From Haliotis rubra (lineage: Eukaryota), in assembly GCF_003918875.1 (NCBI RefSeq), contig NW_025765111.1, positions 62,001 to 126,000 on the forward strand: a stretch of DNA of 64,000 nt, in the 5' to 3' direction. Every line of letters starts with the position of its first letter. Position 1 is the stretch's first letter. The notes under the pieces were generated by a model. It was not told where the DNA came from. It made no database searches and was given only the letters and a program-made list of their open reading frames with translations. The translations under genes were made by a program, and so were the position numbers. Positions 1 to 64,000 of this stretch are shown here, piece by piece.

Positions 1-473
1 CTAACCTACTCGCACTGTAATAAAATGGTATTTGCTTGTGCGGTTTGTCAAAATGTACATGGGGTAGACCTTGGGAAAATATCATCACAGTTTCGCCAGT
101 CTGCCAGGAATATTTGAACGAGAAAGACCACTGCCCATTAACAAAAACAAAGTGTACGATAACACATATATAACTGACGTCTAAAATGACCATTAAGCCT
201 TGAGGGTAACTCCCACTAGACCCTATTTAACCGCCTTCAAGGGAGATCAACGGCTGACAAAAGGTCCCGGCGGACTATTTCTCACCCGGACGATTTACAC
301 TTAACACCGCCATGAAAACACAATGAGGCTGTGCGTCGTTAAAGGCGAAGCCCCGTGTGTTGTTTAATGGCCATGTGGAGAGAATATTTCCCACCTTAAT
401 CATTCAGAACGGATGATAGCGGGCTGCAGTCTTCCATTCGTCCATTTAATGTGTTTAGTGTTGAAACGAAGTC

Positions 474-1067
474 ATGAGCGACGAAGACGACCCGGGTACA
501 GTGACAGTGTTTTCTGGACGAGGACATGAAATCCCGGAGTTATGGTTGAATAAATTCGAGACTTGCGCCAGTCTAAAGACGTGGTGTGTTAGTGACTCAG
601 TCCTTCAGTTTCGACAACGTTTGGCAGGGAGAGCTGCAGTATGGTATCTGTCTCTTGGCACGTCACAGACTGAAACCTTTGAAACATTGAAACAAGCGTT
701 TCGATGCCACTTCTTTAGAGCTGAGATAGATCCGTATCGTTTACGGTTAGATCTTGAAGCCAGGCAACAGGAACCGGACGAATCTGTGGAAAGCTATCTC
801 CATCACAAGATGGTATTTTTGTATCAGTCCAATAAGCTGGATCCGGAATCCTCAGAGGCTATAGACCTAATATATAATGGATTCCACCCCGGACTTCAAG
901 AACGCTTGTGTCGAGATAATATCAGCACTTTACAGGACCTACAAATATGTGCAAGGAAAAAGTATGCGGAACTTTTCAAACCTTGTGGCAGAGTAGTAAG
1001 AAGAAGAAACCATCGGACAAATTCATTTGAAGGAGGTAAGCTTTCGTCATTTAGACCTAACACTTAG
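474..1067 (+). CDS. Ty3/gypsy-type Gag capsid (CA) ORF, 197 aa; exon 1 of the Gag-FYVE model ends at 1035
   Basis: Motifs FSGRGHEIPELWLNKFE, LAGRAAVWY, TFETLKQAFRCHF and the MHR-like QQEPDESVESYLH match retrotransposon Gag CA. No CCHC knuckle, protease or RT follows. Strong donor GAG|GTAAGC at 1035/1036. Confidence 0.85.
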   Translation: MSDEDDPGTVTVFSGRGHEIPELWLNKFETCASLKTWCVSDSVLQFRQRLAGRAAVWYLSLGTSQTETFETLKQAFRCHFFRAEIDPYRLRLDLEARQQEPDESVESYLHHKMVFLYQSNKLDPESSEAIDLIYNGFHPGLQERLCRDNISTLQDLQICARKKYAELFKPCGRVVRRRNHRTNSFEGGKLSSFRPNT

Positions 1068-4000
1068 GTAAGAATTCATGTTTACCCTTAGCCTAACCAT
1101 ATGTTTAATAGGTCATTGATAAATTTTCAAATCAGTTTTAAACGAGTTTACAAACATTCCTTAGCTTGTTAGTTAGGTAAAGGTATGCAGTCAGAGAAAA
1201 ATGTTTCCAAGACGTCTGTGGCGCTAAAAGTTCACTGTGCAGAGTTGCGTATCTTTGTCATGCCAGGATGGTCTTTTCATTGGCTCAGATCCGGGATATG
1301 TCCTCGTATGGTCTTCATGTTATTAACACTGTATTAGTGAACATATTTATCAGGGATATGGTAAACGTGTACTTGCGTCCCTCCGTCCTGCATGTCCGCC
1401 GGCAGTCTACTAAAATACTGCTGAAAGTGGCTTAGAACACCCCTTACCCCTTAGAGTGGGTATGTGGGGTTTAGGGGAATAGTGTTCCAGGAATGTCACA
1501 ACATGTAAAGTTAAAGTGGGCGAAAACTCGAAGTGGCGTATGTTTGCGACGTTTACCACGTATAATCCGTGGGTACATATAGAGCGAGCTGGGATTCGAA
1601 GCCAGAGTCCTAGGTTTCCTGTGTGGCGCGACATTGCACAGCGAATTCCTTCGTCTTAGACGATTGAGCCACCCGTGTTCAGTTATCCATTAGACGTATC
1701 CATTGTAACGTCATATCGACGCCGTCAATTACCTTCATGGACCAGCACCCTGATGAGGCACGTTTATTTACCCATAACCACTGAAAACTACATAAAATAA
1801 CTTTTGAAGTTACGTCGTTTGAATGAAATTTTATTTCTGTCACCATGTTTGAGCGACATATTCCTGTGTGTACAGACAACGTCGTGACTGGCGTGACGGG
1901 CGGGAACATACACACTGCCAACACCGCCGGTAGTGTCCGGGGCGGCATGGGAAACACCAACGTCATCTACATGTACGGTATGTGCAAATTGTAGTTGGTG
2001 ATCCGGCGTAGGTAGGAACCCGTACTCCGAATGCTTCTCATACGGGCAAGTTGAGGATTGGGTGGTCAAAATGTATGCATTGCATTCATTGTATTGATGA
2101 AACTGTAAGGATCATTTTATATGGTAGCAAGTTTAGGTTTGCTTCGTGCAGACGCGATTAATAAAGACGTTCGTTACAAGGATTGAACGCCGCTGACTTA
2201 TAGTATTGATTATTGTGAGGTTATTAATTTTGTTTTCCAATGATTATATCCATACTGTTCTTTGTTGCTTAACTACAACATACGTTGTACAAAACAACCA
2301 ACATGTAAGCCTGCGTAAACAATGGAAGTTACGATCATCACAGCGCTAAGATACAGGCCCCGTTCCTCAAAGCGATCGTAGCGCTACGACAGTCGTAAGT
2401 CTATGTTAAAGTATGGGAGTTACGATTATCTTAGCGCTACGATCGCTTTGTGGAACGGGGCCCAGGGCTTCAATTTTTTTTTAAAAACAGTAACTTGTCC
2501 TGACTATTTTTCCACTTGCCCTGATTTTATGAAATAATCATGATGATGTAATTATGAAAGAATAAATCAACATGGTATTTGATGTTAATGTTTACTGGAC
2601 TATTTATTGAAAAGTGATAAATAGCAAAGAACGATAACTCTACTTTACTATCATTGTGAAATTTAATAGCTACATTTTGAGCAGATATGAAATTCAATCC
2701 AAGTTTATTTGCAGGTTGAAACCATAAATGGAAATTATCTAGTAGCCCACGGACAAGTAAGATACCATTATTTGATTGCCCGAAATGAAAACTGACTTGT
2801 CCCGGGCACCGGGCGATGGGATTTTATAACCCCTGAGATATCTTGTGCAACGGCTCTCCGATTCCTTTTTCCAGAATTGGTTAATCATTTGTTCTATTTC
2901 TTTAGTCTACCAAGTGATGTCTGAAGATGTGGCAACACTGCTCTGCTCTTGTATTGGAAGTATTGGTGAGTATATATTCTGTGGATTAGTTGAACATGCT
3001 TTTGGTGGTTCTCACATAATATATGCTACATGACGATTAGCAAGTTCCTTGTAATTGTGTTCGACGTTGCCAATAGAACCTTGACGTCATATGACCCCAG
3101 TGTCTCAGATGATAAGATGCCGTTATCATCATGCCGTGTTACGATGTTATGTTTTATGTGAAGTTCCAATTCAAGAGGGGCGGTGGGGTAGCCTAAATAG
3201 TGGTTAAAGCTTTCGCTCGTCACGCCGAAGGCCCGGGTTCGATTCCCCACATGGGTACAACTTGTGAAGCCCATTTCAGGTGTCCCCCGCCGTGATATTG
3301 CTGGAATATTGCTAAAAACGGCGTAAAACAATACTCACTCAGTCAGTCAGTCAGTCCAATTCAAGAGGCAATGACAGGATATTACTAAATTAATTTACTT
3401 GAGACAGAAAATTCTTTATTCCTCTTACCTTGTAGATGATAATCTAAATAATACTCGACCTATGATCATATATCATGCATATGTGTAACTACAGGTTTAA
3501 TTCTCCTGTCGAAGTTTTGATGATTTCGTCAAAGAACAGCAGCACTTGGACTGATGTCAAACAGGAAATATTTACTTACATGGTACAATGGATGCACCCG
3601 TGACCACTAGTGTACATATATGTGCAGCCCTATTCCTCGGATTCATTATATACACATTTATCTCGACTTGCACAGCAATGTCGGTTACCCTTTTGTCAAA
3701 ACCGGTCCCGTGCTGTAGGTTTATTTTTCTATGTTAAACTGGACCACGCGCGTCCCAAGTAAGAACGTACCATCAAGAGTTACCTCCCTTGTTTGCTTTG
3801 CTTGTAAACAAACGACGATTCCAGATTAAACGGATATTGACAATGAAGCATTTCGTTTGAAGCTTTCAAATCGAAGCAGTTCACTTCTAAATGAAAAGGG
3901 CGAGAATGAACTTTTCGAAGATTTTGATCAAGCCACTTTGTATGTTATTCCAGGAACGGATGAAGAAACGGATGAACCAGGCAATAGAAACCCTACATCT

Positions 4001-7000
4001 ACAATCGACTCCGAGGGTGAGTAGATAAATATCTCAAAATGTTTTAATTAATGGTTGTATGTAATACACCTTCATTTCTGTTCCTCAAAATGTGCAACAC
4101 TGAACGTTTGAGCTGCAGGAATAAAGCTCTACATTGAAACAAATCTTACGACTTTGGCATAGATCACAACTACAAAACTATTTATTTACTTATAAAGATT
4201 TAGAAATGATCGTTGACAATATCATGAATTCAGTAACATTGTTCATCTACAAGTTGTTGACACTAACCCCGCCTACCCTTTTATCGGAACTCACTAGTTG
4301 GCTGCAGTGTGCGAAATAGCCACTGGCCCGCTAGCCTGTGGTTAGGAAAAATCCAGTCGGGTCAGTAAATCTCCACAGTCACTGGCCAGACTGGCTAGTG
4401 AATTTTCATGGGGTCATTTTGCAAATATGTCACTCTCTCCGATTTGTTAAATTATAATACAATTTTAAATCATGCAAGAGTATGGCCTGATAAAAATGTT
4501 CATCATATTAGCAGCTTAATGATGAAACCCGTGTCATGCCGTCAATATCTTATTCTCATCTATTTGTGTAATCCTTTGCTTAGTTTCTGCATTCAACTTT
4601 TGGGCTAGTGAATTTTTTTGTGGGCTAGTAACTTCCAGGCATAGCTAGCCCGACAGGCGAACAAAATTTGGAAACTATTTCGCACAGTGGTTGGCTGTTG
4701 GCGCGCCTAATGCATCTGGGTTTATGGAAACATATCATAAGTTGTTTGGTTAGCTAATCAAATGCCATGGAATCACCTGGAATTTCAATAAAACTGTATG
4801 GATGCTTTTTGTTTACGATTTAGTACTCTTAAACTGCCAAGGTAGGTTAGATTTTCCATAAATATAGTTAAAGCATCCATGTTTTATGTGATCAGGCATA
4901 ATATTTAGCGCAAATAAACGCACGCATTAAGGACTCTGAATAGTATTATGTTAATTATGTTTCAGGTAAGGAGCGGCTTGTGGACGCCCTGTTAGGTAAG
5001 TAAATCATGATTTTAGAATTCTAAAATAACAAATGCAGTATTGATGCCAACTGCGTCCACTCTTTACAGGATTTAATTCCCCTTGTCAATGTCGCACGAC
5101 TGATAACGACAAACCCTATATCCTGCCGCCTGGGCCTCTACAATTGGTAGCAGAGGAAGTGCACCCCCATGCCCATCCTCCTCTCCCCCTCTTCTTCAAA
5201 ATGCTGGATCCGCCCCTGCATAACAACTAAAGTTTAACGTTTCCTCTTTGAACTGTTGGAGAGAAAATGAAGTTTTGCTACTTTAGTTTCTAATAAGGAC
5301 AGCCGCGAGATTGAGAAATGGGAACTATATGCTTCTAGATAGAATCCAAAACAGCAGAAAATAGGATTCACTACATGCACTTTAGACTAAGGCTTAGTCT
5401 CTGAATATATATTATTTTGGCAGTAGGGAAATTAATGTGGTTCAGGGACTGTGAGACAGACTACATGCACTTGTACAATTTGAGCTACATTCTCATTGAT
5501 GCTATCTCACTGAGCAGGACTGAAAGGCAAATTCAGCTGCTGGCAACGAACGGATGTAGCAGAAGCGTAACATGGTGGGAGACGCTGTGCACTGACCCTG
5601 GATTTGAAGTGAATATCACAATAACACGTGTTATTGACACCAATCACACCAGCTGGTTTGGTCTATTATTATTGGAAAATTTAACACTATATTTTCAGTT
5701 TGCTTTCAGAAAGACGTGTAAGTGTCCTCTTTAAACCAACTGAAATAATGTCTATACGTTGTCGATGTTTCAGAATCTCTCAGTGATGGGTCCTCTAACA
5801 TCGTGATCCGTAAGGGTGGTACCAATGAACAGGGTGATCGGCCTCACGGTGGTGACTTAAAAGGTTCGTATGTTGAATACCACCCGTAAAGATTCGGGTT
5901 AGAATTGATCTTCAGTAACCCATACTTGTCGTGAGAGGCGACTAAGGGGATCGGGTGGTCAGGCTCGCTGACTTGGTTGACACATGTCATCGGTTCCCAA
6001 TTGCGTAGATCGATGCTCATGCTGTTGATCACTACATTGTCTGGTCCAGATTCGATTATTTACAAACTGCCACCAAATAGCTGCAGATTGCAGCGTTAAG
6101 CAACAAACAAATAAATAGCTGAAATATTGCTGAGCGCAGCGTAAAACTAAACTCACTCACTCAATGTTCAATACCAAAAAACAAAAGGTAACTTGGTAAG
6201 TTTAGACAAGTAATTTGTATGCTGAAATTATATTGATAGAAACACAACGGGCAATACATTGCAGTTATAACTCGAATATTTGGATTAATAGATTATTAAA
6301 GATGCCAGATTGCATTTTGTAAATAAGTCCTTCCGTTAATGACTGCCATCATTACATTGACAAACTGTCTCATTTTTACTACTTTAAAAGGTATTATCTC
6401 AGGTTAAAATGTCTGTACTTGGACTGACGTGGAAAATTTCATAATAGAAATCGTCCTGGATGTACATATTCAGTATGAGCTTTATTGCAATATTTATTCA
6501 ATATTGCGTCTTCCATCTTACAAAATTAAATATTTGATTCATGTTATTCTTTTACCATCCACTGTTCCCAGTAGACAACAGTACATACTGCTGCCATACT
6601 GTCAACAACATTCCAAGTCTAAAAATAATGAAATATATTCTTTGAGAATTCTAAATATGCCTAACCCGTGAAGATCCGGGTTAGAATTGGTCTTCAGCAA
6701 CCCATGCTTGTCGCAAGAGGCGACTAAAGGGTTCGGATGGTTGGGCTCACTGACCTGGTTGACACATATCGTCGTATCCGAAATCGATGCTCATGCTGTT
6801 GATCACTGGATTGTCTGGTCCAGACTCGATTTTTTATAGACTGACGCCATAAAGCTGGAATTAGGCTGAGCGTGGCGTAAAACTAAACTCACTCACTAAA
6901 TATACCTAATATGGGTTATAAATTCGACTAATTGGTCTTCTGACTATTGTCGCTGCACACTGCAAAGCGACACCTGTCGATCGATGGATGAAAAAACATA

Positions 7001-10000
7001 TATCATAAGTGGACCAAATAGGCCTAGAGACAAACTGACACGTGTTTCTCTTTGTTTCCCTTTAAGTTTGGATGTACACTTTAGCGTCATGACTACTTAA
7101 ATGAGTGAGTGATTGTGGTTTTACGCCGCTTTTAGCAATATTCCAGCAAAACCAGAAGTGGACTTCACATATTGTTCCCATGTGGGGAATCGAACAGGGT
7201 TTTCGGCGTTGCTAACCAACGCTTTAACCACTAGCCTACCCACCGCCGTACTTGAATCAAATAAGGCTCCTTATTTCAGACGCTTCCATCAATGATTCAT
7301 TCAATGCTGATGCTGATCATGTCGACGAAGACCTACCATTCCGCTTTGAAGATGAAAGTTCGTATGTCATGTTTTTATATATACAGTGGCCCAATATTTT
7401 CACGTAAATTGTCCTTCAATTCGGTGATGGGTGATAAATTAGTTTGCAATCGGAATATCCCATATTTTTATATATTTTCAACCGGAACTGATTTCAAGAA
7501 TTATTTAGAAAATTAGTAAACTAAGGTAAACATAAACCATTAACGCCAATAATCTCAATTGATCTTGAAAGAAAATGTCCCCAGTTTGCCTATTACAGTC
7601 CGTTTGAGTCAGAAACGGACCGATGAATTGCAAATTTTATCATTGTACAAAATTGCCACATAAATATAAATAGTACACATGTTTATCATTTACTAATACC
7701 CAACAGCTTTTTTTATATTTGAAAATTTTCCGGACTCTACCAAAAAAGTTGTTTAAGAAACTATCATCATTGAAAACTCAAACGGACTGTACGTCCTGTG
7801 GAATCCATTTGAGACTGATGTCGTTTTTCTAATGGAGTTGAAAGAATACACTCTTTTGAACTCAATAACATATAATAGTCGTAATCCTTACCAAGTCCGC
7901 CCCATCCAGGCATCCCGAAAGTGTTCTATTTGTCATTATTGAGTAACTTTAATGCTTGCCATAACATACAAAAAGGTGGGTGAGTGAGTGAGTTTAGTTT
8001 TATGCCGCACTCAGCAATATTCCAGCTATATGGCGGCGGTCTGTAAATAATCGAGTCTGGACTAAACAACCCAGTGATCAACAGCATGGGCATCGATCTG
8101 CGCAATTGGGAACCGATGACATGTGTCATCGAGCCTGACCACCAGGTCCCTTTAGTCGCCTCTTACGACAAGCATGGGTTACTGAAGATCAATTCTAACC
8201 CGGACCTTCACGGGTCACATACAAAAAGGCTATGTGACGCCGGTAATCCGTCTCAGTGCTTATTAAATGCAATTGATTATCACTGATTATCATTGAAGAT
8301 CTCCGTTATTGATTGATCGAACAGATTCATATCCCAAGTTCACGGCCGAGCTTAACCGGTGTGTTAAAGACATCCACAGTTTGCTGTCCAGCACCAAGGA
8401 AGATGAAGAGAAAAATGCACCGATTGATGACACTTCTGATACAGATAAAAGTACGTACAGCTGACTCGCCGAACAATATCATCTTAAATGTTCAGCAAAA
8501 CCGCATTTGCAATGGTATGTAGTACCCTAGGTCTCTGTTGATCACAGGGTTTGTGGCGGCGAATTTCGATGACTTCAAATGGTTTCTTTTCGTGAAGTTC
8601 TAGTTCTCGAAATTCGCCGCCACAAGCCCTTGATCAACAGAGACCAAGGTTACTACATACGGCCTACGAAGAATTTACCAAGCTGTAAACTATCACAGCA
8701 CCCAACCAGCATGTTTTTGCTACTTAATTCCTCCTGTTTTTTAGCTTCGTCGCCTTCATCACTTGGTTGTAGTCCCTTTTATCTTGAAACAGTGTAAGGA
8801 TCTACACCGAAACGTTCCACTAGGCTATAAGCAAAAAGGTGTAATCTTCAAAGTTGTATGCTTCCTAATTTACTAACTGCGTTCATCTACCAGGGTCAGA
8901 ATCGGATACGAGAAGGAGAACGGATCCAGTATCGGTGCCGGACGACCAGGCTCCTCGGTGCATGCAGTGTTACGTCAAGTTTACTGTTTTTAAACGAAAA
9001 GTAAGTACACATCTTGACATATAAATTTATAACGCTATTAAGACAAATTTAACAGCAATCTCTTCACCATCAGGCCAGTATCGTTAGCCTGTCCACACGC
9101 CATATATTGTACGAGTGGGTTTGTTAGTTCGTGAGTCGATAAATTAATAGGTTTATTTTAACGCTTCTGTGGACAGTATTCATGTAAATATGTTGCTCGT
9201 GGTCTTGACGTTAGAGGGTGGTGTGGTGCTGACAAACCTATACATATAATTCGATTCTTTTCCAAACTACGATCATAGGTTTCAGTCAATAACTGGATTT
9301 TGTCAGTGTGCATTAAACTCCATTCTGATATGTTTCGTTTTCTCTCCACGATTTGGAAAGTGTGTTCAACCTGATTCATCCTTAGCATCCACCCCAACTG
9401 GAATCACAATGACTGTGATCAAATATCAGCATATACTTACCACTGTAAAAGTGAATGAGTGAGTGAGGTTTACGCTGCTTTTAGCAATATCCCAGCAATA
9501 TCCCTGCGGGGGGACACCAGAAATGGGCTTCACACATTGTGCCCATGTGGGGAATCGAACCCGGGACGTTAGCGTGACGAGCGAACGCTTTAACCACTAG
9601 GCTATCTCACCGCCCTCGCACAGTAAAAACACACAATGTGAAATAATCTTCCGAGAACTGACTGAAAACATGAATTGTTATATGGTAGTGATGCCCGAAG
9701 GCATGCATCATTGCAGTAGTGTTCCTACTTCCACATAGGCTTCCAATTAGTTGTTACTGTAAACAACAGTGCGTTCCCAAAGTGTTTCAGCAGATATAGT
9801 ACAACCAATTTGCAGTTGTGTAATCACCATCTTGAACCTGTGCTGCTGGGTTACACTCATTATCACATCTTCCCTCTGACTGATTTGTAATTAGATCGAT
9901 CAGTTCATGGTTCTGTTTAACCCGAAAACATTTACTATTAATTTTTTATTTTGTATCAATCTTTTTTACCTCCATGCAAGTTCCGATAAACAGCCGTTTA

Positions 10001-10247
10001 ATGATATTTCTGTCTCAATAAATTCAGGTATGCATATTTCGTCCTTATCCATCCAATGATGACTTATTAAAATATAAAATATTTCTTGGAATGTTTGACA
10101 TGTAATTTATCATTTTTCCCAATGCAGCACCACTGTCGAAAATGCGGTTTCGTTGTGTGCAAGACGTGCTTAACAACAGAAAATTCGGAGAAGGTATGTA
10201 AGGCTTGCTACACGGAACCGTCAACTGAATACTTGAGAATTGTCTGA
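474..10247 (+). CDS. Predicted spliced gene: retrotransposon Gag capsid domain + acidic linker + FYVE zinc finger (~406 aa, 10 exons: 474-1035, 1876-1977, 2906-2965, 3954-4016, 4966-4995, 5774-5809, 7280-7361, 8392-8450, 8894-9000, 10128-10247)
   Basis: All introns GT-AG, exon phases compatible (1,1,1,1,1,1,2,1,0), total 1221 nt with no internal stop. The Gag and FYVE ends are recognisable by motif; the small middle exons are called from splice signals and frame only. Confidence 0.6.
1876..1977 (+). CDS. Gag-FYVE candidate exon 2 (DNVVTGVTGGNIHTANTAGSVRGGMGNTNVIYMY); could instead be an alternative first exon from ATG 1845
   Basis: tacag| acceptor, G|gtatgt donor, phase 1-1, GC-richer than its flanks. 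Confidence 0.45.
2356..2462. mobile_element. MITE, probably PIF/Harbinger type
   Basis: 31-bp terminal inverted repeat ggccccgttc(c/a)caaagcgatcgtagcgcta with 1 mismatch; CAG next to both ends. Confidence 0.7.
2906..2965 (+). CDS. Gag-FYVE candidate exon 3 (VYQVMSEDVATLLCSCIGSI)
   Basis: ttctatttctttag| acceptor, G|gtgagt donor, phase 1-1. Confidence 0.5.
3177..3355 (+). mobile_element. tRNA-derived SINE, family A (~170 bp)
   Basis: A box (tagtggttaaagc) and B box (ggttcgattcc), (ACTC/AGTC)n tail, target duplication ccaattcaagagg. Confidence 0.9.
3954..4016 (+). CDS. Gag-FYVE candidate exon 4 (GTDEETDEPGNRNPTSTIDSE)
   Basis: ttattccag| acceptor, G|gtgagt donor, phase 1-1, acidic. Confidence 0.55.
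4305..4689. mobile_element. hAT-type MITE
   Basis: TIR ca(g/c)tgtgcgaaatag and a perfect 8-bp target duplication gttggctg (4297-4304 and 4690-4697). Confidence 0.85.
4966..4995 (+). CDS. Gag-FYVE candidate exon 5 (GKERLVDALL)
   Basis: gtttcag| acceptor, G|gtaagt donor, 30 nt, phase 1-1. Confidence 0.5.
   Translation, partial: VRSGLWTPC
5774..5809 (+). CDS. Gag-FYVE candidate exon 6 (ESLSDGSSNIVI)
   Basis: gtttcag| acceptor, C|gtaagg donor, 36 nt, phase 1-1. Confidence 0.45.
5882..6162 (+). mobile_element. SINE-like repeat, family B (~250 bp)
   Basis: Matches many other copies in the window (acccgtgaagatccgggttagaattg...gctggaatattgctgag...actcactc). Confidence 0.85.
6664..6897 (+). mobile_element. 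SINE-like repeat, family B
   Basis: Full copy with near-perfect target duplication ctaaatat(g/a)cctaa. Confidence 0.88.
7102..7248 (-). mobile_element. SINE family A, internally deleted
   Basis: Reverse-complement similarity to the 3177-3355 copy. Confidence 0.8.
7280..7361 (+). CDS. Gag-FYVE candidate exon 7 (HASINDSFNADADHVDEDLPFRFEDES)
   Basis: ttatttcag| acceptor, TC|gtatgt donor, phase 1-2, acidic. Confidence 0.55.
7596..7789. mobile_element. Tc1/mariner-type MITE
   Basis: TA|CAGTCCGTTTGAGT...ACTCAAACGGACTG|TA: perfect TIR with TA duplication. Confidence 0.85.
7980..8216 (-). mobile_element. SINE-like repeat, family B
   Basis: Full reverse copy; target duplication acatacaaaaagg. Confidence 0.9.
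8392..8450 (+). CDS. Gag-FYVE candidate exon 8 (STKEDEEKNAPIDDTSDTDK); alternative in-frame acceptor at 8380
   Basis: gtccag| acceptor, A|gtacgt donor, phase 2-1, acidic. Confidence 0.55.
8519..8657. mobile_element. Foldback/MITE hairpin
   Basis: ~50-bp inverted arms (gtagtaccctaggtctctgttgatca...ggcggcgaatttcga) around a ~38-bp loop. Confidence 0.75.
8894..9000 (+). CDS. FYVE domain, N-terminal half (RSESDTRRRTDPVSVPDDQAPRCMQCYVKFTVFKRK)
   Basis: xVPD...CxxC...F...RK motif; ctaccag| acceptor; AAA|gtaagt donor. Confidence 0.85.
9451..9616 (-). mobile_element. SINE family A
   Basis: Full reverse copy. Confidence 0.88.
10128..10247 (+). CDS. FYVE domain, C-terminal half and stop (HHCRKCGFVVCKTCLTTENSEKVCKACYTEPSTEYLRIV*)
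   Basis: Completes the RKHHCR signature and three more CxxC pairs; tttttcccaatgcag| acceptor; TGA at 10245-10247. Confidence 0.88.
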   Translation, partial: HHCRKCGFVVCKTCLTTENSEKVCKACYTEPSTEYLRIV

Positions 10248-10544
10248 ATACAGACCGAAGTCAACAGACATATCGGAAGGACAAGATATTGTGTCGCGTA
10301 TCCAGATCTTTCCAAGAACTATCCACTATCAGATTAGGTCAAAGTGATCATGATACAAGATATCCTGACAATGCCCGACAAAAAGGCACAGAAGTTTTGT
10401 GACTGACACTCTTTGTAAATCCTGCTGACCTCGACCTTTAATCTCCGGCACACACAAAGCGGCAAAGCAAATATTGCAGTAATGTATAATGCTAAAGGTA
10501 TACCATTCTTGTAATACATCCTTAATTGTTCTAGATTTGATGTA

Positions 10545-11615
10545 TCATCACAGGCTCACTCATGACATGTTTACCACTCTGATGGCAGAAGTATCTGCGA
10601 TTGTAAACAGTCGCCCAATCGTGTCAACTGATCCAGAATCTCCAACAATCGTCAGTCCATCAGTTCTTCTAACTCACAAGACTGACTCAGTATCAGGTAT
10701 TGGCAACCTAACACCAGTTCATGACTTGAAACATTTATACAAGTCTCAGTGGCAACAAGTGAAATCTTTAGCTGATGCGTTTTGGCACAAATGGAAAGTG
10801 GAGTATTTGCATACGTTACAACCCAGAAGAAAGTGGAGAAGTCCTGAGAGAAATGTCCAAGATGGAGACGTTATTCTTCTTAGTGACAAGAACCTACATC
10901 GAAATCAGTGGAGACTGGGTGTTGTAGTTACTCCTTAATGTTTTAATCTTATATTTTATACATTTTATGCACATATTGTCTAGTGTGCACTGTCTCATTG
11001 GCCATCTGGCCCGGTGTCTGTATTTTTCTATGTCTTTTTACCGTTGCCATTTTTTGACATGTACATTCACGTGACACAAAAATAAACTATTTTGTCTGTC
11101 TGTCTGTCAGTTACTGCTCTACCTAGCGATGATGGGAAAGTCTGTCAAGTTATGCGAACCATGAGAGATGGAAAACCAATAACCTATACTCCGCCAATCA
11201 CCGAGTTAACTCTGCTGTTGCCAGCAGAGCAGCAGTGAATCTTTGATATTGTTGACATCTGATCAGAATTAGTGAAAGACTAATTTAACATGTTCCGGAA
11301 CATTTGAGTTAACGTTAAAGATTCATATTCTCATGAGTTTATCTTAATTTGGTATATATATATATGTGTAATGATATTCAGTATAAATATCATCGGGGGG
11401 TGTGTTCTGTTTCCCATTCTCATCTCTGTTCTTTTTCACATTTTACTTACGCTTCTTTTCTTTTCCGTGTGTTAGTTGTTTTGAAACTCTCGGGGAGTGA
11501 GATAAAAAGTGATGGGCCAGACCGCATGGTCTTATTGGGTTTCGGGTTGGGAGCCAATCTCCCAAATGCGTGTACAAGAGGCACAACTTATGGCTTGCAT
11601 AGAGTAAGTAGTACA
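10545..11615 (+). mobile_element. BEL/Pao LTR-retrotransposon 3' remnant (integrase end/DUF5641-like region, polypurine tract, probable 3' LTR from ~11401)
   Basis: ORF 10489-10938 contains AEVSAIVNSRP...FWHKWKVEYLHTLQPRRKW...GDVILL...WRLGVV; it continues at 11110-11238 (LPSDDGKV...PITELTLL). G-tract at 11395-11400 is followed by TG. LTR end is approximate. Confidence 0.85.
10934..11108 (+). mobile_element. Short non-LTR retroelement 3' fragment inserted in the Pao remnant
   Basis: AATAAA then a (TGTC)n tail; target duplication agttact on both sides; splits the Pao reading frame. Confidence 0.7.
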
Positions 11616-12247
11616 TTCGAATGATCACTGATGTTTCTTGAGAATGTATGAATGTATGAAATACAATTTACCGTTCCAAATATGCTCAATATCTGTTTAT
11701 TATTGTGTGACCGTCACCTTCGCTTTCATTGATTTAGGTATGCGTTTCAGTTTCACAGTAATTATATGTAAACAACTTTATCAGGTTGGTGTATACAGCA
11801 GCAAATGCATTAGTAACAAGGAAATGTAATATTTAATGCAACTGGGTAATTTCGTAATTGGTATGCACTCCACATGTTCGAAATACTGGTTTGAAGCGTC
11901 CGTAAAAGAGTTTTGATTTATACATTGTCCATTACATATGGTTCATTCTCCACTAAACTTGCACATTAACATCATCTGACGTCTTTGTGAAGTTATAAAA
12001 ATATTTACACGATCTTTTAACATTCTGTTACATTGGAACTACAACAAAGGTGGACATAAATAAAAACATATCACAATCACTTCGTAGGAAGGGTACAAGA
12101 AACGTCTGTTAATCCCACACAATGCTGTTATGTGATTTTTCGTTTGTCTTCGACAGTGTGTATTTCAGTCAGTACACCTTTTGTTGATCAATTTGTCTAT
12201 TTACAGCTGTCTGAAATGTTCTAATTTGCCACAGTATTCTAATAAAT

Positions 12248-12335
12248 ATGTGTGAAGCCCATTTCTGGTGTCCCCCGCCGTGATGTTGCTGGAATATTGC
12301 TAAAAGCGGCGTAAAACTAAACTCAGTCAGTCAGT
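12248..12335 (+). mobile_element. SINE family A, 5'-truncated
   Basis: 3' half and (AGTC)n tail; flanking ctaataaatat duplicated. Confidence 0.85.
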
Positions 12336-12571
12336 CTAATAAATATTTATGTGTAGCCCTGAACGTCATATTTTGTGTTGTATTTTGTTTCTTTATACCA
12401 AATTATGTGTCTTGAAATATGTCACCAGATACGTTACGCACTTTCAAGCGTTCATCAAACTCCTCTTAACAGCAACAGGACGTTTTATGTTTACCATAAT
12501 TCATTTGCCTCAAGGTTTGTTGTTGAAATTTACTGAACTGAACAACAACTACCATTCGTTCATAAAACTTC

Positions 12572-12920
12572 GACCGCCTCCGTGGTGTAGTGGTTAGAGC
12601 GTCCGGAGAGCGGAGAGTCGCGGGTTCGATCCCCGACCGCGATATACCAAAAGAGGTTAAAATATGGTACTTGTTGGTCCCTGCCTGGCGCTCGGCATTA
12701 ATGGGTACAACAAGGACTGATCGGCTCGGAGTCAGTATAATGTGTCTGAGTGGGGTATTCATGCTTCTCTGCGGCATGGTATCTCAGTGGGCTAGCACTA
12801 TAAAACCAGCTTAAGTCTGGGCTAGTACAAGCAGCCGCACATACACATGCACACGCATGCACGTCGTCATATGAGCGAAATATTCTCAAGCACGACGTAA
12901 AACCCAATTTCACCTCATAC
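12572..12920 (+). mobile_element. tRNA-derived SINE, family C (V-domain-like centre)
   Basis: A box gtggtgtagtggtt, B box ggttcgatccc, centre ggctcggagtcagtataatgtgtctgagtgggg...gctagcactataaaa. A diverged relative lies at ~61975-62270. Confidence 0.8.
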
Positions 12921-13578
12921 AACTTCACAATGTTGTCTCGATGGAGAGAAACAGCTGGCCATTGCAGAATAGCAGCGTGTGGCAGCCATTTTCCCGCTGC
13001 GACGTGACGTGACGTCCCGGCAGTATAGTAATGATCTCGAAAGATGTCGGTCTAGTCGCGTTCGAATCCTGATTATATTGTGTTTCTTGGTTTATCTACC
13101 TCATACCTCCTCCTGTGGCTTCAATAGTGTACCGCCGTTGGCTTTGCGTCTTACATTCAGATATCCCTAGGTGATATATCTGAAACATTTACGGCGTCGA
13201 ACCCACTCACTCACCCACTCTGTACAGCCGTGTTACCCCAGTTGTGAAACATCAAGTGCGTGCACTTACCCCGGTCAAATGTACACTAACAAAAACAAGT
13301 AGGACTTGATTGTTTCGGAACAATTATTTATTTACTTGAGCAACAAAAATACATTAAACATGTTAGTCATTACTCTAGGTAAACAGAACGCAAACAGGAT
13401 ACAATACAGGTCAAAATCAACAATTAAACCTTGAAACCGAATGGAAATAAACACAAAGTACGGATTTCTAGAGTGATACGTTCATAAAATATCGGTAATG
13501 ACGGAGAAAATATCAGAACGATGACATATAATCTTCCAAGGAGATCCCATAGCTTGTGTTGTATATAGAATGACACTA

Positions 13579-13741
13579 GTGAGTGAGTGAGTTGTGTTTT
13601 ACGCCGCTTTTAGCAATATTCCAGCAATATCGGCGGGGGACACCAGAAATGGGTTTCACACATTGTACCCATGTGTGGAATCGAACCCGGTCCCTTTGGC
13701 GTAACGAGCCAACGCTTTAACCACTAGGCTACCCCACCGCT
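13579..13741 (-). mobile_element. SINE family A
   Basis: Full reverse copy; target duplication agaatgacactag. Confidence 0.9.
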
Positions 13742-13869
13742 CCAGAATGACACTAGGAATATGGAAAGATGTTCGGGAAATATAGGATGGGGGTTCAGTG
13801 TTTCTATTTCAATCTCAAATCATTTACCCTTTTTCACAGACATGTTATTTCAGTATGAAGACCATAGAT

Positions 13870-14042
13870 TTGTTTGTTTGTTGTTTAACGCCGCACTCAG
13901 CAATTTTACAGCTATATGGCGGCGGTTTGCCAATAATCGAGTCTGAACAAGAACATCCAGAGATCAACATCATGAGCATCGTTCTCCGCGATTGGGGTAC
14001 GATGACAAGTGTCAACCAGGTCAGTGAGCATGACCGCCCGAT
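13870..14042 (-). mobile_element. SINE-like family B, partial
   Basis: Reverse similarity to the family B 3' part. Confidence 0.75.
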
Positions 14043-14887
14043 GGGGACTGAAAGAATAAGTTCTTGGGACTGTATTAATTTGTGTGCTGATCAAGACGAC
14101 ATACAAAAATAAATACCAATGTGGTAATTTTGTGAGTGTATCAGTGAAACGTTATCTACACGGAATTGACAGAACAAATGCGGATGGATACACCAGATTC
14201 ATTCGCGGGAATTAAGTGGAAAATCACGTGGAAATTATGAAATCGCCAGAATTCTGGATTTGTGTAAGGGGATATCGGAACAGGCATATTCGTCTCGCAT
14301 CTTTCGTATCGCTTTATTTTTCACCAATAATACGAAAAAGACTTTGTTCTGCACTGGAAATTCCATCAGTTGCCAATGATACTTCTGTAAACTTGGTGGG
14401 CACAGGTAACGACTTGTATTGCCCAATTAAACCATTTCCTTTATAAACATGCAATATATTTTCAAACAGAACAAAGGTGCAAAGATATTGAAGTGTAGCA
14501 GATTAGAAATCTATATTTGTATAATCACAATTATTTGTAAAATATGTACAATATACAGAGTAAAAATATAGCACAATTTCCTATCTTGGAATAATAATGT
14601 ATATGGATATGATTAGTCAGACGAAATAGCCAGTAACCGATGTTATATGCACAGTCATAGTGAGACACATTTAATTTATTGTTATCATCTTGTAATAATT
14701 GTTTATCCATTCCTTTACTTATATGGGATACTGAATTTATATACAACGGTCACTTTCTAAGCTTACAGCAATATTCCAGAATTAATATAACCATTCGGTA
14801 TTCAGCCTTCGGTTGTTTTCACTAGATCATGTGACACATCAAACTCATTCTCCCGCATGCGCAGAGACCAACATACCTACGCACACA

Positions 14888-14984
14888 TCAGATAGTGCAC
14901 GGAATCAGATAGTGGTAGCAGTGGTCACGAGATGAATTCCGATCTCTGATTACTTTTCCGATTTCGTCAAGCTCGGCGACGAAT
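14888..14984 (-). CDS. LOX-like last exon ([32 protein letters not shown])
   Basis: F...L..I...I..RN....Y.YL.P motif; stops six residues before the canonical PNSxxI terminus. Confidence 0.88.
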
Positions 14985-17900
14985 CTGTAAACAGACAAAT
15001 ATGCTAGACTAAGTATAATGGTTACAAGATGATTTGTTTACAAGACTACACAGAGTTGTCTCCCTTTCATCATCTCCCCAAACAACAACTGCCCTTCCTG
15101 GGACTGTATTCATTATAAACACCTTGTCAGATATGCCGGTCAACGTGGACCATAACATACCACAAGCATGTGAGCTCATGTCTGGTATGTACTAGTTTAT
15201 GCTTTTGTATATGTTTGCGCTAAACGTAATTTTAACCAACTGAATTCGAAGGCACATCATCATGTGGTGTCAAATGTTAAATTTAGCACCATGCAACCGT
15301 TTAAACCTATTCTTGAATTTAATTAGTAAATATTGTTGTAACAGCAAGCTCATTGTGCTTATGATTTTGTTCACATGGCTACCGACTATGACTGAGAAAG
15401 AAGTACTTTACTACAAATCGAAGGTTTTACTCATAAGTGAAATTCCTTTGAAACCTCTGATTGGCATATGAGGATCGGGCGTTTGCCACATTCATGGAAG
15501 AACATATATATGAACGTATAAATAATATCTCCATCAAGTTCGGAAAGCCTTCAGGTCCTTGTTCAAACCGGTGTCTCATGAATGTGGCCCGATAGGTTGC
15601 AAAGTTTTATGTTTAGATAGTATTGAGGGCTTGCCCAACTTTCATTTTTTATAACACCTGCAGTGTTATCGTTTGACGTTTAATGATTTTAATCACTTCC
15701 AAATGTTGTTTTCTTATCATTTTGAAGTCATAAGGAGAACTGAGAGCAGTCTGCCATTAATTGTAGTCAATATGATTCATATAGGGATTACCATTTTTTA
15801 AATTGTTCTGATAACGGGATTGTATGTATTTTTGGCAAGAATTTGAAAAAAGATTTTTTTAGCAAACAACGTGTGTAAGCCCGTTTTTTTAAAAACAAAA
15901 CATGGTAGCTACGCCCCTGGTTCCTGATCCACTTTTGATCAGTCTCAGTATGCGTCGTGCAAATAAACCAGCCATGAGTGATGGGTACTTGGTGCTATCG
16001 GCACACAGTTGATGCCCTTGAGACACCACGAACGAGGTTATCGTATGTACCCAATAACCCCTTGACCATAACTAAAATTAAAAGACCGCCGAAGTAGTCA
16101 AATACCTTGTGTGTATGTCTGCAGCCCGTGGGTCATACAAGTACATGGAGTCCCTATCTCCCAGAATCCCCTTGTTGACTGTGTCCGACAGGACTTGCGC
16201 CAGTGCCACGCCCTGATCCCAGTTGGTGTCGGTCTGCAGGGCGTTCAAGACGTCCGACTCCTCATGGGGCGTCTAGCAAGTGACCAATATAATAATTATG
16301 TATGCATACGTTTTGAAACATCAACATCAACCAATATTCCAGCAGTAGTAACAGGCAGTGATGAAATGTCTATAAATGGATCACTGAAAATGTGTGCTGA
16401 CACCAGAGGTTCGAAAATAGGGTCGACAGGTCCTGCTCTATGTGAAGCATCCACCATACACACTTTTGTTAATAACAAAAGTGAGAGTGAGAGTGAAACT
16501 CAGAATAGTGGAATAGTATCTCGAATCATACTGACAAGCAACGAGTAATATTTAGCAAATTATAGACCGTATGTCTTCTATGAAATTTCTGCAATAGCTT
16601 GGTGGTGGTATCGGTTGTGTAACCTTAAAAAAGCTTAGTTGAGCAAAATACGAAGTCAATAAAAAGTACATGCTCTAACATGAGAATAATCTTGTGCTGG
16701 TTGCATCGGTTTTACGTTCATGAATAGGCTTCAGGCGTTATACACATCTGGGGATTTGAACTCGTGTGGCGCAACAACGCATGCCAACAGAAGATGAATA
16801 AAAGCGACAAAGGGCATAACATGATCGACATAATCCGTTCCATATTTCATAAGAGATCTTTGCCAAAAGCAGAGTCGTGTATCCGGCTTCGGCCTTTACC
16901 ACAAGCATATGTCCATATATAACCACAAGACAACAAGGCGTTCGCGAAAATGTGAGCATATCTCGCCGGAGCAGCAACATTCGTAACAAACACACGCAAA
17001 GGCAAGTCAACTGCCAACCTCAACAAACCTCTTACAAGACATTTTACAAGCCTGAACAGGGAACAACATCGGACATCTCTGCTAATAGTTGACTGCATTG
17101 TACAATTCATATGATAAGCATGAATCACTCTCAAATAGTGATGAAACACTGCCCATTTGACTAAAATCTTAACTCACTCACTACTCACTCATATACTAGA
17201 TGAAGGGGATTTAACCCAAACCAATACAAATACACATTTTAACACACATGGAACACACGACTTTAAGAGCAGTAAAGGGGTTAAAAGGAAAACGAATCAA
17301 ATATTGGGTAAAAGGTTTCAAAACACTAGGATTTAACCTTGTTTTAAGTGATACAGTGACTGGAATAACAACAGGTCTTGGAAGGAATGGATTCAACTTT
17401 CAAAAAGTGATGTCTTGCTCCAGATGGTAAAACAGAATATCAAGAGTTGAAAGAAGTTAATGGATCCTCTAAAAGTATAAAAAAAAATCCAATTACGCTA
17501 TATAACAACCCCGTTCTTTTCGTGTAAAAGTTCTGTTTTCTCACATGCACATTTTTTCATAATTTATCTTAATCCTACAGTTTTCTTCAGCCTCTTTAGT
17601 TAGATGGGATTGGTTATTACTATAAAGACTGAACTCATGTTAAGTACCATTATGATATTAATGAACAGGGAGAAAAATATTACACTTCCGAAGCAATACC
17701 TTATCGGCTGGGGGTGCGCCGCTTAGCTTCAGTGGGTAGTTGGGTGGGAAGCCGTACGAATCATACATAGCCCCGCCAACTGCCGCTTGCTGCGCAGTGC
17801 ACGTGAAGATGATTGACGTGACCAGATCTTGAAGCTGTTCCGGTTTACACACACTACCGTCACCAGGTAGACCCTGCAGTCAACAAACCATGCTGGATTG

Positions 17901-20900
17901 GATGATATGACCTTGTCAATATTTACATAAATGTATAGTAATAAAATATATCATAATTAAATTATCCGTGATGATCCGGGTAAGAATTGGTGTTCAGTTT
18001 GTCGCAATAGACGTTTTACAGGATCGGGTGGTCAGGCGGGGTATTCGTGTTAAGGCGACTTTTTAGTTTCAGGTATTCGCGTTAAGGCGACTTGGTTGAC
18101 ACGTCACTTAGTTTTCTTAACATTAATAGTCAGATGATTATTTTTGCGCCAGTCTGAATCTTAAGCCGAAAGTGGCCCTCTGAGCTGCTCATTAGTCATG
18201 TTAATATCAGCGTCATGGGTGAATTTAATTATATGAGATCCAGTGGAGTCACACCCATATGTAGCATGAACAATACCGGTGGTAAAACACTACCTTGAGG
18301 AACTCCTGTATCGTTAACCTAAGGTTGATGACAACGTGCTGTTTACACATTCGTGCTGTGCGCGACTTAATCCAGCCATTGGTATATTGTTGACCTTCAT
18401 AATGGCGAGTTTCTGCATTAGCATGTGGAGCTGTATCGTACTGAATGCTGAAGAAAAGTGATACAGTCGCGTACTCTACACCTCACCTGATTGCTATTGA
18501 CGTGCTTTGACGGTTTGATATCTCACCTCTATCCCCATGCCGCCATCTTCCTTGCAGGTGGCCATTTCCTTCAGCCAGTTCTGTAGTTCTGTATCGTTCT
18601 GGATGCTGTCGGGGTCAGCTGGAAGCGAAAAAGATCAGTTTGATCATATACATACACATGTTTACTGAAACGTTTATTCTCATTGAAGAGAAGCTTAATA
18701 CTTTGCATCTTTACGTCCCTTTACACTTGCCCACTTTACACTTGACGCGGAATGAGCCGGAATGCTGTCAGAATGAGAATTCCTGGAATATCAAACTTCA
18801 TTCTAAAACTTCTTACTGCACTCCGAAAGCATTTCAACTATTCGGGCCAATTCTTGTAACATGCCCGAATGTTTTGAACATGTTAAAAAATTTCGAGGTA
18901 CATTCGTAGAGGGAAAATATCGAACGGTATTTGAAGCGTATTCTAACCGCATTCTAAGTATTCTTACTGCATACTGGCTGCATTGAGAGTATTCTGAACG
19001 TATTCGAAGGAGAATGGATGCTCAAAATGATATCGTTTATTGTTTCAACAACGGCAGTTTAATATATTCGAACTTGGACCAGATAATTCAGAGGTCGATA
19101 TTGTGAGCAACGACCCTCGCCGTCAGGACTCGATGGCACGACATTGCCCGATCACCCGATCTATTGGTGGCCTCTTACGACCACCATTGGTTGCTGTGGT
19201 TAACGTTGAGGTGACGGTATCGTACCGTAGTATACCATGGTGTACTTGATGACGTAGTTCTGTATGGCGTAGTAGAGCAGCATGCCGTCGTCACGGTAGT
19301 TGTAGTTGGGGAGGACGCGGATGTCGGACACCTGTGGGTCGTACACACAAAGTAAGATCAACACCCTGCATCTGTATTTCAGCATAAATTCAGCAATGGC
19401 TCTTACAACTGGAGTTAAAATATTGAAGATCGATCATATGATATTCTGAGAGATGGGTCAGCTGTATAGGAAGGACAGGGGGTACAAATGTTTGGGGTTT
19501 CCGAGAATATGTTTGATAAAAAATGTCAATGTCTTGGACTGTTGAACAAAACCCCAGAAATTCTGTCTCAAACAATACGCTGATGCTAGATTTCTTTTTA
19601 ATTTGTAATTTAGGCTCATGTTTTTAAATGAAAATGGTTTTGCCGCTGTACCTTAACAAATAGTCTCCAAATAAAATTCCCTCCCCTCCACGTACCCCCC
19701 CACACCACCGCCAGAGTATTAATGGTGGTTCCATTTATGCCTATACACTCATGGATGGCGGTTTATGACGCGTTGTTCTGTCCTGTCAGATCGAAATGTG
19801 TTAAGGAGGAGGAGTTAGAGTGAGTGAGTATGATTTTATGCCGCTCTCAACAATATTACAGCAACATCATAGCGGAGACTCGAGATATTGGCTTCAATTT
19901 TACCAAGTGGCAAATCGGACCAGTGCCTCCATTAGCCACAAGGCTGCGTTACCCATTAGAAAATTAAAATTAGGAGAAGCAGGCTTTTGTAAATAACCAA
20001 TTAATTTCACATACTCAATTAAACACATATCTAGGACTTTTTTTATCATTGATATCATGTATGAATTTAACATCGGAAATCAGTCCACACACTCAGCCTA
20101 TGACTCACAAAGACACCTCCACACACCAGTCCACACACTCAGCCTATGACTCACAAAGACACCACCACACACCAGTCCACACACTCAGCCTATGACTCAC
20201 AAAGACACCTCCACACACCTGTCCACCCCACCCCCCTATGACTCACCGACACCTCCACACACAAGTCCACACACAAAGCCTATGACTCACAAATACACCT
20301 CCACACACAAGTCCACACACAAAGCCTATGACTCACAAAGACACCTCCACACACAAGTCCACACTCTCAGCCTATGACTCACAAAGACACCTCCACACAC
20401 CTGTCCACCCCACCCCCCTATGACTCACTGACACCTCCATACATTCACACACAAGTCCACATACTCAGCCTATGACTCACAAATACACCTCCACACATCA
20501 GTCCACACTCAGCCTCTGACTCACAAAGACACCCCCACACATTCACACACCAGTTCACACACTCAGCCTCTGACTCACAAAGACGCCTCCACACATTCAG
20601 TCACAAACCCATACACCGATTCACTTCGTGTACTTGAAGGTAGATTTACGACAAATACAAGCTTTAAATGCAGTCATGTACTGTCATTGTCAACGTTAAG
20701 AGAACAAACTTCAGATTAGTGCCGCATTCAACCTTTCTCACGAACACGTTTACATATATCTCCGTTTATAACACCCTGTTTACAAGGCTTTATTATCGAA
20801 CCACTAACAATTCAAATCGATAACGAACAGGCGTTTATCGAACACCACGACACTGAGTGCATCACATCAAATTTCATTTACAGATATTTACACGTAACGT

Positions 20901-21622
20901 ACAAGGAGTTTCACATATGAAGCGCAATAGATGCAGACTGTAAAACCAGTCTTTCTCAATAAGATCGAAGATGTAACACTGAAACTGGGCGACAGAGCGA
21001 CCCATTACATGTGGACATAACACAAGATATGTTATCGATTAATCATCTTATGTACATCGATGTGACTATTTAAGTCAGCTACTTTCATCGTTATGTGGTC
21101 GCCCTACCTACCCCTCTTTTAACGACGTCTTCTGGGAGACAGCTGTTGACATTAAAGCGCCATGACTCAAGTCTGGAAGAGAAATGTAACTACAGTCACG
21201 TTGGGTTCCTTCACATGAAAACAGCTGGTGATCGGGTATATTATGAAATGCGTCCATTTTTCAACCAAATCGCAGTATCCTATGGGAAGTTTCAACATAA
21301 TACATAAACAATACTTTCTTCTCTATTGTAACACGTAGTACTAATAAAATGAATTTAAAAACAAACAAAAACGTTCTCAAAGTCCACCACTCTGTTTAAC
21401 ACCACACTCAGCAATATTCCAGCTATATAACAGCGGTTTGTGAATAATCGAATCTGGACCAGACAATCCAGTGATTGACATCATGAACATCGATCTACGC
21501 AATTGGGATACGATCACATTCATCAACGACGTCAGCGAGTCTGACCACCCGATCCCGTTAGTCGCCTTTTACGACAAGCATTGCGACAAACGCATCACGT
21601 AGGAAAGTGCACAAAAATTTTC

Positions 21623-21667
<45 letters not shown>

Positions 21668-24600
21668 CCAAGAGTGATAATTAAACCATTGCATTCGTTA
21701 CAGAGGCAAGAGACGGAACTGACTGTTTCATGTGTTAAGTCTCTCTGATGTATGAAATCAAATCAACTGTAAACATTAGAACACAGATATTCTTTTTCTA
21801 TGATTTATTAACACATACCCAATTTCTAAACTGGGACACCAGACTATGTTGACTGGTGAGAACTAATATGTGCGGGACGGGAATGTGAAACTTATTCCTG
21901 TTATTTAGAAGTTATATTTATTAACAATAGTATAATTGGTAATACTGCTGTTTTTGTGAGGTAGCTCGAGTGTGTTCTTGTGGGGTGGTTCTTGTGGTTC
22001 TTAGCAAATGTGGCCTCTCGGAATTGAGTTCATACATTTCACCTAGACGTGGGAACAGAACTAGGGCATTGGCGTTACGTGCGGACGCTTCATCCACTAG
22101 GCTATTTTCCTCCTACATTCATATATACAGGCGTATTTGCTGTATCTGGTTTCAAAGTTTCAAGGTATTACTTCAACAGTTAGAGTGAAAGTTACTTTTT
22201 TCTGAATGCAGTGGGCTATTTTCCTCCTATGTTTTTATATTTAAAGGATTCGCTGTAAATTAATATGTTTAGCTGCGCACTGATTTGTTAATTTGATAGA
22301 AGGCTTTGCTGTATTTAGTTTCAAGGTATTTCTTTCAAGAGCCAGCGTGGCGTGTACTTTTTTCTGAATACAGTTAAAGAACTGCATGCCCGACTAAATT
22401 ATTTTTCAGAAAAACGTCTTATTTCTCATCCCTACTTTGTTTTGATAATTTCTCCACCTGCCTAGCCTGCTTTCTGGAGTTCTAGTGACGGGCATATGTC
22501 AGCTTGTTAGAAGACATATTAAAAACTTTAGACGTTCGTTCAAGTATTTGTTAGTGGCATAATTGGTTTCCTTCATTCTCCTTCCCATTGATTGAAATCA
22601 TACACCTTCAAAATCATCTTGTCCACGTAAGCTGAATAGCGCACCTTGTCAGCCAACAACGACATATACTCAGTCTGTGTAAACATTTTCCAGTGATGTG
22701 TATGAAAATAACAAAGATTTTGTTACCGTATTGATGTTTAGTATTTTTGCAATTCATCCGTCTCTTTACAAACGGATTTTATGCGCGTGTTGTCGATTTC
22801 GAACTTTGTTAGAATTTAACGAGGCGCATCACACATTCATAATTGTGTCCATGCGTGACACAGATAAATCGAAATGCAGTCTGGATGTCTAGCTGAGTTA
22901 TGTAATGGAGGTATTGAAGGGAGTGAGTTTGGTTTTACGCCGCTTTTAGCAATAGTCCAGCAATATCACGGCGAGGAACAAAAATGGGCTTCACACATTG
23001 TACCCTTGCGGGGAATCGAACCCGGTTCTTCGGCGTGACGAGCGAACGCCTTAACCACTAGGCTACACCACCGCCCCTGGAGGTATTGAAGGGCAATCAA
23101 CTGAACATTTGCAATTGTCGGATAACCAAACAGGTGCGGAATGAGTGAATGAGTTTAGTTTACGCCGCACTCAGCAATATTCCAGCTATATGACGCGGGT
23201 TGTAAATAACTGAGTCTGGACCACATAACCCTGTGATCAACATCATGAGCATCGATCTACGGAATTGGGATACGATGACACTTGTCAACCAAGTCAGCGA
23301 GCCTGACAACCCGATCCCGTTAGTCGACAAGCATGGGTTACTGAAGATCAATCCTAACCACGGATCTTCACGGGTAAACAGATGGGGACAAACAATTAGA
23401 CAACAACAATTTGTATCTACATCCAGGAAAGACTTAATCAAAATACATATGTTCTGTATGTTCGGTGCACATGGGGATACCCCTACGTTTGTTAATTATT
23501 TCCAAAACAAATTAAACCAATGTTAACCCATACATTCTATAACTGTATTCCTTGAAAAAGTATTATCAGCCGGGGCACCGTTTAGACTTTTTAGGGTTTT
23601 TAGATACCCCGAAATCCATATTCAGGAAAATGAGCATTTAACATTATCATATTGTGATTTTGGTATGACGCAGTTAAGCAGTCAATACAAACAATATTCT
23701 GCGGTAGATATGATCCTGTCATTTTAACATGCAATCAGATGCTCATGATATAGTCTGAATCGGACAATCGGCTTTCCTTTTAACAAAGGTTTCTTATGGC
23801 TGTGAAAAAGGGTTTTGTCGCTTTGGTTTGAAAAAATATATGTCCTTCGTCAGAAAATAACACACGTTACGTTTGTGTTAAAAATCTGTTTTATATAGAA
23901 TTATGCAATAAGCGTTGAATAAAACAAAAACGTGCGTGTTTCGTCAGACAATTCTACATGATGCTATTACTTTAAGAACAGATTACACTGTATGGAATCA
24001 TATAGTGGGTAATGCATATTGCAAAAGAAGTGTTTCGTCAGGAAATACAGTGAACCATTGTCTTTTAAATGACTAACTGTTAAGGAACTGTTTTGTGATA
24101 GTACTATAACAAGGGTTTGTCAAAGATATTACATGATACAACTTTGTCAAAAAAGACTCCATAGGGAATCAAAGAGAAAGGTGCCCATAAAGCAGAACAA
24201 AATTTTGTCTGAAAACAATACATGATTTATTTGTGTTTAAAATGAGAATATTATATGTCAGTCCCAAGCGGTGAATAACATTTCCCATGTTTTAATACAA
24301 TGCATAGATGTTGTATATGCATGTCTGTATGATTCTTTCACTACTGACAAACATGATGAAAATGGCAAAGGTTAAGATAAGTTATAGTTCTGTCTTCTTT
24401 ACAGCGAAGTGTGCTGAAACTAAAACCAACATGGTCGCCGCTTATAGTTGCAAAATCGCAGCGTTAAGCAATAGTCACTTCTAAAACTAACATGGCATAA
24501 CACATTACTCTTTGTGTCACAAGCTCACTGTTTATGCATCATCACCTTGTGTGTAAACCGTTGTTTCTCGAACGGTCGCAGATGTCGACGTATTGAACAG

Positions 24601-27600
24601 CAGTGTTTGTTTGCTCATGTGTACTTTCAATTTACTGTTACAAAAACTACAAGTTATGAATTCATTTTAAAAAGCATTAGTCAATGAATAACATTGTCCT
24701 GCTTTGAATTTATGAAAACAGCTGTTACTTTATTTCATGTATGAACAAAGGAATTATTCAAACGAGTTGAAAATACATTAACGTGTTGAATTGTAAGCAT
24801 TTCCGAGTTCTTGAACATACTCAATACAAAATAGTTTGTTTAAACTGCGTTTTACAATTGTACATGCATCAGACTTACACTGTATGTTGACTTAATGTTA
24901 TTTATCCTTCCTAGTGAACTACATTTAAGCAAACGTCGCTCACTATCGTTACATGATGTGTTGTACACATTCCGTATTCCAACTTTCAAGCTCTACTTTA
25001 AAGTCAACTGGATATACATATCAAATCTCGAATCGTGTACAGCGTTCGAAATGAACGTCGGTGGTTTTCCGCGGGTCCTTATGGCTTTGTTTGCTGGGAA
25101 TTACTGATTCAGCAGCTAAAATATAGGCCTACACATTGTGATCTAGACCCACAACTTGTTATGGTTCTGGGTCCTCAGGGCCAGCAGCGTTTCAGGGTTA
25201 GGCATAGGGGGACCTAGAAAGGGTGTGTGGTGGTGGTTGTGCATGGGTGCGCACCCCCTTTTTGTCCTGAAAATTTATTTAATGACCATTGAAACTCGCG
25301 TGAAAAGGATGTGTGCACCCCCTTTGTACCCCTTTCTTTAAAAGCTGTAAACGTCCCTGTAAGGGCAAACACTGATCTTGTACGTTTAAAAATTTACTTG
25401 TGTTAACCCTTCTTCACCAAATATCAGGACACTTCCGCCAACCATCAAATTTCGTTTTTAACAAAAGTTTAATAGCTCCGCAGGTGAAATGCAAACTACA
25501 AATATTTGGGTATATTATAAAAATTGTAATAACCACATAAATTTAAACTGGAGCAAACTCAATCACAGACGTATGACCTGATGTGTGAACAGCTTATAGA
25601 CACGACAGGGTCAGTGGTGGAGAACACAAGACAACTTTATGGCTACAGAACACTCACGATTTCCTGATGACCTTCTTGACCCCCGGGCACCGATTGTTGC
25701 CACCTTGTCGACCACGCCCTCATCTGCCAGGAGGTTCTGCATGATGTCACTGTGAAGGAAAGATGCAAATAATCGTAATCCATTGTGGGGAGGGAGGATG
25801 AACATATTTTACTGGGGATGGGGGTGGGGTGGGGCTGAACTGTTAAATAGCCCAACCGGTTAAGCCGCTTTTGGCAGTATTCCAGTAACACGAGAGCGTG
25901 TCTGCTTATTGTTGGAAGAAAGCCCGAAGTACAGAAGGTCTGAGCTGTTTACTACTTTGATGAAACCCACGAGCATGCTGTGATTGTGACAGACGAAGGA
26001 ACGTAATCGGGCCCCTGATCATAGGTTCCTGGCCTGACCAACGGGGGTAACTCTGCACAGCGAATAGGCTTAGACAGCTGAGTCACCTAGGTCCCCGCTG
26101 GTTAGAGAGTGGCATAACATTGCTTTATGACAAGTATGACACAATTCTCGACTGAGTGAGTTTAGTTTTACGCCGCACTCAGCAATATTCCCGCTATATG
26201 GCGGCGGTCTGTATGTAATCAAGTCTGGACCAGATAATCTAGTGATAAACAGCATGAGCATCGATCTGCACTACTGGGAACCGATGACATCCGTCAACCA
26301 AGCCCGCGGGCCTGATCACCCGATCCCGTAAGTCGCCTCTTAGGACAAGCATGGGTTAGTGAAGATCAATTCTAACCCGGACCTTCACGGGTGCAGTATT
26401 CTCTAAATAACCACTAAATGTTTTTTTGCTAACATGGATAATTCATCGGTAACAGATTATCTGAACGTCGCATTAGAGTAGACTCTTCGGGAATGGCAGT
26501 ATTACACGGGGGAAGTGTCCAGTTAATTGTTGTTTAGAGAGATGATCATAAGAAAAGAAGACATTTCTTGTAGTTAAATAAAAACTTCTCTCACTGGACG
26601 TCTCTGTTGAGCATTAAGGAACCACATTTACATTGCACATGTCATACAGTAGAACACGACACCCGGTACCCATCCCACAAACACCCGGTACCCACCCCAC
26701 AAACACCCGGTCCGACGTATACAAATGCGGCTAAAAGTTTTCCTTCATGCGACACAGTTACAAATATGCCTGTGTCGCTTTAAGTCACAATATCGAATCG
26801 ATAAATTCGCACAAGATAACACAAACATAAGTTACGACAAGTTACTAATAATTCGATTAAGATAAACACCATAAAAACATTATTTTCCTATCTTCAAAAA
26901 AAATAATAATAGTAATTGATCATCATTTATGAAAATTCCCTCCAGGCAGACAATGTCTCACTTAATTATTCTCCGGCAACAGGTGGTTTCGAACCGACAA
27001 GCGAATGCATAACGCAAATATCGGACTCGTTATCTTTACAATGTAGATGATTTAGACGTTCAGTATGCGTGAACAATGCGATCGAAACACATAACGATTT
27101 ACTTTTGCTGGCTATACAACATCACAACTGACTTTTTTTTGGATATATATGTGAGAAACCCAAAAAGTAAATTGCAAAATTCAAACTCACTCACCTACCA
27201 CATCGTCCTCGATCCTGTTTCTGGGGACACTATGGGGCGAGTTTAATGGATATTACCACGAGGTTACCTGGCTTTCAGAGGAAGCTATACTGAATTTGAA
27301 CACGAACGCGAACATGCCATCATGGGGGTAGTCTAGTGGTTAAAGCGTTCGCTTGTCACGCCGAATTCGAAGACATTCGGTGTGGTTCGATTCCACCCAA
27401 AATGGGTACAATTGTTGTTGGTGAATTGAGAAATTCTGTTGATTTGTTAGAATCACCATTTCTGGTATGTCCAGATTCCGCCGTGATGTTGTTGGAATAT
27501 TGCTAGTGGTTAAAGCGGCGTGAAACTAACTCACCCACCCTTAATGACCACTGATGCTGGAATATTGCTAAAAGCGGCGTGAAAGCCCATATGACCACTA

Positions 27601-30600
27601 TCTAAACTAGAAAGCCCATATTTTTAGATCACATTAATTATGAATACGATGTATGATGTTCATTACATATAAGATGTTGCATGAGCTTTGTATCACCTGC
27701 TTGCAGCCATGATGTTCACGATTATATGTAAAATGTTACATGAGGTTTGCATCACCTGTATGCAACCATGATGCTCACGATTATATGTAAAATGTTGTAT
27801 GAGGTTTGCATCACCTGTATGCAGCCATGATGCTCACGATTATATGTAAAATGTTGTATGAGGTTTGTATCACCTGTTTGCAGCCATGATGCTCACGATT
27901 ACATATAAAATGTTGTATGAGGTTTGCATCACCTGTATGCAGCCATGATGCTCACGATTATATATAAAATGTTGTATGAGGTTTGCATCACCTGTATGCA
28001 GCCATGATGCTCACGATTATATATAAAATGTAGCATGATGTTTGCATCACCTGTATGCAGCCATGATGCTCACGATTATATATAAAATGGTGTATGAGGT
28101 TTGCATCACCTGTATGCAGCCATGATGCTCACGATTACATATAAAATGTTGTATGAGGTTTGCATCACCTGTATGCAGCCATGATGCTCACGATTATATA
28201 TAAAATGTTGTATGATGTTTGCATCACCTGTATGCAGCCATGATGCTCACGATTATATATAAAATGTAGCATGATGTTTGCATCACCTGTATGCAGCCAT
28301 GATGCTCACGATTATATATAAAATGTTGTATGAGGTTTGCATCACCTGTATGCAGCCATGATGCTCACGATTATATATAAAATGTTGTATGAGGTTTGCA
28401 TCACCTGTATGCAGCCATGATGCTCACGATTATATATAAAATGTTGTATGATGTTTGCATCACCTGTATGCAGCCATGATGCTCACGATTATATATAAAA
28501 TGTAGCATGATGTTTGCATCACCTGTATGCAGCCATGATGCTCACGATTATATATAAAATGGTGTATGAGGTTTGCATCACCTGTATGCAGCCATGATGC
28601 TCACGATTATATATAAAATGTTGTATGAGGTTTGCATCACCTGTATGCAGCCATGATGCTCACGATTATATATAAAATGTTGTATGAGGAATGCATCACC
28701 TGTATGCAGCCATGCTGTTCACGATTATATATAAAATGTAGCATGATGTTTGCATCACCTGTATGCAGCCATGATGTTCACAATTATATATAAAATGGTG
28801 TATGAGGTTTGCATCACCTGTATGCAGCCATGATGCTCACGATTATATATAAAATGTTGTATGAGGTTTGCATCACCTGTATGCAGCCATGATGCTCACG
28901 ATTATATTTAAAATGTTGTATGAGGTTTGCATCACCTGTTTGCAGCCATGATGCTCACGATTATATATAAAATGTTGTATGAGGTTTGCATCACCTGTAT
29001 GCAGCCATGATGCTCACGATTATATATAAAATGTTGTATGAGGTTTGCATCACCTGTATGCAGCCATGATGCTCACGATTATATATAAAATGTTGTATGA
29101 GGTTTGCATCATCTGTTTGCAGCCATGGTGCTCACGATTATATAAAAATGTTGTATGAGGTTTGAATCACCTGTATGCAGCCATGATGCTCACGATTATA
29201 TATAAAATGTTGTATGAGGTTTGCGCCTCACCTGTTTGCAGCCATGATGTTCACGATTATATATAAAATGTTGTATGTTGCATCACCTGTATGCAGCCAT
29301 GATGCTCACGATTATATATAAAATGTTGTATGAGGTTTGAATCACCTGTTTGCAGCCATGATGTTCACGGTTATATATAAAATGTAGCATGATGTTTGCA
29401 TCACCTGTATGCAGCCATGATGTTCACGATTATATATAAAATGTTGTATGAGGTTTGCATCACCTGTTTGCAGCCATGATGTTCACGGTTATATATAAAA
29501 TGTTGTATGAGGTTTGCATCACCTGTATGCAGCCATGATGCTCACGGTTATATATAAGATGTTGTATGAGGTTTGCGCCTCACCTGTTTGCAGCCATGAT
29601 GTTGGTGAAGTATGGCGCCAGCATCTTGAACAGAGGATGCGAGATGGACAGATGGCGATGCATGGACAGACCAACACTCTCAGTGAGGAGACAAGCTGTG
29701 CCTGAAAGAAAATACATGATACATTCAATACACCAACGTTCTAGGACATTTTATGTTAGGCCACATACTTCACGGATTCGGGACAGTGACATTTGTTGAA
29801 ATGGAAAACATATCAGATTGTTTTTATCCCAATACGTTGATAGCAAGCAAACAAAACAGTTCTAACCAAAAGCCTACTCGCAATATTAATGTTTACAAAA
29901 CAAAAAGGAAAAAAAAGTTTAAGTATTGAAACGTTGAGCTGCTATTTGTTTGCAACGATTATTTAAACAAACCTTTCTGGTGCTCTTCTGAAATATATAT
30001 ATTTCAAGGTCGATCAAGGTGTTTCGAAACGGGATGTAAATGTTTAAGCAGTGGCACAGGCGAATACACAATTAATGCACTTCTGTTGGTAATCTGTATC
30101 AGTTGTCACTCATTTCCTGTGACATGAAAACTGTTCAGACGTTTTGGTGAGCACGAGACCATAAAGATTTTTGGTAGACGGTGTGTTACTAGAAAAGCCA
30201 TGTTCAGTCTGTTGTGATTGTGGAAACAAATCTGTTTTAGAGGTTTATTATATATTTATTTTTTAAAATATAATAAGACGCATCGATGCACGCCAGTGTC
30301 CCCATTTGATATCCAAGGGTTATATTACTTACAGGAACAGATGTGTTACAAGCTCTCCGCCATGTCTAATTTATCGACGTATAGTTGAGGTGAAAACTAA
30401 ACACAAGTTACTTCCCTAATGACGGGTATCTTACTATACAACAAATATGGCCTTATTTCAGATTTATATTTATTTAACTACCTATCACCAATACTTCAAT
30501 TGTTGAGAAAGACGCTCCCATTTATACAGTTTTTTTGTTATTGAAATGAATGATGGTGTTGGTGCTGATATTACTGTTAATGATGGTGTTAGTGATGGTG

Positions 30601-33600
30601 AAGGTGATGGTGTTGATGAATGGTGATTGGTGTTAACAACGGTAATGGTGCTGGGATTGTTTAACGCTGGTGCTGGAATTGATGACGTGGGATGATGTTA
30701 CTGATGCTACACATGCTGCAGCTGACGTACCGATGTAAGTGACGGCAAGATGGTGGTTGGCCTCGGCGTTGTTGTACCACAGTTTGGCCAGCAGCCAGGT
30801 GTACTGGTCATCGGAAGGCAGGAACACCTGGACAAAGATGCAGGTAATCCGCGTTATCTCAACAGTCTCCAGCCTCCAGACAGAGGTCATAATGATAATA
30901 ACAAACAGTTTGCTACGAGGTGACTGTACATCCCAGAAGCTAATCAATGACCGTGTAATCATACATACCCAAACATCACTCCAATCACAAACTGCCCACT
31001 CAACGCAGGGAATTTATTCAACTTTAAATCAAGGTTACTAGTTCGGGGACCATAGTCGTCCTGTTGAACATAAGTTGAACTGTATCTAAAGACATGGCTT
31101 GTACCTACAGAATGACAGTGTCTACATTCATATGTGTCTTCAGTTGTGTACCTGTATCTATATGAGCTTCCCTATATTTGTGTCTCTCCACAACTCTGTG
31201 TGATTCTGCAGCGTGTAAATACATACAAACTAGTAACTACTGTGTTTTCATGTGCTTCGTCAACTGTGTCTAACATATTTGTACCTACTGATATATTTAT
31301 GAACAAACTGTGTTTACCTTAGTCTACCTTCACGTGTGTATCTACAAAATGTGTCTACAACTGTGTCTACAACTGTGTCCCTGCAAAACTAAATTCCTTT
31401 TTACATGCATAAAGAAACAGATCAGCAAGATGGGGATGTTCATCAAAATCAATGACCCCCCTCCCCAACCCATAGTTTCTAAGCATAATGTTAAACATAT
31501 TTAATGACACACACACACCCAACACACACACACACACCCCACACACACAAACACACCAGATACAGATAAATGTTATATACTCATGCCAATAATGGTTGTC
31601 ACCCCCTACCCACCCCACCCCACCTCACACCCTCTCCAATTAAAAAGATTTAAGGGGGTGACAACCGTTATTGGCATGAGTATATATGAGGAAGTCCAGA
31701 ACCGTAGACATCTCATTTAACTTCAGGTAACATGTGATCATTATTGGTAGTGGAAACAGTTTACCGGGTTATCGTCACTGCGTTCTTGGAACAGCTGGAT
31801 AGCAATGGGCACGAGAGTGTTCCTCTTGTCCAGGTAGAACAGCGCTATTGGGGCACAGATCTAAAACATAAAGAAAGTCACATTAACTCAAAGATATCAG
31901 TTATATCAGTTACGACCGTGAGTCCGGAAACAAACACTTACTTTCCTGTGCAAATTGTGTGATTGCTTCAGGTGAGGCAAGACATGCTTACCCTTTTTCT
32001 TACAACTGATGACATAAATGATTTTTAGTGACCTACTTATTTAATTTCCTGATTAAAATTTGGCTTTTATGCCGAATAGAATCTATTTTGGTGGATAATA
32101 GGGAATGGTTGTTCGCTGGAGTTGACAAACATGATGACCAAATGTTTCTATTATGGCAGATTGTCCAAAAGCGACTGCGGTTGAGAACTTTTACCTGAAT
32201 ATTTAGCTATATATAGTCTGCCATTACACGTAAAGAATCTTAAACAACCCGGACGTGACCGTTTATGACACCGAAAGGGCTAACCATAGTATAGTTTAAT
32301 TAAGCAAGGGAAGCTCAAATGGTCCATATTAACGAGGTTTCTGTTAACAGAGTCTTTACTAGCTTACACATGATGACTAATTATCCATAATTTAAAGACT
32401 TTTCTACAGAGATCCCAGCAAATAAATTGGATTCAGTGTAGTTTGTGACCGTCATATATCCCTACTTTATCATAACAATTCTTTTGAAATGACAGATGTG
32501 GAATATTTGATAACAATAGGAGACCATTGCCAGTTGTGACCAAAACACCATACAAACCGTATGACTAAGCTAAGGACAGCGATGATCAATACAAGCACAA
32601 AGACGGCTGTACCATCTGATAATACATGGATTATGTGGTCAGGAATTTGAAAACTGAGTAGAATGAATAGGTTATGGCGTAATTATAATATGTCGCATCC
32701 GTCAAAAGAATAATAATTATGAAAGCTGGTTGCGAAGGTTAAGTACGTGGGAACTGTGGAGAATGGTCGAGTATGAATTTATGAAACGAAATCATAACAC
32801 CGAGAGTATGGAGTCGGTCATGCATGCATAATACTATTAATGTACGTTCAATGAAGCGTAAATGGTTTATATTAGCATTTAGATTATAGACCAAGCAGTA
32901 TCTTGTTATGACACATTTCGTTCCAAGGTTTCATTGCTGGGATGCTAGACTACCATATCTCCATCAATGTGTTTGTTTGTTAACCTCTGTGTGTGTAACC
33001 TTCAGCTATATACATATGTCCTATCCAGCTGTTGATTACTTGCTTGACAAAAATAACACCATCGATCTGTACTGAACAATATAGCAGTTGAAAATCTACG
33101 AGTCAGCTTAATATGTTTCAATATCCTTTTGGCCAAATAGATGTTAAAATGTTATAACCGATTAAAAGAATATTTATTTAGTTTATATATAAAGAAATAA
33201 ATGTTATTTTCTGTCGTTAAAACGTGTTACCAATATATTTCGTATGATTTCCCCGTTGTCGATGACCACGTGTGTCAAGACGTTGCCGTAATGTCATGTG
33301 TGACAAGTTGACATATGTGTACACATGAATATGTACCTGCCGTAATATTTGAATCAATTGCATACAGGAATGTGGACGGCTAGCGTGAAGCCAGATTAGG
33401 CTGCTACCTGGTTGAAGCCAATGTTGTTGCAATACGTCTTACACCAGGGAACCCGTGAAAATCCGGGTAGAATTGGTCTTCAGCAACCCATGCTTGTCGT
33501 AAGAGGCGACTAACGGGAACGGGTGGTCATGCTCGCTGACTTGACACATGTCATCGTATCCCAATTGCGTAGATCGATGCTTGTGATGTCGGTCGCTGGA

Positions 33601-36600
33601 TTGTCTGGCCCAGACTCGATTATTTACAGACCGCCGCCATATACAGACTCGTGCCAGTTATATTGGGCCACTTGACGTAATTTCCATAGACTATTTCAGT
33701 GAAGCATAAATATTTTTCAGGAAGTGAGTTTAGGATGGATCTTTGTAAAATTTGACAGGCAAATGTGAAATCACGCATAATTTCATTTCACTTTTCAGAC
33801 CACTATTTTACTGATGACATCACAATTAACAACTTAAGTATGGTTCCACAAATGCATAATCCCATTGGCCGCCATGCTAAAAGAGTTCACGGCACTGTAC
33901 ATATGTTGGGTGAATGGTTGCCATTCGATAAATAAGCAACGGAAAATTAAACAGAAAGTATTTGATTGTAGGTAAGGTGATTCCTCACAAATGTGCAAAA
34001 TTTGACTTGGATCTTACGGAAATTAAATTCATGAAAATTATTTATGCTACACTAAACTAACATGTATGTCTGTGGAAATTACGCCAAGTGCCCGAATATA
34101 ACTGGCGAAACAAAGAAACCAAACCCAGCACCAGCGTAGCCTACAAATGCCTATCTAGTTTAGTGGGTAGGTTGGGTTTAACAATAATTGTTACTGCAAC
34201 AGCATTCACATCGTCTAAGGCTTTGACAGTTCCATGTGGACGGAAAGCCCCAAGCGATGCAGATCTTCGAACTTAAGTCATTTGATGAATCTAAATATAT
34301 AGACCACTCTATATATTGATCAGAAACCTTTCATGCAGCCACACTATGATATTGATCCATATTAATAGCTTTGGGAAACGTTTATACCTCTGGTTTTAAT
34401 TACCTGTCACATGTTCGGAGTGAGAGTGAGATGAATAAGTATCAATATTGTTTCAATGTCAACACGACCCGCACATACCGTTACAGCTAACCGTTAACAG
34501 TTCGTGGTGACCAGTATGTGGCAACCCATGCCCACCATTAACAATACTTCCTTGATACCCTGTTTAGTGCCATAACGGTAAAAATTAAAGACTTATCAAC
34601 TATTGACAAATGTCTTTGATCATTTGCAAATTTGACATGAAAATCACAAAACTGAATGAATTATTATAACATTTTTGAATCGTGAATCGACACTTTAAAA
34701 CATATTTGATCAGTGAAAAGGTTGATCTTCTCAGCAATATTGCAGGCATATTGCTAAAACATGGACATGTTGATACAACGACATGTCTGTCAAAAGGATA
34801 GATAGTAACACAGGCCACAAAAACGTGAAGAAAATGCACAAACACAACGGATGAATGAAACGATTGGAAAATTCCTAGATCGATAGATGTAAAAAAAACC
34901 TATAATTTTATATATAGCTATATAACAGAGAATTATACATAGACAGACACGTCTGAATAAAAGCAACAAAAACTTTCCACATTCATACAAGTCTCGATTG
35001 TCTATTGTGAAATTCGCACTATGTAATGAACATGTGTGTATGCATCGCTGTGGAATAGTGATGATACCAGGTGTACGTGCAGTCAGGATGAGAATTGGTT
35101 TGAAGTATAGTCTGTTTGCACTGAAAACGTACCAATGAATGTCAATTAAACAAAAAAGTAACTCGAATAAGATGAAATTAAGATTGCGAATCCTCATAAT
35201 TTTACCTTGCCAACTGACCATTTAAATCTCAGAATTTTATTCTAAATTTTCACTTAATTTCTTAATTTGATTTACATTTTAGTTTAAAGTGAAATTCATC
35301 GGTACGTTTTCACTGCAAACAGACTATAACCTATGTGCGTCTTCAGAGATGATTTAATGGATCAATTGATAAGAAACGGTGATTTGTTCACCGCATGTCA
35401 TAATATGTAATGTTTCATAATATCTATCACAGCAAAGTATAAGTACAACGTATGTTCTTACGGTCAACTCTTCATTGGGAATGACAAGGTCCTTCAGGAT
35501 CTCTAGGTCACAGATGAACAGTTTATTGTTCTTGAGAGCCGTCTTCACCGACTGTCCCTCCAGGAAGGGCTTTATCATACTGTCAGAAACTGCAAATCTG
35601 GGGAAAACAATCATGATAATTAAAATACAGTAATAATAACTGATATCTGGAAACAGAACAAAAACATCCGATAATAGATAGTAACCTGGAGATACGTGAC
35701 ATACGTTCAAGGAAAGCTACAACGGCGTGTTATTTAAACAATCACAATAAAAGTCACCAAATCAACACCACGTATGTAAAACTGTTTTATCTGCACACCC
35801 ATTCCTCTGTCATTAACATCTGGTGTTGATTGTTAGTGTTTAGGCGTTATTTATAAACCTCAATTAACCTACATCCTTGGGACAATTTGACATATATCGA
35901 CTATCGAGGGGTGACTGAAGTTCTGAGCCTATGTGGGACTGCGTTGATGCAGTTTTTGACATGTGTGCTTGGGTGTATAGAATGTCGCCATAGGGTTGTT
36001 ATCCTCCAGAACACAACTGAAGTCCTCCTCATAATAATTACAAGAGTCAGAGACTGATGATGCCGAATCTAGCGAGTACGGATGATGTTGCATGAGTTCA
36101 AAGCCAGAGTCATCTGTTGGAGATACGGATACAACAGACTTCCTCACGGTTGTATCATCCTGTCAGAGCGACACATGCACAGTGGGCGAGTTTTCCATGG
36201 GCTTGATATTCTCAGTTGACTACGCCCATCAGCATAATATAATCATTGGTCGGGTGTTGGGGATACTTGATGACAACAGGGTAACCAGTTTGTCGATTTT
36301 CATCAACTGAGTATACTCAGTCACACCTTAGTGCACATGCAGTCTGAAGGGTGGGAGGCAATATACATAAAACTGCAAATATGCACTACTCATCATTTGT
36401 AGTGAAGCTCAAACTTTTAATTCACCCCTTGTATATGTATCCCAAAGGAAAGGAAAGAATGCTGGTATAATATGATGGGGCCGATAAGAAATTTTAGTGG
36501 ATCTTATACGATCACATTAACAGAGTTAGTGTTTGGTTTAACATCTTTGAACAGTATTTCAGAAATCACGAAGGGCGGTGGAATAGCATTCGCTCTTCAT

Positions 36601-39600
36601 GCTGAAGACTCAGGTACGATTTCCCACATGGGTACTATGTGTGAAGACTATTTCCTGTGTCACCCGTCGTGCTATTGCTGGAATAGTGCTGAATGCGGCG
36701 TAAAACCATACTCACTCACTCATGTATAATCACCATATAGCTGGAATATTGCTGAGTCTGTCGTTACACAACAAACAACCATTCATGAAGACAGCTTGGG
36801 GAGATAGCCACGAGTGTGACTGTATGGTGCTGACCATCTTGGATATATACTCATGGAAACAAATAAGGGAACACATAAAAGTACAAGTGTACCTTATTCT
36901 TTTCTAGGTTTCTTCACAAGGTATGCACTGTGAGTGAACTTCTAGAAATAAATAAAGGAACACATGTACTTTCATGTGTTCACTTATTCGTTTCTATGAG
37001 TATATTATGTCAGCTGGGACCCATTATCATTTTGGCTCATTTCAGACCGAACAGCGAATTGCGGTGCATTAGGCGAATAGGTTCGCCTTATTGGAGAACG
37101 AGGTCACGAGACTTGTGTGTGTCTAGAATATCGATACAGTTCTATTTTCAAAGTGTGGGCATATACACTGGCACAGAACTAGCACAGTTACCCTCACCCT
37201 GGATTCAGTGAATGACAGATATAACACACCGCCACAGGTACTACAACAACACTTACTTTTTAGGGATTTCCGAGCAGAGTTTGATGAGCATCGGGTTGAC
37301 ACCGTTAAGTCGTTGATAACCAAAGCACCAGTCTTCTTGCCAGAACAGTTGACACTGAAGACCATACAGAACAAAGAAAGAATGATTTTATGGATGAATG
37401 GATGGATCATGGAATGAATGAATGGACTTCAGCTTACTGTTGTTGGAATACGATTCATCCATTTCACGATGTGACCTTTTTTTCTGAGGGAATCTCGAAA
37501 CAAGTTGCAGGCTGTTAGTATTTGGTGAACACAGTGGATTGGTTGCTGAGTAAGTGAGTTTACGCCGCACTCAGCAATGTTCCAGCTGTATGGCGGCGGT
37601 CTGTAAATAATCGAGTCTGGACCACACAATCCAGTGATCAACAGCTTGAGCATCGATCTGCGCAATTGGGAACCGATGACATGTGTCAACCAAGTCAGCG
37701 AGCCTGACCACCCGATCCCTTTAGAAGCCTCTCACGACAAGCATGGGTTACTGAAGATCAATTCTAACCCGGATCTTCACGGGTTATTAGACGTTGGTCA
37801 ACACCACGGACAATGGTATGGGAATCAAAATAACCCAGCATCATAACCAGAATGAATCTAAAATTCGGAAAAAGCTTTCCAAGAATTCTGGCACGTTAAC
37901 GGTACAGCCACAGACGATTGAACCAAGTGTGTTTCTGTTAATGAATTGTGTATGTAACATCACATGAAAATATGTGGTATAGCAGCTGTGAAAATACATG
38001 GCACCATAACGGTTGTTTCGAAGCATGATTGATACAAATATTTAAATATGCATCATACGATCGATGTAGGTGAATGTTGCTACTGTTGTCTAGTGTGTTT
38101 GTGTTGCTGTTCCTAGGATATACAACATGCACTAATATGCATATTCTTTTGTCAAAAGCAAAACTAATGTGTATGCTTCTGAGCCTGAACATTTTTTAAA
38201 ACACGTCCTTAAGCTCTAAATGACTCATTTAAAGGCGGAATCAAATTACAAATGGCCTGCGGTGTGGCTGAAAACGTTTTGTAGCAGAATGCCTGAAGTG
38301 AAATGTTGATATATGATCGGCAACAGCGGGTGACGTGACATGATAAACGGGACATATTCCCTCTGTCAACTCCTATATGTGAATAATTCCAGCGACAGTT
38401 CAAAGCAGGACATTCATCAGATATGTTATACTTTCACATTTCGGCTTATAGTTAAACGCAAAATGAATATAATGTTACAACGTGTGTGCTCTCAATTGAT
38501 GTACGTCCTATGGTAAAGACATAATCATTGACAGCGATGGAAGTTAATTTCAAAGCTTTCATACAAATGTTTAGTTATACAACACCCAGGATGATATGTA
38601 TATGTATGGTCCTGCTGAGCTGTGGAAACAGTCGGATCTCGTGTTGTATTATACCAATACTATTACTTCCAGTTCCAGCTCTGAGCAACTAGGGCTGTGT
38701 ACTGGCAAATAAACGTATTGCAAAACATTGCGAATGAGGTACCAGTATTGCGATACGTATTGCGTTATTGGGAGCTACGTGTTTGACAGTGAGTGCCACT
38801 ACTTGTACATGTTGATCCTATTTTCTACATTCTAAGTACCTAAACATATATGTTATGGTTCTCTCAAAATCAGGTTCGATAGTCAGGGATACTATTGTCT
38901 TTTTTATACAATTTAAAGTATTACATGTGTACAATGTGTGAAGCCCATTTCTGGTGTCCCCCGCCGTGATGTTGCTGGAATATTGCTAAAAGCGGCGTAA
39001 AACCAAACTCAGTCAGTCATTCAGTCAGTATAGTATTACAGTATGCCGTTTTGTCATTGAATAATGAAGGAAAACATTGGTTGTATATTAATGTCTGTGT
39101 AGTATTAATTTAAACCATAAAGATAATCACAAAAACTTCATATACGTTTTTACCCAATATACCGGTTCTCAGAATAAATATTGCAATTATTATACGTATC
39201 GTTGAAAAGCGTAGTGCGATATACCGGTATACCGGTAATACCGTGCAGTCCTACGAGCAGCTGTTGGTTACTGCGGACATCCCAAGTGATACAAAACTAT
39301 ATCTGAAAACATCTGTGGCAGCTTTGAATGCAGGAACATATACCAAAACTGATCTATGCAAATATAACTTGTTACACATCCAATAGATATGAACACTAAG
39401 CAATTATTTCCAGTAATCTCCCTTTGTCATGTCATGAACCCTCACAGACTGACATGGAGTAACAAGACGGAGTATCACCTTGGGGATGTAGAATTCCTCA
39501 CTGGCATAAATCCCCCCCCTATATCCTGCAGGCACGTCCACTCGTCCTTCTTCAGCTGCTGCGCCCGTGTCTCCACCAACTCCACCACGCTGCAACGCTG

Positions 39601-41504
39601 AATACAGTGAAGTTTATTTAATCGGTGGACTGACCGAAAGACAGTGTTTGTAATGTGAACAGGGAATTGTTTTACATGTATCTATGAAATGTATCGTCTA
39701 AAATGGCTTTTGTCGAAAGTACTTTACCGAAATCGGAAACATAACTTAGTAATAGATGCAGTCAGCTGTTGAAAGCTGATTAAATACCGAACTGATAAGC
39801 TAGTTCGGAAAGCAGAAAATGTTTTTGTATTTACCGAATTATCCATGTTTGATTATCTTGATTATCATGACTATTTGAAGAGACATGTATACTACTATCG
39901 TACTCTCCTCGACAGATGGTAATTATGCATGCTTAGACAGTTAGTATAGTGCCAGTTGTACTGTTACATAATATAAACACACCTTGAAATCATCGGGGAA
40001 GGCTTCATCATCGGGAACCTGTGCCACCTGTAATGGACGTCGTCGTCATCATCGTCATTATTATTATGTTTTACAGATTAAAGATAATATGCAGCAGAGC
40101 GGGGTCGGGTGATCCTGGCACAGTCAGGCTGGTATTTTAAAGGCTCATCATCAGGGCCCTTGCCCCCTTTACACGCAGCCCAGACAGCGATGAACTTCTC
40201 CCAGGAAACGCTGCCTAATGGAACCCACCAAGAACTTTCCGGAGAATATGTAGACTCCCCAACACTGCAGCCTTCTCCATTACTCAGAGTGTCAGAAGGG
40301 CTGTGTACCCGTTGGAGAACCCGGACACTCCTGATCTGCGCCAAGAGATCAGGAGGTACCAAACCAAGGGCACCGAGAACAATGGGGAGCCTGACGACAG
40401 TGTACTTGGGATGCAAGCAAGACATTTCAAAATCGAGGTCCGCATATTTAGTATGCCTTTCCTGAATCATTATTATCATAATCATCATTATTGCAAATCT
40501 CACAGTACTCACGTCAATTGTTAGTATCTTCATGATAACGATTACTTCATAATAGCTTTCACATTTGTCATTTCGTCACCGTTGTATTCATCATAGTTAT
40601 ATTGATGATGATGACGATCATCTTCATCTTATAAATCTAAACATGCATGCATGTTATGTTTATCACGTATTCACGTTTGTTTCAAATATAGGGTGTTATT
40701 CTAATTGCCATCCATTCCATAATCAACATCATAATGTAACAGTGCCCTTAAGTGACTCAGTACCATTGCATATCAGTGTTTAGCTAACAGTGAGTGAGTG
40801 AGTGAGGTTAGTTTTACGCCGCACTCAACAATATTCCAGCTATATGGCGGCGGTCTGTAAATAATGGAGTCTGGACCAGACAATCCAATGACATGTGTCA
40901 AGCAAGTCAGCGAGCCTGACCACCCGATCCTGTTAGTCGCCGCTTACCACACACATGGCTTGCTGAATTCTAACCCGAGTTACCAATGGAACACAAACCA
41001 GCCTCTCCTGTAGTTTACCTGAATGGGCAGTGTGGTGTCGGCAGTGGACAATTTGTAGGCTCTTCTGGTCTCCTCCAGTTCCACCTCCCGTTGTTCAGTA
41101 TTGACGTCATCTTGCGGAAGTGACGTATCATACTGGTGTATGACGTATCTATAACTCGGTCGAATCCATCTGAACACAGGAAACGTGTATTCGACATTGT
41201 AATCCGGGTCCTCAATAATAACCGTCTCAAGAAACCAAGTACTTGTCAGTCCTGTGTAGTCTCGCCAAATCTCGATCCGGTCAACGGGAGAGGTCAAGGC
41301 CGCGAATTTACTCTTCGAAAGTTCGAACACATCCTTTTTTCCGCGATCAAAATTCGATTCGAAGAGCTGATTCAATTTGACCTCATCCGAAGAATTTCCT
41401 TCTTCATCCTTTGCTACAAACCACACACAAGCATTTGTACCTGCACATTTCCTGTCCCCGGTCTTCGCAGTGACAATGATATGACTACCTTGGTTGTTCC
41501 CCAT
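14888..41504 (-). CDS. Lipoxygenase-like protein (PLAT + LOX domain, ~660 aa, 15 coding exons) lacking iron ligands; two homopolymer frameshifts in this assembly
   Basis: Exons 41504-41019, 40027-39983, 39597-39479, 37354-37257, 35597-35462, 31860-31765, 30827-30731, 29701-29584, 25749-25658, 21172-21112, 19331-19226, 18618-18527, 17873-17700, 16272-16106, 14984-14888, all GT-AG. LOX hallmarks: [56 protein letters not shown]. Confidence 0.9.
16106..16272 (-). CDS. LOX-like exon 14 ([15 protein letters not shown]...LAQVLS...[20 protein letters not shown])
   Basis: Open frame, phase 0-2, LS...LG...Y..DP pattern. Confidence 0.85.
17700..17873 (-). CDS. LOX-like exon 13 (GLPGDG...[38 protein letters not shown])
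   Basis: Homologous to FTxSAQHAAVNxxQ, with His to Gln and Asn to Gly. Confidence 0.93.
18527..18618 (-). CDS. LOX-like exon 12 ([31 protein letters not shown])
   Basis: DxELQxW motif. Confidence 0.92.
19226..19331 (-). CDS. LOX-like exon 11 ([35 protein letters not shown])
   Basis: LPNYxYRDDG motif. Confidence 0.93.
20081..20605. repeat. CA-rich minisatellite, ~46-bp unit, in a LOX intron
   Basis: cagtccacacactcagcctatgactcacaaagacacctccacacac, about 11 degenerate copies. Confidence 0.9.
21112..21172 (-). CDS. LOX-like exon 10 ([20 protein letters not shown])
   Basis: LPxDxxxRG motif. Confidence 0.88.
21392..21580 (-). mobile_element. SINE-like family B, partial
   Basis: Reverse similarity to family B. 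Confidence 0.8.
21625..21667. repeat. (ATC)n microsatellite
   Basis: About 14 perfect units. Confidence 0.95.
22921..23077 (-). mobile_element. SINE family A
   Basis: Target duplication tggaggtattgaaggg. Confidence 0.9.
23140..23375 (-). mobile_element. SINE-like family B
   Basis: Full reverse copy. Confidence 0.88.
25658..25749 (-). CDS. LOX-like exon 9 ([31 protein letters not shown]) with a -1 frameshift in a G5 run
   Basis: 92 nt where the flanking phases (2-2) need 93; C5 run at 25680-25684. Confidence 0.8.
26152..26393 (-). mobile_element. SINE-like family B
   Basis: Full reverse copy. Confidence 0.88.
27320..27600 (+). mobile_element. SINE family A, scrambled copy
   Basis: Head and tail are recognisable but interrupted by many short insertions and local duplications. 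Confidence 0.65.
27690..29602. repeat. 59-bp minisatellite (~32 copies) overlapping the 3' end and donor site of LOX exon 8
   Basis: Unit gtttgcatcacctgtatgcagccatgatgctcacgattatatataaaatgttgtatgag. Confidence 0.95.
29584..29701 (-). CDS. LOX-like exon 8 ([39 protein letters not shown])
   Basis: HRxLSxSHPxFKxLxP motif; second ligand His replaced by Cys. Confidence 0.92.
30731..30827 (-). CDS. LOX-like exon 7 ([32 protein letters not shown])
   Basis: WLLAK motif; first ligand His replaced by Tyr. Confidence 0.93.
31574..31686. mobile_element. MITE with TA ends
   Basis: 33-bp inverted repeat tatatactcatgccaataa(t/c)ggttgtcaccccc. Confidence 0.8.
31765..31860 (-). CDS. LOX-like exon 6 ([32 protein letters not shown])
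   Basis: APIALF...PIAIQL motif. Confidence 0.93.
33451..33645 (+). mobile_element. SINE-like family B, 3' end missing
   Basis: Matches family B up to ccgccgccatata; the MITE at 33654 follows directly. Confidence 0.85.
33654..34108. mobile_element. Non-autonomous DNA transposon/MITE
   Basis: Imperfect ~40-bp TIR: ccagttatattgggccacttgacgtaatttccatagac versus gtctgtggaaattacgccaagtgcccgaatataactgg. Confidence 0.7.
35462..35597 (-). CDS. LOX-like exon 5 ([45 protein letters not shown])
   Basis: LOX homology, phase 2-0. Confidence 0.9.
36572..36722 (+). mobile_element. SINE family A, diverged
   Basis: Similarity to family A including the tail. Confidence 0.75.
37257..37354 (-). CDS. LOX-like exon 4 ([32 protein letters not shown])
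   Basis: Conserved WxxDxxFGxQxLNGxNP motif. Confidence 0.92.
37546..37783 (-). mobile_element. SINE-like family B
   Basis: Full reverse copy. Confidence 0.9.
38690..39253. mobile_element. Old hAT-like non-autonomous element with a nested 5'-truncated family A SINE (38924-39028)
   Basis: Ends TAGGGCTG...CAGTCCTA; 6/8 match of flanking 8-mers; subterminal gtattgc/ataccg repeats. Confidence 0.55.
39479..39597 (-). CDS. LOX-like exon 3 ([37 protein letters not shown]) with a frameshift in a G8 run
   Basis: 119 nt between phase-0 junctions; the WxxLxDxxxIY motif is split across frames at the C8 run 39512-39519. Confidence 0.75.
39983..40027 (-). CDS. LOX-like exon 2 ([15 protein letters not shown])
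   Basis: 45 nt, phase 0-0; resembles the LOX lPxdExF motif. Confidence 0.8.
40040..40466 (-). mobile_element. 5'-truncated R4/Dong-like non-LTR retrotransposon (restriction-like endonuclease C-terminus + 3' UTR)
   Basis: [14 protein letters not shown]...[15 protein letters not shown] and, after a frameshift, [17 protein letters not shown]; (TAA)n tail; both ends lie in ATT/ATC microsatellite. Confidence 0.8.
40790..40978 (-). mobile_element. SINE-like family B, internally deleted
   Basis: Reverse similarity to family B. Confidence 0.82.
41019..41504 (-). CDS. LOX-like exon 1: PLAT domain and start of the catalytic domain
   Basis: MGNNQGS...[12 protein letters not shown]...FDRGKKDVF...WFLETV...FPVFRWI...LPQDD; donor CAG|gtaaac. 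Confidence 0.93.
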
Positions 41505-41960
41505 CTTCCTTGACGGCGCTCACACCGACGTCAACTCCAGCGCAGCTCGCAAAGTCTCCTGGTGCTGTGATGGAGCGTGGTGGGAGACTACTGCCATCTG
41601 TCGACCGGTGGTATTGTGCTTCTATTCACCTGCTGTTAGAAGCTACCTAAGCGTGGTGAATATATGGATTTTATTTCTTAAAATGTCACACAGGCAGCAA
41701 TGACTATGTATCAAGAGGTAGGTATATGTGAAATAAATTGAATAATACGCTGTCAATAAATTTGCAAGGTTGAATATAAGCATAAATACAAACGCGTAGG
41801 GGTTGAAGCTGATATTTGCATCAGGCGATCTCATCAGGCGATAGCTCCGTTTGACGGACTGTATAACTGTTAATCAATACTAGAATGTTGATGAATACAT
41901 TTCCATATGTATGTACGTGTCCTCAAAGTGGGATGTTAATAGGTTTCTGAATCTATTGCT

Positions 41961-42179
41961 TGGTTCGTTGTTTAATGCTGCACTCAGCAATATTTCAGCT
42001 ATATGGCGGCGGTCTGTAAATAATCGAGTCTGGGCCACACAATCCAGTGATCAACAGCATGAGCATCGATCTACGCAATTGGCATACAATGACAACCACG
42101 TCTGATCACACGTTCCCGTTAGTCGCCTCTTACAAGCATGGGTTGCTGAGATCAATTCTAATCCGGATTTTCGCGGGTC
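41961..42179 (-). mobile_element. SINE-like family B
   Basis: Reverse similarity to family B. Confidence 0.82.
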
Positions 42180-42387
42180 CTGAATATATCAATTCTGTGT
42201 TAACATTACACATTTACATTGCTTAACTGTGTTGTCAACAAGTGAGTTAGTGAGTGGCGATATCCATTAGGCACGACAATGTTTTTATGTGTTTCAGTTT
42301 GCGTACATCTATGAGCCTCGTGGAGGTTCTTACATATTGTTTGTTTGTAAAGCACGTTGACTGAATGTTCTATAAAAAACACTTAAG

Positions 42388-43083
42388 TTTTGTTATTCAG
42401 GTATGTCACGTCAAGATGCACACATTTGTTATTCACGTATGTCACGTCAAGATGCACACATTTGTTATTCACGTATGTCACGTCAAGATGCACACATTTG
42501 TTATTCATGTATGTCACGTCAAGATGCACACATTTGTTATTTACGTCAAGATGCACACATTTGTTATTCACGTATGTCACGTCAAGATACACACATTTGT
42601 TATTCACGTATGTCACGTCAAGATACACACATTTGTTATTCACGTATGTCACGTCAAGATACACACATTTGTTATTCACGTATGTCACGTCAAGGAGCAC
42701 ACATTTGTTATTCACGTATGTCACGTCAAGATACACACATTGTTATTCACGTATGTCACGTCAAGATACACACATTGTTATTCACGTATGTCACGTCAAG
42801 ATACACAAGATACACATTTGTTATTTGTTATTCACGTATGTCACGTCAAGATACACACATTTGTTATTCACGTATACCACGTCAAGATACACACATTTGT
42901 TATTCACGTATGTCACGTCAAGGAGCACACATTTGTTATTCACGTATGTCACGTCAAGATGCACACATTTGTTATTCACGTATGTCACGTCCAGACACAC
43001 ACATTGTTATTCACGTATGTCACGTCAAGATACACACATTTGTTATTCACGTATGTCACGTCAAGATACACACATTGTTATTC
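42388..43083. repeat. 36-bp minisatellite (~19 copies)
   Basis: Unit tttgttattcacgtatgtcacgtcaagatacacaca. Confidence 0.95.
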
Positions 43084-43459
43084 CTGTCACTTCGTATTTT
43101 GGTTTTGTGTGTTTGAACGCCCCACTCAGCATGTGCATTGTCAAGTATGGAGCAGACACTCCTGTGATTGATATTGTAAACAACGGTCCAACCTTCTTAA
43201 AGTGGCATTTAGAAGATGGTATGATGGAGAGGACCACTTTTGATGGATAGACATCTGTATTGCAATAGATGTGACGTTTCGGTGTTGCAATACGATGGCA
43301 CGCTCTCAACAAAGACGACTTTAGTCGCCCCTTACGATAAAGATAGGGGACCATGAATCTCTGTACAGCGCAGTAACAGTATCACATCTGTATTCTTACA
43401 GGCGATGATACGACAGGCATTTTCCCACTTCAGTAAGTCGGCAATTGCTCAGTGACGTT

Positions 43460-43668
43460 TGAGTTAGTGAGTCTGTGAGTGAGTGAGTGGGTCTGTGAGT
43501 GAGTGAGTGAGTGGGTCTGTGAGTGAGTGAGTGTAATTTTTCGCCACTTGTAGAAATATTCCAGCAATATCACGGCGGTGGACACCAGAAATGTGCCCAT
43601 GTGGGGAATCGAACCCGGGTCTTCTGCGTGACGAGCGAACGCTTTAACCACTAGGCTACCCCACCGCC
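43460..43668 (-). mobile_element. SINE family A with an expanded (GAGT)n tail
   Basis: Reverse copy. Confidence 0.85.
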
Positions 43669-44399
43669 ACAGTGATCTCTTTCAGTCATTGTCACATGAT
43701 TCTCACAAATTGCTCATGCATATCTTTCCATGACATTTTCTCTTATCAAATTGCTTGATAAAACTACAAACGTTCAAAGATTTGCGTTTGTTTATGACAC
43801 CAGTTAACGAGCATGTAAGAAACATTGCAGTACACGACTGAACAAAATCAGCATTCTCATCATCTCGTGTGTTTTCTCTTTTGAAGAGTGTATTTCACCG
43901 AAAATACACGACAACACAGCTTATATACATATAGGCTGACATCCATGTATATATGTAAAAAGATTTGCATTTTCTGATTTGTTTTGTTTTGTCATACAAT
44001 GAACATAAAGTTACAGCTACTATGGGAGTGGAAAAAGCATGATAAAAAGCATTAGCGGAATAAAGAAACTGTTTGCGATAATTAGCAATTCATGGAACTA
44101 TTAGCTATCCCTCCATTACTAGAATGTCTATAAAGGATGAATGTATTGCACTATTTCTGTATTTGTTACCGATCAATCGCTTGTCATCCGAAATATCTTT
44201 TTCAACTGCTATATTTACAGATGTGGAGGAAGTCATTCTCTCTCAAACACCTCCTCCCGCTCCAACACCGCCGACTACACCAAAACGACCCCAACTACAT
44301 AGCAACTGCACCCAAACTACACCGCATCTACAGCCCTTACCACTTCATCATCGATATCTTATTCTTGACAGCCTCCCGCCTGTCGATGAGCCGTCTTCA

Positions 44400-47200
44400 T
44401 CAACCACAACACCACCTCCCACTACACCATCACAACACAACCTCCCACGACACCATCACAACACCAACATTACCACTACACCATCTACCACAACACCACC
44501 TCCCACGACACCATCACAACACCAACATTACCACTACGCCATCTACCACCACACCACTTCCCACGACACCATCACAACACCAACATCTACCAATACACCA
44601 TCTATCACAACACCACTTCCCACGACACCATCACAACACCAACATGTACCAATACACCATCTACCACAACACCACCTCCCACGACACCATCACAACACCA
44701 ACATCTACCAATACACCATCTATCACAACACCCCCACGACACCATCACAACACCAACATGTACCAATACACCATCTACCACAACACCACCTCCCACGACA
44801 CCATCACAACACCAACATGTACCAATACACCATCTATCACAACACCACCTCCAATGACACCATCACAACACCAACATCTACACCAATACACCATCTATCA
44901 CAACACCACCCCCACGACACCATCACAACACCAACATGTACCAATACACCATCTATCCACAACACCACCTCCCACGACACCATCACAACACCAACATGTA
45001 CCAATACACCATCTACCACAACACCACCTCCCACGACACCATCACAACACCAACATCTACCAATACACCATCTATCACAACACCACCACCCACGACACCA
45101 TCACAACACCAACATGTACCAATACACCATCTACCACAACACCACCTCCCACGACACCATCACAACACCAACATGTACCAATACACCATCTATCACAACA
45201 CCAACATGTACCAATACACCATCTACCACAACACCACCTCCCACGACACCATCACAACACCAACATCTACACCAATACACCATCTATCACAACACCACCC
45301 CCCACGACACCATCACAACACCAACATGTACCAATACACCATCTATCACAATTCCACCTCCCACGACACCAACATCTACTAATACACCATCTATCACAAC
45401 ACCACCCCCCACGACACCATCACAACACCAACATGTACCAATACACCATCTATCACAACACCAACATGTAACAATACACCATCTACCACAACACCACCTC
45501 CCACGACACCATCACAACACCAACATCTACACCAATACACCAAATACCACAACACCACCCCCCGACACCATCACAACACCAACATCTACCAATACACCAT
45601 CTATGACAACACAACCTCCCACGACACCATCACAACACCAACATGTACCAATACACCAAATACCACAACGCAACCTCCCACGACACCATCACAACAACAA
45701 CATCTACCAATACACCATCTATCACAACACCACCTCCCACGACACCAACATGTACCAATACACTAAATACCACAACGCAACCACCCACGACACCATTACA
45801 ACACCAACATTACCACTACACCATCCACCACAACACCACCTCCCATGACACCATCACAACACCAACATCTACCAATACACCATCTACCACAACACAACCT
45901 CCCACGACACCAACATCTACCAATACACCATCTATCACAACACCACCCCCCACGACATCCAACATCTACTAATACACCATCTATCACAACACCACCTCCC
46001 ACGACACCATCACAACACCAACATGTACCAATACACCATCTATCACAACACCACCTCCCACGACACCATCACAACACCAACATCTACCAATACACCATCT
46101 ATCACAACACCACCTCCCACGACACCAACATCTACTAATACACCATCTATCACAACACCACCACCCACGACACCAACACAACACCAACATGTACCAATAC
46201 ACCATCTACCACAACACCACCTCCCATGACACCATCACAACACCAACATGTACCAATACACCATCTACCACAACACAACCTCCCACGACACCATCACAAC
46301 ACCAACATGTACCAATACACCATCTATCACAACACCACCTCCCACGACACCAACATCTACTAATACACCATCTATCACAACACCACCCCCCACGACACCA
46401 ACACAACACCAACATGTACCAATACACCATCTACCACAACACCACCTCCCACGACACCATCACAACACCAACATGTACTAATACACCATCTATCACAACA
46501 CAACCTCCCACGACACCAACATCTACTAATACACCATCTATCACAACACCACCACCCACGACACCATCACAACACCAACATGTACCAATACACCATGTAT
46601 CACAACACCACCTCCCACGACACCATCACAACACCAACATCTACCAATACACCATCTACCACACCTCCACGACACCATCACCACGACACCATCATCACAA
46701 CACCGAACATGTACCAATACACCATCTACCACAACACCACCTCCCACGACACCATCACAACACCAACATCTACCAATACACCATCTACCACAACACCACC
46801 TCCCACGACACCATCACAACACCAACATGTACCAATACACCATCAACCACAACACCACCTCCCACGACACCATCACAACACCAACATGTACCAATACACC
46901 ATCAACCACAACACCACCTCCCACGACACCATCACAACACCAACATGTACCAATACACCATCAATCACAACACCACCTCCCACGACACCATCACAACACC
47001 AGCATCTACCAATACACCATCTATCACAACACCACCTCCCATGACACCATCACAACACCAGCATGTACCAATACACCATCTACCACAACACCACCTCCCA
47101 CGACACCATCACAACACCAACATGTACAAATACACCATCTACCACCAACACCACCTCTACCATAACAGCTACTCCACCACCGTTCTCTACACCACCACCC
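44400..47200. repeat. C/A-rich 59-bp minisatellite (~2.8 kb)
   Basis: Unit caccatcacaacaccaacatgtaccaatacaccatctaccacaacaccacctcccacga, with deletion variants. Confidence 0.95.
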
Positions 47201-47519
47201 ACGACAGCACCCAACAATACTCATCCTCCCTGTACACAACACAGCCTCCAACTATACCATCATATTTTCAGAATTAATGTTATGAAATACACTTTGTATT
47301 TTTGTGTTTTTTTGTGATCAGTTCATGAAATAAAATATGAAGCCGTTTCTTTGATTTATGTAATATTTACGTGTGTAACATTACAAATATAAACATTAAA
47401 TTCAAATGTCCCCCCGTTAGGACTAAGTAACGTCCTGATTATAGATATGTTCTCAGAACTTCTCAGAACAACAAGACTTCATTCATGTATTCAGTTTGTC
47501 CAACAGAACGGTCCGCCGA

Positions 47520-48222
47520 AATCGTGAATAGAGCAAGACGACCTATCACATCCCGTTGTTATCCCCAGTGCACAAAGCAGCACGACTGGTTTGGTGTCAG
47601 GCTGAACGTCACTGGAATTTGACATCATGGGGAAGGGTCCACCAGTCGAACGAAAGTTGATTTCATTTTGGTCATGACTGATGGCCGAGCTTGTATTTTA
47701 CGCCGCAGAAACACTGCATATGCGCTACAGAATATCTTGGAGCAAGTACCGTTTGGTGGGTGTTCATTGTTGGTGTGGTGGTACCTCTCACATGACTGTT
47801 AACTTGACCATGTGACGATCAGAAAACATTTGAGTGGACAGCGGTACATCACTAACATCATAGACAGCGTCGTTGTATCACAATTTGATGATCATCCTCT
47901 GAATGGTCAAGGCCGGTCTTCATAGACTACAATGCTGTGCCACATCTTACACGTGTCGTTGGTGATGTCGTACGTCAAGAGGCGGTAACAACGCTACCCT
48001 CGTCCTCCAGGAGTCCCAATCTTAATCTCATAGAACTTCTTTGGGACATTAAGGGCCACAGATTACGACAGAAAGATCTTCCAGAACAAAATCTTGCTGA
48101 GTTGGAACAAACCCTCCATCAAGAATGGAACGCAATACCTCAACGTCAAATTCAACGTCTGGCACAATGAGAAGGAGGGTCAGAGATGTCATTGCATTTG
48201 GCAGAGGTTATACCAGATAATG
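47520..48222 (+). mobile_element. Decayed Tc1/mariner transposase
   Basis: Fragments FGGCSLLVW, DYNAVPH, SRSPNLNLIELLWD, LHQEWNAIPQRQIQRL, RRRVRDVIAFGRGYT, with stops and frameshifts. Confidence 0.85.
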
Positions 48223-48487
48223 ACATATATTATCGGCCAGTGTAGAGCAAGACGACCATCAGACGTCCGTTGTTATCTCCTGAGCAGAAATCAGCACTTG
48301 CTTGGTGTCGAGCACACACACACGCGTACGCACACATACACACGCACGCACGCACGCGCAAGCTTACCTTGATATCAACCAAACACTGAATGTGTTACTT
48401 CAGTATTGTCGAGCATTGCAAAATTTGACTTTTGAGGCGAACGTAAAATCTAGTATAGCACGGGGGCTTCACGTTGCCAGTTGTGTT

Positions 48488-48660
48488 GTGAGTATGGTTT
48501 TACGCCTCTTTTAGCAATGTACCGGCTATATCGCTGCATGGGACACTAGAAATGGGCTTCACACATTATAACCATGCGGAGAATTGAACCTGTGTCCAAC
48601 GCATGTCGGACGAACGCTTTAACCACAAAGCCACAAACCACAAAGCTGCCTCACCGCCCC
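48488..48660 (-). mobile_element. SINE family A, diverged
   Basis: Reverse copy, head to head with the next element. Confidence 0.8.
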
Positions 48661-48662
48661 TC

Positions 48663-48921
48663 AAGATCCGGGCTAAAATAGGTCTTCAGCAACCCATGCT
48701 TGCCACAAAAGGCGACTATGCTTGTCGTAAGAGGCGACTAACGGGATCGTTGGTCAGGCTCGCTGGCTTGGTTGACACTTGTCATCGGTTCCCAATTGCG
48801 CAGATCGATGTCATGCTGTTGATCACTGGATTGTGTGGTCCAGACTCGATTATTTACAGACCGCCGCCATATAGCTGGAATATTGCTGAGTTCGGCGTAA
48901 AACTAAACTCACTCACTCACT
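48663..48921 (+). mobile_element. SINE-like family B
   Basis: Full copy with an internal duplication of atgcttg...ggcgacta. Confidence 0.88.
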
Positions 48922-51900
48922 CAAGCAGTCGAGCCTGAGACCGATGTGGTAAAAACTCCTTCTAAACACATGTGGGTGCTTGGTATCTAACTCCCGATCA
49001 TTGATTGCTGGGCCTAAAAACTGAATAGCTGTTGGTGGCTGAAATTTACTTAAATGTTTAAACAGAGAGTCACTTTAATGCTGTCAAAATACGTTTGAAA
49101 CAATACCTACAACAGTGTTACACGAAATATATTTTCAGGAAATTAAATCTACGTTTACCGCAACCCTTGTCACATTGCCATCTAACTGCTTTAGAGTCAG
49201 TGAAATCTGTGAAGATCCGGGTTAGAACTGAACACATGTTTGTCTGTTCCTGGAGTTCAAGACGACAAACAGGATCGCATGGTTAGGCTCGCTAACTTGG
49301 TCGTCGGTTCATGTCATTGCATCATAAATGCCAATGTCGAGGATCATGATGTCAGTCACCGGATTGTTTGACCCGAACGAACAAACAATAGGTGGAAACG
49401 TGACAAGTGGCGTTATAATACACCGTATTCAACACGGTCGTTTTCATGCACGCTATTTTCACACATAACAGATGGATGAGGATGCGACAATGAGTGATAG
49501 TCTGTACTTAAAATCTGAGGTTTCGATGTCATTAGTTTTAATGCGAGAAACTGAAAACGTTACGTTGTCGCTCTTTTGAACGAAAGTCTAAAGAAGTCAC
49601 GTACATGCATGTAGTACAAATTATTTCAAAATTTCTTATTGTTTCTTTTCTTTCTAAAACCTGAAACTTAATTGAAAAGCAACCGAAGTAACGAGAAAAT
49701 ACTCCAAATTCAAGAAAATATTTTGATTAACGAGAAAATAATGAAAACAACAAAACATAATCGAAGCGACGAGAAAATAATCGAGGCAACGAGAAATGTC
49801 GATTAAAAAATATATTCAATAGCGGTGTTCGCTGGCTTAATTGCGAATCTAAGGGGAGATAACCAACCCCCCCCCTCCCTTTAAACAATTCTAAAACGGG
49901 TATGTACGACGTAATTCAACTGAACAAAAATATAACAGTTTGTTCAGTGTTGGACGAATATAGGCCTTTAAAGGCCAAGGTCGCCCTCAAACCTTATCTA
50001 CCTACCTACCTACCCCAAACAATTCACTGCATAAATTTATTTCCTCCTATATTCCTCCAGGACATATAAAGCGAAATATCATCGCCACAATAAAGTGGTC
50101 AAATATATTGCTGAGTTCATCTCACTACGGACTATTTTTTTCCTAGAAATTTCTAAATGCTATGTTGAAATTTTAACATAATACTAATGACATTTCAAAA
50201 TAAGAGCTTGAGGACACTAAGCTAATTTCTAAATATGCTTCACGTATCATAAACACAGAGAATAGTAATGACATGCTACAAATGTCATTCGTCATGACAA
50301 TATCATTATGTCGTTTACAAGGAATTCAACATTTTCAGAAATAAGTTTTATTTTTATATTTGTTTATTAATTGGTCATATGTGGGGGAAGGTGCTCTGTA
50401 TTTCAACCTACGGAATTAATTTTTTTATCATACATTGCACTTTCGAACTGGTCCCTAAGGTTTGTCAACCCTGGACGCTGTTAATGTGTAATGCATTGAG
50501 TCTGTTATGCCACATTCACTATGTGCATGTTTCTCCAGTATAATGCTCATAAGACCCGTTTACCTCAGGTGTTATAGCATCTCCTGACTGTCAGGGGCCA
50601 CATTATCAATCATCCGTCTCAGACAGGTAAGCTTCATTCTAGACCAATCAAATGTCGCCGCTCTCTACGCATGCTGCGTTTAAGCGAACAGTTTCCTTTC
50701 CCATACTCAAGAACATGCTGATATTGAACCACCAGGAACAACAACGACCGCCTTATTATGCCATTCTTGGGGTATGGCTATATAAAGACATAATCCCAGT
50801 TCAACGACGGAAAGATATTATGATATTTGAGTGATACCGTTACAGTGAGATTGCATGATTGTATCGCCGAAACGCAGCCTTGTTCTAATATTCAGATCAG
50901 AAGTCGCACATTGAGGTGGAATGCGCGCCATTGTTGTTTGTGGAAAATGCTTTAAAGGGATTTGAAAGGTAAGTTATTACTTGAAGAAAGTGGCAAACAA
51001 ACTCAACATCCTGTTTTATTCATAATATCTGCAACATTACAACTATCAACCTTTGGCGGAGTCTGCATTTTGGGTATTGTGCGTAACAGGTCAAATGTAT
51101 GCTTGTCGACTGAATTTTGTTTGAAATATCATAAACTAATGATTATGCGGTATGTGGTTAATTGTAATCACATTTTCATGATTGTGGCTTATATTTTAAT
51201 GTCATATTTATATACTCAAAGCTATATTTTCAACTGGACAGATTGTAGGTCAACGGCGCTGCCCGAATTAATCTACTAGTATGACAAAGTGACGAATACT
51301 ATTTACACAATATGGGGCATTGTTCTTGCTAATTGTGGGAAAAAAACAAATTAACATTATCAAGTTTGCAGTACATTGATGAAGAATGATCCCTGATACC
51401 GAAAGGCAGAAACTGATTTTCGCCATAAATTTATACACGACACTATACTTTACACAGAACACTGAATATGAGACAAAGGGCTTAGAAGAATAATTTAGAA
51501 AATAATAAATCTATTTATCTTATTAATCTCGTATATTTCCGCCTCACATCAAGTTTTTGTTTGAATATTCGACTTTGAGTTTTCATATGTTTTGTTTAGA
51601 AACTTTTTCCTACACATAGTTTTAACTGAAATTCAAATGTCCTTAAATCTTACCTCTCAAATATTGTTCTGTTCTTTTCACATAACGAATGTCCTGGCAA
51701 ACGTGAACAATCACAGGAGGAAAATATTTCTGTTGTGGAACACTGACTAAACTAAACATAAACATATCACACAATCCATCCCACCCCAAACTCAGAATAT
51801 TACTCAGTTATTGCATTTCGTGAATGAATATTAAATGCTCATTAAATCAGTGCAGGTAATCTGAATTCCAAAGATTCCAACGTATCAAACAATTAGAATC

Positions 51901-52199
51901 CTCGCGTTAGGAAACGAGATGTAATTTCTGTCCACTTCCCATCTGTCTTGACTGACCATTACTCAGTTGTATATGTAATACGCAAGTCACATTTCGGCCT
52001 TGTTCTCAAGTCGTTCATCAGATGCTCCCTCGACGCTGTCCTTCGAACACGGAAGTGTAGAAAATTGTTTCATTTCAGATGTCAAGATCAATGAGATTTA
52101 TCTTGTATACTCAACTGCTTTTGATACCAATTCTAGTCAAGGAATCATTCCAACAAATCCATGTTTTTGGTGAGTATAATATGATTTGATATATAAAGT

Positions 52200-52353
52200 N
52201 NNNNNNNNNNNNNNNNNNNNNNNNNNNNNNNNNNNNNNNNNNNNNNNNNNNNNNNNNNNNNNNNNNNNNNNNNNNNNNNNNNNNNNNNNNNNNNNNNNNN
52301 NNNNNNNNNNNNNNNNNNNNNNNNNNNNNNNNNNNNNNNNNNNNNNNNNNNNN
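52200..52353. other. Assembly gap (154 N)
   Basis: Run of N. Confidence 1.
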
Positions 52354-52720
52354 ATATTATTATGTACGATTTAGATATTATATAAAATATATGTATACAT
52401 ATTGTAATGTTAATGTCATCAAATGCTGTAGAATTATATAAATAGCATAAAACAACGACCGTTTGACGTTGACATTATTAAGTCTTTATCTCAAAAACCG
52501 CCTGATTTTTTAACTGTATTTCCTGTTCTATTTATATGTCTCACCACTTAAATGTCTTCCTCGTTTACCTATTCCCAGTTTTTGTACAACCCACTTACAT
52601 AACGGATTCATCACAGGAGCATGTTGAATGCCGCAGGCAATATCCTGTCAGACGCTATATCATACATAATGTCTTTATACGAAACCCACTCTTACAGCTG
52701 ACTTTTAACCTTTGACACAG

Positions 52721-52815
52721 ATTGTCCGTCCGACTGGGTCAGTTCCTGGTCGGAGTGCTATAAGTTTGTCAGCTTTCCCGAGGAATCACACGAGAATGCG
52801 CGAGCTGCATGCGCA
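52721..52815 (+). CDS. Cont: Contactin exon: CTLD start (CPSDWVSSWSECYKFVSFPEESHENARAACA)
   Basis: CPxxW...CY...A...C motif. Confidence 0.88.
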
Positions 52816-55800
52816 GTAAGTTGAAATAACTACAAATATGCAATAAAATGTTGAAATTAAAAATAAACAAAGATTTAGATAAAGGACAAAATATTACAGC
52901 ATGGATTCGGTCACAAACCCAGCTCAGAGCAATTATTCTTCTGCTTAAATTGTGTTAGGTCTTTGTTTAAATGCGTCTTGGTAATATATGTATTCACCGC
53001 ATTAAGTTATTGTTGTTAGAAAATGTAGAACCACTTACATTTAATTAATGTAAGTGTCAGGTGCTACACATGCTTACCCTTAGCCAGGAATAGAACATGC
53101 TTACCCTTCTGTGAACACCTGGTGTCATCACTGATTTTCTGTGATCAGGTTAAACGCTTTTCATCTCTATATAATCTTTTTACGGTCAATGGAATTATCT
53201 GTTTTGCCGGTAATCGAGACTTGTTATTCTCTTGCGTTGACGTGTTATACTTATGGAACAATTATTCATATAAACAATTTTAAGAAAAGTAAAAGGGCAT
53301 CACCGAATAAATTTCGTTATTTTAAACCGGGCTGTGTCTCCATAAATAAAGGTCTCTCCAAAACCTTCTATGCTAAAGAAGTTTATTCTAAGGGAGATGG
53401 AGTGTTTATGTATTTTCTCGACTGTGTAATGGTGAGTGTTGTCGAAGTCATAAACCGGTCCGATAAAAGGATATCAGGACCCTGGTTACAATATCCGATA
53501 AATATGCAAAAAATCAGATACTCTGGGTGAAAATACGTCAATTCTTACGATTATCTTACGAAGGACATTATTTGATAAAGTGATTGTTAGCCGCGTGTGC
53601 TATCGAAAACATGATATAGGTAAATATATATATATAAGTAAGAACAAATCATAATGTTGTTACGCTAAGTACAATGCCTATTCCTAAAATGTGATATTGA
53701 AGCTACGGAAACCCGCACGGGTAATAATCTTTATGTCATTGATCTCAACAGTATCACGGAGCGGCCTTGCTAAGCGTGGACAGCAGCCAGGAACATAACT
53801 TCATCAGTGATATGATACAGAGGCTGGATCCCTACCAGTAAGTATGAAGGATACCAATTAGATCTAAGTTAGATTGAGTCTTCAGCAACGCACATGGGTC
53901 GTAAGAGGCGACTATCAGCTGGCCCTGTACATGCAGTCGCAGCCCAATTGCGTAGACCGCTGCTCGGGATATCGATCACTGGATGGTCCTGGGAGACTCG
54001 ACCGTCATTTAGTTGCATTGTTGCTGAGTGTGTCGTCAAACAACAAACAAACAGGCATTAGGTTGGTGACCAGTCAACGTGAAATCACACTGCATATATT
54101 GTCAATCTGTCTTCAGTGGTTCATTTGTATTATAGTTTATTTTATCAAAGTTCAAATATTTACATATTTGTCTAATAATACACCATAGTTGGTAAAGGCC
54201 GTGGAACTCATATAAAGGATCATATAATTTTAGAAAAATGAATGAAATTTTATCATATGTATTTTTTTTACAGAAATGGGGAAAATAAATATTATGAAAC
54301 CAGTAACTATTGAAGGCATTAAGATTTTAATGAGAGTAATTGTAGGACATTAGGTGTTGATATGGGCACATTGTTTGATTGCACTTTGACACCAGTTTCT
54401 TCATCCCTCATCTTTCATCCTTCATCCTTCATCCGTGTGATGCAGGCGGTCATGGTACACAAGCGGGGTACAGAAGTCTCAGGCAACTGGCACAACGACT
54501 ATGTCCAGCCAAGCCTCGTTTGTGTCTGGTCAAGGGTCACTTCAATCCCCATCCGGGTCACAGGGTCAAGATGATGACATCAATTCAGCCTCCAATTCCC
54601 AGTCTGAGTCTGAATCGATGATCGGTTCTTACAAGTGGCTGGGTGACGGAACGGTCGTTGGATTTGACAAGCAGTTCTGGCTTCCGGGTACAGACTTCAC
54701 CAAAGGGGAAGTCATTGTGTATACATATGGGGGTAGGTACTGTTCATTCGGTTTGAATAAACACGTTTTCAGATGTTTTGAGGCTTAAATTTGTTTGGGA
54801 AAAGCGTTGGTACGGCATAATGGATGGATTTCAATCAGTGTCATTTAAAAAATCGTCCATCATTAGAAGTAACACTTTTCTTTGTATTTTTATTGGTTTT
54901 GCATAAGAGGCGAGTGAAAGGGAAATATTTTGTAGGAACCTTAATGAAATGAGGGCCAAATATTGCATGAACGCAATCCAAGTATATCGCCGTGATATTG
55001 CAGGAATATTGCTAAAAGTGGCGTAAACCATACTCACTCACTCATTCATAATAAACAACTTTAATGTTTGTTTTACAGTGATCGGCTATGGATGGAGTCT
55101 GGTGCACCCGGGGGACAAACTGCCTTACATCTGTGAGATTAGCATGGCGGAGTCGTACCGCATCGTGCACATCGAACGGGACTACGGTAAACCTCCTTCA
55201 CTGTTTCTGTAAACATACACACAAAGTAATTGTTCTGGTTCTACTTTGCTGTCTCAGCGTCATACTCTCCGTTAACCCGATAACCAAATGGGGATTCCAG
55301 GGAACTAAAGCTTGTTGAATGGTCCATTTACTCCAGTTACTCGAATACTATCAGTAGTCACTCGTCCCATCAGGTAGACAAAAGAGTCCGGATTAACAGG
55401 GTTCCCACCCATGTCTAAACTGAACTATCCATACCTGGACAGTAGCATGGATGTATGACAACAATCAAATTGGGCATAGATGGGAAGTTCTTAATTAAAG
55501 TCATTAATTTGATTTAATTTGTGACATCAACATGACGTCTACCAGTAAAGGAATATTCATTATGAATTATCATTTGTTTGTTGTTATTTTCCGATGTTAT
55601 GGTTATATTCAGCATGTCTGCAAATGGATAACAGATAGACCCCTTTGACATAGCAGTGCATAGCGCTAAAGGGTTCTCAGACCAAACATCCAAAAGACTA
55701 AAGTGGTTGTAGTAAAAAGGTCAAATTGTACCTTAAAACATATGATTGTTTTTTATATAAATTTGATGTTGTTGGGATTGTGTTTCAGTTTACGTATCTA

Positions 55801-58800
55801 GTGGTATTATTCTCGGCCAATGGTAATTTGACGAATACACTAATGTATCTGAAGTAGCTATATTTGCGAGATATACAACATCTTTAGAATTATTTCACCC
55901 TCGTGATATTTTTTTCTGTGTGATAAGTTTTTTGTTGTTGAAAAGAATATCACTCAAAAACTCGACTGAACTTGGATGTAAATGTTTTACTTTTGATGCA
56001 CACTTTCTGGAATGTGATTATTACGCATTAAGTGCGGATCTTTGTTTAACTATTTAGTGCCAGTCACTACAGAATGTGGATTTAAACAAACAGAAATCAA
56101 TGTCCTTTTGTGTTTGCCACAGAACCCAACAGTTAGGTTATGACTAGGGGATTGTCAAGCAATCAGCTATTTACAGTGTTACTTGCACCTGCCTAACTGA
56201 TGGGGCATCGAACTAGTGGGAAGACACCGTATCCGCTCCTTCACATGAAATTCTCAGAACCTGTGACTATTGTGTGTTTACGTGCACCGATGGCGTGGCT
56301 CAGTGTTTGTATCTCAGTTATGATTCGCCTAGTCTTGACTTTAGGCTTGCTGGCCATCTCGTAAAAGCCTTGATATTACAGACTGCACGGATAGCCTGCA
56401 TTCACCCTCCTCTCTCATTTTGCCAGGTTCTTTGTTTAAAGCATTTCGTTTACCTATTCAGTGAACAACCCTGTGCACGTAAAAGAACCCACGAATCCGT
56501 TGGTAAATGACCAGATGGTGGTCATCTGTTGCAAACACCTAGTTGCGGGTACAGCAACGTGCAGTAAACTTGGACAAAGTACTGTGACTATGTGCCCCAG
56601 TCCACCCAGCTGTGAATGGGTACCTCGTAAGGATAGTGGCCTAGTGGCTGCAAAAATTGTATGCTCACCAGGGAGTTGAGATTGAGAATACGATGTGCCG
56701 TTTGAGATTGACATCAAGGGAAAAACAAAGCGCCTTTGAGCAGCTGAGCTGGATATTGGCGCTATACAAATACTAGCATAATAATATTCACCCACGCCAG
56801 CTGGTGCATAGGTTGCCAGCTCTATTCACTGTCATACACCCTCTGTCACAACAGAGGAGCGCCCAATTGCCACATAACTCGTTGTCCACTCGACTGAAAT
56901 GATTCTGTCATCAAAAATGGTTGAAAAGATTGTCCTTAATTATTGCCAAACAATTTATTCGTAAAGAATTGCCCAGCTTGTCTTTGCAGAGACAAGTTCG
57001 AGGTTACAGTAACTGTTACGGGCTGAGTACCAATGCTCCCCCAACCTTCTGTTGAATATTTAATGGTCATCACTTAATGTGCATCGCCTCAGAGTTACCT
57101 TGTATCCTTATACGCTGCTCTCAGAAATATCATTGTGCTTTCAATAGTTGTTTGCTTGCCACAGCTATATAGGGTACCTACATGTACTTTTTCAATTGCC
57201 CTTTGCGTTCTTGAAATCCCCCCTTTGTCAACTCTTACAAATATGATTTAAGAGATATTGTGCATGAAATCATGATTATACACCGCAAGGTGTATTATCA
57301 TCATCGTTATAATTTTTAAATTGCACAAACTGACTGCATGTGTCATGACCTTGACCTCATTTCCAGATTATGGCATTAAGACATACGACCCGAACGAGTT
57401 GCTTCGAGGCCCAGCGTTTGTTACCCAGCCCGAGAGTTTGGTAGTGGTCGGCAAGTCAATCAATGCAGTTATTGAATGCACAGCCACTGGAAACCCCCGA
57501 CCTCAATACAAATGGTTCACCGGACCGAATTTTGAAACGGAAGTGACACCTGAAGTTAGTTCGCGGTACACATTAACCAATGGGAAGCTAATCCTTGAAA
57601 ACCCAAACGAAAGCGAGGACGCTGATCTATACAGGTGCTCGGTAGAAAACAAGTTCGGCAAGATCCTGGGAAACCCCATCCAGATCTCATTTGGAAGTAA
57701 GTGCTCTTCCTTTCACAACGAGTTAGTCCCAGTGCAAAAACGGTTATTACGTGAAATAAATTAGTGATATGTCATTGATTCTGTTGACTTTGTGTACACC
57801 AGAAACGTTGCTGTTGCATTACAAACGATCTTGCATGACGTCGTTCCAACAGGAACAACAAAACTTGAACTTGTGACCATAAAACCATTATCTATTTTTA
57901 AAGTACATATTCTAACAAATGCATCATGCATTGAAGAACCTATTAATCATATTGGAGGTAGTAGTTTGGATTCAATATGTCTGACTCACTATCAGAAACA
58001 TCCGATAATCCCGAGGGTATACGTTCCGTACTAAAATTATCGGGCCGAGCCGTAGATGCATCAGGGTACTAGTGGCGATTTATCGGAACGTATACCTTGG
58101 AGATTATCGAGGATGTATCAGAAATCGATAAAAATCATAATTTCTACCATGTGAATACCATTGTTCGGCAGTCTATTGTGTAGGGTTGCGTCCTTTATAC
58201 GTAACAGGATCCGGTGCACATGGATGCGAATGTAAGATTCACCTGATATCATTCCTTGTTTGTCAGCTACATACAATGCCTTTGTTCATTTCACCTGCAT
58301 CATTTATGGTTTTCCTAACACATCACTCCGACGTCTTGTGGTGCATTGACAAACGGTTCAGAGACGCGATAAACCCAACGTTTTCAGCGTCAATGTTTAA
58401 TGGAGGTTGATGTGATTATACTCAATTGTGTTTTAAGATCTTGGGGAGTTCTCCAACGTCCCAGACGCTGCCGTCCGCGCCAAGGCCTATGATGGAGTAG
58501 CCATACAGTGTAGTCGGATCTCCTACAGGCCAGGTGAGTTGCTTAAATAAGCGAGGTGACGAATTGGTCTTCAACATCAGGTCAACATCTGTTATTTACC
58601 GACCGTGTCATACAGCGGCTTGAAACAACGAACAAATAGTGTATGTACTGCTTTAAACCAAGCAAAAACAGTCTCACCTTAACATAGATACCTACCTGAG
58701 TGACATCAGCAGTGGGGAGTAAGGATGGGCTAGGGGTTTGGTAGGGTATCTATATTTTTGGGAAATGCAACTTAAACATATCCTTGAAAGAAGCATACAA

Positions 58801-61800
58801 AGCCTTGTGTTGAGGAGTGTGGCCAAAGGTATATGGTACTGTAACTTTACTGTAATTCAAAATCATATAAACATTTCTAGATCAAACTTGTCTTCTACTT
58901 GAAACTTTAATTTCTTTTAAATCTTCTACTGTTATTCAAATTTTGTGAATGGTGGGGAGTGTGTGTGTGTGTGTGTGTGTGCTATCTGTAGGGCAAGATA
59001 TCCTTACCCTTTCCGCGAACACCTGTGTCATCCTTCATTTTAAGTGGTTTAAACATATTTATTCATTTACTCATGATGGGATTGGCATTTTCATTTTAAG
59101 TGATCCAGTCATATAATTTTCAAAACTATTTTCCCTTTACGCCACAACGAATTGTTCCTGAGTATAGTCAAGACTGCCGCTCTTCATTATTTCCATGACA
59201 ACCAGAGATCGATATTTTAATCTTTAAACCTACTTCTGAATTATGCCACTCCAGTGGTCAGTGAATATTTTGCATTAATAGTAATCGATCAAAGTTTCTT
59301 ATAACTGCTCATAAGTTTAAGTTTAGGGATACACAAATATGTTTTTAAATAAGGCTATGGTAATCTGAATATGTGAATAAACCACAAATAATAAATAAAT
59401 TAAATGATGATATACTGTATTAAAATAATTAAAATAACATTTATTTATCATGAATAAATAATCGCTATATTGGTTGTGTTGCAGCTGTGAAATACCAGTG
59501 GTTGAAAGGAGACACGAGGACGTTCGTGAGACCGCAGATGCAGCCATACATCTTCATCTCAGCCAATGGGAAGCTGTATTTCTCCGAGGTGACTCGGATT
59601 GATGAAGGAGAATACCGGTGTATTGCTATCTTGACTGGGCGCAACAGGCATTCTATAGGCACGTCGCAACCGCCAACCAGAACCAGTTTGCCCATCCCAC
59701 TTCTAGTACATGACCAAGGTAAGACGGAGTCCTAGTAATACCACACATGTATAAATTCACGCGCATTTATATCAGATATTTACCGACGCATACGGTACCT
59801 CTTTGTCACGATGTGACAGCCCACCACGACGGGAGCAAACACTTCCTGATCAATTAGATTATGAAAACATGGGGTTTAAACCAATCAGGGCTGTAGGGCT
59901 GCTCTTCTCAACGGGGTGCCCCCGGTTTCCCAACATTTCTTAAAACAACAAAATCAGCCAGGCATAGACCAATAGACGGATTAGTATGGGCAACCTCGAG
60001 GTTGGGGTGTCAGGTTGGACTGCTTAATTAGTGTCTAACTGAAATATGTTCACCATGCTTGATGGGGGTGTCAGATACGTTGGAGTGCTTAAACTGAAAT
60101 GTGTTCACCAAACTTGACGTATATCTATCAAATATATTTTAGAAGGTATTAGTTTACAAGAAAGCTTAGCAACACAGCTTTATGCAAATCACGAAAAACA
60201 ATTATTCTCAAATGCACTCATATTTAGGTGAAATGCATCTTTTTTAGAAGAGTTAAATAGTCCTATTTTCTTGTTCATTCTTACTTGAAAACGATACAAG
60301 AACCTGTATCGAAACGTCGTGCTCTAGAATAAAAGAAGTTGTCATCCATATATACCTGTTCTATCTGACTTGCAACTTCTATCATGCCACTCAAAGAAGT
60401 AGTCCTATTTTCGACCATGTCGAAATAAACCAATAAAAGTGATTTAGATGTCCAAAAGAAAGGTTGAAATATAATTATGGGATATGTTTGATGTGATTGA
60501 TGTTGAATGATGATGTCAGAGATGTAATAAACAACCACTTAACAGTCCACTCCATTTTGTTATGTTTAAGTCACCTTTCCAACCTGTCACCCCTAAAATG
60601 AAAGTGAGTGTGTCACAACGTTCTTAATCCTCTAATCCTCTGTTTACTTAAGTTTCCAAAGGTTGGAATCCGGGAGTACACCTTCTCAACATACTGCACA
60701 TAAGCTCGATGTATACTCCCCAGGGAGTTGAGATTGATAATACGATGTGCCATTGAGATTGACATCCAATGATCGAGGGGAAAATATCAGCGCCTTGAGC
60801 AAGCACTAGTTGCCTGGATATGTGCGCTATATAAGTATCATATAATAATAATAATAATAGTTGCCCTGGGTCTAGAGAAACATTCTCTTGACAACGGAGC
60901 CTGTGCTGATGTGACACGCCACATCGTTTGCTTGACTCTACTTTGTGTACCATACAGAAGTACAGAACCATCAACAAATCAACATTGTGGATATTTTCTA
61001 CATCCCTGGCTCGTTAGGAAAACCATGGGAAGCCTTGTTCTCATCATGAGCCTTTACACGCTTCACGGGAGGATTATCAGACAAATATATTTATGCGAGA
61101 CTGGGCAATCAAATTCTGCCAGGAAGAACTCCTACGTTAATCAAACCACATTTTCCCATTATAGTGGGTGAAAAGAAGCTATTTAGAGACGTCGAGGGGT
61201 TTGGTCTACTGTCTGATTAATGTTGTTGACAATGATTTTGTTTAATATTAATGTTTTATATTGAAGAATTTACATGATTGAGTAGTAACCGTTTCTGTTG
61301 ATATAACGGACTAGTTTGTACACACACCAATCTGTCAGTGACATCCTCAAGCTTTCTTTGTAGCAATGGTACGCTTCATATATCATGGTCTGAAGCTGTG
61401 ATATATTGAATCTGAGTTTGTGTATGAGAGCATCAGGTTTGCATAAAATGTATACTTACATTGCATTATTGTGGAAAAGGACTTAATGGTAACACATTAG
61501 ACAGACGCTCTATTGTCTAACATCCACAGCGGCCAAAGCTGACTGGGGACCAGAGATCCAGAACGATTTCATCGCAGTGTTTCCTCAACCGCCTTTAAGA
61601 AGCCAGGATGTCAGACTCGAATGTTTCGCATACGGATCGTAAGTATCTACACCTTGCTGGTTTCATTAACTTTGGAATAAATTAATTAAAGGTAATATGA
61701 GCCAGGGTGTTGTTCCTAAATCAACACACGTTCGAGATTCAGGGTAAAAATGGGTTCCCAGGTTTGATTTAGGTTAGAGCAACCTAAAATGGGGTGGATG

Positions 61801-63211
61801 GGTAGCCCCTCTGTTCTTCTGCTATTTGGTTGATTACGTTCCATGTATCCCGACAGCTTATGATGTTTCACTCACTGGGTCGCCAGACTCAATCTTCAGC
61901 AAAATATAGCTTGAAAACTGCCTCCGATAAACAACATTCACTTTATCATAATTTTTCTGATTGAAGACTACCATTCTATAGAGGTTGATAGGCCATCTAT
62001 CCTGACAGCTGAAGGGCGGTGTTTGATCCCCGCTTCATACTGCATTGAAAAGAAGTACTAAATGGAATTGCTACACTGTCTGGAGCTGGCTATCAAGGAA
62101 TAGACCAAGAACTCATCCCCTCGGAGTCCCTTTGTCCGACTATAGAATCCGTGTTATCTAAGTAAACTAGTACAATAGAGGGCCAGTCCAGACTATTACA
62201 AGCTGCCCTAAAAACACCCTTGCACGTCGCTGTATGAAATATTGCTATACCCCATTTCACCTCACTTCTTATTGAAGTGCTATGAGGACCATTACTGGTT
62301 TGGGAACCTGAAGAAATTTATTAAACCAAATCAAAACTTTAATTCCTGACTGCTACAATGCAACCGATTATAGACACGAGACTCAACCGATGCAGCATCA
62401 CTCATCATTTCCGCAGTCTCCAGACTGTTGTGACTTTAATTCTTTAGATCCAATCTAAAAACACACATGTTCAAGATAGCCTTTGAACTGTAGCTCTTTA
62501 CCATTAATCTCATCTTTATCTTGTGGGCTTTGAGCATGCTTTAGCATAACAAATATATGCTATTATAATGATTGCGTGTTTATGTTGCCATTCTGGTATA
62601 GTTGATAGTCTCTCGTACAGACCCTGAAGCAAATATATCCAAGAAAGCCCACACAAGTCTAGAAAATGTGGCAAGTCTAGATTTCCTCAGCTTCTGAAAA
62701 TGAAGAAGGTCTCAGGGCTCCTTTTCATTATATTTTATATTTTTTTTTACTATGAACCTTTTTCAGTAAAATATGTTCATTTCAGAGACTAGTTGTTAGT
62801 CTAGTATAGTTGATTGGATCTGTACAATTTGAACCTTTAACTGTTCATTCATAAGGAGAACAATTCAATTTCGACCGTCGAGTGTCGAATACTTCGAATC
62901 CCAATGGCGTTCATTGACCATGCATGTTCAAGGAAGGCTGATAATGTAGGGACCGATAATGCATATTCATGCTGTGTAATGTTAAATTCTGCTGCAAGAT
63001 TAACGTTCCTCCTATTCCAGATCAACCACTCAGTTTCTGTACCAGTGGCACAGGTCAGGGCGACCCATACCCCGGTCAGCCAAGCTGCTTGACCACAACC
63101 GTGCGTTGGTGATAGAGGACGCCCAGCTTGAGGACAGTGGAAACTACACCTGTACCGTCAGTAGGGGCACTTCGGCCAGAGACAGCAAGTCGTACTACCT
63201 GGATATAGCAG
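52721..63211 (+). CDS. Cont: Contactin, invertebrate type (C-type lectin + Ig1-Ig3 in window); 5' end unresolved, continues past the window
   Basis: Exons 52721-52815, 53752-53837, 54446-54732, 55079-55186, 57367-57696, 58438-58533, 59485-59718, 61530-61638, 63021-63211, all GT-AG and phase-compatible. CTLD followed by RGPxFxxQP-Ig, FISANGKLYFSEV and VRLECFAYG matches the Drosophila-type contactin architecture. Confidence 0.9.
53752..53837 (+). CDS. Cont: Contactin exon: CTLD (YHGAALLSVDSSQEHNFISDMIQRLDPY)
   Basis: LxSxxSxxExxF motif. Confidence 0.88.
54446..54732 (+). CDS. Cont: Contactin exon: CTLD with a Ser/Gln-rich insert
   Basis: WYTSG...YKWLGDG...FWLPG...VIVYTYG, phase 2-1. Confidence 0.85.
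55079..55186 (+). CDS. Cont: Contactin exon: CTLD end (GYGWSLVHPGDKLPYICEI...ERDY)
   Basis: W...LPYICE motif. Confidence 0.88.
56490..56790 (+). mobile_element. SINE family D (CORE-like centre, L2-like tail); partial second copy at ~60712-60860
   Basis: ccagtccacccagctgtgaatgggtacct centre; aaagcgcctttgag...gcgctata...(AAT)n tail shared by both copies. Confidence 0.7.
57367..57696 (+). CDS. Cont: Contactin exon: Ig1
   Basis: RGPAFVTQP...ECTATGNPRPQYKW...RYTLTNGKL...DADLYRC. Confidence 0.93.
58438..58533 (+). CDS. Cont: Contactin exon: Ig2 start
   Basis: LGEFSNV...GVAIQC, phase 1-1. Confidence 0.88.
59485..59718 (+). CDS. Cont: Contactin exon: Ig2
   Basis: YQWLK...FISANGKLYFSEVTRIDEGEYRC. 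Confidence 0.93.
61530..61638 (+). CDS. Cont: Contactin exon: Ig3 start
   Basis: PEIQNDFIAVFPQPPLRSQDVRLECFAYG. Confidence 0.9.
63021..63211 (+). CDS. Cont: Contactin exon: Ig3
   Basis: YQWHR...DHNRALVIEDAQLEDSGNYTC. Confidence 0.92.
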
Positions 63212-63509
63212 GTGAGAATATGCAGATCAAGAACAGGCTGCCGTGGGGGAGAGACTAGTGCTTTTACCTAGAGCTAGGGGTAGTAAGGCTTGGGAGTATA
63301 CGTCATTGTGTAAAATCTACATTTGTAAAAAAAAATCATTCTAAACACGAGCGACCAAATCACAAAATCTACCTTTGCTTTTGCAAATAGAGGTTCTCGT
63401 AAACCTGACCATATTAATATTACTTTCGACTGTATATTACGTTCGCATTACATTCGGGCGTTTGCTAGCTGATGACGTCATCAAGTCTGTTGCTCAATCA
63501 CCCGCGAAT

Positions 63510-63682
63510 ACCCGGGTTAGAATTAATGTTCAGTGTCCCATGCTTGTCGTAAGAGGCTATTAACGTGATCACGTGGACAGCCTCGCCGGCCTGGTGCACA
63601 CATGTCATCCTGTCCCAAATGTGTTTATCGATGCTCATGATCTTGATCACTGGATTGTCTGGTCCAGACTCGATTATTTCTA
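63510..63682 (+). mobile_element. SINE-like family B, diverged
   Basis: Similarity to family B. Confidence 0.78.
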
Positions 63683-64000
63683 CATGATTCATTGTCCAAT
63701 AGCCGTTTGGCAAATAATCACATCATAAACTCTCCCTGGAAATTATATTTATTACCAACGAAAAACATGAAGCAGCCTACAAAGGATACGTCTCGAAGCG
63801 ATTTTACTAAAACGAAATACCGAGTATAAATTCTCGATGAACGGTTGAAGACCTCACTTCGTACCTGTAAATGTGTCTTGAATTCCAACATATATTTATG
63901 AGTAAGTGTGAGTTGTTTGTACGTGTTTACAGTTTCACCTGTGTGATCAAAATGGATGATACGTCCGCCGTAATACACATGTTTCTTTCTCTTTCATACA

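Follow-up and report, generated by a model that had tools for sequence, protein, structure and literature searches.

An abalone gene in which a retrotransposon capsid is joined by predicted splicing to a FYVE finger

Introduction

Can a retrotransposon capsid become part of a host gene that also encodes its own endosome-type lipid-binding module? This question is raised by a locus of Haliotis rubra that lies within a stretch of 64,000 nucleotides (assembly GCF_003918875.1, contig NW_025765111.1, positions 62,001 to 126,000 of the forward strand), hereafter the window. A first-pass annotation, made from the sequence alone, had proposed that an intact 197-aa Ty3/gypsy-type Gag capsid ORF was spliced in frame to nine downstream exons, the last 2 forming a FYVE finger, and had interpreted the product as a domesticated host protein, possibly an Arc-like RNA or vesicle carrier or a retroelement restriction factor. 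Domesticated Gag proteins are already known, but we found no paper on an architecture in which the capsid is combined with a FYVE domain.

Results

The capsid exon and the FYVE exons belong to one annotated gene

We first asked whether the proposed exon chain exists. The ORF of 197 residues is present and matches Pfam Retrotrans_gag at 28.7 bits against a cut-off of 24.1, the donor that ends the capsid exon is identical in 4 Haliotis species, and all nine downstream exons named by the first-pass annotation are in the sequence and join in frame. The last 2 exons give a FYVE finger with four CxxC pairs and RKHHCR, with a Pfam FYVE score of 47.2 bits against a cut-off of 27.8. This is not a chance chain, since the 3 RefSeq isoforms of H. 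rubra LOC124261589 (X1-X3; proteins XP_046551876.1, XP_046551884.1 and XP_046551893.1) map exactly onto the window with GT-AG introns. The observation is therefore confirmed, although four exon boundaries had to be corrected against these models and the orthologues: exon 6 runs to 5863 and not to a donor at 5809/5810, exon 7 ends at 7357 and not at 7361, exon 8 starts at 8325 and not at 8392, and exon 9 starts at 8894 in X1, as first proposed, or at 8900 in X2. The longer exons 6 and 8 are conserved as coding sequence in other species. The final set of ten exons is given in Table 1.

The protein is annotated in RefSeq as an uncharacterized protein, with one isoform misnamed as lateral signaling target protein 2 homolog. 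The splice junctions rest on RefSeq models and conservation and not on transcript reads, and the models of related species are not fully independent of one another. A search for junction-spanning protein fragments found nothing.

Table 1. Features of the locus, in window coordinates
Position	Strand	Feature	Observations
1..473	+	5' flank of the gene (probable promoter and 5'UTR); no LTR	356/440 identical (81%) to the H. asinina flank, above the intron average of 71.5%; no long direct repeats flank the Gag exon
474..1035	+	Exon 1: ATG plus a complete Ty3/gypsy capsid (both lobes), residues 1-187, ending at donor GAG|GTAAGC (1035/1036, phase 1)	AlphaFold2 pLDDT >90 for residues 10-170; Foldseek match to dArc2 6taq_A; donor conserved in 4 species
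474..1067	+	Unspliced Gag ORF, 197 aa
1036..1067	+	Start of intron 1; if the intron is retained, the ORF ends 10 codons later, giving a 197-aa Gag-only product	Unspliced ORF is 197/198 aa in all four species
1876..1977	+	Exon 2 (phase 1-1): Gly/Asn/Thr-rich conserved segment	88-92% nt identity to orthologues; 59% aa identity to the paralogue by tblastn over the exon-2 segment; the BLASTP alignment to P0151 runs through it
2906..2965	+	Exon 3 (phase 1-1): short helix, conserved; homology to the paralogue ends just after it	AlphaFold2 helix 227-239 at moderate pLDDT
3954..4016	+	Exon 4 (phase 1-1): start of the acidic linker	Linker is 26% D+E with net charge -19
4966..4995	+	Exon 5 (30 nt, phase 1-1)	27 nt in H. 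asinina, an in-frame length change
5774..5863	+	Exon 6 (90 nt, phase 1-1): cassette exon	Skipped in isoform X3; full length conserved as coding sequence in 4 species
7280..7357	+	Exon 7 (phase 1-1)	Skipped in H. rufescens isoform X2
8325..8450	+	Exon 8 (phase 1-1)	Present in H. rubra, H. rufescens and H. cracherodii; absent from the H. asinina locus
8894..9000	+	Exon 9: basic stretch plus the first half of the FYVE finger (SVPD, first CxxC, FKRK)	Alternative acceptor at 8900 gives isoform X2
10128..10247	+	Exon 10: second half of the FYVE finger (HHCRKCG, two more CxxC pairs) and the stop codon	AlphaFold2 pLDDT >90 for residues 380-435
10489..10938		BEL/Pao piece (retroelement fragment)

The gene is conserved, single-copy and under purifying selection in abalone

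Next, we compared the locus among abalone species. Orthologous Gag-FYVE proteins are annotated in H. asinina, H. rufescens and H. cracherodii, where the gene lies at the same locus, colinear and upstream of a lipoxygenase gene in each species. All splice sites are conserved, exons are more conserved than introns (87% identity against 72% in the comparison with H. asinina, and 81% against 53% with H. rufescens), and every difference in exon length is a multiple of 3. Estimation of dN/dS by the NG86 method showed strong purifying selection on the Gag exon (0.09-0.18, with dS up to 0.93; Fisher p = 7e-23), with values of 0.16-0.29 for exons 2-3, 0.23-0.81 for the whole linker and 0.24-0.51 for the FYVE finger, which is thus looser than the capsid.

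In H. asinina we also found a tandem paralogue that shares Gag plus exons 2-3 but lacks the FYVE and has a quite different tail. It aligns at 43% identity through residue 246 and not beyond, with the same junction, so the Gag donor has been used since before the duplication, and it groups with the orthologues in the Gag tree (SH-aLRT 92).

We then examined whether the Gag exon could be part of a transposon, in particular one of many near-identical LTR-element copies absent from the locus in relatives, a condition that had been set in advance as a refutation. Neither was the case: there is no LTR, no protease, RT, zinc knuckle or other retroelement domain was found in the gene's ORFs, no other copy was found in the window or in the orthologous loci, and the gene is present in the relatives. 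The nearest non-Haliotis Gag among 1.8 billion representative proteins is only 31% identical.

Exon 1 is predicted to fold as a two-lobed capsid and exons 9-10 as a FYVE finger

To place the 2 domains among known structures, we combined profile searches with structure prediction. The family profile searched against the PDB retrieved dArc2 (1e-20), dArc1, Arc, PNMA2, PEG10 and Ty3, and the AlphaFold2 model of the capsid gave the dArc2 capsid as its best Foldseek match (target-normalised TM 0.73, rmsd 3.4). For the FYVE finger, the best solved relative is ZFYVE16/endofin (3t7l, E = 4e-12), with which it shares the VPD..AP.CM.C.VKFT...R(R/K)HHCR.CG core and the eight Zn-binding Cys; all eight Cys and RKHHCR are conserved in 4 species. 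However, in H. rubra the W of the WxxD motif is S (TCG in place of TGG), the arginine of RVC is K in three species and M in H. rufescens, and the hairpin before the last CxxC is about 7 residues shorter than in ZFYVE16, so that PI3P binding could be weak or lost. Between both domains lie a conserved 54-residue segment and an acidic, largely disordered linker of about 140 residues made of alternatively spliced phase-1 cassette exons.

Discussion

Relation to known systems

The interpretation of the first-pass annotation, a domesticated Ty3/gypsy capsid joined by splicing to a FYVE domain in a host gene, is supported by every test that we could run. The protein shares the two-lobed capsid fold, as predicted, with vertebrate Arc and Drosophila dArc1/dArc2, which are also domesticated Ty3/gypsy capsids with Pol lost and under host selection, and mammalian Arc also works through PI3P on endosomes and multivesicular bodies (PMC11363301). 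Nevertheless, this is an independent capture, only 18-22% identical to Arc or dArc and with retroelement Gag and Gag-Pol proteins as its nearest relatives; Arc has no lipid-binding domain of host origin, whereas here a FYVE finger is encoded in the same gene, which has 10 exons and whose capsid formation remains a prediction. The mammalian PEG10/RTL (Mart) and PNMA families are likewise domesticated metaviral Gag genes, some of which form released capsids, and PNMA2 and PEG10 appear among both the sequence and the fold matches, but they keep retroelement-derived partners (NC, protease) or no partner at all, none carries a FYVE domain, and they belong to a different lineage.

A precedent for a co-opted LTR-retrotransposon gag joined to a host gene through GT-AG introns and kept under purifying selection is found in plants, with Crtg10-KELP and Crtg14-PEX14 (Wang and Han 2021, PMC8321522), in a different kingdom, with different partners and without a FYVE or phosphoinositide module; that survey does not mention molluscs or FYVE. 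The FYVE finger itself resembles those of the endofin/SARA type (ZFYVE16, ZFYVE9) and other PI3P-binding FYVE fingers, with the deviations described above, but it is attached to a capsid rather than to SARA/endofin domains. The logic also recalls the MA domain of retroviral Gag, which targets PI(4,5)P2, where a capsid protein carries its own phosphoinositide-directed membrane anchor and multimerisation strengthens binding, although the anchor here is C-terminal, of host origin and of the PI3P (endosomal) type rather than N-terminal, myristoylated and directed at the plasma membrane.

Alternative explanations

The most serious alternative, which we consider less likely, is a non-assembling adaptor, in which the capsid lobes are kept only as a peptide-binding or protein-protein interaction module, as the N-lobe of mammalian Arc binds receptor tails, and the FYVE finger merely places that module on endosomes, with no shell and no cargo transfer. 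The strong purifying selection on the capsid without any nucleic-acid-binding domain, the long flexible linker typical of adaptors, and the paralogue that keeps CA plus exons 2-3 with a different tail, suggesting that CA is a reusable binding module, would fit this view. On the other hand, both lobes and the full helix set of assembling capsids are retained, and the best fold matches are chains taken from assembled dArc capsids. Nothing in our data separates the two ideas, which differ only in oligomeric state, and capsid assembly cannot be inferred from a monomer model.

A restriction factor appears unlikely. A Gag-derived decoy in the manner of Fv1, enJS56A1 or Ty1 p22, stationed on endosomes, could co-assemble with and poison incoming or resident Ty3/gypsy or errantivirus-like capsids, and the protein is indeed Gag-derived, lineage-restricted and devoid of NC, PR and RT, in genomes that carry many retroelement fragments such as the BEL/Pao piece in the window. 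However, the capsid evolves very conservatively, unlike arms-race genes, and with the closest retroelement Gag among 1.8 billion representative proteins only 31% identical no obvious target for co-assembly was found. Very unlikely, in our view, is a gene-model artefact, in which the Gag ORF is a separate 197-aa gene or a dead transposon remnant and automatic annotation chained it to a FYVE protein starting downstream and carried the error between species. The lack of transcript evidence in our analysis, the closure of the unspliced ORF 10 codons after the donor in all species, which makes a Gag-only product possible, and the use of cross-species protein alignments by Gnomon leave room for it. 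Against it, the donor and every acceptor are conserved in four species, the paralogue keeps Gag, exon 2 and exon 3 homologous over 247 residues, the intronic ATG at 1845 is not conserved, a dead remnant would not show a dN/dS of 0.1, and RefSeq is not known to issue multiple isoforms (here a NAGNAG acceptor and exon skipping) without transcript support.

A proposed oligomeric protein of endosomes

We conclude that the locus is a genuine abalone host gene, which arose when the gag gene of a Ty3/gypsy retrotransposon was captured and lost its zinc knuckle, protease, RT, integrase and LTRs. What our analysis shows is the intact two-lobed CA domain of exon 1, its connection to host-type exons through a conserved donor inside the old gag ORF, the order of the segments of the product, and the single-copy, syntenic and selected state of the gene together with its paralogue, whereas PI3P binding, endosome targeting, self-assembly and any carrier or restriction role are inferred. 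We assign a probability of about 0.55 to the following mechanism as a whole; we are highly confident that the fused gene is real and selected, hold it somewhat more likely than not that the protein targets PI3P or endosomes, and regard the formation of closed capsid-like shells as only tentative. As there is no nucleic-acid-binding knuckle, an RNA cargo has no obvious handle.

In this view, the FYVE finger sits where the nucleocapsid zinc knuckle used to be, replacing RNA binding with lipid binding, and CA-CA self-association makes the protein multivalent, which would turn a weak single FYVE-PI3P contact into avid binding to PI3P-rich membranes of early endosomes and multivesicular bodies. The protein would therefore act in abalone as an oligomeric, possibly shell-forming, coat or scaffold on endosomes, with linker isoforms that would tune the spacing.

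Recovery of the split gene

The 197-aa ORF at the start of the gene matched Pfam Retrotrans_gag (PF03732) at 28.7 bits against a curated cut-off of 24.1, with a weaker match to Ty3_capsid, and the same profile scored 26.8-30 bits in the full proteins of 4 species and 36.4 in the paralogue. We then re-read every junction listed in the first-pass annotation, which had proposed a domesticated retrotransposon capsid joined by splicing to a FYVE domain. The donor GAG|GTAAGC is present, the downstream pieces all exist, are bounded by AG and GT and join in frame, and the last two exons give a finger with four CxxC pairs and RKHHCR. What the annotation described is therefore present in the sequence, although its chain differs from the RefSeq models at the exon 6 donor, the exon 7 donor and the exon 8 acceptor. 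The annotated alternatives are also in frame, but the longer exons 6 and 8 are conserved as coding sequence in other species. An alternative start at the ATG at 1845 was also examined and is not conserved in H. asinina.

Next, we searched for relatives of the ORF. A homology search with the 197-aa ORF alone returned nothing because of its length window, the relatives being 408-729 aa long, and the ORF itself has no entry in the protein collection. An exhaustive phmmer search against 1.84 billion representative proteins gave two strong hits, the only two protein clusters below 1e-30, followed by a sharp drop. The first (P0001, 408 aa) is 87% identical over residues 1-189 and the second (P0002, 703 aa) is 44% identical over residues 6-188, whereas the next hits are ordinary retroelement Gag or Gag-Pol proteins at 31% identity or less. 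P0001 carries Retrotrans_gag plus FYVE and is RefSeq XP_067686347.1 of Haliotis asinina. Searching with P0001 recovered the same architecture in H. rubra (LOC124261589) and H. rufescens (LOC124114008), and inspection of the protein clusters added H. cracherodii and further isoforms. The three H. rubra isoforms, X1 (445 aa), X2 (443 aa) and X3 (415 aa), map exactly onto the window with GT-AG introns, so the window is H. rubra or an essentially identical genome; X2 uses an acceptor 6 nt downstream of that of X1 and X3 skips exon 6. A search with residues 140-270, designed to capture short transcript-derived fragments spanning the exon 1/2 junction, found nothing, and the splicing is thus inferred from RefSeq model isoforms and conservation without independent transcript evidence.

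Features of the 64-kb window and of the paralogous H. asinina locus
Feature	Position	Strand	Remarks
Gag ORF	474-1067		197 aa
Exon 1	474-1035		donor at 1035/1036
Exon 2	1876-1977		Gly/Asn/Thr-rich peptide
Exon 3	2906-2965
Exon 4	3954-4016
Exon 5	4966-4995
Exon 6	5774-5863		skipped in X3
Exon 7	7280-7357		skipped in H. rufescens isoform X2
Exon 8	8325-8450		no counterpart in the H. asinina locus
Exon 9	8894-9000		acceptor at 8900 in X2
Exon 10	10128-10247
DUF5641 ORF	10489-10938, within 10541-13239	+	67 bits
Lipoxygenase gene	about 13200-41504	-	PLAT-domain exon ORF at 40980-41504
Repeat of roughly 160 nt	3176-3354, 7101-7247, 9450-9618, 13578-13743, 22918-23078, 43518-43668	both orientations	Rfam tRNA hit at 23007-23067
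Repeat of about 200-250 nt	5882-6114, 6664-6897, 7971-8216, 13870-14042, 21393-21581, 23142-23375, 26150-26392, 33451-33643, 37539-37786, 41956-42179, 48657-48921, 63500-63682		inverted pairs inside introns 6 and 7
59-nt minisatellite and separate 36-nt satellite	44431-47157 and 42389-43083		about 46 copies and 19 copies; spurious ORFs at 44124-45848 and 46189-47277
Run of 154 N	52200-52353		assembly gap or masked stretch
Immunoglobulin I-set/Ig_3 ORF	57321-57764	+	E = 5e-10; probably an exon of another gene
Tandem paralogue	10001-22865 of locus L002 (H. asinina CM074535.1)		XP_067686336/37, 729/703 aa

A host gene rather than a transposon copy

To distinguish a host gene from a transposon copy, we compared the locus between species. 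The window is colinear with the H. asinina locus through exons, introns and the downstream region, and in H. rubra, H. asinina, H. rufescens and H. cracherodii the gene is followed by a lipoxygenase gene, which in the last three lies on the opposite strand, as it does in the window. Every donor and acceptor is conserved in the four species. Exons are 87.4% identical against 71.5% for introns between H. rubra and H. asinina, and 80.9% against 52.7% between H. rubra and H. rufescens, and all exon length differences are multiples of three. The linker nevertheless gains and loses whole phase-1 exons, as exon 8 is present in H. rubra, H. rufescens and H. cracherodii but not at the H. asinina locus.

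Nei-Gojobori (NG86) estimates over these four species showed purifying selection on the Gag exon, with dN/dS of 0.09-0.18 at dS of 0.08-0.93 (Fisher p = 7e-23), compared with 0.16-0.29 for exons 2-3, 0.23-0.81 for the whole linker and 0.24-0.51 for the FYVE part. We found one Gag copy in the 64-kb window and one in each orthologous locus, with no long direct repeats flanking it and no zf-CCHC, RVP, RVT or rve domain in the protein or in the ORFs of 1-13.4 kb, so that the criteria of an intact or active LTR retrotransposon are not fulfilled within the sequences examined. ORFs inside the introns and in the 3' flank have no Pfam domain apart from DUF5641, the C-terminal part of a BEL/Pao-type integrase, which lies 240 nt after the FYVE stop codon inside a roughly 2.7-kb stretch that does not align to H. 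asinina and looks like a lineage-specific transposon fragment unrelated to the Gag exon. Among the outcomes that the first-pass annotation had named beforehand as contradicting it were that the ORF be one of many near-identical LTR-element copies and that it be absent from the orthologous locus in relatives, and neither was found in the loci and protein collection compared. Its reading of a domesticated capsid spliced to a FYVE domain is supported.

Three copies of the roughly 160-nt repeat family lie in introns of the gene, and the position of an Rfam tRNA hit inside one copy suggests a tRNA-derived SINE; related copies occur in the other abalone loci. The second dispersed repeat family, of about 200-250 nt, is also abundant in the H. 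asinina and H. rufescens loci. The 59-nt minisatellite lies on a C/A-rich strand (GC skew down to -0.78) and creates the spurious long ORFs.

A tandem paralogue without FYVE

In H. asinina a second gene lies about 16 kb upstream on the same strand, in a region whose counterpart falls upstream of the start of the window. It has 17 exons, and its product aligns with the Gag-FYVE protein at 43% identity through capsid, exon 2 and exon 3, up to residue 246 and not beyond, being followed by about 480 residues with no recognisable domain. Its first intron sits at the same place. No FYVE exon lies near this paralogue, and no paralogue exons were found within 10 kb upstream of the H. rufescens and H. 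cracherodii genes.

In a quick maximum-likelihood tree of 112 Gag domains the five Haliotis sequences form one group (SH-aLRT 92), with the paralogue as the outgroup to the four orthologues and Gag-protease proteins as their neighbours. Outside Haliotis, the ten best hits scanned (P0003-P0010) and the tree neighbours scanned carry CCHC knuckles, protease, RT or integrase, or Gag alone, and identity to dArc and Arc is 17-22%, so that the gene does not belong to the Arc/dArc family by orthology and is an independent capture. We read these data as one capture, then acquisition of exons 2-3, then tandem duplication with different tails. The paralogue is a second domesticated Gag gene. The shared junction is the best evidence available to us that the donor in the old gag ORF is really used.

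Predicted structure of the capsid, linker and FYVE modules

AlphaFold2 with a 112-sequence alignment predicted the capsid with pLDDT above 90 for residues 10-170, modelled as 10 helices of 4 or more residues in two lobes (9 in the full-length model). Foldseek ranked chains from assembled dArc1 and dArc2 capsids first (6taq_A, target-normalised TM 0.73, rmsd 3.4), followed by PNMA2, Arc and Ty3 (6r24). The family profile hits dArc2 in the PDB at 1e-20 and the single sequence hits it at 7e-5. The full-length model shows two confident modules, the capsid and the FYVE finger at 380-435 (pLDDT above 90), between which pLDDT is mostly below 50 with moderate helices at 227-238, 261-277 and 331-350. 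The linker is 26% Asp+Glu with net charge -19. The exon 2 peptide (core GGMGNTNV) is modelled as disordered (pLDDT about 40), and yet it is an unexplained motif conserved between the orthologues and the 43%-identical paralogue.

The FYVE finger (PF01363) scores 47.2 bits against a cut-off of 27.8 and is most like ZFYVE16/endofin (E = 4e-12), with the four CxxC pairs that provide the eight Zn-binding Cys and the basic motif RKHHCR conserved in all four species. Other motifs of the PI3P-binding subclass deviate wholly or in part. The N-terminal WxxD reads WVPD in H. asinina, H. rufescens and H. cracherodii but SVPD in H. rubra and the window (TCG codon), the C-terminal RVC is replaced by KVC in three species and by MVC in H. 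rufescens, and the distal hairpin is about 7 residues shorter than in ZFYVE16. The RefSeq name of isoform X3, lateral signaling target protein 2 homolog, was rejected, since the only similarity to the roughly 900-residue Lst2 (ZFYVE28) protein is to FYVE residues 811-852 of 9f43 (E = 1.5e-6) and the rest of the protein is capsid plus linker. The name comes from the FYVE match alone.

Discussion

The proteins are already in RefSeq, as 'uncharacterized protein' apart from the isoform named after Lst2, but full-text literature searches found no paper on a Gag-FYVE protein. A survey of co-opted gag genes reports plant fusions with KELP and PEX14 but nothing in molluscs and nothing with FYVE. A 2010 FYVE/PX survey lists Retrotrans_gag among the associated domains, which as we read the flattened table falls in the PX column and not the FYVE column. 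A Ty3-like transcript reported in H. laevigata matches a pol region and contains stop codons, so it is unrelated. The gene therefore adds to the domesticated Gag genes one in which the capsid is joined to a FYVE finger, restricted to Haliotis as far as the searched collections show.

While the domains, the conserved gene structure, the selection and the paralogue come directly from the sequence comparisons, expression and function are entirely inferred, including assembly, lipid binding, cargo and release in vesicles. In our interpretation the FYVE finger occupies the place of the lost nucleocapsid knuckle. Single FYVE domains bind PI3P weakly and usually need dimerisation, and a self-associating capsid domain would supply that multivalency. 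We therefore propose an oligomeric, possibly shell-forming, protein on PI3P-rich endosomes or multivesicular bodies, with the spacing varied by the alternatively spliced phase-1 cassette exons. Mammalian Arc capsids depend on PI3P and the MVB route (PMC11363301), which makes this reading plausible, although the motif deviations mean that PI3P binding could be weak.

Other explanations were weighed against this one. The protein could be an adaptor that never forms shells. A restriction factor is disfavoured by the low capsid dN/dS and by the lack of any close retroelement Gag among the proteins searched, and an annotation artefact is disfavoured by conservation and by the paralogue. A bolder possibility, which we consider unlikely, is that abalone independently evolved an Arc-like system in which the capsid carries its own PI3P anchor, so that the protein would assemble into shells on multivesicular-body membranes, bud into intraluminal vesicles and be released in extracellular vesicles that carry cargo between cells. 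If true, this would be a natural experiment showing that endosomal PI3P targeting is the key step for turning a retrotransposon capsid into an intercellular carrier.

Domesticated Gag genes such as Arc, PEG10 and PNMA are studied as natural intercellular carriers and as delivery vehicles, with the way in which they reach the right membrane still an open point, and a 2024 study found that Arc capsid assembly and secretion depend on PI3P at endosomes (PMC11363301). In the abalone gene, evolution has wired a dedicated module of the FYVE lipid-binding type, whose binding here is inferred, directly onto an intact capsid, in what would be the position once held by the RNA-binding zinc knuckle, and the combination has been kept under selection across the genus. 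Besides correcting a misleading database name, the gene provides a clean test case for a capsid plus a putative endosomal anchor, a rare documented capsid-host domain fusion in an animal outside vertebrates and insects, and, in its FYVE-less paralogue, a built-in comparison.

What the first reader, a model, noticed from the sequence alone, without database searches (positions are those of the whole stretch)
14888..41504. Full-length lipoxygenase with all five iron-ligand positions lost: candidate pseudo-enzyme
Seen, numbered on human 5-LOX: HQTITHLLRTHL reads [12 protein letters not shown] (His367 to Tyr at 30735-30737; His372 to Cys at 29691-29693). SAQHAAVN reads TAQQAAVG (His550 to Gln at 17787-17789; Asn554 to Gly at 17775-17777). 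The chain ends YLIPCTI*, six residues before the canonical PNSxxI whose terminal Ile carboxylate binds iron. His399 is Tyr and the Ala/Gly stereo-determinant (Ala410) aligns to Ile. Yet there is no nonsense codon in ~660 codons, all 14 introns are GT-AG, and structural motifs (WLLAK, PIAIQL, YRDDG, FPPNYP) are kept. Random decay is unlikely to hit every ligand and spare the scaffold. Inference: a non-catalytic LOX-fold protein under selection, for example a lipid carrier/sensor, a regulator of active LOXs or a structural protein, or one with a remodelled Tyr/Cys/His site.
Basis: partly seen in the sequence, partly recalled or inferred. Interest (0 to 1): 0.82.

Follow-up and report, generated by a model that had tools for sequence, protein, structure and literature searches.

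The report
Abalone lipoxygenase without its iron site
Blacklip abalone carries an expressed, otherwise well-preserved lipoxygenase gene whose protein has lost all five residues that hold the catalytic iron, so it is probably a "dead enzyme" kept for a non-catalytic job; I found no paper describing this for the lipoxygenase family.

Summary
On the minus strand, 41504 to 14888, lies a 15-exon gene with all 14 introns GT-AG. It encodes a PLAT + lipoxygenase protein of about 660 residues in Haliotis rubra.

- **Iron site.** The three His iron ligands that a 153-LOX alignment calls invariable read Tyr, Cys and Gln. The fourth ligand, Asn, reads Gly. The chain stops six residues before the C-terminal Ile ligand.
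- **Scaffold.** The protein keeps 59 of 76 positions that are invariant in 21 canonical LOXs. All 7 metal-site positions among those 76 are lost (Fisher P = 5e-6).
- **Gene structure.** It matches the canonical abalone LOX, which is 41% identical.
- **Expression.** RNA-like contigs of about 3 kb from two abalone species cover exons 1-5 and skip the introns.
- **Selection.** Exon 1 has dN/dS of about 0.1 against a third abalone.

Caveats:
- The assembly has two frame breaks, both in G runs, and RefSeq splits the gene there. RNA contigs indirectly contradict one break. The other is untested.
- Whether the substitutions recur in other species could not be checked.
- The function is inferred, not shown.

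Most likely this is a selectively kept, non-dioxygenase LOX-fold protein. The scan's other note on this locus concerns only the intron minisatellite.

The parts
41019..41504 (-). Exon 1. Start codon at 41504-41502. Encodes the PLAT domain plus linker, 162 codons.
   Evidence: Pfam PLAT E = 1e-13. Covered by RNA-like contigs in X1 and X6. dN/dS about 0.1 against L002.
39983..40027 (-). Exon 2, 45 nt, '[15 protein letters not shown]'. The RefSeq model XP_046552014.1 skips it.
   Evidence: tblastn with canonical LOXs. Sequence and splice sites. The exon-1 pieces of both RNA contigs end at 41017, which fits a next exon starting with GT.
39479..39597 (-). Exon 3. Holds the G8 run at 39512-39519, where the assembled frame breaks. 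G6 or G9 would be in frame.
   Evidence: Both RNA contigs cover 79 of the 81 positions 39479-39559, by depth arithmetic. That fits G6, which also gives the canonical length.
37257..37354 (-). Exon 4, '[17 protein letters not shown]'.
   Evidence: Covered over exactly 98 nt by the RNA contigs.
35462..35597 (-). Exon 5.
   Evidence: Its first 38 nt are covered by the RNA contigs.
31765..31860 (-). Exon 6, 'PIAIQLFQ'.
30731..30827 (-). Exon 7, '[22 protein letters not shown]'. First iron-ligand His is Tyr, codon 30737-30735.
29584..29701 (-). Exon 8. Second iron-ligand His is Cys, codon 29693-29691. The His399 equivalent is Tyr, codon 29612-29610.
27662..29601 (-). 59-nt minisatellite of about 33 copies in intron 8. 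It is built from the end of exon 8 plus its splice donor.
   Evidence: Also noted as scan finding s1-347432.
25658..25749 (-). Exon 9. Ile sits at the Gly/Ala stereo-determinant, codon 25745-25743. The G5 run at 25680-25684 is the second frame break; G6 would give '..[15 protein letters not shown]'.
21112..21172 (-). Exon 10, '[20 protein letters not shown]'.
   Evidence: tblastn with canonical LOXs, E = 6e-4. Splice sites.
19226..19331 (-). Exon 11, '[11 protein letters not shown]'.
18527..18618 (-). Exon 12.
17700..17873 (-). Exon 13, '[19 protein letters not shown]'. Third ligand His is Gln (17789-17787). Fourth ligand Asn is Gly (17777-17775).
16106..16272 (-). Exon 14.
14888..14984 (-). 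Exon 15. Ends YLIPCTI, with the TGA stop at 14890-14888. This is six residues short of the canonical PNSISI tail, whose last carboxylate binds iron.

Best explanation
This is a real, transcribed 15-exon gene of blacklip abalone. It encodes a full-length PLAT + lipoxygenase-fold protein of about 660 residues. The gene is a very fast-evolved duplicate of the canonical mollusc lipoxygenase and keeps the same intron positions.

The metal centre has been dismantled. The three universally invariant His ligands are Tyr, Cys and Gln. The fourth ligand is Gly. The six C-terminal residues that carry the Ile carboxylate ligand are gone. The O2-channel stereo-determinant is a bulky Ile. The rest of the scaffold has been kept by purifying selection.

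It therefore most likely works as a pseudoenzyme, meaning it binds rather than catalyses. The intact PLAT domain would dock it on membranes or lipid. The helical domain would hold a fatty acid, oxylipin or protein partner without oxygenating it, acting as a carrier, buffer, sensor or regulator of active LOXs.

Shown here:
- the gene structure;
- the ligand losses;
- expression and splicing in two species;
- selection on exon 1;
- selective retention of scaffold residues.

Inferred:
- loss of dioxygenase activity;
- the binding role;
- that the two frame breaks in G runs are errors of a Nanopore-based assembly.
For: - **Ligand substitutions.** Alignment to solved LOX structures and to 21 canonical LOXs.
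- **Full-length alignment.** The protein aligns end to end with canonical LOXs at about 41% identity, with no stop.
- **Gene structure.** Exon sizes match the canonical H. rubra LOX gene.
- **Scaffold retention.** 59 of 76 family-invariant positions are kept, while 7 of 7 metal-site positions are lost (P = 5e-6).
- **Neutral decay excluded.** With no stop codon, neutral decay cannot explain the ligand losses. P(no stop) is about 0.02 at 5% neutral change and below 1/1500 at 10%. Changing four given codons needs far more change than that.
- **Expression.** RNA-like contigs of 3066 nt (X1) and 3023 nt (X6, another species, about 92.5% identical in exon 1) cover exons 1-5 exactly. Repeat-free intron bins have zero depth.
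- **Selection.** Exon 1 against a third abalone (L002) gives dN 0.06 and dS 0.46-0.61.
- **First frame break.** Both RNA contigs lack exactly 2 positions in the part of exon 3 that holds the G8 run, which restores the frame.
- **Assembly method.** The assembly was Nanopore wtdbg and DBG2OLC, with two rounds of Racon and one of Pilon (PMC6774278).
- **Literature.** The three His are invariable across 153 LOXs, and deleting the C-terminal residue abolishes activity (PMC3840004).
Against: - **Frame as assembled.** The ORF is broken twice. RefSeq annotates fragments: XP_046552014.1 of 202 aa, plus a 262-aa model.
- **Second break.** The G5 run in exon 9 was not tested against reads.
- **First break.** The evidence is indirect depth arithmetic. 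The indel table was truncated.
- **No orthologue.** No full-length orthologous protein exists among about 15 billion predicted proteins. So I could not show that Tyr/Cys/Gln/Gly and the short tail recur in other species, nor measure dN/dS on the catalytic exons.
- **Run type.** X1 and X6 are only guessed to be RNA by the tool.
- **Long branch.** The terminal branch is 2.3 changes per site against a median of 0.19. That also fits relaxed constraint.
- **Possible ligands.** Tyr, Cys and Gln can in principle bind metals.
Confidence: 0.62

Rival explanations
1. Recently dead gene. The lineage was a functional, perhaps already ligand-less, LOX paralogue for a long time. In H. rubra it has now acquired two true frameshifts. 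On this reading it is a transcribed pseudogene at the start of decay.
For: There are two frame breaks in the assembled sequence. RefSeq models only fragments. No full-length protein for this gene is present in the large protein collections. The terminal branch is very long.
Against: Both breaks sit in G homopolymers of an assembly built from Nanopore reads with one Pilon round. RNA contigs of H. rubra and of a second species both lack exactly 2 positions where the G8 run lies, which restores the frame. There is no stop codon in 660 codons. All 28 splice sites are intact.
Confidence: 0.14
2. Remodelled active site. Tyr, Cys and Gln, with nearby His and Tyr, form a new metal or cofactor site. 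The protein would then still be an enzyme, with different chemistry.
For: All three replacements of the invariant His are residues that can ligate metals. [quoted passage not shown] The Tyr and Cys sit five residues apart on the ligand helix, where the two His side chains meet at the iron. This spacing comes from the sequence; the geometry comes from my knowledge of LOX structures.
Against: His to Tyr and His to Gln are the single-step mutational neighbours of His, as expected for simple loss. The C-terminal tail that closes the coordination sphere is deleted. The fourth ligand is Gly. No structural model could be made here. No such site is known in the family.
Confidence: 0.1
3. Artefact of gene modelling or assembly. 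The apparent substitutions would come from wrong exons, wrong frames or sequencing errors in an ordinary LOX gene.
For: My first model did contain one false exon (23608-23698) and missed two real ones (corrected in 58-64). The assembly has indel errors.
Against: The ligand codons lie inside exons that align without gaps to solved LOXs. They are substitutions, not indels, and are not in homopolymers. Exon sizes match the canonical paralogue. Four independent positions plus the tail are affected.
Confidence: 0.03

Closest known systems
Canonical animal lipoxygenases (PLAT + PF00305), such as the mollusc 'allene oxide synthase-lipoxygenase-like' proteins, coral 8R-LOX and human ALOX5/ALOX15B
   Same: Same two-domain architecture and length. 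Alignable end to end at about 41% identity. Same intron positions as the H. rubra canonical gene. Keeps 78% of family-invariant residues, including the WLLAK, PIAIQL, YRDDG and GFPPNYP motifs.
   Different: All three invariant His ligands are replaced by Tyr, Cys and Gln. The fourth ligand is Gly. The C-terminal six residues with the Ile ligand are absent. The stereo-determinant Gly/Ala is Ile. The terminal branch is about 12 times the median.
ALOXE3 (epidermal LOX-3), the known atypical LOX with little dioxygenase activity
   Same: A LOX-fold protein whose main role is not classical dioxygenation. This comparison rests on my own knowledge and on PMC3840004.
   Different: By my own knowledge, ALOXE3 keeps its iron ligands and its iron and works as a hydroperoxide isomerase; PMC3840004 says only that no genetic variant affects its potential iron ligands. 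The abalone protein has no canonical ligand left.
Pseudoenzymes in general, such as pseudokinases, iRhoms and dead proteases
   Same: A fold kept under selection, with catalytic residues lost in a targeted way, arising as a fast-evolving paralogue next to active family members.
   Different: I found no LOX-family example. Full-text searches for lipoxygenase with pseudoenzyme, catalytically inactive, or iron ligands not conserved gave nothing relevant. The non-catalytic role here is unknown.
PLAT-repeat proteins (LOXHD1-like)
   Same: They share the PLAT/LH2 domain. Such proteins were the top hits for exon 1.
   Different: They have no lipoxygenase helical domain. The abalone protein has one PLAT domain plus a complete LOX domain.

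Membership tests
Lipoxygenase family (Pfam PF00305 with N-terminal PLAT PF01477) | N-terminal PLAT/LH2 beta-barrel domain | tested here: met
   Exon 1 matches Pfam PLAT at E = 1e-13, 52.5 bits against a cut-off of 23.
Lipoxygenase family (Pfam PF00305 with N-terminal PLAT PF01477) | Full-length homology of the helical catalytic domain | tested here: met
   The spliced model aligns over residues 1-661 to Pfam-annotated LOXs at 37-42% identity, with bit scores of 460-550. Single exons give weak PF00305 hits and clear hits to solved LOX structures.
Catalytically competent lipoxygenase (iron or manganese dioxygenase) | Three invariant His metal ligands (HxxxxH on one helix, plus His in the HxxxN motif) | tested here: not met
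   They read Tyr, Cys and Gln. They are stated to be invariable in 153 LOXs (PMC3840004).
Catalytically competent lipoxygenase (iron or manganese dioxygenase) | Fourth ligand: Asn, His or Ser, rarely Gly | tested here: inconclusive
   It reads Gly. The published alignment lists Gly among the variants seen, so this position alone does not disqualify the protein.
Catalytically competent lipoxygenase (iron or manganese dioxygenase) | C-terminal Ile or Val whose carboxylate binds the metal, at the end of a conserved PNS(I/V)SI tail | tested here: not met
   The chain ends YLIPCTI*, aligned to YLDPDIV, six residues short. The last residue happens to be Ile, but the tail that reaches the metal is missing.
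Catalytically competent lipoxygenase (iron or manganese dioxygenase) | Small residue (Gly or Ala) at the Coffa/Brash stereo-determinant | tested here: not met
   Ile in 'ANSDIMQ' against canonical 'INSRGLE'.
Catalytically competent lipoxygenase (iron or manganese dioxygenase) | Bound metal and fatty-acid dioxygenase activity | not testable with these tools
   Needs recombinant protein, metal analysis and activity assays.
Pseudoenzyme (selectively maintained, catalytically dead paralogue) | Expressed as a correctly spliced mRNA | tested here: met
   Contigs of about 3 kb in X1 and X6 cover exons 1-5 exactly and leave repeat-free intron bins at zero. The caveat is that the tool only guesses these runs are RNA.
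Pseudoenzyme (selectively maintained, catalytically dead paralogue) | Purifying selection on the coding sequence after loss of the catalytic residues | tested here: inconclusive
   Exon 1 has dN/dS of about 0.1. There is no stop in 660 codons, and 78% of invariant sites are kept. No orthologous catalytic exons could be obtained, so the age of the ligand losses and dN/dS on that domain were not measured.
Pseudoenzyme (selectively maintained, catalytically dead paralogue) | Intact open reading frame | tested here: inconclusive
   The assembly has two frame breaks in G runs. RNA contigs indirectly contradict one. The other is untested.

The most novel reading that the evidence does not exclude
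The adjacent Tyr and Cys that replace the two helix His ligands, together with Gln and a pocket opened by loss of the C-terminal tail, form a new redox or metal centre. One example would be a Tyr-Cys cross-linked cofactor, or a thiolate/phenolate metal site. The lipoxygenase fold would then carry a chemistry never seen in this family.
Probability: 0.07. Interest if true: 0.9.

Novelty: new variant of a known kind. Interest (0 to 1): 0.62.

Why it matters
Lipoxygenases are described as defined by their non-heme metal centre. A published survey calls the three His ligands invariable. A LOX-fold protein that is expressed and conserved without that centre would be the first pseudoenzyme I could find for the family. 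It would show that the fold has a selectable function apart from dioxygenation, such as lipid or oxylipin binding, membrane docking through PLAT, or control of active LOXs. That would give a natural tool for separating structural from catalytic roles of LOXs.

There is also a practical point. The current RefSeq annotation of this locus is two or more fragments caused by homopolymer indels and a skipped exon. It should be one gene.

Tried and rejected
1. **First hand-built gene models.**
   - They used an open frame at 23608-23698 as an exon and missed two real exons.
   - This produced three apparent frame problems and an 'in-frame rescue' model that needed odd splice sites.
   - tblastn with canonical mollusc LOXs showed the true exon at 21112-21172 and an extra 45-nt exon at 39983-40027. 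I dropped the false exon.
2. **Alternative donor at 39502.** It would keep the frame in exon 3, but the RNA contigs run on to the downstream donor at 39479. Rejected.
3. **Word search with a profile of P0042 plus exon pieces.** MAFFT shredded the fragments and the profile was poor. It returned only canonical LOXs.
4. **Word search with XP_046552014.1.** It found a single exon-1 orthologue, P0172.
5. **Word search with two ligand-bearing exon ORFs.** It found nothing. Exon-level ORFs of other abalones are not in the collection.
6. **Exhaustive representative search with exon 1.** Multi-PLAT proteins dominated it, and it gave no full-length orthologue.
7. **Structure prediction.** Not possible. 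The protein is spliced from 15 exons and cannot be given by reference, and I did not type it in.
8. **Indel table of read laying.** SINE repeats in the introns swamped it. The G-run length could only be inferred from depth arithmetic.
9. **Tandem LOX paralogue in the window.** None found. There are no credible LOX hits outside 14.8-41.6 kb.
Full report
**Where the window comes from**

The window is identical over 22 kb to contig QXJH01001197.1 of the blacklip abalone (Haliotis rubra) assembly GCA_003918875.1. That assembly was made from Nanopore reads (wtdbg and DBG2OLC), with two rounds of Racon and one of Pilon (PMC6774278).

**Checking the observation**

Direct translation confirms [23 protein letters not shown] on the minus strand. 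A search against solved structures aligns 'HLAVTYI' to human ALOX15B 'HEALTHL'.

- The first iron-ligand His is therefore Tyr (30737-30735).
- The next exon reads [32 protein letters not shown] and matches soybean and coral LOXs. The second ligand His, five residues after the first, is Cys (29693-29691).
- '[25 protein letters not shown]' aligns without gaps to coral 8R-LOX 'FTFSCQHAAVNFSQKDHYGFTPNAP'. That gives His to Gln (17789-17787) and Asn to Gly (17777-17775).
- The last exon ends YLIPCTI-TGA. It aligns to canonical '..YLDPDIV', so the final PNSISI is missing.
- The His399 equivalent is Tyr, and the Gly/Ala stereo-determinant is Ile.

**Gene model**

My first models were wrong in one place. 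They included an open frame at 23608-23698 and lacked two small exons.

tblastn with canonical mollusc LOXs recovered the true exon '[20 protein letters not shown]' at 21172-21112. It also recovered a 45-nt exon '[15 protein letters not shown]' at 40027-39983.

The final model has 15 exons and 14 GT-AG introns with good acceptors.

- It encodes about 660 residues with no in-frame stop.
- It aligns end to end with canonical LOXs at 37-42% identity.
- Exon sizes match those of the canonical H. rubra LOX gene, P0159 on another contig: 32/21/35/31/58/56/39 residues against 31/20/35/31/58/56/32.

It therefore arose by DNA-level duplication, not retroposition.

**The two frame breaks**

As assembled, the frame is lost twice, both times in a G homopolymer.

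- The first is G8 at 39519-39512 in exon 3.
- The second is G5 at 25684-25680 in exon 9.

RefSeq accordingly annotates fragments. One is XP_046552014.1 of 202 aa, which also skips the 45-nt exon. Another is a 262-aa model that begins at an internal ATG.

With G6 at the first site the protein reads [15 protein letters not shown], exactly the canonical length. With G6 at the second it reads [15 protein letters not shown]|LESWRF, which matches canonical GMFELIKRG|LEQWRL.

**Expression**

I laid contigs of four runs on 35560-41555.

- X1 is the same species label as the genome. It is small and RNA-like. Its contig is 3066 nt at depth 19.2.
- X6 is another species, about 92.5% identical in exon 1. 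Its contig is 3023 nt at depth 23.5.

A contig has one depth figure, so bin means give the number of covered positions.

| Region | Positions covered, both runs |
|---|---|
| 39560-39759 (top of exon 3) | 38 |
| Exon 4 | 98 |
| Start of exon 5 | 38 |
| Repeat-free intron bins | 0 |

These are spliced transcripts. The tool, however, only guesses that the runs are RNA.

Both exon-1 pieces end at 41017, not 41019. That fits a following exon that starts with GT, which is the 45-nt exon.

In 39479-39559 both contigs cover 79 positions, not 81. Two positions of the window are absent from both mRNAs. That is just what G6 instead of G8 would give, and it restores the frame. This is indirect, because the indel table was truncated by SINE repeats.

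The second break was not covered by my single reads call.

**Selection**

Only one orthologous piece could be found. It is a genomic contig with exon 1 from run DRR299178 (P0172/L002).

- Against it, exon 1 has 65 nucleotide differences.
- dN is 0.057-0.063 and dS is 0.46-0.61, so dN/dS is about 0.1.

For the catalytic domain I could only use internal evidence.

- 76 columns are invariant in 21 canonical LOXs from molluscs, a nemertean, a sea urchin and horseshoe crabs. The abalone protein keeps 59 of them.
- The losses include all four side-chain ligands, three invariant tail positions, and their neighbours: Thr before the second His, the Met after it, the His399 equivalent, and the Ser before the third His.
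- Seven of 7 metal-site positions are lost, against 9 of 69 others (P = 5e-6).

A simulation shows that neutral change of 5% already leaves only about 2% of sequences stop-free. At 10%, none of 1500 were stop-free. Changing four given codons needs 20-40% change.

The ligand losses therefore happened while the reading frame was being kept by selection.

**Placement**

A tree puts the protein on a terminal branch of 2.3 changes per site (median 0.19), unresolved among gastropod canonical LOXs.

The exhaustive search with exon 1 found no representative more than 44% identical, apart from the RefSeq fragment itself. So far the gene is known only from abalones.

**Interpretation**

Published work states three things (PMC3840004).

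- The three His ligands are invariable in 153 LOXs.
- The fourth ligand varies and can be Gly.
- Deleting the C-terminal residue abolishes activity.

Loss of all three His plus the tail makes a classical iron dioxygenase very unlikely.

The most economical reading is a selectively kept, non-catalytic LOX-fold protein. How it acts is inference: membrane docking through PLAT, and lipid or partner binding by the helical domain.

A remodelled Tyr/Cys/Gln centre cannot be excluded. The same paper notes that Tyr could ligate iron.

A recently inactivated gene in H. rubra remains possible if the G-run breaks are real.

**Literature**

Full-text searches for lipoxygenase with pseudoenzyme, catalytically inactive, iron ligands not conserved, or abalone found nothing describing such a protein.

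**Limits**

- No orthologue of the catalytic exons was found.
- No structure model was made.
- No read-level check of the second G run was done.
- Run types and species are coded or guessed by the tools.

Noticed in passing
window 27662-29601 (intron 8, minus strand): A 59-nt minisatellite of about 33 copies at 93% identity. Each unit repeats the last roughly 18 nt of exon 8 ('..CATCATGGCTGCAnACAG') plus a GTGAnG splice donor, so it is a row of decoy donors just downstream of the real one. I could not check whether any is used. This is the subject of scan note s1-347432.
   Followed up: partly
window 41504-39476 and 37291 onward (RefSeq models on this locus): RefSeq splits this one gene into at least two protein models: XP_046552014.1 of 202 aa, and a 262-aa LOX-domain model that starts at an internal ATG. 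The split falls at the homopolymer frame breaks.
   Followed up: yes
window 37560-37790, 38760-39160, 40760-40960, about 13850-14090 and others: Many copies of a SINE. Translated copies read '..[25 protein letters not shown]..', and loose read ends carry a GGGTTCGATTCCCC motif, which suggests a tRNA-derived element. They sit in the introns and beyond the gene's stop. Depth is enormous in every run of all three abalone species, and they swamped the read tables.
   Followed up: no
window 42389-43083: A 36-nt tandem repeat of about 19 copies lies 0.9-1.6 kb upstream of the start codon, in the likely promoter region of the gene.
   Followed up: no
window 44398-47167: A 2.7-kb C/A-rich array with nested periods of 15, 59 and 166 nt and extreme GC skew (-0.56 to -0.78).
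   Followed up: no
window 41504-41484 and the N-termini of canonical LOXs (P0042, P0159, P0066 and others): The protein starts MGNNQGS, and its orthologue L002 starts MGNSQGS. Canonical mollusc LOXs start MGxC.. These look like N-myristoylation motifs, with added palmitoylation in the canonical proteins. That would fit membrane association. I recognised the motif from my own knowledge and did not test it.
   Followed up: no
window 20081-20602: A CA-rich tandem repeat of about 46/182 nt lies in the intron between exons 10 and 11.
   Followed up: no
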